Positions 1-64,000 of a DNA stretch of 64,000 nt are shown here, one piece after another. Position numbers and translations under genes: made by a program. The notes beneath the pieces are model-generated. The model was not told the DNA's origin. It worked only from the letters and a program-made list of their open reading frames with translations, and did not search any database. Positions within the stretch are counted from its first letter, which is position 1; each line of letters opens with the position of its first letter. Source of the DNA: Rhina ancylostomus (Eukaryota); assembly GCA_030265395.1 (NCBI GenBank), contig JARFYF010000017.1, positions 16,169,326-16,233,325 on the forward strand, in the 5' to 3' direction.

Positions 1-512
1 ATGTGTCCCAGTCACAGTGTGCTCAGCATCTGTGCTGCAAATACACAATCAGCAGTTTTCATGTCATACAGGTCTTAGTCAAATGTAACACTGTCAGTTG
101 ACAAAGCCTGGGCTTCAAAAGTTTGCTTTTGCATTAACTTTAATCAGCTTGGTTCATATCAGGGTACTGTTAATATGATACACCTGTACACAAAATGGAT
201 TTGAATAACAATGAAAAGAAGTTATTCTTTGCAACATCATAGTGTCTATCGCTCCTTCAGCAACCTGGTCCTAACGTTTATGCCTCAGACAAGGGTAAAG
301 GACATGAATACGGCAACACGTCCAAGGCTTGTGATAATACCCATGCAGTTAAACAATCTGTCTTCCTCATGGCTGGGTCTGGGTACTGGAACTCTGTTGG
401 ACTGCACTGTGGACGTACACAGATTGGAGTAGTTCTCCACCATCTCCTCATGGGAAATGGGAGATGGTCCACAAAGGCTCACCTTTCAGCCACGCCCACA
501 TCCAGCAGCGGG

Positions 513-1586
513 GTCCACCATCATGAAGTGCTTCGAGAGGCTGGTCATGGCACGCATTGACTCCAGCCTCCCGAAAAACCTTGACCCACTGCAATTTGCC
601 TTCCGCCGAAACAGGTCTACAGTGGATGCCATCTCCCTGGCCCTACACTCATCTCTGGAGTATCTGGACAGTAAAACCACCTACGTTAGACTATTGTTTA
701 TTGACTACAACTCTGCCTTCAATACTATAATCCCAAGCAAACTCATCACCAAACTCCAAGACCTGGGACCCAACACCTCGTTCTGCAACTGGATCCTTGA
801 CATTCTGACCAACAGACTGCAATCAGTGAGGATAGGCAGCAACATATCTTGCACAATTATTCTCAACACTGGTGCCCCACAAGGCTGTGTCCTCAGCCCT
901 CTACACTGCTTCCTATACACTCACGATTGTGTGGCCAGATTCTGCTCTAACTCCATCTACAAGTTTTCAGATGATAGCACTGTAGTGGGCCATTTCTCAA
1001 AAAACAATGTCAGAGTACAGGAAGGAGATAGAAAGTTTAGTGACTTGGTGTCATGACAACAACCTTTCCCTTAATGTCAGCAAAACAAAAGAGCTGGTCA
1101 TTGACTTCAGGAAAGGGGGCCAATGCACATGCTCCTGTCTACATCAATGGTACTGAGGTCAAGAGGGTTGAGAGCTTCAAGTTCCTAGGAGTGAACATCA
1201 CCAGTAGCCTGTCCTAGTCCAACCACATAGACACCACTGCCAAGAAAGCTCACCAGCACCTCTACTTCCTCAGGAGGCTAAAGAAATTTGGCATGTCCCC
1301 TTTAACATCCACCAATTTTTATTGATGCACCATAGAAAGCTTTCTATCTGGATGCATCACAGCATGGTATGGCAATTGCTCTGCCCAGAACTGCAAGAAG
1401 CTGCAGAGAGTTGTTGACACAGCCCAGCACATCCCAGAAACCAGTCTCCCCTCCTTGGACTCTTGCTGCCTTGGTGAAGCAGCCAGCATAATCAAAGACC
1501 CCACCCACCCAGGTCATTCTCTCTTCTCCCTCTCCCATCAGACAGAAGATACAGGAGCCTGAGGGCACGTTACCACCAAGCTCAAG
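513..1586 (+). mobile_element. Rex1/Babar-like non-LTR retrotransposon, 5'-truncated decayed RT fragment
   Basis: Translation gives [49 protein letters not shown] and KFSDD. The frame breaks near 1005. Downstream DNA continues with FKFLGVNI-type motifs and runs into an N gap. Confidence 0.85.
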
Positions 1587-2943
1587 NNNNNNNNNNNNNN
1601 NNNNNNNNNNNNNNNNNNNNNNNNNNNNNNNNNNNNNNNNNNNNNNNNNNNNNNNNNNNNNNNNNNNNNNNNNNNNNNNNNNNNNNCTTAGTCGAACTTA
1701 TAAGCATGGGAGATAACTTGACAGTCATGCACTGGAAAGCAATTGACGAATTCTAAGTGCAGCAATGCTTTGTCTAATTATAATCAGACGCCTTCCTTCT
1801 GCCTGTTGCATTGCACAGTCTGTGCATCAATAATAACAAGCCTACTCATCCACAAAAGGTTATCACATATCACTAACAACTTGTATTCAATGTAGTAAAA
1901 TGCCTCAGGGCATACTCATTCATTTTACTTACCCAATCCCAGGAGAAACCAGTTGGTCTTTGTCAGCAAAAATAAATGGCCTCCAGCTTTCAGCCTCATG
2001 CAGCTCCTCAGACTCATGCCTTGGAGGGGTTTTCCAAGTTAACGGAGGAAGCTGTGGGTGATGTAATTTCGACTGGAGTACAAGTGGTGAATGGCTCAGC
2101 ATACTCCTGAATCCAAATCAAGGAAACACAAGGCAGGAGCGCAACAAGGCAGCCAGGAAGGAAAATGTAGGTCATACAATGTAGTGAGGGTTTTTTTCGG
2201 AACATCTATTTCAACAATTGTACGAATACACTTCAAACATGGTGGACGTGACGTCACTGTTTCTGAAGTGCACTGACAGTTTCCAAATAATTATGCATAA
2301 GGAGTCAGACTTGTTGGTTTGATATTCTTCCATCCTTTTCCACCCATTCTAATTCTTAATCCCCACTTTAATCCTTTCTCCTCTCTGTTGTCCACTCCCT
2401 GTTCACTGCCCTCTTCCCCACTCAAACTTCCCGTGTCCTCACTCTCAAATTTCCTATCCTTTCTCCACTTCCCCACTCTCCTGCCTGCTGTCCCCTGATC
2501 ACCTAGGATGTGTGCCTTCCATCCAGTTCCTCTGATCTTCATGTGCTGATTTCCTTTTGTCCATCTTTACTCCCATGTCCAACCCACCTACAGTATGTCT
2601 TCTTCCTGACACCCCACTGCCTTAGTTTTTCCATCCTCCGACCTCCTGCCCTTTTACTCACTCTAACCTCATGTCTCTGCCATTCTATATCCTCCAACCT
2701 CATTCTGATGTCTGCCATCAGAATTGCCTTCTACTAAAGTTTCAGTCCCCTGCATTTTCTCAACCTGACTTCCTGAACCCTCTACCTCACCCCACATAAT
2801 CCTTTTGCCCACCCATCCCTAGGTTCCCTGTCCTCTTCCAACTGCAATCTCTGATGAAGTTACTTGGGATGAGGAGGAACACTGATTCAGTATGTAGGCT
2901 CCAGCTAGGGATGTGCAACTTCAAATGCACCAGTGCAGCTTTG

Positions 2944-3302
2944 AACATAGTACAGCACAGGAACAGGCCCTTCAGCCCACAATGTCTGTGATGAACAAGA
3001 TGCCAAAGTAAATTTAATCTCTTCTGCCTGCTCATGATCCAAATACCCTCCATCCTGCGCATATTCATACGCCCATCCAAAAGCCTCTTGAATGCCACTA
3101 TCGTATCTGCTTGCACTACTATCTCTGACAGCTTGTTCCAGGCACCTGCCACTCTCTGTGTAAAAAAAAACTTGCCCTTCACATCTCCTTTAAACTTTTC
3201 TCCTCTCATCTTAAATGGATGTTCTCAGGTATTTGTCATTTCTACCCTGGGAGAAAGATTCTGGCTGCCTACCCCATCTATGCCTCTCATAATTTTATAA
3301 AT
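2944..3302 (-). mobile_element. CR1-type LINE 3' fragment
   Basis: Minus-strand peptides YKIMRGIDGV, RGEKFKGDVKGKFFFTQRVAGAWNKL and FKRLLD; the 3' tail contains GGGCTGAAGGGCCTGTTCCTGTGCTGTAC. Confidence 0.85.
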
Positions 3303-3303
3303 G

Positions 3304-3382
3304 TTGGTGGAGTATTCAAGGCAATATTTGGGTTCCCCAGACACAGACCAGAACCCAGACGTTGCCTTGAATACTCCACCAA
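3304..3382. repeat. Inverted repeat / hairpin with 21-bp perfect outer arms (about 32 bp including imperfect inner arms)
   Basis: TTGGTGGAGTATTCAAGGCAA (3304-3324) is the exact reverse complement of TTGCCTTGAATACTCCACCAA (3362-3382). Inner TGGGTTC/GAACCCA also pair. Confidence 0.9.
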
Positions 3383-4061
3383 AGTCTTGGGAATGGGTTT
3401 TGTGAATCAGGACTCTTCTGAGCATATTGCTTGCCTAGGGACATAGCCCCTCATTCAGGAGCTGTCACAGAGCCAGTCACTTTTAGTTAAGCAAAGGAAT
3501 GAAGAAAGATAGATTTGCATTTACATAGCACCTTCTATTTTTAATAAGCCCTGTTAAGTTCCTTTCTGATTCTAATCTTGTGTTAGCTATAAAATGTAAG
3601 ATGCTTTTGAAATAAAAGACTGTGCAATCGCCTGCCTACTTGCAATGCACACAGCAGATTTATTTTATTAAACATGTTGCATGCATCCTCAAAGCAAAAG
3701 ATGTCTGCAAACTTGATAGCAAAGTAATGGTCAGCTTCAGAGTTTAGTAAGAGGATTCAATGAGTGGCATATTCAAAGACTTTGTGGCCACGTGATATGA
3801 ACAAAGCTTTAGGTGGTCAAGTCTTTTATCCACTTTAAGGGTGCATGGTTCAAAGCAGACCAACAGTTCCTTATCGGTAAGTATTCAGAGAAACCCTGAT
3901 AGCTAGTAAATCCCTCCAGGCAGAGCAGGGCAGGCTATCAATGTTACAGAGGCATCTATATCCACCTCACAGTGAGGTTAGCAGCTTGCTGAATCATAAA
4001 CAGCTTTGTACCACAGCTTTCAGCCAGCCTTTACACATGATACATCATGTGCAATAGAAAT

Positions 4062-4151
4062 AGTGTCCATTATGTGATGCACTGATGCAATTACCTCTTG
4101 ATTCATGTGTCATAAGAGGTCATTGCATCAGTGCATCACATAATGGACACT
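4062..4151. repeat. Near-perfect hairpin, 38-bp arms (37/38 paired), 14-nt loop
   Basis: AGTGTCCATTATGTGATGCACTGATGCAATTACCTCTT (4062-4099) versus AAGAGGTCATTGCATCAGTGCATCACATAATGGACACT (4114-4151). Confidence 0.95.
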
Positions 4152-4668
4152 TTTATTGTTAGCTCTGATGAAGATACGACACATAACATTAAACCTTGCC
4201 GTCGCTATTCACTTTTAAAAAACACTTTTCCACATAAATGGCATGATTGTTTATAGATTTGATGAAATGTGAAATGAAACTTCTGGAAATGTGCATTCAG
4301 AACCTGCTGAACAGGAGCTGCTTTCTGCAGTGGCTTCTGGGCTTCTGCTGGTTGCTTGACATCACCCTCTGTCCCTTTTGTGCCTTAGCTTATGGCTGCT
4401 CACAGTCCAGAAACAATTGTATCCCTCAGTGAATGTCTCTCTTGTTGATAATTGCTGGGTTACTACCTTTCCATTAGCTTTCTCTGAGGCAAATTGGAAA
4501 GTGATGGGCAAAAGGTCTGGGGGATGTGAAGAAAACCTTTTGTACACAGGATGTTTATGATCTGGAACTCACTTGCCAGAATTTGGATTGCATGGTACTC
4601 TTTTTATTGAAATGCAATGGAAAATCGATTTAACCCGGAGTAAATCACATTTGTGATCATTTCCAGAG

Positions 4669-4900
4669 AGTGTAGTGGTTAGCGTGATGCCATTACAGCG
4701 CCAGTGATCAGGGTTTGATTCCCGTCGCTGTCTGTAAGGAGTTTGTATGTTTTCTCTGTGTCTGTGTGGATTTCCTCCAGGTGCTCCAGTTTTCTCCCAC
4801 ATTCCAAAGACGTATGGGTAGGTTAACATGGGTTTAAAATGGGTGGCCTGGACTCGTTGGGCCAGAAGGGCCTGTTACCACACTGTAAATAAAATTTAAA
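4669..4900 (+). mobile_element. tRNA-derived V-domain SINE (HE1-like)
   Basis: A-box-like TAGTGGTTAGC, B-box-like GGTTTGATTCCC, V-domain TTTCCTCCAGGTGCTCCAGTTTTCTCCCACA, CR1-like tail GGGCCAGAAGGGCCTGTT and an AT-rich end. Confidence 0.8.
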
Positions 4901-7589
4901 TTTTAAAATACTGTCTGTCATGAAATTCAACTGGCTACTTCCTCTCGTGAGTCACTTTTGCAATTTTGGCATTTGGGATGGAGCTAAAAACACTATTCCT
5001 GATGCATTACTCATTCCGGAGCATTGCAGGGGAGTTTGGATGACTCTGTCCTGGGAGCATTTACTGCAGAGCACTCCCAGCAAAACACAATATTAACCCT
5101 CACCCAATTTGGAAGGCTTCCAGGTGAGTATTTTTTCTTAAATCCACCCACTCCATATGCCAACCCTCTGCCCTCAATTCTACGGTGCATCTTTACCTCA
5201 CCTACCTGCACTCCATCTCATGATCCAAACCCCTTCACCAAAACATCTGATGCTCCCTCCCCAAGCCACATGACATACCATCTCAATACATCCTCTCGAC
5301 CTCAAGTCTCTTGGTTGATCTGAACAATCTCAACCTTCCAAATGCCTCTATCTATGAACTCAAACTGTAAATGACTGAAGATAAGGTCCAATAACACAAC
5401 ATCTAGAGACCTCACCTTCCTCTTTGTGGCAGGTGTAGTGTCCAGGTAATGGGTTATTGAGTATTAAGCACCCAGTTGATTGCAACTGAAATTCAAGTGA
5501 ATTTTGATGCATTGGAAGAGCAACCAAAACAATTGCTGTTCCAATGCATTCCCACCATTTCTTTCAATTGTTTAAAGTGAAATGGGGTTTCCAGTCATCT
5601 GTCCATAGGGGTGTTTGAAGCTGTATGAATCAGGGCTTTTAAAACTGAAGTGCATAGACATTTGAGGGAAAATAATTCTGAGGGCTACAGGAAATAGTGG
5701 CAGAATGGGATTGACTGGATTGCTCTGTAAAGAGTTGGCACAGCTCAATGGGCGGAACGGCCTCTTCTGTGCGCATCATGATTCAATGATTCTAATATGG
5801 CTGAACTATTGTTTGCACAGACGCAATTTCTGCTGTTAACTTTCCTTTCTTGAATATGTACCAGTAAGTATGCCCTGCTGGATGAGATGCTGTCAAGAGT
5901 TATATTCTGAATGGCTTAACTAAGTAATTAACTATGCAGCCAATTTTAACCCTGGAACAAACAAAATAATTTCACACTTCCAAAATCATTTATCTAGTGC
6001 CTATAATCCTTAGCCATCTATTGACTCAGATGATTGCTTCTTATTTCCAGTTCTAACCCTGTTATTGTCTTATCAGGAGGCAAACATACAGCTGGTACCA
6101 CTTAAAGCATCTCTCTAAAGGTGGAGGTTGATGGGTGGGAAAATTGTGCATCGTCGCTACAATGGGCCTGAAAAACAGATTCAAACCTGGGAGACACTGA
6201 AGGATTCCATAATATGTGAGAGAAGGGATGATAATCATTAACAACTTTGCAATGGAGGCATTAATGGACTGCTCGATAAGGAGATGTTCTCTATCCAAAG
6301 AGGACCATGAGGCCCTCTGGTTCAACCCTTCTCTGCAGCCAAGGAGTTCAGTACCAGCAATCAAACCTCAAGAATCTGGATGGGATGACAAAGAAATTTA
6401 GTAACCTTGCAGAATTCTCACTAATGAATGATGAATTATCTTATGAATTCACTCACNNNNNNNNNNNNNNNNNNNNNNNNNNNNNNNNNNNNNNNNNNNN
6501 NNNNNNNNNNNNNNNNNNNNNNNNNNNNNNNNNNNNNNNNNNNNNNNNNNNNNNNNNNNNNNNNNNNNNNNNNNNNNNNNNNNNNNNNNNNNNNNNNNNN
6601 NNNNNNNNNNNNNNNNNNNNNNNNNNNNNNNNNNNNNNNNNNNNNNNNNNNNNNNNNNNNNNNNNNNNNNNNNNNNNNNNNNNNNNNNNNNNNNNNNNNN
6701 NNNNNNNNNNNNNNNNNNNNNNNNNNNNNNNNNNNNNNNNNNNNNNNNNNNNNNNNNNNNNNNNNNNNNNNNNNNNNNNNNNNNNNNNNNNNNNNNNNNN
6801 NNNNNNNNNNNNNNNNNNNNNNNNNNNNNNNNNNNNNNNNNNNNNNNNNNNNNNNNNNNNNNNNNNNNNNNNNNNNNNNNNNNNNNNNNNNNNNNNNNNN
6901 NNNNNNNNNNNNNNNNNNNNNNNNNCTACCTCAATGCACTGTGTAATGAATTGATCTGTATGAATGGTATACAAGACAAGTTCTTCACTGTACCTCAATT
7001 CATGTGACAATAATAAACCAATTCCAATTCATGGTACCACACTTCACAATATCTATCAATCAAACATACAAGATTTGCTACACCCTCATACACTTACCAT
7101 TCTGTCAGCTTTATACCTGCATCTCATAGCCTCCACATGATCCCAGGGATTCAATCATGACAGATACATTGACATATTTCCCTCTCTTGTAGAAAGTTGA
7201 TGTACAACAGGGGACAGCAGTAGATAACCAGTGGGGGTGGGAAGAGGGGGGAGGTAGGTACAGCTTATGGATGGAGGACATTGTCTCATTGTTTCTGGTG
7301 AAACACATAGTGGCCAAGGTCTGCAATGGACAATAAAGGTTCCTTCATAACTAATCCTCCTCCCTCTCCCCTTGTGCCTTTCTCCTTCCGGGAACTTTAA
7401 ATTGACCAGAGAGATGGGAAATCCCTTAGAAACCACAGTGAAGGAGCTAGAACATTAGTTGACTTATTTGTCAGCCTCTGTGGAAGGTCAAGGAACATGG
7501 AGGACTCAAACAACAATGAAACATAGTGTTAAGCACAGAGTTTGAAGCCTATTCATCACTTCCATTGTGGAGTCATAATGTATTTACCT

Positions 7590-7930
7590 TTCAGGATGTG
7601 GGCGTCATAGGGAAGGCCAGCATTTATTGCCCATCCCTTATTTCCCCTGAATAGATGGGCTATATTTAAGTGGGTATATTAAGAGTCAACCACATTGCTG
7701 TGGGTCTGAAGTCACATATAGGGCAAGGATGACAGGCTTCCTCCCCTGCAGAGCATTAATAAATCAGGGAGATAAATCAGGTACAGAAATCCAATAGTTT
7801 TGTAGCCATCATTACTAAAACTAATTGTCTCTGTTTTGTTTTAATGCCAAGTTATTGACTGGATTTAAATTCCACAGTTGCCATGGTGGGGTTTAAACTC
7901 ACATCTCTAGATTATAAATTCAGGCTTCCA
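7590..7930 (-). mobile_element. Old elasmobranch SINE/LINE 3'-end repeat; related copies near 46255-46365, 46920-47245, 50540-50620 and 58090-58350
   Basis: Shared motif GGATGTGGGCGTC...GGCCAGCATTTATTGCCCATCCCT, and its reverse complement GCAGCTCACCACCACCTT...GGGCAATAAAT, at several positions. Confidence 0.55.
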
Positions 7931-8289
7931 ATTTACTAATGGTCCATATCTTAGTTAATTAGAGCCTTAGTAGAAGCCACCCAGTATGAGTATTGCATGG
8001 CAGCTTGGCCTGTGGTCAAGCAAGCTAATACTTATCCATGTCTACCAAAAAGGTTTGCAAGGGTTTGTCGCAGTCCACCAGCTTGCCCACCACAGGTAAA
8101 TAAGACTGCTGGATCTGTGCCCTTCTTCAGGTCATTATCCATTCAGATTGTAATTCCCTCAGCAAAATACATCATAAATGTAGTACCAGATAATTTGAAT
8201 TATCCATAGCATTTAATAAAGTGCTAAGGAATTGAACTTTGAGCACAATATCTCTGTGTAAAACTTGTTTAGAAATTTCTAAGCTGGGG

Positions 8290-8500
8290 AGTAGATATAG
8301 AGGAGATGTCCGGGGAAAGTTTTTTACTCAGAGAGTGGTGAGTGTGTGGAAATGGTGGTGNNNNNNNNNNCATGGAGCTAAGTAAAATAGAGGGCTGTGG
8401 TAGGCGTAGTAATTTTTAGGGTAGGGACGTGTTCGGCACAGCTTTGTGGGCTGAAGGGCCTGAATTGTGCCATAGTTTTTCTATGTTCCTATGTCTCTAT
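8290..8500 (+). mobile_element. CR1-type LINE 3' end
   Basis: TTTTTTACTCAGAGAGTGGTGAGTGTGTGGAA (FFTQRVV..W), GGGCTGAAGGGCCTG and a CTATGTT-type tail. Confidence 0.7.
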
Positions 8501-9019
8501 GAACAACATGGCTGTTATAATTGGCAATAATCTCAGCCTATTTTGGCATTCACTGAGGGTATTCTTTTGTGCTGACAAACTTGTTGATTAGGTTTATGAA
8601 TAATCAACAATATGCAAATCAAAAGCACTTTGGGCATGAAGAATACCATAACTTGCAGAAAGGTCAAACTACTTTTCAGCACAAGAGGAGTGATTTCAAC
8701 ATTGTCACCAATATGTCAAAAGAAGGTATTCATGGCTTTATAAATGGACTATTTCCTCTTACATCACCTGCATGGAGGCAAAAATGTGATTTCTCAAAGC
8801 CCTGCTTTCCCATAGGCCTCTACTTCTGTACATCTTCCATTGGGTTGGTCAAATCAAAAAATGATAAAGTATCTATGTAGTTGTCTGGACTGAATCTGAT
8901 AAGTTTCTCTTTAAATTGCTTTCTGAAGATTTGCTGATTTTTCAACTTGCTTGATTCAAGTTGTATTTAAAAAGAGCATTTTTAATACATTGTGGATCAG
9001 GAGGTACAGGTGAATAACC

Positions 9020-9340
9020 TTGACTGGTATTGATACTGGTTTATTATTGTCACATGTACCAAGATACGGTGAAAAGCTATTGTTTTGCATGCCATCCAAA
9101 CAGATCGTGCCATACATGATTATATCAAGGTGGTAAAAAGAAAACAGAATGGAGAATATAACATTGCAGTTACAGAGAAAGTGCAGTGCAGGTAGAAAGG
9201 GCCACAATGATGCAGAGTGGAAGATCAAGAGTTCATCTGTTAGCCTATAAGAGGTCCATTCACGAGTGCGATAACAGTGGGAAGAAAGCTGCCCTTGAGT
9301 CTGGGGGTATGTGCTATGAAGCTTTTGTATCTTCTGCCCA
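9020..9340 (-). mobile_element. Rex1/Babar-like LINE 3' end
   Basis: GGTTTATTATTGTCACATGTACC matches the reverse of the tail at 6926-7030. The inner part matches the 3' region of the 513-1586 element. Confidence 0.65.
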
Positions 9341-10499
9341 TTAATTGATATTAAGCAGAGCGGAATAATAAGATTAACTTTCCTACCTCAGTAGGCTTCC
9401 TGCATCTTCCTTTCTCCTCTGTCTCCTTCACTTTGCTCACATTTCCTCTATTAATCCTACCAATGTTCATTAATTTGGTACATTCCCAGGAGAGGATTTG
9501 ACATGAGCAAAATTGCGTGCACTTACATTGTTATTAGCACACCAAATTATTACAATACACACATCTTGTATGCCTATCTTTAACAAAGTAATCTATCCCC
9601 TTATAATTAACATCTTAATCAAGTTTGATTTTGAAAATGTCCTTCCTTTCAGCAGGCCTATTTAAACTGAATTCAAACAAACAACTCTTTGTAGCATGTA
9701 TATGTCTGGTTGCAAAGTTTCCAATACTGACCTGAAAAAGAAGACTTCTTTATACACCTTTTTCTTGCTTATAGAACTTATTTTAAGGATCTATCGAAAT
9801 TGGAACACACTGTGCTCTGTTTTTCAGCATTAGATAATGAAATGTTGATGTTTTTAGGTGTAAATTGCTGCAACACTGATATTCAGTACAAATTGAGAAA
9901 TTTGATAAGCATTTCCGGCACACTATGCACTAGTACATGTAAGAAGTTTAGTGCATAGTATCTAATCACTTCTGCTCATCCCTCACTATTACCAGTACCT
10001 GACCAACGTTTGATGTTGTTGAATAAAATAATTGAGTGTCCTTCTTGCCCTCCTCCTCTGTGGCATGCTGCTTCTGTAAGGAAGGGAGATGGCTGTGAAG
10101 GTGGTATCTCAGTGAGTCTGCAATGTTAGAGTCAGAAAGAAGAGGATTGTCATGATGTGCGTGTGGCTACATTAAGAGTACCCAACAGACATGTAGATTT
10201 ATGAAGGGCGAGGGGAGGAGGCATGTTAAAAGTCAGGTAGAACTTGCATACCTTTTTCACCTATGGCACTCTTAGCTGCAGCAGGGGTGACACCCTCAGT
10301 CATCCCCCAGTGCTCATAATAATAAGAATCTGATGAGCTTTGGAACTGAAAGTGCACATGTGTGTGAGACGGCTCATGAGTGTGTGTGTGTGTGTGTGAT
10401 TTGTGCCCAAGTGTCTGCCTGTATACATGTGTATCCACCCATGGGCATGCATGCATTTGTGTGGATGTATGTGTGCACATAAGGTGAGCAGAGTGTGCA

Positions 10500-11580
10500 A
10501 GTGCTGCTGCTGTAGCTTTTCTGAGCTCTGGTTCCAAAGTGACTGAGGTCATGGAATTTCTTCATGCACAGTTCCCTGATGTGAGCTCACTCACTTCTAA
10601 CCATAATTTTATNNNNNNNNNNNNNNNNNNNNNNNNNNNNNNNNNNNNNNNNNNNNNNNNNNNNNNNNNNNNNNNNNNNNNNNNNNNNNNNNNNNNNNNN
10701 NNNNNNNNNNNNGGCCACCTCCTCTTCATGTCGGACCTGTCTGCCCTCCTAGCTGTTCTGGCCCAGAGAATATGGCTCCTCCTTTCAGCTCATCTATGAG
10801 GATATCAAAGTGAATGTCAGTGAAGTGGGGTGGGTGGTGGGCAGGGAAGAGTGGGTTGCTGCTGGGGACCAGCAACACCTGCTCCATGTGTTGACAGGGT
10901 ACCCGATTCCTGTGCTCGCACTGCCTCCTGCTGGATGTGATAAGAGTTAGAGATCNNNNNNNNNNGATCGAGTTCATGATTCCTCCCATGCACTCAATCC
11001 CTAGCCGCCAAGACAATGCAGCTCAATGCATATTGCTAGAAATTGCAATCTTAGCTTTTAATGCCATTAAGATAGCATAATGAGACATCCTAATGCTCTT
11101 TGTGTAAGTTATATAAAAAGCAAGAAGATTTTTCACACAACAGGACTGGCAGGATTTCTCTGTGCAATGGTTTGCTGAAACTTCAATTAGAAGTTATTAC
11201 AGCTATCTCTCAGGTTCATTCTCTCCAATCAGCCATTGAAGGGATATACCACAATGCAAACAACATTCTTCCATACTGGGGAGTGTTGCAACAGATTGAA
11301 TGGATGCTGAAGGGAACAGAGTACTCCCAGGGACTCAGAGGGGCCCTGATGATCTGGTGAGGGGGGAGCATATGCAAGAAACATGTTCTTTGTGCCAGAG
11401 AACTACAGAGAATTTCCAAGGATCCAGCAGGGGCACCTGTGAGGACAATGCCAGGAAGGTGTCTATAAGGAAATGAATGATTCTATGGATGTCTGCCCTC
11501 CCAGGAAGCTTGAAAGGCAGCAGGTGCCTGTACCTGCTCTGCCTGTGCCTGTGAAGGAACATTAAATGGACCTTCCTCTC
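10500..11580. mobile_element. Possible highly decayed PIF/Harbinger transposon
   Basis: Minus-strand CMKKFHDL (about 10545-10570) resembles the Myb/SANT QCxKKFNDL motif. Plus-strand PALPVPVK (about 11533-11556) resembles the HARBI1-type ALPVAVK motif. Only these short motifs support the call. Confidence 0.3.
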
Positions 11581-14371
11581 CTTGATTATGGAATTGGGAT
11601 GAGCTTCCTGAATGCAACATCGTGCAGGGAACTCTGAGATGTGGCAGAGGCTACACAGAGCAGTTAGATTATCCTGAGTCTAACAATTAGGCACCTCAGT
11701 GCCCAAGAGAACTGAAATGGAAACACACCCTAAGGGAATACCCAAGAAGAAAAACTTCATTATGAATACCATGTTTAGTAAATTGGGGATTTAGGTACCA
11801 CAATAAAACATCACTCCCAACTTAAAATTTAATGTGCTACAAAAAATGTTCTACTTATGATGTTCAATGGATAATTTGATAAAAACGGGATTAGTTCCAT
11901 AAATCTTGATGTTGAAATACTAGTAAAGTCTCAAATTAAAAGAAAATTGATCATGCCTAACCACTTCAGGCTATGGTCCTGATTTAATGATATGGTGCTT
12001 TACCTATAGCACCAAGATTTAGAGCCTGTCTTTATGCTGTACCTGAAATCTAACTAATATAGTTTAGACATGTAATTAAGAGAGTTAGTTATTGCACAGT
12101 TAGAGATGAAATCAGGAAATAAGAAATTTTGGACTTCCACTGAACTGTGCTTCACAGATCATCAAAGGAATATTAGCATCTGTAACTTACCTGCACAAAG
12201 CTTGGAAATTTAATCATACCTGGAGTGTTTTATAGTAAGCGATTTGGCACAAAGAAAATTTTTCAGTATATAGAGTTTCTCTGTCAGACAATTTAACTTG
12301 CTATCATCAAATCAAAATCTTTCAATGCATATCAATAGAAGCAGTTGAATGTATTTCTAAGAAATGTCTCTGAGGATCAGCAAAGCATCAAGCAATTTGC
12401 ATTTTCACAATGTACTCTTTAATCTCCTGAGCCTCTGAAGGGTGTCTTGAGTGATAAATGTTTAATTGTTTTTTAGATTAAAGCATTTATAACTTGATAA
12501 CTTTGGAAGATTAAGTANNNNNNNNNNNNNNNNNNNNNNNNNNNNNNNNNNNNNNNNNNNNNNNNNNNNNNNNNNNNNNNNNNNNNNATTCCAGTACATT
12601 ACTATCTAACCTGGCAATTTTCATTTGTTATATTTTGATGTATTTTCATGCTTTAAAAAGGTGCATTTTATCAGTGCAGGAGACATGAAAACTTTTCACT
12701 TCTTTTCCCTCTTTGTCAGGACCAAAATCTGCTTGATACCAAGGACTTTAAAGTTTGAATAAAATCTTTGTTTCTGGTCTCTAACTATGATTCCTGGGTC
12801 TCAATGGGCAACTATAACTTTTTCTCTTTCCTGCCCAATGGTATTCTGTCATGAGTCTTTCAGATACTTTGGTTTCAAGCACAGTATCTTTCACTGTCCT
12901 AACCTATTGACCTCTGGCTCAATGCTTTTACTTTGATAGGTTGATGCCAGGTCCCACTCCAACCAGTCCTGTCAAGCTGGGACCCAGAGACTGTTTTTAA
13001 TTCTGGTGTTCTGGTCCAGGTGCCTTGTTGTACTGTAAAATGTAGAAGAGTCTTTTAGCCATGATTGCAATCGACCCAGGAAGATACAAGTTTAATGTAA
13101 AAATCATGAGGAAGGCATGGAACCCACTACTATTATTCATTGCATGGGTCTCAAGAACCTCATGAGCCTTGAGTTAGGATATGCCCCTGGGTAGAGCAGT
13201 GTTAGAGAATATTGAAATCTGCAGTGGTCTTGGACTCACTTGGTTACCTCTTTAGCTCCTATTTACCACCCTCAATAAAACATCCAACTCCTGTCTAAAA
13301 GCCTTTGACGATATGAAGGTTCTTTGGATCCAGCAAGGCCACACCTCCTCTGATACATAGGCTGTAAAAAAATACTAGAGTTGTTTCAGGCCTAAATATA
13401 GACAAAACAAAAAATTATCGAAGCAGCATGGATCATATCTATTTATATTTGTAAATGTAAAATGTATCCATGTTTGGCTTTAAGAAGTCACGAGTCAATG
13501 AAGATTATAACCATAAATAGTTTGAAGGTCAACCCAATTTATCTCCTTCATGTCAGCTTTTCCATTTTGTTTCCAACATTATTATTCCACATAATGATTT
13601 CTTTGGCAAATGGATGCATATTTAAAAAAAACTTTATTGGCAATATAGCATTTTCAAATTGAAACATTACCATCCTTGCGCAGATTGCATTCCAGTCCCC
13701 TCAGTGCATACTGGCCCAGAAGACCTCTAACAAGCCAACAAACTCTGCATGCTCCCTCTCCAGGGGCATGCAGGTACAGCCACATCCTTGGAAGGGGGGC
13801 AGACAGTTATAATTGTTCTTCTTTTAAGGTTAGTGTTCAGATCTTTTCTAGACATTCTAAAATGAGAAAAACAACTTCTCCATTAGATGACAACAGTTAT
13901 TTGGCATTCTCTCAAGGACAAATGCTGAGATAAACTTCAATGGTTGCTGGAAGATCACCAACCTGATGGCCTGCTGAAACTTGTTGGCTTTCCAGTGCCA
14001 GGAGTTGTCCACAATTGCATGCTGCAGGCTGGCACACTCCAAGGTGCAGGACTACCTGCTGCTTAGCTCAGCTGATACAAAGGTTTTGTGGGAAAAGGCC
14101 ACAAGATGGGTCCTCCCACTGATAAACATTGAGGGGCAGAGCCCTTCGTAATAATGTCACACAGTGAGGGGAGGTTGGGGATGAAACATTAGTGACATGT
14201 TGACACTTCATCACATTCCCTGTAAATATTTGCAGGGAATGTAATGAAATATTTGGAATGAAGATGAGGCAATATCTTGATGAGACAAGTGTGCATTTTA
14301 TAAATGAAGTTTTATTTTGGGAGGGGGTGGAAACAATCATCTGTATTGCAATGACAACTGTCTTCATGTGA

Positions 14372-14670
14372 AGACAGAAAATGCTGGAAGAATTCAGCTG
14401 GTTAGGCAGCATCTGTGGAAAGAAAAAGAGCTGAAGTTTCAGGTCCAGAACCCTTCATCAGATCTGAGAAAGAGAGAAACAGGTAGCAGAGTAGGTGGGG
14501 GAATCCCATTGGTGCAACAGAGGATTCTTCACTGATAGGGTGAAGTAAAGTGGCAATTAAGGGGCAGTTAAGATAAGATTAAGCATCCTGGTCTGTGTAA
14601 TGTGTTGCTCATATTTTATAGTCTGTGTTTGTCGCTCCAGATTCCAGCATCCACAGTCTCCACAGTCTGT
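14372..14670. mobile_element. Penelope-like/retrozyme-like repeat with a hammerhead ribozyme motif (14430-14464, - strand)
   Basis: The minus strand reads GAT-CTGATGA-A-GGGT-TCTGG-ACCT-GAAA-C-TTC-AGC. The flanks share the family motif GCTGGA(G/A)GAAxTCAGC...AGGCAGCATC. An inverted arm (CTCCAGATTCCAGCATC) lies near 14635-14660. Confidence 0.7.
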
Positions 14671-15429
14671 GGAATGTTGCATTTCAAGATTGGTATTGGT
14701 TTATTATTGTCGTCGGTTTATTATTGTCACGTATGGAGGTACAGTGAAAAATGTGTCTAGCATACCATTCATACAGATTAATTCATTACACAGTGCATGC
14801 AATGGTTTTCCNNNNNNNNNNNNNNNNNNNNNNNNNNNNNNNNNNNNNNNNNNNNNNNNNNNNNNNNNNNNNNNNNNNNNNNNNNNNNNNNNNNNNNNNN
14901 NNNNNNNNNNNNNNNNNNNNNNNNNNNNNNNNNNNNNNNNNNNNNNNNNNNNNNNNNNNNNNNNNNNNNNNNNNNNNNNNNNNNNNNNNNNNNNNNNNNN
15001 NNNNNNNNNNNNNNNNNNNNNNNNNNNNNNNNNNNNNNNNNNNNNNNNNNNNNNNNNNNNNNNNNNNNNNNNNNNNNNNNNNNNNNNNNNNNNNNNNNNN
15101 NNNNNNNNNNNNNNNNNNNNNNNNNNNNNNNNNNNNNNNNNNNNNNNNNNNNNNNNNNNNNNNNNNNNNNNNNNNNNNNNNNNNNNNNNNNNNNNNNNNN
15201 NNNNNNNNNNNNNNNCTGCGTCTCTTCCCCCAGATGCTGCCTGTCCCGCTGAGTATTTCCAGCATTGTCTGCTTTTATTTTAGATTTCCAGCATCTACTG
15301 TTGTTTCTTGATTTTCCCACTGTCATTTCACACGTTTTGAAGAGATCTGTTCTGTATCTATTAATTTGTTTCCCGTATGAAATTGGCCTTTACGAAAAGT
15401 GAGAAGACGGATAAGAAATTGGTCCAGGA

Positions 15430-16480
15430 AATGTACAGCTCCGTCTATTTGTCGCTCTTCGTAGTAAGTGTGCTCAAGGAACGATGCATGTATTCAGGTG
15501 GAAATCAAAAGGTGCACCGCTCTTTCACTGGAAAGGCACCACCCTCGGGGCTCGCGTCTTGCGGGGTGCAATCTCCTGCCTGTCGCGGCAGAACCTTCCG
15601 CCACTTCCCGGCCACTGTTGGCTCCGTGCCCGTCACGGACTGGTTCAGAGCGGAATATCAACATCGCGCAAAAAATAAACAGTCGCATGCTTAAGGAATG
15701 AAAGTGACAAAGAGATGTCTCAGCGCTTTTGTTTACGCTTATAGTGAACTTTCTCCGGGAGTATCTGAATGGAGTTAAATCAAAGGGATTTGCAACCGAA
15801 GAGTGTTGTTGGGTCCCGTCTGATTACTGCTACCACATTGGGAGCGCATTTGCCCCTGGTCGGTTCGTCCCACTGCCCTGCCTTTGAGGAGAACCTCCGG
15901 AACAGTGCGACAGCTCAACAAAGTTTCATCTGCGACTGGCCACACACTGTAAACGCTGGACTCCAGTCCTGTCCATTCAAACGCCACGCCCAGCCTGTGC
16001 CTGCTTCAGCCGGAGTGCGCTTGAGTGTGTGGCCCTTCTCCCCGGCGGACGGCGACCAGCCCTATCTCTGTCTACCACCTNNNNNNNNNNNNNNCTGGGA
16101 GCCCAGTAAACTGGCAATGAGCGAGGAGGATCCCCGCGTAACGGCGCGATTCGCTTTGAAGACTGCCCCCTACAATGAGTTGGTATCAGCGTCATGCTTT
16201 GAATCCTTGTATTTTCGCGAAGACTGGGGTGAAGCAAAGGCGTCTACAATTGAAGCCCGATATCAGGGGAAGTCTTTGCTGATATTAAACTTTGATTGTG
16301 GGAGTTCGTGGCTCCAGTTTGCTGAAACGGGCAAGAGATCGTCCTGTGGCTTTTAACATCGGATTAAACTGCTTCCAAAGTGACGGTAAGTTTCGTGACT
16401 GGATGTCCTTTCTCCGCGTGGTCTTTAGTTCATTATTTTCGCTGCTAATTCATGATTAGAATCGCCTGCTAACAGCTCCT
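15430..16480 (+). promoter_or_regulatory. KCNG4: CpG-rich promoter / non-coding first exon of KCNG4; splice donor at 16385/16386
   Basis: CpG density rises sharply against a CpG-poor background. There is a strong donor GACG|GTAAGT at 16385/16386, upstream of the acceptor at 17214/17215. The transcription start cannot be placed. Confidence 0.6.
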
Positions 16481-17214
16481 GGATGTCTCAGACCAGCCTC
16501 TCCCTTCACCGGCTCTGGCGCGCTTACTTCCATGCCAGCTAGGTGAGTTTGAAAGCTTCCCACCAACATGACAGGGAGGAGAGAGGAGGCTGTTCCCAAC
16601 AGCAGCTTGCTCCTTTATCCTCCGTGAACCATGATAATCAGGAGCTATCCGAAACTGCAAGGCACTCACGACCTGAAATTTTCGAACCAGTAATCCAGTT
16701 ATGCCCAGTTTAATATTTAAGTCCCATTTCAATTTGCAACCCAGGGGTAAGAGATGTTGAGCGCACCCAGTGATTTTTCACTGTGGGTATGGTGAATGCC
16801 AGATCTACACTAGGAAGTTAGATTATTCCCTACCAAGCACATACTTCACTGGTAAACTCCAAGCCATCGAAGGAAGGGGACGTGGGCTCAGTAGGGGTAA
16901 TGAACGCTTAGAGCAATTAAGGCAGGTTTCAAAAGTTGAAGCTCGGCTTGCCACTTTTGAGATTCAGTGGAAGTGGGACGTATATCAATGAAAGAAAAAT
17001 ACAGAGAGGCACTTAGAAAGTGTTGAAAACGCTCGACAATCAACGCTTCAGGTCGAGGACCTTCGGTTCTACTGTAAGTCTCTGCCACGGGACATTGTGT
17101 CCCCTTCTGAATAAGTCAATGCTTCTTGTTATATCGAAGTGTTCCGCGTTGGCTCTGACTATTGATTTTAAAGGCGCACAAATGTCTCCATGTAACCGTC
17201 TTCTTTCTGCACAG

Positions 17215-17244
17215 ATGACTTTGCCGCCCTCTGTAACGCACTGA
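17215..17244 (+). other. 9-codon upstream ORF (MTLPPSVTH*) at the start of the KCNG4 ATG-containing exon
   Basis: Acceptor TCTTCTTTCTGCACAG|ATGACT. The TGA ends at 17244, 7 nt before the main ATG at 17252, and the uORF is out of frame with it. Confidence 0.6.
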
Positions 17245-17251
17245 TTCCACC

Positions 17252-18004
17252 ATGCCCATCATTTCTCGAAGCAACGAAAACGACTACAGTAACCTGAGCG
17301 ACTCGTCGTGTAGTACCTTGAATCAGATTGCTCCCTTAATTCACGCCGAAACTTCTCCTGTCAAAGGAGCCTTCTATCGCCGTTCGGGAAGGATCCGCCG
17401 TGCAAATCAGCTGAGCCAAACAGAGCAGAAGCAAAACATCATCCTCAACGTGGGGGGAACCAAGTATTTGGTGCCTTGGCTAACTTTGGATGAGTTCCCA
17501 CTTACAAGACTTGGGAGATTAAAGTTTTGCCGCAACTATGAAGAAATCGTGCAGATCTGCGACGATTACGACGAGTCCTCCAACGAGTATTTCTTTGATC
17601 GGAACCCGTGCGCTTTCCGCATGATCATCACCTTCATTTCTGCGGGCAAACTGCGGCTTTTGAGAGAGATGTGTGCCCTGTCATTCCAAGAAGAGCTCGT
17701 TTACTGGGGGATAGAGGAGGCCAAACTGGAGGCCTGTTGCCGCAGGAAGCTCGTTCAGAGAGTCCGAGAGGTGGCCAAGATCAGGAGAGGAGAGGAGACT
17801 GAGGTGGAGGAGGAGGAAGTCGATGTTCTGGTTGCGAGCGGCAAATTGGGTTACTATATGGGCAAACTGCGAGATATGGTGGAGAATCCTCAGTCAGGAC
17901 TGCCTGGGAAAGTGTTTGCCTGTCTCTCCATTATATTCGTCACTATCACAGTAGTTAGTCTTTGCATTGGTACAATGCCAGACTTAAGGTCAGAAGAAGA
18001 CCGG
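17252..18004 (+). CDS. KCNG4: Voltage-gated K+ channel modifier subfamily G member 4 (Kv6.4), coding exon 1 (T1/BTB domain and S1), 251 codons
   Basis: Kozak CCACCATG. Motifs NVGG, YEEIVQICDDYDE, EYFFDRNP, EMCALSFQEEL, MVENPQSGLPGKVFACLS and TMPDLRSEED. Phase-0 donor CGG|GTAAGT at 18004/18005. ENPQSG, EEIVQ and MPDLR match KCNG4 better than KCNG1 or KCNG2 (from recalled sequences). Confidence 0.93.
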
Positions 18005-18780
18005 GTAAGTCCCCTGATTTCAAAAATGCCCTCTCATTATATTTTGAAGTCCCACTGGTTCTTTATACCAATGGCGAGAAACTTCTTATAAATCTATATA
18101 GTTGCAGCATTTTAACATCTGGGTCACATAATAACTTCTTTTCTATTGAATGAATAACAACATAGTCAAATCCCAATAACGAAGTTGTCTGGTCTTTTCA
18201 GAGAGTGACCTAGGCAAATAATGTATAGATTGGAAATGTATTTGACAACTATGGTCACTATAAGCCCACCTACAATCTCATTAACCATTACTGTAATGGA
18301 ATTTTCTTTGTCTACAAATTGGGCCAATTTGCATACATTTTGTTTGTGCAAATTGTACATAAAAGTGGTTCTCTGCATGTGAGATCGTTGTTGGTTTGTG
18401 TCGCTCCAGTCGTGAAATTGGCCCGGGCACTTTGTAAGTGTGTCTGTGTATCCCTGTGTGTGCGTATAAAAGAGGGAAAGGGAGAGAGATTCACACAGGT
18501 GATGTTTGCCTTGTGTCAGTCACGCAGTTAATGATGTCATAGGTTGGGCACCACACATTTCCTCTACAGTTGGTAGAAACTGGGACTTGTGAAGGAAACC
18601 TATAACCTTGGTTACTGGCACAAATTCTAGCAGCACATTGCCCAGGGTCTCTGACCGACATGGAACTAAAAGGCCTGCATGGTCACTCTGATACCCTGCA
18701 CTTGGCATCTCCCAGTCTCATTGTTTTATGACTAGCATTGCAGAGAATTAATCAATAGTGTTCTGATCACAACACTTTTG

Positions 18781-18850
18781 TGTCATGGTTCTGAGTTCTG
18801 GTCCTCAATTTGGCTCCATTAATGCCTTGTTGTCCAGCACATGGATTCCA
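18781..18850 (+). repeat. 70-bp dispersed repeat end, copy 1 (copy 2 at 41039-41108)
   Basis: TGTCATGGTTCTGAGTTCTGG(T/C)CCTCAATTTGGCTCCATTAATGCCTTGTTGTCCAGCACATGGATTCCA, with one mismatch between copies. Both copies run into N gaps. Confidence 0.9.
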
Positions 18851-19389
18851 TGNNNNNNNNNNNNNNNNNNNNNNNNNNNNNNNNNNNNNNNNNNNNNNNN
18901 NNNNNNNNNNNNNNNNNNNNNNNNNNNNNNNNNNNNNNNNNNNNNNNNNNNNNNNNNNNNNNNNNNNNNNNNNNNNNNNNNNNNNNNNNNNNNNNNNNNN
19001 NNNNNNNNNNNNNNNNNNNNNNNNNNNNNNNNNNNNNNNNNNNNNNNNNNNNNNNNNNNNNNNNNNNNNNNNNNNNNNNNNNNNNNNNNNNNNNNNNNNN
19101 NNNNNNNNNNNNNNNNNNNNNNNNNNNNNNNNNNNNNNNNNNNNNNNNNNNNNNNNNNNNNNNNNNNNNNNNNNNNNNNNNNNNNNNNNNNNNNNNNNNN
19201 NNNNNNNNNNNNNNNNNNNNNNNNNNNNNNNNNNNNNTAACAGTCCTTTAAATATATTTTTGCCCAAAATATTTTTTTCAGGCAATCTGAGTGAGCATTA
19301 ATGCTATATACAGCATATGTTTAGTGCACGAAAACAGAGTGAGATCTAATTTCTAAACACCAGACTCTAACACCACTTGCTTTAATAAG

Positions 19390-19812
19390 AATCCTTGCTT
19401 CTGAGTCAAACGAAATGAGTCCATCATTAAGCACCCTCACCACCCAGGACATGCCCTCTTCACGGTATTACCATCGGGGAGGTGGTACAGGAGCCTGAAG
19501 ACCCAGACTCAACATTTCAGGAACAGCTTCTTCCCCTCTGCCATCAGATTTCTAAACAGTCCATGAACCGATGAACACTACCTCATTATTCCTCTTTTGC
19601 ACTATTTATTTATTTTTGTAAGTTATAGTAATTTTTATGTCTTTATGTCTTGCATTGTACTGCTGCCACAAAAACAACACATTTCAGGGTGTATGTCAGT
19701 GATAATAAACCTGATTCTGATTCTGAAGGCTAGCATTGCAAGTCCTGCTCCAGAGTCTTGAACATGAAATCTAGGTGGATGTTTTGGTGCAGTGCTGAGG
19801 GAATGTTGCCCC
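19390..19812 (+). mobile_element. Deu-domain (SacSINE1-like) SINE interrupted by a Rex1/Babar 3' fragment (about 19418-19725)
   Basis: The SINE head CTTGCTTCTGAGTCA resumes as GAAGG...AAGTCCTGCTCCAGAGTCTTGAACATGAAATCTAGG...GTGCAGTGCTGAGGGAATG after the LINE tail AATAAACCTGATTCTGATTCT. Confidence 0.55.
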
Positions 19813-19829
19813 ATGAGTCACCCCCACAA

Positions 19830-20275
19830 TGGCACTGCAGGTACTGATGCTGCGCTACAGCTCCAATGATCAGGTTTCAGTTTGACTTCCAATGCTGTCT
19901 TCGCGAAGTTTGCATGTTGTCCAGTAGGGGGTTTCCTTATGGGAGCTCTGGTTTCCTCCCACATCCAAAAGACTTGCTACTTGTTAGGTGAGCTGACAAC
20001 TGTAAATTCCCCCCTTGTGTGGGTGAGTAGTAGGAGAGGGGAAGGGTGTTCATGGGCATTCGAGAGAGATTAAGNNNNNNNNNNNNNNNNNNNNNNNNNN
20101 NNNNNNNNNNNNNNNNNNNNNNNNNNNNNNNNNNNNNNNNNNNNNNNNNNNNNNNNNNNNNNNNNNNNNNNNNNCGAGAGAGATTAAGCTGCAGAGAAAT
20201 AAGTAGGGCAGTGGGACTAATGGGATTGCTCTGAGACCTGGCACAGACGTTGGTCTGAATGACTTCCACCTATGC
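19830..20275 (+). mobile_element. Older V-domain SINE
   Basis: GCTCTGGTTTCCTCCCACATCCAAAAGAC core; contains a 100-N gap. Confidence 0.65.
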
Positions 20276-21284
20276 AATAAGGAAAGATGAGAAATGAGAA
20301 AGTGCACTCTTGTCTGGCTATCCATCTCAATGTTTATAAGGCCTTGTGCCTCAATCCTTTGTATAAGGCCATGTACAGGAATTTAAATTTGCTGGCTTTT
20401 GGAGGGCATACATGCACGTTCTTAATGTTGTGGGGTGAAGGTGTGGGCATGTATGCGCAAAGCCACCAATTTGGATTAGATGTGCTCTGCCCCTCCCTCC
20501 ATCACTTCCATCCTACCCTTGTGCTTCATTACAACAGTGACTGCACATTATAAATGCTTCATTGGTGAGAAACATCCCCTATTTTAAATATTCCCTATTT
20601 CTTCTTAGTTCAAAATGTGTAGACATTTCAACTGAACAAAATTAGATGTTGAGAAATAAATTTATCATAAAACTGAATACTTTAATATGAAGATACCAAA
20701 TTAGATTTTGATATTTCAAGATAAATGCTGTACAATAAAAGTTGGAAATTTGCAGGCAGAGCTCAAACGAAACTGTGCCATACATTAATCAGCCCAAGTA
20801 AGAGAAATTCAAATTAGGATAGATTAATGGGCAAATATGAAGCTTTTAATAAACTTTTCTTTTGAAGAACTTCTGAACCCTTGGTCCAAACAGATAGACT
20901 TCAGAGTTATTTAAGATTTGCACCTTTGACCAAATCTGTCCTCCTTCAATCCTTTGTCAGATTAATGCCCATCAGATTAAAACAGAGAGAGATTTATCAG
21001 AGCTTAAGCTTGCAATGGAAGTTTAATCGAGATTGACCAAACTGTTTTCATTTTGAACTATTAACACTGCACAAAGATAGAACACTTTAATGTTATCTGC
21101 CCTTGACACAATTGACCAAGTTCTAACAAAGACAGCTGCCCATGTGTACTCCAGTTTTCATTTAGGAGTAATTTGAGTTATTCTGGATGAATGAGAAACA
21201 TTATTGATTTTTTTTAAATGTATCTTAGAGTGTCTTCCTTGATGAGGGAGCATAAATCTAACAATTTTAGCCATGCCACAGTTG

Positions 21285-21420
21285 AGACTGGAATCTGGAG
21301 CAAAAAACAAGCTGCTGGAGCAACTCAGAACATAGAGTCTTGTTGAAAGGTCTCAACCAAAATGTCCACTGGCAATTTCCATCTACTGATGCTACCTGAT
21401 TCAGCAGCTCATTTTTGTTT
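21285..21420. mobile_element. Degenerate copy of the hammerhead-bearing repeat
   Basis: GGAATCTGGAGCAAAAAACAAGCTGCTGGAGCAACTCAG left arm, then TTGTTGA-AAGG-TCTC-AACC-AAAA-TGTC as a decayed core. Confidence 0.55.
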
Positions 21421-21842
21421 CATGCCACATGTAGACAGAAAACTTTAATGATTTTCATAAACAACCCAAAGAGAAGTCTTGACCACTTCCTCAAGGTAGT
21501 ATTATTTGGCCACATGCATGCTAAAGTTTACTTGTTTTGGCAATTGCATTTTTCTGCTTGATGTGATTTTGCCTTTATACAAACCAAGTTGTTCAGGGCA
21601 ATGTTTCTTTCAAAGTTGGTTCATACCTAAAGTATTGAAAATGTTTTAATGGCACAACATAATCAAAGTAGCTTTGTTAATGGTGAAGTCATACTGTAGG
21701 GGCAGATTTGTTTCCCCTTCTATTTTTGAGGCAGAAAATACAATCCAATTAATTTTGATAATTGGAACACATGCAAAGCTCTGAACCCCGATCTTTGATA
21801 AGTTATTTCAATGAGCTTAAAAAAGTGCTGGCTAGCATGCCA

Positions 21843-22100
21843 GATGGAGTCACAAGAGACTGCAGCCAACACACAAAGAGCTGGAGGAACTCAGCAGGTT
21901 AGGCAGCATCAATGGAGGGAAATGGGCAGTCAACATTTTGGGTCAAGACCCTTCACCAGGACTTAACAGTTCAGGCAGCATCTATAGAGGGGAAACTGAG
22001 AGTCAACGTTATGAAGGCTCTTGACCCGAAATGTTGACTAGCCATTTCCTTCTATAGACGTCGCCTGACCTGCTGAGTTCCTCCAGCGCTTTGTGTTTTA
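21843..22100. mobile_element. Penelope-like/retrozyme-like inverted-repeat insertion with two hammerhead-derived motifs and a 12-bp TSD
   Basis: GCTAGCATGCCA is duplicated at 21831-21842 and 22101-22112. The arms GCTGGAGGAACTCAGCAGGT and ACCTGCTGAGTTCCTCCAGC are inverted. The motifs lie at 21928-21963 (-) and 22011-22039 (+). Confidence 0.8.
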
Positions 22101-25100
22101 GCTAGCATGCCAATTCTTTCATATTGTTAGAAACATCAGGATTAAAATTTAAGGCAGTTTCTCTCCTATCTGTATGTGGAACATTTTGACATCAAAACCA
22201 AAAACCAGCAGCAAGGGACACAGTGGTAGTAATGGTCTTGGTCAGAGGTTTGGAACTCATACACCAATGCATTACATAAACCTAGCATAATAATTTAAAG
22301 CAATGCACTATTGTTGGAAGTGCAAATTTTTGGTGAAGATAATAAAACCAAAGTCTCATCATACTTGGGTGGACATAATAGCATTTACAGTGTTGTTTGA
22401 AGAAAAATAGGTTTGATATCCTCATTAAACTACTTAGCAGACTATCTTGCCATTTATTCCACTGATGTTTATTGGAGCCTCGTGTCCAAATTGTTCACAA
22501 CCTTTCCCTACAATAACTTTAATAACTATCCATCAAAAGCACTTTTTGTCGGTGCACCATTTTAGCATGACCCAAGGTCATGAAAGGCACCATAAATACA
22601 AGTTTTTCTGTCACCAGCCACATACAGAAAAGGTCATACCAGCTCAGAGTCAACCACCTACACAGAACTAGAGAACAGCGCATGTAATGCTTGCAAATAC
22701 CCAAGGAGTTATGCACTAAGTTATGCTATCTCATTCTCTCACTGTCCACAAAGCTCACTGGAGCATCAAGGTAGTCTGCTCTATTTTTGCCTAAGGCCTT
22801 TAGAAATTAATAGTCTATGGTCTCAAAAATCACATTCTTTCTCATTTTATAATTCATCATCTCATTAGGTCCCTGTATCATACACTTCTGTCTTCTGAGA
22901 GGGCAGGAATTGTATTGTATAGATACACTTTCATTAGCTGCTGACAATGCTACAGTTTGAACTGAATTACCAGATACTTGGAAGCACTCTCATTGCTTCT
23001 CTTTTTGTAAAGAAATACATGGTATGTTTTCTTAAGATGATTAATAATTTTGTAACTTACAAAGCATATCAAACAAAGATTTTTGACATATATATTCAAC
23101 TATATTTGTGGTCAGATCTTATATGTGCACCATCATTCTTCATTTGGTGAGACTTTGGAATTTTTTTAGAATAAAATTAAACAGATATTCTAGCAATTCT
23201 GAATATGGTAAAAACATTTAAGGTATGATGGAGTTCAAATGAATAAATATTATGGCTGCTGGTGGGATATAAGGAAAAAAGAATTAATTTCTAACATATT
23301 CACTGAGACATTATTGCATTATGCAGATTATTTTTGCCCAATAATTTTTTTGGAACATGAAAGGCGATTAGGCCTAGGTATCAATTCATTTAACATTGAG
23401 CTGTCCCAACCACAACTCCTTGCCCCATTCTCCCTCCACAGATGCTTTTTAATTGTCCTGCTGTCCTACTTTGATTCCTGGTCCACCAATGACTTCATTT
23501 AAAAATGTTCAGATACCTTCAAGGACTCACTTCTCCCTTTCTCTGTAATCCCTCTGACCCTTCACCTTCCAGGATCTTTGCATTCCTCCAATTCTACTGT
23601 CTTGAGTATCCCTAATTTTCATTCCTCCATCTTGGACAGACTTTTGGCTGCCTAGTTCCTAAACTCAGGAGTTCCCTCCCTACACCCACCCCCCTCCCTA
23701 TATTTCCTTCTTAGAGAAACTTCATAAAAGCTACCCCAGCTGTCTATGGATATCTGCATGGGATTTGGTATTAAATCCTGTTTGAAAATTGCTTCCATAA
23801 TCATCTTGGGATGCTTTATTACATTAAAGGAATTGTAACTTATTGTCATTAAATCATTATCTATATACTGCTGCAGCATTACATTAGTTCATAACTATTA
23901 TTTTCCAGATGAAATCTTTCCAACTGATTTCTCCTCTCAGTCCAAGGTTCCTAATTACTAACTCATCTCTCCTGATTGTAACCTAAATATATTTTATTAA
24001 ATCCTTCATGCTTCCAGTCAGTCACCTCCAGAGTGTTTTCCAAGGCAAATAAATTTATCCTCTTTCACCTTTCCTCACACCTGTATTGCTGATGCAGAAA
24101 ATCATCCAATTGATTTTGTTCAGCAAAATGTCAGTGAGCATGGCTAACTTGAAGTACTTTCACTGGATACAGTACAGGTTTCTCTGTATGAGTCATGCTA
24201 TTGATAATCCAATGCACATCATTTTTATAGGATGTAAAAAGTAACTGTTCAACATTTTCAAAGATCAAAGTCACAATGTTGTCACTAAAAAGGAAAATCT
24301 CCTAATTTTTATTTTACCACTACAGCACTGAGTTCAACTTTTAAAATTCACTTTCTCTTATTAACAAAATCATACATGCTTTATTTACTTCTAGTATTGT
24401 CTTTTTGTTCAGAACAAGTAGTTTTATCAATTACTTGATTAACATTCAGATTGTTTAATGCCTTTGCAGATTTTGCTCTGGGCTCATTACCGATCATGCC
24501 TAGGGCTTTTTTTAAAATAATCTTTTATGAGCAGTTAATTGATTAAAGGAATCCCTGCAAAACTAGGAAAAATAGAATTGGTCACTTCTTGTCACAGTAT
24601 GTGATTGGAAATCCTGTTCCTTTTGATTTGGCTGCAAAATAAATAGGCTTCGGGAGCAAATGGTAGCATATGCCATATTAAACTGAGGCAGAAACACAAA
24701 GCAAACAGCGCAGAAGCTGCTTTCACTTGAGCATGGCAGACAAGGAAAGCAAGACAAAAATTATGAATGAGGTTATTTTGCAATTGCACTGAATACTACA
24801 ATAGAAATTAAAGTAACAAGATTATTTCGGTTACTGATCTACTTAAACCATATTTTGGGTTGTGGCAACTTTACTTATTTTAAATCTTAAGTTCCTCTCT
24901 GGTCTTCATGTGCTTTATTAACCTTAATTTCCAAGCACGTATCCATCTGATTTTTAAACCCAACAATTCATTGAACGTCTATATTCTTCTGGGACAACAT
25001 TTTCACAATTCTTTTGAAAAATTCTTTAGACGTTCAGTTTAAAACTGCTTATTTCAAATTTGAGATATGCAAATGCATTTTCATATCTCGTTGAAGAGTT

Positions 25101-26799
25101 TTTTTTATTTCTTAATAAAACAAGTTTTCACAAGGTTTCCTGCTGGGGTGAGATGCTTTGCTCCTTTAAACTGATGGAACATCAGCATTTGAATTTCCAG
25201 CTAGTGCCTCTATTTCTGAAAAGATAAATTCAATACACTGTGAGAAAAGCTTTAAGCCTGCAGCACAAAATCACATCTGAAATACAGATGTCTCTTTCAA
25301 CATATCCCAAACTCTTAGGCATCTGCTATATTCAATAATTTTTCTTTATGTTCTGTCAGTATATTCCACATTCAATTTGTATGAATAAACATCACTCCAA
25401 ATGATCCAGAAAATGGGATTAATCTCTCGAGATATGTCATTCACAGCAAGACTCTTGCCTTTCAATAAGCAACTAATATGTCATGTTGACAGTATGCCAA
25501 CACAGATTCCTGATACATCTGTTGTACAATACGGCTGACAAGCTTAATCATTAAGTACCCTGTGCTGTCTGCATAGTATAAGTAAAATCGAGGAGTTATT
25601 TAAACTGAGAAGATAAAGTCATTTAACTTCTACATGTATCCTTTAGATAGCCTTCTCATTGTAGGTACTGGCCCTTGAAAATGATTTTAATGCAACCCAT
25701 ATAATATTGTTGAGGTCCCCACTGAGTGCTTCTCTCTCCAGGTACAGCTCGACCCACAGTAATTGTCTTTACCCCATGATAATGAGGCATGTCCTGTGAA
25801 AGTCTGTCACTAGATCGACAACACAAAATCCACATTGATTTCCAGATGACAAAATGAGTTTGATTTCAATTGAGTTTTATTCCATGGAGGTCAATTAGTC
25901 AGTGCAATCCCCAAAGCCAAAAGCATCAGCCATGTCTCAGGATACACTTACCGCATCACACACGTTGGGTAATTGGAATTCTTTGTATGGTAAAATGGGG
26001 TTTCCAATTAGTAGCCTCACAATAAATTCTTGTTACTCTCCTTTGGATATTCACTAGTTTTGATTTTCATTCTTTTCAGATTTTTGGAATTTTTCCTGTC
26101 AACCACGTGAATTGTTTCTTAAATTACAATAATAAGGTTGAGGAGAATGGAGTTCATTGTTAAACTTTGCTTTAAATTCTGAAGAAGTTATACAACTTCA
26201 TGTGGATTACTGTACAATCAGAATGAATACAGTCTTTTTGCATTGTATCATCCAATCAAATTAAACAATTCCCATGCAAGGTTAATGTAAAATATCAATT
26301 TTGATTTATTTAACTCAATGAAGGACTGAATAACAGATTTGTAACAGTGCAATTATGACTTTGTCATCATTTCATTGCATCAAAAAAGCTAAAAGTGGGA
26401 GCAAAAATAAGAATCAAGTTAATGTTAGCTAATTAATGCATAATACATTCTTTTAACCTTCTACTATTTTAATGGATGTGTACTTCCAATTAATGTTTCA
26501 TTAAATTCCCGTTATTATTAAGATAGTTAATATCTCCACAGGGATATCTGGGAAGTAATGAGAGAACATTCAAGAGCTTGCCTTCTAATAGCTAACATCT
26601 GAACAGTAATCCATGAATTTTCAGTCTAGGTGAATGCTGGAGATGTGAAGCCCAGGACAATGCCCTGAGGAACTCCTTCTGTGATATCTTAGGTTAAATG
26701 TTTCCTTGAAGTCATTTTATCACTGGAATTCAGCGGTATTGTCCATGGTGCACCAAGAGATTTGGAACTAAGTAATGCCAGCAGAATCAAAGCGACCCA

Positions 26800-27140
26800 G
26801 TTATTAGAGTACAGTCATACAGCAAGGAAGCACATCCTTGAGTCCATCAAGTCCACACCAATCTTTGAGCACCCATTTACACTAATCCGGCACAAATCCC
26901 ATCTTTATTCTCTCCACATTCCCGTCAACTCACCCCAGAATCTCTCACTTACCTGCACGTTTGGGGCAATTCACAGTGGCCAATTAACCTCCCAACTTGT
27001 ACATCCTTGGGATGTGGGAGGAAACTCATGCAGTCACAGGGACAATGTGCAAACTCCACACAGACAGCACCAGAGATCAGACTGAACCTGAGTCAATGAA
27101 CTGTGATGTGGCAGCTCTACCAGCTACATTGTGCCACTCA
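26800..27140 (-). mobile_element. V-domain SINE, decayed
   Basis: GGGATGTGGGAGGAAAC...ACAGGGACAATGTGCAAACTCCACACAGACAGCACC is the reverse of the SINE core. Confidence 0.7.
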
Positions 27141-27928
27141 CTGTTGACTGCACCTCCATCTCCGCCAGTGATTAAGAAAACTGATTAGTGAGAATAGGCT
27201 AAATTGAATTCTTGCTGCTTTTTGTGGACAGGACCCAGTGAAGTAATGTCCTGCTTTGTAAGGAAGATGCCAGTATTATAGTTGCATTGGAATAGCTTGG
27301 TCAAAGATACAGCTAGTTCTGGAACATAATCCTGAACACTACAGCCAGAATATCAGCACAGCACATAGTCTTCCCCAAATACGCCACACTCAGTGGTTTC
27401 TTGATTTCCTATATCTGAAGAGCAATCGGAGCTGCAAATGCTAAGAGAACTTCCTGCTGTTCTATAAGTGCAAAATCCTTAATGTTCACCTAACATGACA
27501 GATAGGATCTTGGTTTAATGTTTCCTCCAAAAGATTGCCTCATTCTGATTTCTTCAGAATTGTGCTGATGTTTTAGCACAGACTATATGCTTATTTTTCT
27601 GAACCCAAGTCTTTGATTTATCAGCAAGAATACTATTACAGAGCTGTCTCGAGTTTAGTAGGCAGCTTCTGGCTATGATTTGCAACAAACCAAATGTTTG
27701 CCACCATCCTCTAAATATTAATAATGGAAGTCCTAATCAGTAATAAGTTTTTTCATATAATATTCAAGATAAATAAATAATATTCAAGATTTATCAGATA
27801 ATAAGTGAAAAGGGAGCAAAACTTTGAATTAATGATATTCATAATCTATGAACTGCTGTTCAGATATATTTAAATGATATATTTTTTATTACTAATAAGT
27901 ATTTCTTTTTTTTGCATTTTGTCTGCAG

Positions 27929-28729
27929 GATAAATGTTCCCAGAGGTGCTATAACATGTTTATAATAGAAACCATCTGTGTAGCCTGGTTCTCCTTGGAG
28001 TTTGTGTTACGTTTTATCCAGGCACGAAGTAAGTGGCAGTTTCTGAGAGGACCTTTGAACATTATTGACATATTGGCAATTCTACCATATTATGTTTCGC
28101 TTTTGGTTGACAAAGGACCTGGGGACAGCTATAGATCTTCAGGAAGCAACATCTATTTGGAAAAATTGGGGCTAGTGCTCCGAATATTACGGGCCTTGAG
28201 AATCCTGTATGTCATGCGCCTTACCAGGCACTCTCTGGGGCTTCAGACGTTGGGTCTTACTGTGCAGCGCAGCATTCGTGAGTTTGGACTCCTTCTTCTT
28301 TTCCTCTGCGTGTCTGTCACTTTATTTGCACCGCTTGTATATCTTGCAGAGAATAAGACTGAGAAAGGAGGAGACTTCAGCAGTATTCCTGCTTCCTATT
28401 GGTGGGCTATCATTTCCATGACAACAGTCGGATATGGCGACNNNNNNNNNNNNNGTATTCCTGGTCAGGTGGTGGCTCTGAGTAGCATCCTCAGTGGGAT
28501 CCTAATAATGGCATTTCCGGCAACATCTATTTTCCACGCATTTTCCCGTGCATATCTGGAGCTAAAGCAAGAGCAAGAGAGGGCCCAGGCCCGGCTGAAG
28601 TGCATCGAAAAAGCAGCAAAGCACTCAGAGAATGAAGGCTTAAATGGCACAAACAATTTTGTTTCTGTAGACCCACAATGTTCCAATGAATTTATTGGTA
28701 AACAGGAAAAATCTTTCAATTACTTGTAA
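27929..28729 (+). CDS. KCNG4: Kv6.4 coding exon 2 (S2-S6, pore, C-terminus); spliced protein about 517 aa
   Basis: Polypyrimidine acceptor TTTTGTCTGCAG|GAT at 27928/27929 is in phase 0. Motifs ETICVAWFSLEF, GPLNIIDILA, S4 LRILRALRILYVMRL, IPASYWWAIISMTTVGYGD and S6 GILIMAFPATSIF. The 13-N gap plus GT equals the 15 nt expected for MVPRS. Stop TAA at 28727-28729. Confidence 0.95.
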   Translation, partial: DKCSQRCYNMFIIETICVAWFSLEFVLRFIQARSKWQFLRGPLNIIDILAILPYYVSLLVDKGPGDSYRSSGSNIYLEKLGLVLRILRALRILYVMRLTRHSLGLQTLGLTVQRSIREFGLLLLFLCVSVTLFAPLVYLAENKTEKGGDFSSIPASYWWAIISMTTVGYGDXXXXXIPGQVVALSSILSGILIMAFPATSIFHAFSRAYLELKQEQERAQARLKCIEKAAKHSENEGLNGTNNFVSVDPQCSNEFIGKQEKSFNYL

Positions 28730-31429
28730 TTTAATGGATTGATTCATTACTGCTTCTTACTTGTGCTGAATTACAAGGAATGTACAGCACAACAACAGGC
28801 TATTCACCCAAATAACCTGTGTTGGTGATTATGCTCTACACAAATCTTCTCCCATTCCATCTACCTCATCTCAGGCTTTAAGGATATCTTTCTTTTCTCT
28901 TTTCTCTCCTGTGCTTATCTACTTCCCTTCTGAATGCATCTGAGCTCTCTAACACTCCTTATGATAGTGATTTCCATATGCCAACCTCTTCTTAAGTTAA
29001 AACATTGTCCCTTATTTTCCAATTGGAATTATTAGATACCATCTTGTACTTATGGCCCCTGGTTTTGGATTCTTCCATGGAAAATATTGGGGGCAATATT
29101 AATCCTCTACCTTGCATCAGTTTTAGTGGGTTGAGAACTTAAAATGTTAAAAAAACTGTAACAGGAATCCAATTCGCTTAAAAACTGCTCCCTTCCTGTT
29201 AAATAGAATGGTGGAAGAGGTAGGCAACCAATCCTCACCCTGGAAGAAGGTCATGTGATTAACCTTTTACGGAAACACAGTGCTTCCATTTGTTTAAAAA
29301 AAATGTACCTTTAATTCATGTTGGGCAGAATTTCTGGGGCTTGAGAAATCTAGCAGATAAGAGAAGAGCCAAACCAACAGGAGAGAGGCTTTCCAGCACA
29401 TGCCTAATGGATCTGAAGAAGGACCAAACGTGTTTAAGTCCAACAAGATTAATCTGTGAATCACTGCAATATTTCCAACAACCGTATGCTATTTGCTTGA
29501 ATCCTATCTTGAGAACTATCTGTACCCTACCTAGTACTGCCCCACCCCTCAACAACAAGCTCCTCAAAATCAACACATCTACTATCAGAAGTAATTTCTC
29601 CTGTGGCCAAAATATTCAACCCTCTGAGATCCCTCACAAGAAATGTACAGTGATCTCTCTTGCTTACCATTCTCTTCAGCCCCCCCACTCACAACCACCG
29701 GCTCCATCCTTAACTGTCATCTTCTGCCAAACGTTATCTCCAGCCCAAGGGACAATCTCTCTCATCCTCACTGCCTAACTCCCCTCCTTGGGATCTCTTC
29801 CACATCTGCTAAATGGTCTTGGCAGCATCACTCCCTTCCTCAATGCCTACTCCTCCATCCAATGCGTAGCAAGCTCATCAATCATCCAGGTTGCCAGCCA
29901 GAAAATCTGGACAAATAACTTGAAAGGCATCCTTCAGTTAACAACAGCAGGACATTCAAGAAACTCATCCATCAGTGGTTCCCTTCATAACACCTTGTGG
30001 CTGAAATCCTTCCAATGTCACCCCTCAGGAGGTGCAGCCCTATAAATATCAAGGCCATTTCCTCCTCATCTAACCTTCTAACTTTAACCCCTGCCCCATC
30101 CCCACTCTATTAGGTCTCTCTTATGTCTTTGGTTTCTAAAGAAAAACTTCCCAACCTGTTCAGTCTTTCATGATAGTTGTAATCTCTCAGTTTGGTATAT
30201 CCTTGTAAATGTTTTCTCCAATGCCTCTATGTCCTTTTAATGAAAGGGAGACCAAAAAATGAGCAGATTAAGTATGCCCAGAATCTTAAATCTTTAACAT
30301 CCTTACAGCTTTTGAATTCTATAAGAAATAACTGCCTTTGCAAGGTTAACATTCCTTAATTGCTTGGCTGACCTCCAATACTGCATTCAATGATTTGCTC
30401 CCTGAGATTTCTGGATCTTTTTATTCTTCTAACTGATTTGGTTTTCTATTTTCTGAGGGGTAGGCCACATTTCTGTTTGTACCACTAAAACGCGCCACCT
30501 CACATCTGTTAAGGTCCATTTGTCACTGCCCAGTCTGTAGGTCTTCTAATGTCTCCTTGTATTATATTGCATTTTGCAGTGCCCCATAATTGGCTTGCTT
30601 GTTTTTGGCTTTTAGTGAAATACTTTTTCTTGAGTTGCAGATTACCCTTTTGAAGATTTCCTGCTGCTTTCTGTCTCCTTGACTTTCAAGGATTTGTCTG
30701 TTTACTTTCTTTAATCCATTCACATTTCCTCATACCTTGCTCTTTTCAATCTATCCTTAGATTGTGCCTTATTTATGTCAATCCAAATTTTGAATCTTAT
30801 GATGTTGTTATCACTACCACTGAGATATTTGCCTATTCTAACTTATGCTATCTGTTCTGCTTCATTAACCATTATAATATCCCATACCAATTCCCTTCTT
30901 GTTGGACTTTTATATTTAGTGAGAAAGGCCTCAAGTACATAGGGCTACCTGAAAATCAGATGGCACTGAAATACGTACATTATAAAGTCAGTTCTTGATG
31001 AGTCAATGAATATTTTGTTTGTAGGGCAGCAACAGGAAATTTAAAATCCATGGAATTGTGACTTTGAACAGGCCTTGCAAAATCAAGGGCTTTTTCTTCT
31101 TGTGCTCCATCACTAGGGAGTGTTCAAAGGTGAGCAGGTTTGTCTGGGATCAGCAATTTGTGGAGCAAAGAGGATGGTTGTCAAGGATAGTGGGCATGTG
31201 GTGGGGAATAGGTCAGTAGTCAGGGGATTGTTAATAGGTGATAGGTGATGCCATATTTGGTTCAGATCAGCAGATCAAAGGGTGGGAAGCTCACGTGGGG
31301 GCAGCATGCTGGGAAGAGGAACCACCACCAGGGTTTGTAGTTGAGATGGCAACTGTTGTGATGTCCTTGAACAGTAGGTTCTCAGCACCAACCCCTCAAT
31401 GCTAATACAGACCTCAGCAGAGCTGTTAG

Positions 31430-31792
31430 GGACCAGAAAACAAACTGCTGGAGGATCAAGCAGCATCCATGGAGGTAAAGGGATAGTCAATGTTTCAGGT
31501 GGAGACTGAGAGCATAGAAGGGAGATAGCCAGTGTAAAGAGGTGAAAGGGAGATGTGAGGCAGGGGCTGGCAGGTGATAGGTGGAACCAGGTGAGGAGAC
31601 AAATGATGGACAGGTGGAGCCAGTGGGGTGAGGGCGAGGGGTGGAGTCATGAGACAGTGGCTGGTGGGTGATAGAGACAGATAAGGAAAGAGGAAAGAAA
31701 AGGGGGCAGATGGAGTCAGATGAGGGGAGAGGCTAGAGACAGAGGCCTGAACATGATGTGGAAACATGGGGGTGTAGATGCTGGAATCTGAT
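31430..31792. mobile_element. Penelope-like repeat fragment (purine-rich body, truncated hammerhead end)
   Basis: CTGCTGGAGGATCAAGCAGCATCCATGGAGG...AGTCAATGTTTCAGGT, a GA-rich body, then GATGCTGGAATCTG. Confidence 0.55.
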
Positions 31793-33372
31793 CCCTAAAG
31801 GACTGTTCTGTTAAAGTGCATGCATGAATGAAATTATGCCATTGGTACCTAGGAGTTGAAGCCACTGCACTTGCCAGGGTTCCTCTGTGCATAGATCAGA
31901 TGAATGGAGAATGAAACTGCAGAGCCTGCAATTTGCAGTCACACTCCCACTTCCATTTTCATTCTATTTTTCATTGATATTGGGTCAAATGGTGCAAAAA
32001 TCATAGTATTATGTAATTTGTTTTTACACAGCCATAAAATACCTCCTAGGCTGTCAACTCCACAAGTTACTCCTCACTGTTCACTTCTATCCCTGTCTTC
32101 TCTCCTTGCTTTCACTGTTTGGCTTCCGCTGCCTCTAATGGTTGATGTGCTTTAATTCCAACTACAATTTAACTGCTGGATTAAACTGGCCCTGCCCACA
32201 AACTGACCATGCCTGTTTACAGCTTCCTCAGTGAGTGCTGGAACTTTCACAAATTTGGTAAACAAATTTCTGAACATTGACACTATACTTCCGTACTGGA
32301 CTTCATCAAAAGACTCAAATACTGTCTCTCTCTTCTGATGGTCTTTGAACTTCCCTCCCCTACCACTTTTAGGCCCATGATTGTTTATTCAGCTATGGAT
32401 GCAATATAGAATCCGGCTAGAATTTCTCACTTCTGCAGTACATTTCTCTGTTGTACGTGAGCTCTAACTTCACCACAGTATTTCTTCTTCCCTGCAGCAA
32501 TAATGCAGCTTTCCTTCAATCCCACAGTACATCCATCAGTTCTCCACCCTTCCCTCAGCTGCTTCCCTTTCTCACCAAGCTTGGACAACACGGTTAATGT
32601 CCTTGATCAATACCAACTGACCACTGACTTTAAATCTGGATTCCATTCCACTACTTCCTTTCTATTCCCTGTTCATAGGTTAAGTGGACATATATTCATT
32701 AAGTTGTCTACTCATGTATCCATTTTGACTGCTGATCTATACCGAGCATCACTCTTACTCGCATTCCTTTTTAAAATTATTTTTGCCCCTCTCTGATTCT
32801 TCTGTTATCATGACTGCTGTTATCACTCTTCTCTTTGGCCACCCAACCCAAAACTGAATCCCAGTCCCAGGTCACTCTTACCCTTCCTACTTTTCAGCCA
32901 TAATTCCAGGATTGATAGTATAAGTGTATAACTTTGCTCTGTGACCCCCCCTCACGTGCTTCAAAGGGAACTCATTCTCTCCATTTTATGTGAAGTAATC
33001 GCAACTGCCTCATCCTATTCTTTTGCCAACCTTGCTGCCCAGAATTCCAACAAGGGGCTAATCTTCCTAATCTCCATCCCAGCCAAATCGCCCTCCCTAT
33101 GTTGATCCAGAGAACTTGTCAGTGGATCAACCATCATCTTCTGCGTCCATACCTCCATTAGAATCTCCATTCTTTGGCAAATAAGGCCCTTCCTATCCAA
33201 GAGCTTATTATAGATTGCAGCCACATCATTTCCTNNNNNNNNNNNNNNNNNNNNNNNNNNNNNNNNNNNNNNNNNNNNNNNNNNNNNNNNNNNNNNNNNN
33301 NNNNNNNNNNNNNNNNNNNNNNNNNNNNNNNNNNNNNNNNNNNNNNNNNNNNNNNNNNNNNNNNNNNNNNNN

Positions 33373-33560
33373 GCCCTTTCATTCCGGGAACCATCCTCGT
33401 GAATCTCCTCTGAACACTCTCCATCAGCAGCACATCCTTCCTAAGAAAAAGGGCCCAGAACTGCACACAATACTCCAAATGAGGCCTCACCAGTGCCCCA
33501 TAGAACTTCATCAACACTTCCTTACTTTTAAACACTATACCTCTCGAAATGAATGCCAAC
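33373..33560 (-). mobile_element. CR1-type LINE fragment
   Basis: LAFISRGIVFKSKEV...ALVRPHLEYCVQFW...ESVQRRFTRMVPGMKG. Confidence 0.85.
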
Positions 33561-35724
33561 AAGATCCCATGACATTGTTTGGGAAAGTTATCTCTGGAGA
33601 CATAGACAATATTTATTCCTGATTCAACATTACTAAAGCAAATTATCTGGTTATTATCCTATTGCTATTAGCGGGAACTTAGTTTTACAAAATTGGCTGA
33701 AATATTTCCTATAATACAGCAGTGCTACATCCAAAATCACTTCTGTAAATTGCTTCAGAACATCCTGATAAACATATAGTAGCATTTTATAAATCTTTTA
33801 CAAAATTCTTTTCTAAATGGAATGGAATAGGAAAACAGGACCTATTATGTGACCTATTTAGTTGTATCAGCATTGAAAAGGTGTCTTTATCCTTCAGCTT
33901 TACTGTTGCTTAAAATTAAAAATGAATTCAGAAAGTAAGTGGAGAAATTCCTTTAACTATGCAGCATGGTGCTGAACTCAGATGGAACTGAGAACTAAAG
34001 GTGACCTTGGAGTCCTGGTGTAAAACAACTCCTGTTGCAGTTTAACTGTATTCTGAAGCAATCCATCTGAATGATACACTAAAAGCTGTAACTCTATCTG
34101 CAGTTACAAAGGGGTTGAGTATTTGAACTGGACCTTCCTCATTAAGAACCAATTTCTTTAGTGGTTCCACTTCTTTTTCCAGATTATTTTCTTACTAATG
34201 TAACCTCAGTTTCCAGTACTGTACTGTTATTAGCTGCTTTGTTTTTTATTTAGTATACTCATTACCCTTCTTTGAAAAAGAGCATTGATAAAATAGTCTT
34301 TAAAAAACAGTTCTGCAGCAGCACCAATGTATTGCTCCAAATTAAAATTTAGTTCTCCCCTTTCCTATATTTAGTGACAGTGAATCAAGGCCAATTAACT
34401 TGCCAGCTCAACAACTGCCTTTAGAATTACTTTCCATCAAACGAGATGATAATTTACAATTTACACAATGTTGCTTAATCAAGGTATCTCCAAGAGTTTG
34501 TAGTTATTCTTTATTAAATTAAGAGTTGATCTGAGTCATTAATTTCCATCTGTCGTGTAATAGGAAGCAATTAGCAATCTTTGCTCACTGGCGATGCACT
34601 GTAGCTCAATACTTCCCACACAGAACAAGATCAACAGAACTATCACATTCACAGGCAGGAAACAACTGCTTATTTTTGATACTTAAGTAATGTAAACTCA
34701 TGCCAGGAGTTGTGAGAATACACCATTCCAGACCATGAAGGGGCATGTTTTCTGTATAGCTAAAAGAGCCAACAATTAATGTCTTTTGGAATGCACTGGC
34801 ATGGTAAAACTGAAAATTTCAGGTTGTTACTTCCTAAGAACGATAATAATTGTGGAGACTATTGCACAACTAGAAGCAGCATTATTGTAGTAGATCCTCT
34901 GTGGCATCATGGCTTGTATTAATCACAGCCCTACAGTGGAGTCAGTCATTCATTGCTAGCTCACCAAATCTGCCTGGCACTGGAAAGAAATCATTGATGT
35001 AATGCTAACAGTGCTATTATGTGCTGCAAGGATATAAAGTGTTTAAAAACAGAGGAGTGGCTGTTACTATTGAATGACAAAAGGACATTTGTTGTATTTA
35101 CTTCTAGAACCTTGCCTCAGCAGGATCAATACCTTTAAGGCATTCAGAGAAAATTTAAAGGCTCCAACCTCCGGCTCCTCCCACTTAACCCTGCGCCTGG
35201 CACCCCCACACCTGCCTTTCTACCACCTCCCAAACCCTCTTAAGGGTCCTTATAATCTCTGGCTGGCATTTCTGGTCTCTTTGGCAGGGGTTTCTGCAGA
35301 TGTGTTCTCAATCTGTCAGAGATTCTTCTCGTCGGTCCCCTTGAAGCAATGACCTTAGTTGAGGTCAGTGGCAGAGCTACCAGCTGCTAAGAGTGGACCC
35401 TGAGGGATATCCATGCTCTGATGTGTAGTCCAAGTGGTTGCACATATCAAGCACAATAATTTTGCCCTGAGCAATTTTAATGAGCATTAAATTTGTTTCT
35501 GTTGATTGATAAAAAAAAAAGTAGCTACTGGCAGGACTAGCAGACAGAAATAATGGATCTGTTGGCTGCCCAGAGTACTAGTTGTATCCTGGAACATAGA
35601 GCACATTTTAAAATCACAGCAGACGCAAGCAGAACTGGAAAAGGGAAATATAAATGGAAATTAATTCTGAAATTCAAGCTGCCAACTCATGTTTGTCAGC
35701 TACATAAAGAGAGAGGTATTTAAA

Positions 35725-36040
35725 AGAAACAAAGGACTGCAGATGCTGGAATCTGGATGAAAAACACAATGATGCTGGAGGAATTCAGCAGGCCAGGCAG
35801 CNNNNNNNNNNNNNNNNNNNNNNNNNNNNNNNNNNNNNNNNNNNNNNNNNNNNNNNNNNNNNNNNNNNNNNNNNNNNNNNNNNNNNNNNNNNNNNNNNNN
35901 NTGATGCTGGAGGAATTCAGCAGGCCAGGCAGCATCCGTGGAGAAAAGCAGGCAGTCAACGTTTCAGGTCCTGAAGAAGGGTCCTGCTTTTTTCCACAGA
36001 TGCTGCCTGGCCTGCTGAGCTCCTCCAGCATCATAGTGTT
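35725..36040. mobile_element. Penelope-like inverted-repeat element with fused half-hammerheads at its centre
   Basis: GACTGCAGATGCTGGAATCTGG left end and inverted arms. The centre AGTCAACGTTTCAGGTCCTGAAGAAGGGTC combines GAAACGTTGACT (-) with CTGAAGA-AGGGT (+). Confidence 0.7.
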
Positions 36041-38779
36041 CAGTAGCAGAATGTGTGCTTGTAAAGAGTGTCTCTCTTTATAAGATACAGGCTCGGAAAT
36101 GGGAATGTAACTGAGGTGGTCACCTAGAAAGATCAGCAAGCGAACAGTCCAGTTCAGACTCACAACCTAACCTTTACCACACATTTCTGCATACTATTTA
36201 CCTCCTAAGACATGTCAGATAATCTTTTGGAAGTTGCAATAAATGTGATTCCACTAGCATCCAGATCCTCTCTAAAGTTTCACCAAACTTTTTAAACCAA
36301 TGATTTCCAATTATCAATCCACTTATCAGAAGAAACAACTTCTTATTTATTCTATTAAACCTGCCATGATTTAGAATACCTTTATTGGGTCTCTGTATAA
36401 TCTGAAATCCTGTAACTTTAGTATTATAAACCTTGCTGTTCTTTCTCCAAGTCCTTGACATCTTTCCCAGTGTACAATGCTCAGAATTGTCCACCACACT
36501 GAAGCTGACTAATGGTTTTGTATGATTGCTTTTTGATATCCCTATTGCAAAACACTTTATCAACTTGCCCCACCACCCAAAAAAGATTTGTGACTATGCA
36601 TTCCTAGGTCAATATGCTCTTTCACACTCCACAAAATCATAGCATTTATATTAAACTACCTCTCCATATGATTTCTCCTGAAGTGCTTAACTTTACACTA
36701 AGTTGTATCCACAATCTGCCTGTCCATTTTACAAATTTGAAATTGTTCTTCTTCAGGGTAGGACTAATCTGCTTCCTGGACCCAAGAACCAGATCATTTA
36801 TAGCAAGGAAAGCAATCCTACAACATGCTTCTCAACAGCCAGAAAAACATCTCTCATCACTGTTTTCTGCCTCACCCTCCTTCATCATTTAACTAACTAA
36901 GATTCCATTGCTATTTTAATACCAAGTGCTCTACTTTACAAGTAATTCTGCCGTAACATGTCTATTAAAAGTCCATATGTTCATCTACTATACTTTTTCA
37001 TGAATTTTATTATTTCATCAAAGTATTCAATTCAGTTAATGAGACACAACTTGAGGCTTTTTACAAATACACATTGGTTATCACCTATTAACCTAACCTC
37101 TGTAAGTGAGAATTAATTTTGACTCTGAAAATTATCTCCAGCGACTTTCCACTTACCAACATTAGATTAATTGCTTGTACCTACAAGGGTTATACTTCCT
37201 TCTATTTTGGAAGAAGGGAATAACTCTCTGCATTCTCCAGTCCCATATTCATGAACTGAAAGATTGTCATCAAAACTTCCCTCCCTGACCTAAGATGCAT
37301 TTCTCCTAGGCCAGGTGACATTAATTTTCATATATGTTAACCTACTTTCATACCTATTCTATCTGTTTCAATACAACCTATTAATACTATGGCACTCTCC
37401 TCCACTGTGGCATTAACTTGACCCTCCATTCATTATATTTCTCCTTTACCAAAAATCCTACTGAACAATAGTGCCAATTAATGTTGAATTATGGACAGTT
37501 TCTCAAATGATATTAAAATAATTTAAAGGTAATTCACCTGGGCCAATTAATATTGGTGTAAATACATGTCTTTCATTATTTTGGGCAAAATAATGGTGAA
37601 GTTGACAATCCATAGTAATGCAAAGTTGCTTGACTTTTTTAAATCAGAAGACACTGGCTTAACAGATGCTTCAGACCACAATGTAACAATATGAGGTTTC
37701 ATTAACTTCTTTTGATTGTTTTGCTCCAATTGGGACCTTTTGAAAGCAATATTTAATGCTGGTTACATCTGCTGAGAAAAGAACTCGAATGCAGCAAAAT
37801 AAACTCTTGAACAAAACTGTATTTCTTAATTTATGATAACAAACAAACTTTTGAAGCAAACTTTTTATGGCTCCAGAATTTATGAAAACTTAATTCAAAG
37901 ATAAGTACTTGCTGTTGACGATATGAACCAAATGATAAACCAAAGGGGTTGAAAATTAATTGTACCATTTTATTGTACCTCGTGTGTGGCTTTTAAGTGA
38001 AACAAAATGCTTCAGTGATCTGAAACTAAAAATAAAATTAGATCAATTTGCTACTAATTAATTTGACATGCAAAATATTATCTGCTTTTTTTCTTCTTTT
38101 TCTTCCTCTTTCTCTGAGGCAATCATGTAGGGTCAAGGATGACTTGCTTCCAATCTGGTTTAGTGGGTTCTGAGGTGGCTGATGTGACCAGTGTGTGACC
38201 TGAAGTTTCTGTCACAAGTGGGGCAGGAAGTCTTGGCTGGAGAGTTTGGGAAGTGGTGCTTTCCTTCTGCTGCTTCTGTGTACTCCTGACAAATATCCCA
38301 GGGGTTCTCAATGTCATCCTGAATGGTCCTTCTCCATGGATCAGGGATTTCCACAAGTTGAGGGTTTTGAGAACATTGGTGAATTGTATCTTCTGTCCAC
38401 TCTCTTCTGAGACAAAGCTCAGAACATGGTTTCTATTTCAGGGCTCTGATGTTGGGCATCCAAGCTGACAGGGTGGAATTAGGGCCTGGGACTGGATGCT
38501 GACATTGAGTTGCTTATCTTGCCAGTTTGGAGGATTGTGCAGAGACAGCATAGGTGATATCTCTCCACTTTGAGTGCCTACTGTAGGTAGTCCAAGTCTC
38601 AGAAGAGGATGGTAGGGCAGGGATTACTGCTGTCCAGCAGAACGTGAGCTTTGTGCTGGGTTTAGGATCTTGATTTCTAAATATCAAGATGGCTAAAGGA
38701 TGTTCTGATCCACTGAGGCAAGGATGAATTTGATCATCAATGACTTCCTTCATTAAAAGATGTCTCCCAACATATAAAG

Positions 38780-39357
38780 TCATAGAGTAGTACAACACAA
38801 ATACAGGCCTTCAGCCCAACGAGTCCATGCCGACCACAGTGCCCACCCAGCTCGTCCCAATTTCTTGCACTTGGCCCATATCACTCTAATCCCCACTGCT
38901 CCATGTACCTATCCAAGTGCTTCTTAAATGATACCATTGTACCTGCATCCACCACTTCCAGTGGCAGCTCGTTCCATATACTCACCACCCTCTGCATGAA
39001 ACAGTTGCCCCTCAGGTCCCTTTTAATTTTTTCCCCTCTTAACCTAAATCTATGACTCCTAGTTTTGGACTCCCCTACCCTGGGGAAAAGACTGTTACCA
39101 TCTATGCCTCTCATAACTTTCAACATTTCTCTGATGTTCCAGGGAATGAAGACCTAACCTAGCCAACCTCTCCCTATAACTCAGGCCCTCTAGTCCTGGC
39201 AACATCCTCATAAATCTTCTCTGCACTCTTTCCAGTTTAACCACATCTTTCTTATAACAGGGTGACCAAAATTGTACACAATGCTCCAAGTGCAGCCTGA
39301 TTAACGACATGTACAACTGTAACATAATGTCCCAGCTCCTATACTCAATGCCCTGAC
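38780..39357 (-). mobile_element. CR1-type LINE 3' portion
   Basis: HLEHCVQFWSPCYKKDVVKLERVQRRFMRMLPGL and MQRVVSIWNELP..FKKHLD, plus the CR1 tail. Confidence 0.88.
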
Positions 39358-39799
39358 AATGCCCTATTGGATGGCATTTGTTTATGCTACAATGTCAACC
39401 TTCAGATGGTGCATCATAGCTAGATCCCAAGTATGCTAATAGAATTTCTCATCACATATATGTGCCGGAAAGAATGGGCTCTGTTCCACGAGGCCCCTGT
39501 TAAAAAGGTTGGTTCTCTTTGATCCTTGAAATTACAGTGGACATTCTGGTAGGTCTGCTAATGCACCAAGCATCCCATTGGCTACCTTCTCTAGTCTATC
39601 ACATTGAAGTGCTCATCCTCTGGCCACCGAGGGAAAGTTTGTGTGTAACTTTGCCCAACAAGTAGAAGGATCCTGTGATACGCTTTCCTTCCTCTCTGGC
39701 TGCGGACTGCTTTTATCCATAGTTTCATCATGTACATAATGTAGCTCTGAGTTATCCTCAAAATTGTCAGTATCTGAGCTGGGAGTGCTAAATTAGTCT

Positions 39800-40052
39800 A
39801 TGGTTCTATTCCGGCCACTGCCTGTAAGGAGTTTGTATGTTCTCCCCGTGTCTGTGTGGGTTTACTTGGGTGCTCTGGTTTCCTCCCACATTCCAAAGAC
39901 GTATGGTTTAGGAAGTTGTAGGCATGCTATGTTGGTGCCGGAAGCGTGTCGACACTTGCAGGCTGCCCCCAGAACACTCTATGCAAAAGATGCATTTCAC
40001 CGTGTGTTTTGATATACATGTGATTAATAAAGAGATCTTATCTTATCATCTT
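39800..40052 (+). mobile_element. V-domain SINE
   Basis: GTAAGGAGTTTGTATGTTCTCCCCGTG...TTTCCTCCCACATTCCAAAGAC with a (TCTTA)n tail; closely related to 55523-55813. Confidence 0.8.
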
Positions 40053-41038
40053 AGTCTCTGACAAGTTTTGCACCAGTGCCTAAACAATTAGGAGTTTTTG
40101 NNNNNNNNNNNNNNNNNNNNNNNNNNNNNNNNNNNNNNNNNNNNNNNNNNNNNNNNNNNNNNNNNNNNNNNNNNNNNNNNNNNNNNNNNNNNNNNNNNNN
40201 AATGAGTACACAATGACTTGGAGTCCAGCCTTCGAATGTATGGATGCTCAATCATTATCTGTAAACCCCAGGCAATGGCTGAAGGTGGGGTAACCTTGGT
40301 TCTAGAGTGCTGGCAAAGTAGGTTTCTCATTGGCCATGTAAATTAGCTTCACTCCAGCAGGAAGCTTGTTGGAAGTGAGGCGCATAAGTGCAGCGAGAAA
40401 GAGTGACAAAAGTTTTGGTGATGATGCCGCCCTGCTTGATACCAATCTTCCTTCGTGATCTCATGAATCTAGTCACCTTTTTTCCAGTTTGCCTCATATG
40501 CAATTTTAAAGCCTGAAATGATCATTCCATATATTGGAGTACCATATCTTTATAAGGATAATCTTCAGCCCTAGAATTCCTCAAGGACTCTCCATGCCTC
40601 TAACACAGATCTTATTTCATTCATCATATTCCTGTCAGCTGTGCATTCCACAAACTCTAAGATTCTTCCCTGATCCTCTCTGCTTCTCTAACCTTCATTA
40701 AGACCTTCCCTGAAATGTACCTCTCTGACCAGGTTTTAGATCACATTTTTGTTTCAGGTTTGCAGTTCCTGCAGTTTTTGATTTTCGTTTACTTCACATA
40801 AATTCACAGAAAAGTTTGAGCAGGATAAAAGCTAGTGACAAACTATAAAATGATAAATTATTCTGTAATCAGGATTAAAGAAAGTTTGATTTGGAAGTTA
40901 CAGGAAATTCAGAAATCCATAAACTCTTTAGACCCTCTGTGAGAGACAAGGGTGGAAAGTGAAAAGTGGATTGTGAAGAAAATGGTTTGGAAGGGGAATT
41001 AAAAACTTAGTGTAGATCCTTGTCATGGATCAACTGTC

Positions 41039-41108
41039 TGTCATGGTTCTGAGTTCTGGCCCTCAATTTGGCTCCATTAATGCCTTGTTGTCCAGCACAT
41101 GGATTCCA
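41039..41108 (+). repeat. 70-bp dispersed repeat end, copy 2
   Basis: Matches 18781-18850 with one mismatch. Confidence 0.9.
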
Positions 41109-43299
41109 NNNNNNNNNNNNNNNNNNNNNNNNNNNNNNNNNNNNNNNNNNNNNNNNNNNNNNNNNNNNNNNNNNNNNNNNNNNNNNNNNNNNNNNNNNNN
41201 NNNNNNNNCCTGAGGAAGTATCCTGACTCCAGTCTTGTATCGGTGTGCTGCATTTGGGTTCTCTGTGAGTTTGCTCTGGATCAACTTTGTGACACTTTCT
41301 GTCATTGCATTATTTGTAATAAGGTGAAAGAGGCTGTCACTGGCCATATATATTCAAGGTTATAGCTTTTGAGGTAACTCCAACATAAGAAAAAATGGTG
41401 ACTATCAAAGACAGCCAAATATCAGAAAGGATCAAGTCTCAAAATTGGAACTGTGTATTCAGTGAATGATCCAAAGCAACAAAAAATTCCATTTATATAG
41501 TATCTTAAATGTTGTGAGGGACTTCACTGGAGTTATCTCAAATACACTTTGACACAAAGCAACATAAAGGCATGGTAAGACCAATGTTAGTTCTGAGGAG
41601 AGTTTTTTAGTTTAAAAGAGTGAGGTAGAGGTGGGAGAGGCTGAAGAGGCAACTCCAGAGCTTAGAACCTCAGCAGCTGAAGGTATAGCTATTGATTATA
41701 AACAGGAATGTTCAGAGGCTGGAATTTGAGGTGCATGGAGTTCTTGGCAGATTACAGGCCTGGAGAGAGCAACAAGGGGAACAGCCAAGAAAAGAATTTC
41801 AAATTAGTGTGAATATTTTCAAAATTTAGATGAATGAGGAACAAGAGCCATTGTAGATCACTGAGGACAGATGGGTGATCAGTAACAGGAGTTGTCACAA
41901 CTTACCATGCAAGGAAGATTCTCTTCAGGAAACAATTTTAGATAAGGCAGATTTACAATATTCTATCCATCTCCTTCACCTGAGAGGGGAATATAGAGGT
42001 CCTGGAAAGGATGTGGATGAAGATGTCAGACTTAAGGATCTTCAGGCCGACATGTCGGCCTGAAGATCTTTACTTTAATGAAGGGATTGGACTTAACTCA
42101 GGTGAATTGGTTGCTAAAGTCAGGGAAGTTAGCAAAATCCAAGGAATGCATGCAAAAATGACAAAGGCCAAGATGAGTCTCCCAGAACCACTTCTTATGA
42201 CAGAACTCTCAATACTTGGAAATATGTTAGTGCAAACATTCAAATCAAGCAAAATTCAGAGGGCGTCTAACTTAGCTAAATTCGGAAGGTAAGTGGACTA
42301 CTGGAAGTTAATTCACATTGAGTTGGAGCTTTGTTGTGCATCTTTCAGGACTTGAAGATACAGTTCCCAGAGCTCAGTATGTGCGTAGGTGAAAATGTGC
42401 TGAAATTGCACCATGTCAGAATGGAACATGCTGAATAGACCAGCTGATCCACACTTGTCCTTCCTGTATGATCACATACAAGTAAACAAAAAACATCCAT
42501 TTTATGGCCAGCAGCAGACACTAATAAAAAAAACAATCAACACAATCTAAATCCAATCAGTAAAGACTCCAGAGAAAACTGGGAAGATATTTCACAGGAG
42601 GAAGAGGTGGTTTTTACACCATTAAACTCCCAATAGATAGAGCAAATTTATAACTTACATTATCAATGGTTTTACAGTTTTTTTTCAAGTTGAAACTTGT
42701 ACAAATTAGTGTTTCTATTAATTTCCATGTATTCAGAGGTTTTGTGGTTCACACTATTCTTTAAACAAGGCAAGTCAAATATTTACATTCCTTGTAAATT
42801 TCTGGGATTCCCATAGCTGCTCCAGCAAACATTTTCTTTTGCATTGTAGATCATGTGCCATTATGTGGCTTGACATGGACAAACTGTGTCTCAGCAACAG
42901 CAACAGCTATTCTCAAGGTCATTTCCTTTCAGCCTGTGCATCTGAGGAATATTTTTCTATTTCCCCATGAGAAAGAAGGAAGTTATTCGATCCATCAAGT
43001 TTACGTCACCTCTTAGGACAATCCCATTCCCCCATTTCTTTCCCTGTAAATTGTCTCACACGTCACCAAACCTCCTTTCCCAGAAATTTTTTATGAGCCA
43101 CCTGCACAAGGGATGATTAAGAGCTGGTAATTAACCTAAGAATGAGCATGCATTTAGGATGTGAGGAGAAATCTGGGGCTCTCTGGGAATCCCACGCAGA
43201 TATGTGTGTTCAAGCTCCACAGAAAAGCTGCATCGTTCATCAAAGATGGAATAGGGAAGGAGTTGTGTAAGTGTTGATTTTGATGCACTTCTGAGCAGC

Positions 43300-43395
43300 A
43301 TAAAAGCAGAAAATATTGGAAATATTTGGCAAGTCTAGCATCATCTATGTAATAGAGTTAACATTTCAATCCAATGACCTTTCTTGAGAACCAGA
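43300..43395 (-). mobile_element. Old copy of the hammerhead-bearing repeat
   Basis: The minus strand at 43356-43392 reads GGTT-CTCAAGA-AAGGT-CATTG-GATT-GAAA-TGTT-AACT. Confidence 0.45.
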
Positions 43396-44284
43396 GTAAG
43401 TTAATGTTAAAATGAGTTTCCAATTGCTGAGAAAGGCACTGGGGACAGTAGGGTAGGAGGGGTAGGGTGTAGTTGTGGAGAAAACAGAGGGGAAAGAGTG
43501 TTAAGGGATGGGGACTGGGAGCAATTGAATGACAGAACATCAATTGGGAATCTGTTTGCCACCTCATGTGAATACAAACTATCCCATGTTCCCATGCAGG
43601 AAATTCTCACCATGTTCAGGTTCATATTCCAATATCAACCAACACAACTAAAACAGGTATCTGGCCATTCAATCATGCTGTAAATTGTGCATGTATTTGG
43701 CTACATAAAGTGCCTGCACTCAAGGGCAGTAGAAGTACATGTCACCATGATGTAGGAGTGGATTACATAGGAGAAATCATCCACGATGAAGAATGCATTT
43801 AGAAGAACATGTATCACTAATTTTGATTTGTTTAAACTCCCTTTAAATGAATTAGCATGCCACATCATTGAAGTTGGACATTGTATTATGCTAAATACAA
43901 GGGTTCTGTGTATAGAGCAGTGAAACTCAATGCCTTGTGTGTCAAAGGGTTACCAGGGAAAAGGCCCGACAGCCTACTGGTGACGTCAAGAAAGCAGAAT
44001 TCTGTGCGGTTTATAATGAGCAGCTAATCCAAAACAAAGACTGTGGGGGGGGGGGTGGGGCAATGTTGCTTTTTATAAGCTAGGATAACCTGTAGTATTT
44101 TGCAGCCAATGCAACGTTCCTGAAGTGTAATCTGTTTAAGTGGAAAGAGCAGTTGCCAATAGTACCTATAAACAGCAATGTAACAATGACAACTAAATCT
44201 TCATGTGACTTTGAGAGCCCACAATCAGCCAGGACAATAATGTCATGGGTTCCTCTACAACCAGCAATACGTGACTAGGGGCTA

Positions 44285-44425
44285 GATTTAAAATCCCACC
44301 TGACAAAGTGACCCTTCTGACAGTGCAGCATTCTCACTTCACTGGAGTGTCAACTTCGATTTTCTTGTGCTAAAGTCCACTGAACGCATAGCTTTCTGTC
44401 AGAAGTGAGAATGCAACCAACCTTG
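44285..44425 (-). mobile_element. Deu-domain (SacSINE1-like) SINE remnant
   Basis: TCTGACAGTGCAGCATTCTC...CACTGGAGTGTCA is the reverse of the Deu-SINE core also seen at 19726-19812. Confidence 0.5.
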
Positions 44426-47245
44426 TGCCATGGTTAGCAACTAACACAATCTTGTGAGCTTCCTACTAAGCAGGTAGTTTTACTGAGACCAGGAGATGAT
44501 ATTGTGTAAATTTCAATTTTAAACTGATATCACATTTGATGTTATTGGAACCAAATGTGTGAAAGCAAATACAACTAATGGCTTGGACCAAAAGTTTGAG
44601 ACTAAAGGCAAATTTCACCCCCATTCTTTATTACTGAAGAACAAAATAATTTTGAAATCTTGCTTCTAGCAAACTTTGAAATTTGTACAAAGATCTTTCA
44701 TCATGAACAGCTGTCTATGTAACATTGTTTACTTCAATTATTTTGAAATAGAAATGCATTATTCATCACCTAATGTGAAATTAGGTTTGCAATCTCAAAG
44801 GGAGTTTATAAATGAAGATTTAGAGAGTTTTTATGCATTAGTCCCAAATATTCAAAGATCAATTTGGAAAGTATGAACCATGAATGACAATATTCTACTT
44901 GACAGATTGTAATATTAGGTATATAACTGTAAATAGATCTTGAAAGTTTCCTATTTAAGAAATGTTTCATCATCTTCAGTATTTGAATAGCTTGTAAAAA
45001 TAAACTTGATTTATTAGACATAAGTACTGACAATTCCAATAATTTGCATTTAAATATCACTTTTAATATATGAAAATAATTCACAGGAATACAATACTGC
45101 AAAATTTGACCTCCAATGAAATAATAGAACAGATAACCAAATACCAAGTGAAAAATATAGGTTGCAAAGATGAGATGTGCAGGGACCTGAAGATACCTTT
45201 GTGAATAATCAAGCAAAGGGAAAGTTCCTCAAGGAACACTGGGTTCCTGGGGGAATCCAGAGGTGTTGATGTGGGGTGAGAAGTGAAGCCATTGCAGGAA
45301 ATCCTTTGCGTATGACTGGGTTTGTCAGAGTAGAAATAGATGAATGCACTCTTCCTCTGGTGAAAATGGAGCAGAGGTGCTGGAAGAGGATGTCATGTAA
45401 CCATGCCAGAGACTGAGAAATATATGGAGTTATCTTGCACCATTGTCAGTCACATAGGGTGTTATATGTGGTTTTGGTTGAGGCCAGTGCTAAGTGGAAG
45501 TCTGATGGTTGCAGGCATCTGAATAAGCAGTTGCAAGCTGTAAGAGTGGTGATGACTGATGTCACCTAAGGGCACTGAAACTATGCAAGAAGGTTAATGA
45601 TCTTCATCAAGTATTTTCACTGCATAATGGAAAAGTGTCTTTATTACAGTTCTGTGACTCTGTAACTATTCTATCTGGAACTCATCTCACAAGTCCTTCC
45701 TCCACCACCCAAGCAGCACGTCTCAATTCTGACCACTCATGTTCTAGGGGCCATCGGCCAACTGTCTCTCTTCTAACATTAGCTGTGTGGTGCCGGATGG
45801 AGCTTTCTTACAGATATTTCCTACAGCTACTGCTGTCAACAATGCTGCAGGAGAAATGGTCCGACAATACCGGAGCAGCAAACCATTGACAGGTAGAATC
45901 TCAGACATGAAAAAAGAAATACCTTTTGAGGACCAGGCTTACGCTTGAGAGTGCCTTGCAATTTATATGTCCAATGTGAAAGTCAAAGGTAGGAATGTCA
46001 GAACACTGGTGAGGGTTTTCAGTTACACCTTTTATTATTGCTCATTCCTTTGATATCTCCCATCCCTTGTCGATACCACATGATCTATATATTCAGTCAG
46101 TATTTAGCATTTTACTTAAAGCAAATACTGCCTTTATCCAGCTGGTTGGTAACAGTATTTTTGTACAGTTGCTCAAGGAGAGTTTAATTGCAGAAATTCA
46201 TGCTGGAATCTTTTTGAGCTAGAGCTTCATGTTATTTATTTATTTACTTTTTATTTATTCATTGACAGGATGTGAACGTTGCTGACAAGTCCAGCTCGGT
46301 CTGCCTAATTGCCCTTGAACTGAGTGGCTTGCTGGAACATTTCAGAAGGTGGTTGAACGTCAACCAATTATACATCCTCTCCTAGTTAAACTGTCAGACT
46401 AATAGAATTAGTTAAAAAGATTACATCGTACTGAATAAATCACTCCCCTGGGTACAATCAGGCAATTGTGGTTACACAGCCACATACATTAAATGGGAAG
46501 GGTGCAGGAATATTTCAGTTTTGCCCTCTTATGCAGCATGGACAAGGGAAATCCTGGTGAGTAATACATCAAAGTAATCCAGGAGTGTAGGGCTACAAAC
46601 ATTTTGAATAAGCCGAAGTACTTGGTATAATCTTCCAAAAATCGCAACAGAGGCAAAAAAATTAAAATGAGTGGGTCAGGGTATTATATTTGTTTGTATG
46701 TTACTACACATTAAAAGCTGTAATTCCAAGCCTACTTTCCTGCATTTGTTAATTATGTTTTTCATCTGTCAAGACCTTCATTATTTGCAGTTTGTCTTAT
46801 GAAAAATGAATCACAGGATTTAATTTACTTGAGTTTTTAAATAAGGTGGTCTGTGTTTCATATAGCAAGGTCATATTCAGAGTTCTGCAGTGTGTACTAT
46901 CCGCAAAATGCACTGCAGTCATTCGCTCAGGGTACCTCCGACACCTCCCAAATCCACAACTTCTACCAGCAAAAAGGACAAAGACTGCAGGTGCAAGGGA
47001 ACACCATCACCAGCAGATTCCCCGGCAAGTTGGTTGTCATCTTGATTTGGAAATATATCGGCTGTCCCTCATTATTACTTGGTTTAAATCAAGGGACTCT
47101 CTATCCAACAGTACTGTGGGAGTGATTTCGCTAGAAGTATTGCAGTGGTTCACGGAGGCAGCTCATCACCACCTTCTCAAGGGTATTTAGGGATTGAACA
47201 CTGATCTTGTAGAAACATCCAGATTCTGGAAAATGAATGAATAAA

Positions 47246-47375
47246 ACCACCTTTGCAGGGAATTATGCAGGTTGCATTTTTTGGCAATCCAAAATTGGGG
47301 AAGAATCTGAACCACCTTTGCAGGGAATTATGCAGGTTGCATTTTTTGGCAATCCAAAATTGGGGAAGAATCTGA
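47246..47375 (+). repeat. Perfect 65-bp tandem duplication
   Basis: ACCACCTTTGCAGGGAATTATGCAGGTTGCATTTTTTGGCAATCCAAAATTGGGGAAGAATCTGA at 47246-47310 and 47311-47375. Confidence 0.95.
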
Positions 47376-49774
47376 GAAAATTTCTCCAATTATATCCCTT
47401 TTGAGCACGAGGAAGCAGTTCTCTGATTTTGTGTCAGCTCTACACAGCAGCAAACAGCTTGGCATTTAAAATTATATCACTACATTGTTTGAAATGTAGA
47501 GAAAATTAATAAATTCTATTTGGGAATGAAATAAACAAGAAAATATATTTTAATTAAGTGCTTTAATACTATACTCCTGTACTTTATCTTATCAGTAATG
47601 AAATACTAAAAGACACATCAAAATGCAGTATCTTTAAGCAATTGAACAGAAAAACAAGTTTTTTTTAAGATACAATACTTAGAAGTAAACAGGATAATTC
47701 TTATAAGTTTTATCTGACCTTTTTTATTAAAAGGAAGACATGACTGAAAAATACTTGACAGCACAATCCAACATAAAGTTTTGTATGCCCATTAGGGGCA
47801 ATTGTGGAATCCTCTCAGTGTAACTAGATTGTCATGTAGATCAGGAGAGGGATGTTTCACCAGCTGCGCAGCCCATTTATCTAACAATTTACTGGGAGTG
47901 TAGATTCATAAATAACCTTCGGTTTTCCAATGGATACCATTCGATCAACAATAAGATGTACCCCTGGGAGAATATATTGCTTTTTTTTTGGTGAGTGTGA
48001 GATGACAGAACAGAATCCAACTGGAAACATAATGAATTTCTCACAGATTTGACACCAGTGATGCTGGCAGCACACAAAACATCAAGCAAGTCCCAGATTT
48101 CTCAATGATGAGTACATGTTCTGACAATCCTGGTTCAGCAAGTGATAATTAACTCTGTATCTTAAAATCTCCACATAAGTAACAAGGGAGTTTGGGAGAG
48201 AATTTTACGGACAGGAGTTGTATTTCATGCTCTGCACCAGCACAAAGCACGAAGGTTTAGCTGTGCAGCATCTTATGTGATAAACCGGGACTTGCCTTGA
48301 AGTCTTATGCTGTTGCATGTCAGCATGAATTACAGTTACCATCTTAAATTCATTGAAAGTTATCCAGTAATATATGTATGTACCATTAACAATTATTGAA
48401 CATTCTCAGGTGAAATACGTTCTTGTTAGCCACTGTAGAATGTATATTGTATTACAAGTGACTTCAAAGAAAATTTGGCCTGGTTTACAGAATCACATTT
48501 ATCATCAAGCTCCTGAAAATAAAACTCAGCCATGCATAAGTGAAAATATAATTGAATTAAACTTAAGTGCTGTTGCATCACATATAATAAGCAAAGCTGG
48601 CCATTCTGTCTGGTGAATTCTGTTTGAAGTAACACACCACAGCATCAGAAGGTGTTATGTAATGCAGTTACTGTAGGGGTTTAGCTATGGCTAAATATTT
48701 TTTTAAAAAATCATAATAAAATTAAGGTATTCCAAGCAGAACAACAGAATACCTTTGCACGTGAAAAGTTCTAAAGTTATTTTGTTCAGAGGATTAATGT
48801 CTTTTTTTATGAAAAGGCTTTGGCAATGAAAATTATAGATTAATGTCACGTTGTGGACTGTACATTAATGTTCAGCAAGTCTTCAGCAGCTAGCCCAATA
48901 TTGCTGTATCGAAGCATGTTGTAGGCTTCAGTGCAGAAACAACGTATAAGACAATTATTGGCACTGACAGGCAAAATCACTGCCAGAATATGACCCACTA
49001 AAAAAAGCCATGATTAATAATGTAGTAGCAAAGTCACCCAGCTCTGCTGGAGTCCAATACAATTGAACTTGAGAATCACAGTGGCAGTACATTCTGTAAC
49101 GGTGCAGACTAATGAATCAAACCCTTGAGAAAGTGAGGAAAAACTTCACTACCTATAATTGCACATGAACAAATCATCTGACATTTATTTTCACAATGCA
49201 CTAGAAGAATCTGTTTATGTAACAGACATATTTTTGGAAGACCATGCTGAATCCTCTTCAAGAATGCAACAAAAAGGAAATACTACCTAAAAGCTACAGA
49301 AATATCCAGACTGCAACCCCAACAGTTGCACTGGTACTTCTCTGGTGGTACACTGCAGCAATGACTCAGCCAGAATTTGTGGGAGGTCAATGTAAAATGC
49401 ATCATTTACAGTAAGACCCGTAACATTGTTCTCTCATGTCTGAAAACTGCCTGTCCTATATTACCGAAAAGTGATCTCCATTGTTAGGAGAAGGTGGGGT
49501 AAGTGAGGCAAGAGGTAACAGAAGGAAACCTTCATTAGAAAATGGTGGTAAATGACCTCCTTTGCCCTCTTCTGGGAGTCCTGTGCATTCTCATCATCTG
49601 CAGTAGGGACAATCCTACTCTTTTTGTTGCAGCTTCCCCATCTTCAATGGATTAGGATGCTTCCAGGGAATTAGCTGTCATCAGCACTGACCCTGTAAAA
49701 TGGCTGGTCCTTTAAGGGGCAGATTGATATCCTACCCTTAGAAGAGCACATATAATTTTGTAACAACTGCTGTG

Positions 49775-50215
49775 CGCAAAGATTTACGAGAATGTTGCTA
49801 GGACTCAACAGCCTGAGTTATAGAGAGAAGTGGAGCAGGCTACGATCTTAATTCCTTGGAACGTAGGAGACTGAGGGGTGATCTTATCCCGGTGTATAAA
49901 ATCATGAGGGGCATTGATAGGGTGAATGCACAACATCTTTTTCCCAGGGGAAGGGAACCAAAAACTAGGGGGCATAGGTTTAAGGTGAGAGGGGAAAGAG
50001 TTTAAAAAGGGGCCTGAGGGGCAACTTCTTCATGCAGAGGGTGGTGCATATTTGCAACAGGGTACTGGAGAAAGTAGTTGAGGCGGGTATAAGATATCTG
50101 GATAGGAATATGGATAGGAATGGTTGAGAGGGACATGGGCCAAACGTGGGCACCTTGTTCGGCATGGACAAGTTGGGCCGAAAGGCCTGTATCCGTTCTG
50201 TATTACTCTTTGACT
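49775..50215 (+). mobile_element. CR1-type LINE 3' portion
   Basis: AGATTTACGAGAATGTTG, GGGGTGATCTTAT, AAAATCATGAGGGGCATTGATAGGGTG and GGGCCGAAAGGCCTGT. Confidence 0.85.
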
Positions 50216-51783
50216 CAATAACTTATGGTTATTTTCCAAGGTTGTTCACTGGATTCTTACTACAGGACTCTGGCAGTACTAGTGAGAAAGTCCAGCACAG
50301 TACATCCTGAGATAAAGGAATCAGTCATTCGTGCAAAGCAGATGAAAACTGTTATATACTTAGACTGATGTTACCAAATGTAATTGTACAATGAATGGGT
50401 AATGTGAAGGTAGATGTAGATTCCATAATTTTAAAACTAGAGTAACATTTTTTATGTGACATTCTGGATAACAGAAAATTGTAACTGTGCCATAAAATTA
50501 CAGCACTATGGAAGTGCCTACGCCATAAAAACTGCAGGGTTTAAGGAGGCAGCTCACCACCACCTTTGAAGACCATTAAGGATTGGTATTAAATGCTATC
50601 TTTACCCATTATGCCTATAAATAAATTTTAAAAGAAGTATCTGTAATAAGCCCAGAAATAACCACACATTTTTAATCTAGAGTCCAAGGTTAACCTTTTC
50701 TCTCTTGAGGGAAGCTGAAATTTTAGCCCTGCCTCTTTCTCAATGGTGCTTCCTGACATTCTGAGGATACCAGCATTTCCTGTTGTTTTCCAATATCTTC
50801 TCACAGGGTTATTTCTATGCACCATCCATGTGGATTACAGTAAATTAGCTCACACAAAGCTTGGTATATTTGATTTGGAAATTCCCCAATACCAAATGAT
50901 AGAATAGTTGGGGAACACACCTAAAATAAAGCCATACAATTGATATAAAAACAAATGCAATAATGTGGAGCACAAGCAAAGGTGGAAAAAGGAGGCGCAT
51001 CAACAGGGACTACTTTCAGTGTCCCAATCAACAATATAATATAATGAAATTCAGAATTTATCCTTTACTAGATCACATTGGAATACATTTCCAATGATCC
51101 AAAACTGCAGCTTTTTCAGATTATTCAATCAGTTTACCCAAAATAGTTTGAAGTATACCCATTAAATATTATCTGCATAACATTATAAGAATATAAAGCC
51201 ATATCAACTGTAATTAGATTTTAAACACTTGCCCAGGAAGTATTAAAAGGATGAAACAAGGAGTAATTTTCTGAATGTGTGCTGACACAGTGAAACTTCA
51301 CACCACAGCACACAGTAAGAAGTGACAGGCGACACTCTGATGGTAACTAAAGACCCTGTCCCAGCCTGGAAACAAAGTTTTGATGAACTGAGGGTTACAT
51401 TAAGGCATGAGGAGACTTGATAACCATTCTCAAAATTTAGCAATAATCTGGTCAGCCCTTATTAAATGCATATTGACAAGGATCAGTGTGTTTTCTCATT
51501 GCGACTGCCATTTTATGCCTTTCTGAAAACTAAATGATGAGTTATTTAAAGCTAACTCTTCCCTCTTGCCTTCTGGAATATGGTTTGGAGATGTTCAATA
51601 CCATCAGTGTATATCATGCCAGGAGGAAATCTTAAAAGGAAATGCAATCTTTGGCTAAGGCACTTTAGTTTACTGGTCATAGCATAGAATATTCTTCCCT
51701 GAATGAGGAAGGAAAAAAATTCTTGGCATACCCCACACAGTATCACATGTCTCAGGCAGTCATTCATTCACTATGCAGTTTTG

Positions 51784-51958
51784 TTAGCTGTGTTTTTCAT
51801 GTTCTCCTTTCCCATAGGTGAACACCTGAAAGAAGATTGCGAAGTCAATGCAAATCTGAAGAGTCCCACAAACCCAGAATTGCACTGGGGTCGCATTAAT
51901 AATGAAGTATGCAGTCTTAAAGACATCGCCCAGGGTCCACATGAGCACCATCTTAACA
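51784..51958 (-). CDS. Last coding exon of an SLC66A2 (PQLC1)-like PQ-loop membrane protein
   Basis: (S)VKMVLMWTLGDVFKTAYFIINATPVQFWVCGTLQICIDFAIFFQV matches the PQLC1 C-terminus as I recall it (SIKMVLMWTSGDAFKTAYF...PLQFSVCGLLQV). Acceptor TTTTCTTTTCCTAG|T (phase 2) at 51959/51958; stop TAA at 51784-51786. Ortholog versus paralog is unresolved. Confidence 0.88.
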
Positions 51959-54399
51959 CTAGGAAAAGAAAACAAAAAATTATTATGCTGTACCAACTCA
52001 ATGAGATTTATCAATAACAATACTAAAATATCAAAGAGTAACACTTAAATTTTATATACTACTTTTAACAGCAAAAGCATCCCAAGATGCACAATAGAAG
52101 TGAAAAAGGACAAAAATTGTATACTATTGAAAGAGAAAATATTGCAAGGGATGACCAAAGGTTTGGACCAAATTATGAGTATTAAGGGGCATCTTAAATG
52201 AGGAATGGGAGAAAGAAGTGACAGATGGACTTAGGGAGGAAATTTAGAGCATAGGACCTTGATAGCAAAGTCATGGTCACAGAAGCAGCAACCCCAATAT
52301 TGACTGGGGCATGTTCTGTGAGTTGAAGGGCAAGATTTTTGTTTGAGAGAAGTCTAGATTTTTTTTTCCCTCCCAGCAGTCTCTACCCTGAAGGTGGTCT
52401 AATTAAGAGATTTGGCTCTATGTTGGTTGGGAAGGACTGGAGGAGGTTAAATCTGAAGTTATAATCTTGGCTCGGATCCTGCTGATAAACACTACTATTT
52501 GACAGGTTAAATGGAAATAGGTCCAGGCTTTCTGTATCCAAATTGAGCAGGTCCATGTCAGCAAAATCTGGCTGATTTAAATAGACATGTCTCCCAAGAC
52601 CAAGTTAGTTAGCTACCTGGCTCCTGTCCTTTCTCCATTAAAACCATAAGTGAGCAATTTGGAGAAGGATTGTGCCTAGGCTTTGAAATATTTGGTTGAG
52701 CCTGACCAAAACCAACTCTTTTTAAGGTCTGAATGACCTCGCAGTAAGTTATATCACAGGAGGCAGAGATTCAACGAGTTATGCCAGAAACAGCTCTTTG
52801 AAAGAACTAATTGGTTTCATTCCTGACACTCTCCACATGCTCTTTCATTTTCCTGCACGTTCTCTTTATATTTGTTGTTAAAATTGACTAGTTAATCTGT
52901 TTCCACAACTGTTTCAGGCTGCAAATTCCTTGCTGTGTAAAACAATTTCTCTTCAACTCCCCTTTGGTTCTTTTGCCAATTATCTTCGGCTCCCACTGAT
53001 TGTACATTCTCACTTCTGATACCAGCATTTCTGCATCTCACCCAAGTACTGACCTGCTTATCTCTATTTTCTCAATCTTTTCAGATCACATAAATGTTTG
53101 CTCTTATATTCCTCTCCTTATCATCAATGCATGTGCCAAAGCCTCAACAGCATTTTACACAGCAGAAGGGGTTGAAACCGACCATATTATTAAAAAAAGC
53201 AATAGTAAGATACAGGAAATGACTGGGTTGGCCAATATGTTATCATTCATTTGCATTTCACCATCCACAACTTTTAGTACAAAGCACTATGATCCAAAAT
53301 GTGTGATGTAAATCAAACAGCACAACAGCAAGAGGCTAAAGCTGGGCTGATACTGCATTTTCACACCACTGAACATTAAGTTCACACATTAACTCTCCAA
53401 CATTATTTTTTAATGCATCATTTGTTACCATATGTTAGAACATCAACATCTTTTAAAATATTTATTTTGCATTTCTCCAGCTCATTTGCCATGACTTAAT
53501 TTTCCTGGAATTTCCATGCTTCTTCCTCCATTGTTACGGACTTTACATGAGAACCCTAGCCCCTATGGACATTCACTCTCAACCTGCTGAGCATTTCCAG
53601 AATTTTCAGTTTTTGTTTCAGATTTCTATCATTTGCAAATTTTTTGTCTTTTGGCTTCTGCATGGTTAAATGCAGCTTGAATCTGAAACTCTCAGGCTCC
53701 ATTTAAACCCAACCAGAAATCAGTGGGAAGGGTGGGAAATCAAATGTGCTGGTTATTGGTGACTAATATCAAATGTAAGGTTGGGAGCTGGGAGCACATA
53801 AGGATTGGAGATGAAACCAGTCTGCAACACTCTGCTTTTCTTGTCAAGCCCACAGTTTTAAAAAACCTTTCAGACCTTGTTTTGATTGTAATCTATGTCC
53901 CTCCTTAACAAATGGGGCCAGATTCTCACTGTGCTCCTTTGCCTGAGAGGATGAGTTAAAATTGGAATTGGAACCTGATGGCATTACAGGCACATGTGGA
54001 AAAAAATAGGAACGTTGATTTTGGGCCAGTTGAGTACATTAAAATGAGCAANNNNNNNNNNNNNNNNNNNNNNNNNNNNNNNNNNNNNNNNNNNNNNNNN
54101 NNNNNNNNNNNNNNNNNNNNNNNNNNNNNNNNNNNNNNNNNNNNNNNNNNNNNNNNNNNNNNNNNNNNNNCACCATGGAATAAAAGCATTAGCAGAGTGC
54201 AGTAATAAGATTAACCATGGTTATTTTCAAATGAAATTAGTCATGCAAGTACATGAGTGATGTTAACTATTGGCAACTATGGCATTGGATTCTACTGGTA
54301 CAAAAAATGGACCAAAGAATGAATAAAACATTTTAAAATAAAATCAAAACACATGGGAACAATTATAAGGCCACAGGCTGTGCTTCTATCTTTCAAATG

Positions 54400-55500
54400 T
54401 TACATAGAACAGTACAGCGCAGGAACACGTCTTTCGGTCCACGATGTCCGCACTGATATGGATCAGGTACTTCTGACTGTACATGATCCATATCCTTCCA
54501 TTCCCTGCATGTTCACGTGTCCAACAGCCTTTTAAACGCCACCGTCATATCTGCCTCCACCACTACCCCGGCAGCCCGTTCCAGGCACCTATCACTCTGT
54601 GTAAGAAAACTTGCGCTGCACATCTCCTTTCAACTTTCCCTCTCTCACTTTAAATGCACGAGCTCCAGTACTTGACATTTCTAACCTGGGGAAAAGAGTC
54701 AGACTGTCTACCCTACCTATGCCTCTCATAACCTTTTAATACCCTTTCTGTGTCTCCCCTCAGCCTCCTACACTCCAGAGAAAACAACCCAAGTTTGTTA
54801 ACCACTCCTTATGGCTCATACCCTCTAATCCAGGCAGCATCCTGCATACTTTCCAAGCCTCCTCATCCTTCCTGTAATGGGGCAACCAGAATTGCACACA
54901 ACACTCCAAGTGTGGCCTAACCAAAGTTTTATATAGCTGCAACATGACTTGCTTATTCTTATACACAATGCTCTGATCATGAAGGCAAGTGTACTATATG
55001 TCTTGTGTGCCACCCTATCTACTTGCGTGGCTACTTTAAGAGACTATGGATTGGGACCCCAAGATTCCTCTGTACATCAATGCTGTTAAGGGTCCGGCAA
55101 TAACTGTATACTTTCCCCTTATATTTGACCTCCCAAGTTGCCTCACACTTATCTGGAATAAAATCCACCTGCCATTTCTCTGCCCATATCTGTAACTGAT
55201 CCATATTCTGCAGCATCCTTAGACAGCCCTTGACACTGTCCACAACTCCACCGATCTTTGTGCCATCTGCAAACTTATTCATCCACACATCTACATTCTC
55301 GTCCAAGTCATTTATATACAGTATACAGTATATCACAAACAACAGAAGCCCCAGCAGTGATCCCTGCAGAACACCACTGATCACAGACCTCCAGTCAGAT
55401 TAACATCTTTCCACCACTACCCTCTGTCTTCTACTGGCAAGCCATTTTTGGATTCAAACTACTAAGTTAGCATGAATCCCATGAATTGAATGAAAACCCA
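54400..55500 (-). mobile_element. CR1-type LINE RT/3' portion, decayed
   Basis: SGVLQGSLLGLLLFVIY..INDLD..KFADGTKIGG, LQIWAEKWQ and LVRPHLECCVQFW, with frameshifts. Confidence 0.9.
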
Positions 55501-55522
55501 GCTTTGATTGTTGCCTTGAACA

Positions 55523-55813
55523 GGGCAAGCACGGTAGTGTAGCAGTTAGCATAACGCTACTACAGTGCCAGCAAACTGGGTTCAATTCTGGCCGCTGTCT
55601 GTAAGGAGTTTGTACGTTCTCCCCGTGTCTGCATGGGTTTCCTCCGGGTGCTCTGGTTTCCTCCCACATTCCACAGATGTACGGGTTCATAAGTTGTGGG
55701 CGTGCTATATTGGCACCAGAAGCGTGGTGACACTTGCGGGCTGCACCCAGAACACTATATACATAAGATGATTTCACTGTGTGTTTCGATGTTTTAGGTA
55801 TCTTATATCTTAT
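55523..55813 (+). mobile_element. V-domain tRNA SINE, near full length
   Basis: GCACGGTAGTGTAGCAGTTAGC head, GGGTTCAATTCTG B box, GGGTTTCCTCCGGGTGCTCTGGTTTCCTCCCAC and a TCTTA tail. Confidence 0.85.
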
Positions 55814-57364
55814 ATGCCAGCTATCTGATTCTGTCTTTCAGTCAGTTCTGTGTGTTACTCTTAATATATAATGATGAACTTTAGTCCTTAATGCACTTTA
55901 TGAAACTGGTGGATATGATATTGAACAACTTTCAACAGGAATTGACAAGATAAAGAACCCTTGGGTGTATGTCATATTTATGAATTACAGCAGGACACAA
56001 GGTAGTGAAATGGTGATCAAAGAGTACAATCAAAATTTAGCAATGTATCCATATTTTGCTGCTACAAATGCTGCATAGCATAGTTGCACAAAGCTGGGAA
56101 GTAGATGCAAGTCTTTCTGCAAGAGACAAAAATCGTAACCTTGTTAAGTAAGCTAAAAATGTTCTAGTTAAAATCGTACAGTACTGATGGTGCTTAATCT
56201 TTTCTTGTGATATTACAGGAAAATTGTAAGTTAATTAGTCAAATGAAATGCAGTCATTTGACATTATTTTGTTGTTTTATCTCAGTCACCAGGAGAATGC
56301 AAATAAAAGGAATTTATTGATGCTTCATCTCTGGTGCTTTAAGAATAAATTAATATTACTTTAGGCTTCTTACATTTCTAAGTGGATTATTAGTAAGTAC
56401 TAAATCATTGAAAATTGGAAAACTTAGAACGTATGTAATCAAAGAATGGAATGCTGATTTGGGGTATTTACTTCCATTTACTGCAAGGCCTGAATTTAAA
56501 GAGTTGGGGGGGCGGCGGGTTGACATCTTAATTTGGAGGAGTAAGTGGGTTTGGATGCAGCTGGGGTTTAAAATAGAGCAAAAATGTGAGTGCGACTGTG
56601 ACCTGTGGCTCACAGAGTGAACCAGGAGCAGGGATGGACAGAGCGAAGGGGCAACTAAGCAAGGAGTGAGCAACAGCAATCAGCTGCAGGGTGAAGCAGG
56701 GAGGTTGGAAGTGCAGCGGGCAACGTGAACAGGGTGCAGACATGGCAGGGTGAAGTACAAATCAATGCGGGTGAGTGGGATTAGTCTAGAGAGGTGCGAG
56801 GGTGGCAGTGACATGGTGGGCTGTTTCTGTGCTGTAGTATGCTATTGGAAAGCTGCCTATAACCCACGCCTTCTGTCTTTAACATAATTCCATTAAACTG
56901 TCTGCACACAACCTGTCCAAGACAGGCAGACTGCCAACTGACACACACTATTCACTCAACTGGAGTAACATTTCAACACACTTTAAAATTCAACATCATG
57001 TTTACAGGTTTCCTAAAGTCACGAATGAAAGCAAGGTGAAAATGTAGTTGTAGTTGTAAATCTCTAAGCCTATAAAAACATGTTAAAAACAGGGTGATCT
57101 AGCACAAAGGTCTGCGCCAGAATGCTAAATTATTAAGTTTCAGAGTGTAAATATGACCTAACAGCTTTGAACACCACAGTGTCAAGCAAAGATTTTGAGT
57201 CTCATCATTTCCTGTGAGGAACAGGGCTCGAGTACAAAACTGTCCATATTTGGAAATGATTGCCTATCGCATTCATTGTGACTACACAAGTAGTTGCTTT
57301 AGGACAGAGATAATGTAGCAGTGCTACCAAAAATGATGTAAAGATAAAAAGTTAAAAATGTAAG

Positions 57365-57660
57365 AGATAGAAGCAAGAGTAAGCAACAGCTCCCTGAGTC
57401 TGCTTCACCATTCAATAAGATCATGGTTGAGATGACCTTGGCCTCCAATCTTCTACCTGGTCCCCCATAACTCTTGATTTCCCCTAAAATATCAAATCAG
57501 TAATTCAGTCACTCCAGCTCTCTGGGGTAGCAAATTCCAAACATTTAAGGGAAAGAATTCCTCCTCATCTGCATCTTCAATGGGTAAAGGCATTATTCTG
57601 ATGCTCTGCCCCCTCGCACTGGACTCCCCCCTGAGGAGAAACATCTTCTCAGCATCAAGT
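57365..57660 (-). mobile_element. Older CR1-type LINE 3' fragment
   Basis: DAEKMFLL.GES..RG and WNLLPQRA. Confidence 0.65.
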
Positions 57661-58376
57661 AAGTTTGTTCTAGTCATGCAAATGGATTATCATTCTGCTT
57701 CCAAACCCTTTAAGCATTTTATGACCTATGAATGCTAAATTTCCACACAGGAGAAAACAATATATGCAATTCCTCAGCAGAAATGGATATGAAGATCTCT
57801 CCCACCCAAAAAATTCTCATGCTACATCTGCCATCAATATCTATCAAAATCTAGACTGGGTTAAAATACTCAGAATAAAATATTAATGGGGTGGAGGGGA
57901 CAATACTATAAAGATGTTAGGTAGGGCACAAGAAACATTTTATAATCTTTTTGGGCGCTATTGTTTCATTATCATCCGAAGAAGCAGAAAAAGTTTGAAC
58001 TGTTGCCGGGAAATTGGATTTCACCCTTATGAGGGGCACTAAATGTATTCTGGGGCATAGAGTTTACTCTAAGTTGGAGATTACAAGAAAAATCCAAAGA
58101 TTTGGGACATCCTCACTTTAAATTGTTAACTAATCCTGGTAACAATTAACCATGAAATAATTGGATTGTTGTAAAAGCTCATCAGGTTTACTCATGTCCT
58201 GCAGGGGAGGAACCTGCTGTCCATACCTGGCCTAAATGTGACTCCAGACCCACCAATGTGCTTCACCTTCACTCAGTAAAGGGGAACATAGGAATGGGCA
58301 ATAAATACCAGCTTTACCATTGGCACTAACAACCCACAAATGAGTAAAGATTTTCATAATAAGGCAATTTAAGAAA

Positions 58377-59220
58377 TACATGTGACTCCCATGTTACAGA
58401 GGGATGGTGTTCCTAGCAAACCATTTGTATCGCAATTTTCCATAACATGAAACACTATTTCCCATTGAATCCCATGTTGTTAGTGGAGATGCATTTCTAT
58501 GGGATGTTTATCTCTCAACAGTATTGATAGTACCACAGTTGCTGCTTCATGGCAGTGGGCCAATTAAGAGATTGTCAATTTCCAAAGCAAATTTCTTAAA
58601 TGGTCAGTAGCGATGCTTGGAGACACAAGTAACTGCAGATGCTGTAATCTGGAGCAAAGAACAAACGTAAGGCTGGAAGATGATAGGTAGAGACAGGTAT
58701 AGAGAGAGGGGAAAAAAGGACAGATGGAGCCAAGTGAAGGGGGGAAGGTCGAGATAGGTGGCAGTCTCTTGTGTCTCCACATCACCTTCCAGCCTTCAAT
58801 TTGAATGGCGACATACACTATTAAATATTGATTATAAGTAAGGTAATGATATAACTCATGACAAATAACTATGGTCGTTTAGATTTACAACTTGCACTTA
58901 AACTTGCTGACCCTGTTTCAAACAGCCTAAGGGTAAATAATATGGAAGACTCTTGAAAATAAATCTGCTAGAGAGCAAAATGAATGTGCCACGGTAAAAA
59001 AAAGCCACATTATCTGCACGTGCATCAAGAAATGAGTTTAAAAAAAACAAAAATAGACTAAAGTTGTTTCTTTTTCATTTTGTGTTGTTTTTTAATTTAA
59101 TTTTTTTCCCCACAGCGAGCAAATTTTATTCTGTATCTTGGATTTTTGGGTAATGATTTGTGAATTCCATAACGGCAAATTTCCATAACCCGAACAGCCG
59201 TAATGTGGGGGTTGCCTATA
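58377..59220. mobile_element. Possible Tigger/pogo-like non-autonomous DNA transposon, with a Penelope-like fragment inserted at about 58615-58790
   Basis: Degenerate inverted termini TACATGTGACTCCCATGTTAC and GTAATGTGGGGGTTGCCTATA, each bounded by TA. Subterminal TTCCATAAC repeats are present. Confidence 0.4.
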
Positions 59221-60621
59221 TTAAGTGTTGATTTTAAGTAATAATTTAGGAAGGTTTGAAGAAAAATTTGATTCTGCAAATAAAGCAATTGGTTATCACT
59301 TGAAAAGTTACAAGAACTCCTCAACTCTTTTGGCTTGCTTTCATTTGAATGTTCTACCTTCACTCATGGTGCAGAGTTCTGCCATTGGATATGGTGTGCC
59401 AAACTAAACAATGTAAGACTTCCAACAATGAAATGGCATTTGAAGCAACTATAAGGCAGACTTCTCAAATCATTTACAAGACTGATGACTCCATGGCTAT
59501 AGTCTGAATCTCTTGTCGTTTGCTGAAAGTTCCTCATCAATCTGCTGGCACTTCTCACCTTAAATTATGGTAAGATTTGAGTTTCATGGAACATGGGAGT
59601 CCCAAATTTATCCAACAGCCATTTCCTGGCTGGGCTCTGGAGCAAAATCTTGTTGAGATGCCCCAGAACATATGCTCTATTCGGCTTTGGAGCACCTAGC
59701 CAACAGCAAAACACACATCAGGNNNNNNNNNNNNNNNNNNNNNNNNNNNNNNNNNNNNNNNNNNNNNNNNNNNNNNNNNNNNNNNNNNNNNNNNNNNNNN
59801 NNNNNNNNNNNNNNNNNNNNNNNNNNNNNNNNNNNNNNNNNNNNNNNNNNNNNNNNNNNNNNNNNNNNNNNNNNNNNNNNNNNNNNNNNNNNNNNNNNNN
59901 NNNNNNNNNNNNNNNNNNNNNNNNNNNNNNNNNNNNNNNNNNNNNNNNNNNNNNNNNNNNNNNNNNNNNNNNNNNNNNNNNNNNNNNNNNNNNNNNNNNN
60001 NNNNNNNNNNNNNNNNNNNNNNNNNNNNNNNNNNNNNNNNNNNNNNNNNNNNNNNNNNNNNNNNNNNNNNNNNNNNNNNNNNNNNNNNNNNNNNNNNNNN
60101 NNNNNNNNNNNNNNNNNNNNNNNNNNNNNNNNNNNNNNNNNNNNNNNNNNNNNNNNNNNNNNNNNNNNNNNNNNNNNNNNNNNNNNNNNNNNNNNNNNNN
60201 NNNNNNNNNNNNNNNNNNNNNNNNNNNNNNNNNNNNNNNNNNNNNNNNNNNNNNNNNNNNNNNNNNNNNNNNNNNNNNNNNNNNNNNNNNNNNNNNNNNN
60301 NNNNNNNNNNNNNNNNNNNNNNNNNNNNNNNNNNNNNNNNNNNNNNNNNNNNNNNNNNNNNNNNNNNNNNNNNNNNNNNNNNNNNNNNNNNNNNNNNNNN
60401 NNNNNNNNNNNNNNNNNNNNNNNNNNNNNNNNNNNNNNNNNNNNNNNNNNNNNNNNNNNNNNNNNNNNNNNNNNNNNNNNNNNNNNNNNNNNNNNNNNNN
60501 NNNNNNNNNNNNNNNNNNNNNNNNNNNNNNNNNNNNNNNNNNNNNNNNNNNNNNNNNNNNNNNNNNNNNNNNNNNNNNNNNNNNNNNNNNNNNNNNNNNN
60601 NNNNNNNNNNNNNNNNNNNNN

Positions 60622-60830
60622 CCTGAAGACCCACACTCAACATTTTAGGAACAGCTTCTTCCCCTCTGCCATCAGATTTCTGAATGGTCCATGAACACTA
60701 CCTTGTAACTCCTCTTTTGCACTATTTACTTATTTTTGTAACGTATAGTAATTTTTATGTCTTGCACGGTACTGCTGCCGCAAAAAAAAACAAATTTCAC
60801 GACATAGGTCTGTGATACCTGATTCTGATG
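60622..60830 (+). mobile_element. Rex1/Babar-like LINE 3' end (body probably in the preceding gap)
   Basis: LKTHTQHFRNSFFPSAIRFLN and tail CCTGATTCTGA; closely similar to 19495-19725 and 63350-63577. Confidence 0.8.
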
Positions 60831-61374
60831 CTGGGGATTCTGCTTTGTGATCCTGCCTCAAGTGTAGTCTGGCCCAGGGATCCCCAAACCATTCATTCAA
60901 ATAGGGAAGTGCAAGAAGAAATGGGAAAATAAGCTAAGTTACATCTATTTAATTATGTGTGCTTAATTTAATCTTTTGAATTACTTATGCATAACTTTTA
61001 TTCATTATTAAATGTTTCTCAGAGGTACTGAAAACCTGTAGCAACCTGGAGAGCCAGCAAAGCTGGGGATGGGGTTTCCATAGCTATCAAGAGGTTTTGT
61101 GAGCAGGGCTTGATGTTGACCAGCCACATCATCCCTGCCATCACACTGGGACCTGACCCTAAGCTCCAGTTGGCCGGATTTGGTTGACAGAAGGTCAGTG
61201 GAATGTGGAATATGGGCAGCAAGCAGATGTCAGTAAATTCAGAGCCTGTGCATTAAGACTGCCAGACTGGACAGCTGGGTCTAGAAGCTGCTGCACACCA
61301 ATTTTTGGTGCTGATATAACATTGTGGGTCACCCCACTGCTTGTGTGAAAGCCGCATAAAGAGCCGAAAGCTCA

Positions 61375-61590
61375 TAGTGTAACCTATCACTTACTGGCCC
61401 CTGTCTCACCATTGCCTCTCTCCTCTTTGGACAGGATATCTTCCCTCCCCACACTCAGTCCTGATGCAGGGTTTTAATCTGAAATGGTAACTATTCCTTT
61501 CCATCCACATTTGCTGCTCGACCCACAGAGTTCCTCCAGCAGGTTGTTTGTTGCTCCAGATCTCAGCTTCTGCAGTCTCCTGTGTCTACA
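61375..61590 (+). mobile_element. Penelope-like repeat with a degenerate hammerhead (61457-61492)
   Basis: AGTC-CTGATGC-AGGGT-TTTA-ATCT-GAAA-TGGT-AACT, followed by GAGTTCCTCCAGCAG...GCTCCAGATCTCAGCTTCTGCAGTCTC. Confidence 0.65.
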
Positions 61591-62239
61591 ATGTGTAATG
61601 CCACACTGAAACTGACATTGTGGGTTTCACTGTGGCATTTCCTACTGGTACGTTTCAAGTTCTTGCAGTTGTCAGCAGGTCGCCCTGCAAGTGCAATCTT
61701 GGCAGACAATTCTCAAAAAAACCTCGCACAATTCAAACAGCTTTTTGGTTACTCCCAAAAGTCAGAGAGAACTTGACAGGCTGGTGAAGAATTGTTCCTG
61801 TGGGAAGCATTTTGCTCATGGAGGGAGGTAAAGAAATCCCTTTAGGGCTACAGCCAAATGCCCCCAGGAAAAAGGTTGACACCTTAACTGCAAGTAACAA
61901 TGGCAATGATCAATAGATAATTTAGCCATCAAACTATAGTAGTGAAGAGAGTAAAACTTAGAACAGAATAGCTCGATCCCATCAAATCTAATGATCTTAA
62001 ATGTCTGGCAATTCAAGAGTCCAGAATCGAAAGATTAGTTTTTAGATCTTTTATTCATTCTACCCAAGGGAGGTTCAAATATTTCATCATTAACCCGATA
62101 TAAGGCTTGTTAAAACCTTAACATTGCCAAATATAACAAGAAGAGCAAAGCAAACCCTTTCCATATCTCACTCTGTTTTATATTGATTCAGTGAAAGGAA
62201 AAATTACTTGGGCATATAACAGACAGCCAATTCACAACA

Positions 62240-62354
62240 AAAAAAATATCGACATACACCTTTTGCTCCAACAGAGATGCTTGACCTGCAGAAATCTTCC
62301 AGCGTTCTGTTTTTTGTTATCCTAGGTTCCAGCATCTGCAGTCTCTTTTGTCTT
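62240..62354 (+). mobile_element. Short copy of the same repeat with a 16-bp TSD
   Basis: CAGCCAATTCACAACA (62224-62239) and CAGCCAACTCACAACA (62355-62370) flank ...TTCCAGCATCTGCAGTCTC. Confidence 0.7.
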
Positions 62355-62914
62355 CAGCCAACTCACAACATCAGGTTTACCAGCCGGCACTGAAAATTAT
62401 TCAACAACTTCCCAATCCTGCCATTATTTTTACAGTAATTCCTCCTAACTCTTGAAATTGCATTAGTATATCCTGATATGCAGAAAAGAGTATCTACAAT
62501 CCTATTAACAAAATTTTCAATTATCTTCCTTTATTTTTACAGTGTGCAAAATTATGTAGGGCTCCCAAACATCTACTGTTCTATACATATGATTTTTTTT
62601 GATGAAATGTACTACTGCATAATCCAGATTTGGTAATCACCAATTATTATCTGCCAGTTTTGAATAATAATGGTCCTGCTTTCATTTTTAATTCATGACA
62701 GTGTATCTTCCTTTCCATCAGTGGTGAGCAATATCTCACACCCGCATGTACCCGGAGCAAGTTCTCAATGCTGCCTCCAGAATGGCTAGGCCTTGCACAG
62801 CATGGAGCCTGGCCAATCAGGAGACGGCAAATCCTGCCCCAGAAATGCTCTGATGGCAGGTTAAGCCACAACCTTACTTTTGTCAGAACTGCCAAAGAGC
62901 TTGAATTCACAAGC

Positions 62915-63577
62915 ATTCAACACACACCAGTCTTCATTGAGAGGTCAGCGGTGAAAAGGGTGAGCAGCTTCAAGTTCCTGGGCGTCAACATCTATCCTGG
63001 GCCCAACACATTGATGCAATCAAGAAGAAGGCACGCCAGTGGCTCCACTTCATTAGAAGTTTGAGGAGATTTGGTATGTCACCAAAGGCTCTTACAAGTT
63101 TCTACACATGTACGGTGGAGAGCATTCTGACTGGTTGCCTCACCGCCTGGGTTGGAGGCTCCAATGTGCAGGATTGAAAGAGGCTGCAGAGGGTTGGAGA
63201 CTCAGCCAGCTCCATCACGGACACAACCCTCCCCACCATCGAGAACAATTGCAAGAGGCAGTGCCTCAAGAAGGCAGCATCCATCATTAAGGACCCTCAC
63301 CACCCGGGACATGCCTCTTCACATTACTACCACCGGGGAGGAGGTACAGGATCCTGAAGACTCACACTCGATATTTCAGGAACAGCTTCTTCCCCTCTGC
63401 CATCAGAATTCTGAACGGTCCATGAACCCATGATCACTACCTCGTTATTCTTCTTTTGCAGTACTTATTTATTTTTGTAAGTTATAGAACTTGTATGTCT
63501 TTGTGTCTTGCACTGTACAGCTGCCGCAGAACAACAAATTTCACAACATATGTCAGTGATAATAAACCTGATTCTGA
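62915..63577 (+). mobile_element. Rex1/Babar-like LINE 3' portion
   Basis: VKRVSSFKFLGVNI, VESILTGC, AASIIKDPHHP and tail AATAAACCTGATTCTGA. Confidence 0.85.
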
Positions 63578-64000
63578 TAATATTACAAAACTCCTGAAAA
63601 ATTTTAATAACTAATAAGCTTAAAAGCTCTGGAAAACACTTAAGTTTTAATTTAAGATTTAATACATCTAAATTAACTCAATTTAGGAAAGAAATGTAAA
63701 TTATGTGAAGTTTACTTCTATTTCTGGCAGCTGTTTTTCTCCATTGAAATAGATGAACCTGCACCAGGTTTAACCCTGGTGTAGAATTAGCCCCTGGATA
63801 TCCCAGGTTAGTGAAGGTGGAATTCTGCTGCTGGATTCCATGAGGAGCCCAACATCGGAGCAGCGTAGCAGGAATTCTCAGGAAGATTAGGTCTGCCTTG
63901 TTGTCATGAGTGGCCCTCAGAAGTGATATGCACTAGCCCTTACAATAAAAGTTGTATTGTACGGTTTTTAGACAATGTTACCTCTATGCTGCATTTTAAA

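Follow-up and report, generated by a model that had tools for sequence, protein, structure and literature searches.

Short dispersed repeats with a minimal hammerhead consensus in Rhina ancylostomus, likely end-pieces of Penelope-like elements

A family of mutated short repeats is scattered through the 64,000-nucleotide stretch of Rhina ancylostomus DNA analysed here (the window), and its consensus fits that of a minimal type I hammerhead. The repeats are likely 3' end-pieces of Penelope-like elements (PLEs), consisting of a pseudo-LTR with an optional tail, and are probably inert, a reading to which we assign a probability of about 85%. The family is an ordinary new example, minimal hammerheads of this type having been described in 2014, and it extends the pairing of PLE and minimal hammerhead, here densely represented, to a ray-like genome. 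No literature on such motifs in elasmobranchs was found beyond a preprint sampling one chondrichthyan, and a search combining hammerhead ribozyme, Penelope and shark returned a review that names the shark only for its shape.

All 12 loci listed in the original prediction belong to one repeat group. Specifically, leave-one-out profiles regained 11 of them at E<0.001 (1.4e-18 to 8.2e-4), and the best match in the reversed window was no better than E 4.1. The remaining locus, at 58.6 kb, reached only E 0.6 in that search and was recovered by others, namely a profile search in which it was a non-seed match (E 6.2e-6), a comparison with the 61.4 kb copy (81% over 48 nt) and the similarity of its leader to the 31.4 kb leader (E ~1e-7). 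What look like separate copies at 35.7 and 35.9 kb are probably a single copy, interrupted by a 100-N gap with 32 identical letters on either side. The four stretches quoted as examples of the motif proved exact in letters, coordinates and strands. Copies measure 60-350 nt and contain no ORF; the proposed high copy number is supported by one 381-nt stretch, matched by 16,600-22,900 contigs per run, and a homologous pyrimidine-rich leader is found upstream in three copies and also in 236-330 contigs per run.

The copies are truncated as described, with variable 5' ends and common 3' ends, the latter falling into two groups about 35 nt apart (short and long ends). With the 61.4 kb copy as ruler for the alignment and 61488 as the last letter before the predicted cut, these two 3' ends follow that cut at distances of ~65-72 and 96-105 nt. 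Among the single copies, that at 14366..14500 (-) has a pyrimidine-rich leader, whose left end is approximate, and the short 3' end, and that at 61382..61592 (+) has a leader of ~70 nt and the long one. The longest copy (31416..31760, -) joins a pyrimidine-rich leader of ~250 nt to a decayed 3' part, the 5' core of the hammerhead being deleted; just upstream of it, in direct orientation, lies a tail fragment resembling a partial tandem (31758..31790, -), weak alone (E 3). The old copy at 43290..43395 (-) runs to the short 3' end, and the copy at 50712..50801 (+) is heavily decayed (E 4.9e-5). The 3' part at 15219..15312 (+) has the long tail and lost its 5' part in an N run; another, at 53569..53650 (+), is decayed, with tail and without hammerhead (E 8.2e-4). 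The copy at 62240..62354 (+) is 5'-truncated, starting near GAAA and reaching the long end.

Several other insertions are made of inverted arms, in agreement with the pairs originally noted. The single insertion at 21281..21420 (both strands) consists of two head-to-head arms, one with the long end (21281-21326, -) and one with a decayed hammerhead and the short end (21336-21420, +). Likewise, a single insertion at 21843..22098 (both strands) comprises three pieces: one with the full motif, A6 and G12 changed, and the long end (21843-21963, -), a partial tandem (21970-22010, -) and one without C3-G5, ending short (22011-22098, +). A young fold-back insertion at 35722..36045 (both strands) has arms that are 92% complementary; its minus arm, interrupted by the 100-N gap, has the long tail, its plus arm has the short end, and the hammerhead is divided between both strands at the arm junction. 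At these three loci (21.3, 21.9 and 35.9 kb) an inverted 5'-truncated partner adjoins the 5' end. The arrangement is looser at 14.4 kb, where an inverted, tail-only 3' fragment (14626..14668, +) is possibly the other arm of an insertion for which no target-site duplication was found, and at 58.6 kb (58617..58779, both strands), where a minus-strand leader is joined to the tail, the hammerhead is deleted and an inverted tail end of 19 nt (58761-58779) is present, both ends reaching the long 3' end. The extra tail of ~35 nt is found on one arm only in all three adjacent head-to-head pairs, and also in the looser 14.4 kb pair.

As regards the hammerhead, the majority sequence of A1, an alignment of 10 fragments with the motif, contains CUGANGA, GAAA and UH in order together with stems I and II, and it passes a strict minimal-hammerhead descriptor that none of 300,000 shuffles passed. 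The predicted minimal type I hammerhead is thus borne out for the consensus; its presence in several copies holds only at that level, no single copy in the window matching the strict descriptor. The best-kept motif (14430-14464, -) retains 11/11 core letters and C17, with one stem I pair broken; the motif at 61457-61492 (+) has A9 and U16.1 changed, and the 43.3 kb copy combines a U-A stem I variant and a 5-nt loop II with a changed G5. Minimal type I hammerheads have been described in the PLE pseudo-LTRs of metazoans, with a consensus that includes an extra base, a G10.1-C11.1 pair and a palindromic 15.2/16.2 (Cervera and De la Pena 2014, PMC4209133). In the window, the extra base between 9 and 10.1 is A in 7 of the 8 rows having a letter, positions 10.1 and 11.1 hold G-C or G-U in 4 of 7 rows and A-U in one, and 15.2/16.2 reads CG, UG or CA in 8 of 9. 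The extra base, originally taken as a viroid-like trait, belongs instead to the consensus that is standard for minimal hammerheads of PLEs (PMC4209133). The motifs share with that published set CUGANGA, one extra base, a G-C-closed stem II, GAAA, the palindromic CG and UH, as well as a short stem I, a U-rich leader and a layout of mostly single dispersed motifs with some opposite-strand pairs; they differ in that stem II is short (4-5 bp), no ORF-linked copy was seen and the window holds ~1 locus per 5 kb. The supplement file searched yielded no shark or ray row.

In contigs from four runs, two-way CpG-decay variation is seen at 15.2/16.2 and at 17 with the base that follows, which points to an ancestral CG and, in part, C17. 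Allele shares in these contig runs lean towards the reference copy; at 21956 and 22018, both 7 letters from alignment ends and uninformative, there was no variant row. A fixed GUU had been held to speak against a hammerhead, which does not agree with part 2 of the published supplement, where U17 is present in 20 of 44 hammerhead rows (PMC4209133). The suggested covariation in stem I did not rise above shuffles: the covariation score was 0.104 against a shuffled mean of 0.122 and 420 of 500 shuffles scored as high, in a test of little power that used 10 decayed fragments of close kin. A single pair change, C-G to U-A, is common to the 14.4 and 43.3 kb copies, and at this same pair the 61.4 kb copy has a C/A mismatch. 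Short folds of single copies were not more stable than those of shuffles (z -0.71 to 1.30). Of the 11 Rfam matches obtained for the window up to E 5, none was to a hammerhead, decayed minimal motifs of this kind likely being below the reach of the Rfam hammerhead models. The microRNA-family matches were hairpin look-alikes, with scores below the family cut-offs.

Target-site duplications of 10, 14 and 16 nt were found at 3 of 9 insertions, respectively a 9-nt exact direct repeat (10 nt with one mismatch) flanking the 21.3 kb insertion, 14 nt with one mismatch at 21.9 kb and 16 nt with one mismatch at 62.3 kb. Random pairs gave 10 nt in 32 of 400 cases, and 14 or 16 nt in 0 of 400 each. At two further insertions the duplication spans 7 nt, no more than chance would give (88/400), and four have none; a tight-boundary control (13/1000 at 10 nt) was set after the repeats had been seen and is not relied on. 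A miniature inverted-repeat DNA transposon, with the hairpins as terminal inverted repeats, would account for the inverted pairs at 3 to 5 loci and for the fold of the 35.9 kb pair (z ~ -15), but single arms occur with their own duplication (62.3 kb), arm lengths, junctions and duplication lengths all vary, and the hammerhead motif would be left unexplained, which makes this reading very improbable.

The anatomy agrees instead with PLEs, which have been described with inverted pLTRs, duplications of 8-10 bp and, on a single arm, a 31-bp tail (Arkhipova et al. 2013, PMC3846280), and with a tail of 30-40 bp often found at one end only (Craig et al. 2021, PMC8557442); this tail signature has been called unique to PLEs (Frangieh et al. 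2024, PMC11167929). The window shares with EN+ PLE insertions the 5' truncation, head-to-head inverted pLTRs, an optional one-arm tail of 30-40 bp and short duplications of variable length, with the differences that copies here are short and lack an ORF and that duplications extend up to 16 nt. In the PAc element (Poseidon, Anolis carolinensis; PMC11167929) a hammerhead is likewise followed, ~100 nt downstream, by two tail-defining 3' ends. Cleavage has been shown for PAc and needs its protein, whereas here it is a prediction; the PAc ORF starts at stem II, whereas here the frame from the ATG in the hammerhead core runs into a stop in 4 copies among those translated. We infer PLE enzymes and ribozyme activity, as follows. 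The target would be nicked by the element's GIY-YIG nuclease, and reverse transcription would start at one of the two sites described above; synthesis would usually halt early, or switch template and add an inverted second arm, and repair would leave a duplication of 10-16 nt. In the parent RNA, by analogy with other PLEs, the motif may cleave weakly, as a dimer or helped by the element's protein.

The Penelope-like origin originally proposed is supported by insertion anatomy and not by a linked ORF. In line with the original remark that no such ORF is visible, Pfam detected no PLE RT or GIY-YIG remnant in 261 of the 428 stop-free frames, those of at least 60 aa, and for this reason the connection with an autonomous element is one that we infer. 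A fuzzy six-frame search for five PLE peptide motifs gave one implausible match, the translated 35.9 kb arms had no match in a protein search, and protein and contig searches returned no PLE ORF joined to the repeat. Translation of the 31.4 kb leader gave two matches, one to a repetitive Ig-like protein and the other to an unnamed frame of 76 aa; neither is a PLE protein, and both were rejected. Pattern scans for the motif or the 3' part gave 0 matches in viral contigs and 0 in prokaryote genomes; scans of metagenomes gave 0 and then 2 matches, of only ~22 nt in GC-richer DNA, dismissed as chance. In the frames scanned with Pfam, RT domains lie only at 433-1053 and 55034-55399. These fragments are of LINE type, 5' truncation and variable duplications are common to LINEs, and the failure to find a PLE ORF would fit as well; a LINE or SINE 3' end resembling a hammerhead by chance is nonetheless highly unlikely, given that the RT fragments adjoin no copy, that the window has no tRNA gene and the repeat alignment no poly(A) or simple-repeat end, that the chance of the motif match is <1 in 300,000, and that a pair of 3' ends with the tail on one side has been reported for PLEs.

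Somewhat less improbable is a non-LTR retrozyme, a non-coding tandem unit that cleaves itself to monomers, which circularise and are then copied by enzymes of PLEs. The family is non-coding, high-copy and hammerhead-bearing, as are retrozymes, which have a type I hammerhead and a proposed mobilisation by PLEs (PMC7229834; bioRxiv 10.64898/2026.07.22.740005) and which a 2026 preprint reports from the one chondrichthyan genome it sampled, deriving them from PLE pLTRs (bioRxiv 10.64898/2026.07.22.740005). However, retrozymes are head-to-tail tandems with canonical type I hammerheads, expressed as circles, whereas the motif here is minimal and the copies are dispersed or head-to-head; the window's six tandem arrays are all of other units, and the retrozyme-like alternative once raised is not supported. 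In addition, 0 of 19 fragments start within 3 nt of the predicted cut (local alignment, ends approximate), and we regard this reading as improbable. If self-cleaved RNA were the template of PLE end-pieces, an excess of 5' ends would be expected at the cut site, where none lay here; the huge copy pool would allow computation alone to test whether PLE copies derive from self-cleaved RNA. As for the donors of the PLE end-pieces, full-length elements are somewhat favoured, with short non-autonomous derivatives retaining a substantial share of the likelihood. A more specific and rather unlikely proposal is a dedicated non-autonomous PLE-derived short element, possibly with several hundred thousand copies in rays, whose stems would steer RT template switching into fold-backs joining at or inside the motif. 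A young subfamily would carry a fixed GUU site, and the family would retain the motif for its structure more than for cutting.

Finally, the copies look inert for host genes. The coding exons of KCNG4a lie at 17252-18004 and ~27929-28726 (+), and the coding intron between them (18005-27928) contains the 21.3 and 21.9 kb insertions, as foreseen. Placement of copies in an SLC66A2-like intron is conjectural: one PQ-loop exon is present at ~51787-51959 (-), and no upstream exon was found in the window. Adoption of one or more copies by the host, as ribozymes that act on transcripts of KCNG4 or the SLC66A2-like gene, would fit the copies in the KCNG4 intron, the age of the 21.9 kb left junction and the full set of core letters at 14.4 kb, yet the two KCNG4-sense motifs have each lost 3 of 11 core letters and the more complete copies run antisense to these genes, and such adoption is scarcely credible. 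The 21.9 kb insertion is old, since its left junction is spanned by contigs of two organisms, and KCNG4a itself matches Mobula at 88%.

The dozen short repeats of the window, named here by their position in kb, belong to one repeat family, as the original prediction had claimed. In particular, leave-one-locus-out profiles recovered 11 of the 12 listed loci at E ≤8.2e-4, the best E in the control, a reversed window, being 4.1; the 58.6 kb locus was missed by its profile (E 0.6) and is tied to the family through other searches. The 35.7 and 35.9 kb pieces, with 32 identical letters in common across a 100-N gap, are probably a single copy, judging from this shared sequence. The placement of these letters on either side of the gap, within 35770-35933, suggests a false gap from a fold-back insertion.

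The hammerhead stretches quoted earlier were correct when re-read from the window, and an alignment of 10 fragments of the repeat bears out a minimal type I hammerhead at the consensus level. Specifically, the majority runs through stem I, CUGAUGA, an extra A, a stem II of 4-5 bp, GAAA, two letters, UH (positions 16.1 and 17 in hammerhead numbering) and stem I, and passes a strict minimal-hammerhead descriptor built after PMC4209133, as did 0 of 300,000 shuffles. No single copy in the window passes it. Out of 11 core letters (from CUGANGA, GAAA and UH), the 14.4 kb copy keeps all 11, the 43.3 kb copy 10, those at 21.9 and 61.4 kb 9, those at 22.0 and 21.35 kb 8, and the remaining four 3-6. The named structure, which is derived from the same sequences, pairs 80.6% of cells; in slid positions the share is 16-45%. 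The covariation hinted at originally is not borne out, its score being no higher than that of shuffles (420 of 500 as high). The sole compensated change, C-G to U-A beside the core, occurs in the 14.4 and 43.3 kb copies and counts as one event, since these copies also share a 5-nt loop II.

Contigs from four sequencing runs of four organisms were aligned to 21780-22160 at 80% likeness; 16,577 to 22,908 matched per run, a measure of abundance and not of copy number. In all four runs, with allele shares biased towards the reference, C takes 35-42% of the depth at position 17 against the reference T, the following base changes from G to A in about 10%, and positions 15.2/16.2 carry C at up to 26-30% and A at 10-12%. 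The variation at 15.2/16.2 and at position 17 with its next base is two-way CpG decay; the window is depleted in CpG (observed/expected 0.22). Loose ends at 21917 reveal a subfamily that resembles the 35.9 kb copy; its majority has U17 even though it retains the CpGs in two of the four runs. A fixed GUU had been proposed as grounds for refuting the hammerhead reading; it does not refute it, because U17 occurs in 20 of 44 rows taken from a published alignment (PMC4209133 supplement). The 21.9 kb insertion is old, since its left junction is crossed by contigs of two different organisms.

In the loose ends at 21963 the plus strand is rich in purines, which corresponds to a pyrimidine-rich leader preceding stem I. 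This leader is common to three window copies and terminates in CAG at 14.4, 31.4 and 61.4 kb, an end resembling a 3' splice site in sequence; the Drosophila virilis Penelope intron is described as ending at helix I (PMC4209133). The leader of the 31.4 kb copy contains, at 31510-31760, an internal repeat (period about 100 nt, 65% identity). The 5' core deletion of the same copy (31498-31512) appears bounded by two GTC words, in stem I and stem II, which suggests microhomology; GTC is also used at the 35.97 kb junction.

The anatomy of the insertions was mapped on the 61.4 kb copy, whose predicted cut lies after 61488, with approximate local-alignment ends. Truncation has left the 5' ends scattered. 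Most 3' ends, by contrast, lie in one of two zones downstream of the predicted cut, around +64 to +73 or +96 to +105 nt, and several decayed copies end at +53 or +80 to +86. Inverted, head-to-head arms occur at 21.3, 21.9 and 35.9 kb, with an extra stretch of about 35 nt on one arm only in all three; the looser pair at 14.4 kb has the same asymmetry, and the 58.6 kb locus has two long ends. Flanking direct repeats of 10, 14 and 16 nt, with one mismatch each, were found at three of nine insertions tested, a 7-nt repeat at two and none at four; of 400 random pairs, 88 attained 7 nt, 32 attained 10 nt and none attained 14 or 16 nt. This arrangement matches insertions of Penelope-like elements (PLEs), described in PMC3846280 as having inverted pseudo-LTRs (pLTRs), duplications of 8-10 bp and, on one of the arms, a tail of 31 bp; PMC8557442 gives the tail as 30-40 bp, often present at a single end. 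In the Anolis element the tail is the interval between two reverse-transcription start sites, a signature called unique to PLEs (PMC11167929).

By motif and anatomy, the repeat is probably the terminal pLTR of an endonuclease-type PLE that carries a minimal hammerhead, a kind of repeat already known. A scan of 261 of the window's 428 stop-free frames revealed no trace of a PLE RT or of GIY-YIG, and protein and contig database searches tied neither of them to the repeat, so that it is assigned to PLEs by its motif and anatomy. RT fragments (RVT_1) at 433-1053 (E 3e-19) and 55034-55399 (E 7e-4), together with an ALKBH8_N match at 62941-63174 (E 2e-10), are probably remnants of presumed LINEs. 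The retrozyme-like alternative of the original prediction, a group reported in one chondrichthyan (bioRxiv 10.64898/2026.07.22.740005), was rejected on tandem arrangement, head-to-tail arrays of the hammerhead unit being absent from the window. A literature search on elasmobranch hammerheads found no paper, and the supplements of that preprint may list the family. The density of the PLE-type repeat, 12 loci in 61 kb, would imply several hundred thousand copies in a batoid genome of 2.2-4.0 Gb, if the window is typical.

For the truncations, inversions, two 3' ends and duplications seen here, other PLEs suggest a course in which a GIY-YIG nuclease would nick the target, reverse transcription would start internally, and synthesis would stop early or switch template. 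Metazoan minimal hammerheads are reported to be weak in self-cleavage, which takes place only in multimers or when helix III is lengthened (PMC4209133); the hammerhead of the Anolis PLE needs the element's own protein and is dispensable for insertion in vitro (PMC11167929). By local alignment, 0 of 19 fragments start within 3 nt of the predicted cut, consistent with uncleaved templates. Where arms stand head to head, a single transcript cannot contain the motif twice in sense.

In the window, the frame 17237-18088 is KCNG4a, whose coding intron is at 18005-27928. Its best match is Mobula hypostoma at 88%, followed at 64-79% by other rays and by sharks, which makes a ray the likely host. With three core letters missing from each of the motifs in KCNG4 sense, ribozyme activity in host transcripts appears unlikely. 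The minus strand carries a PQ-loop exon at about 51787-51959, probably of an SLC66A2-like gene, as originally named; no exon upstream of it was found in the window.

The window also contains a hairpin at 4059-4154 whose 41-nt arms are 95% complementary and 14 nt apart; it may be a small inverted-repeat element, and Rfam MIR397 matches it at 53.4 bits, below the cut-off of 55. Another hairpin lies at 3304-3382 (32-nt arms, 91% complementary). An exact 65-nt tandem duplication at 47245-47374 either arose recently or is an error of the assembly. Finally, at least three further dispersed families, of 75-93% identity and unrelated to the hammerhead family, occur at 19455-19721, 60622-60817 and 63314-63578; at 4669-4819, 39802-39992 and 55536-55770; and at 38773-39218 with 49779-50220.
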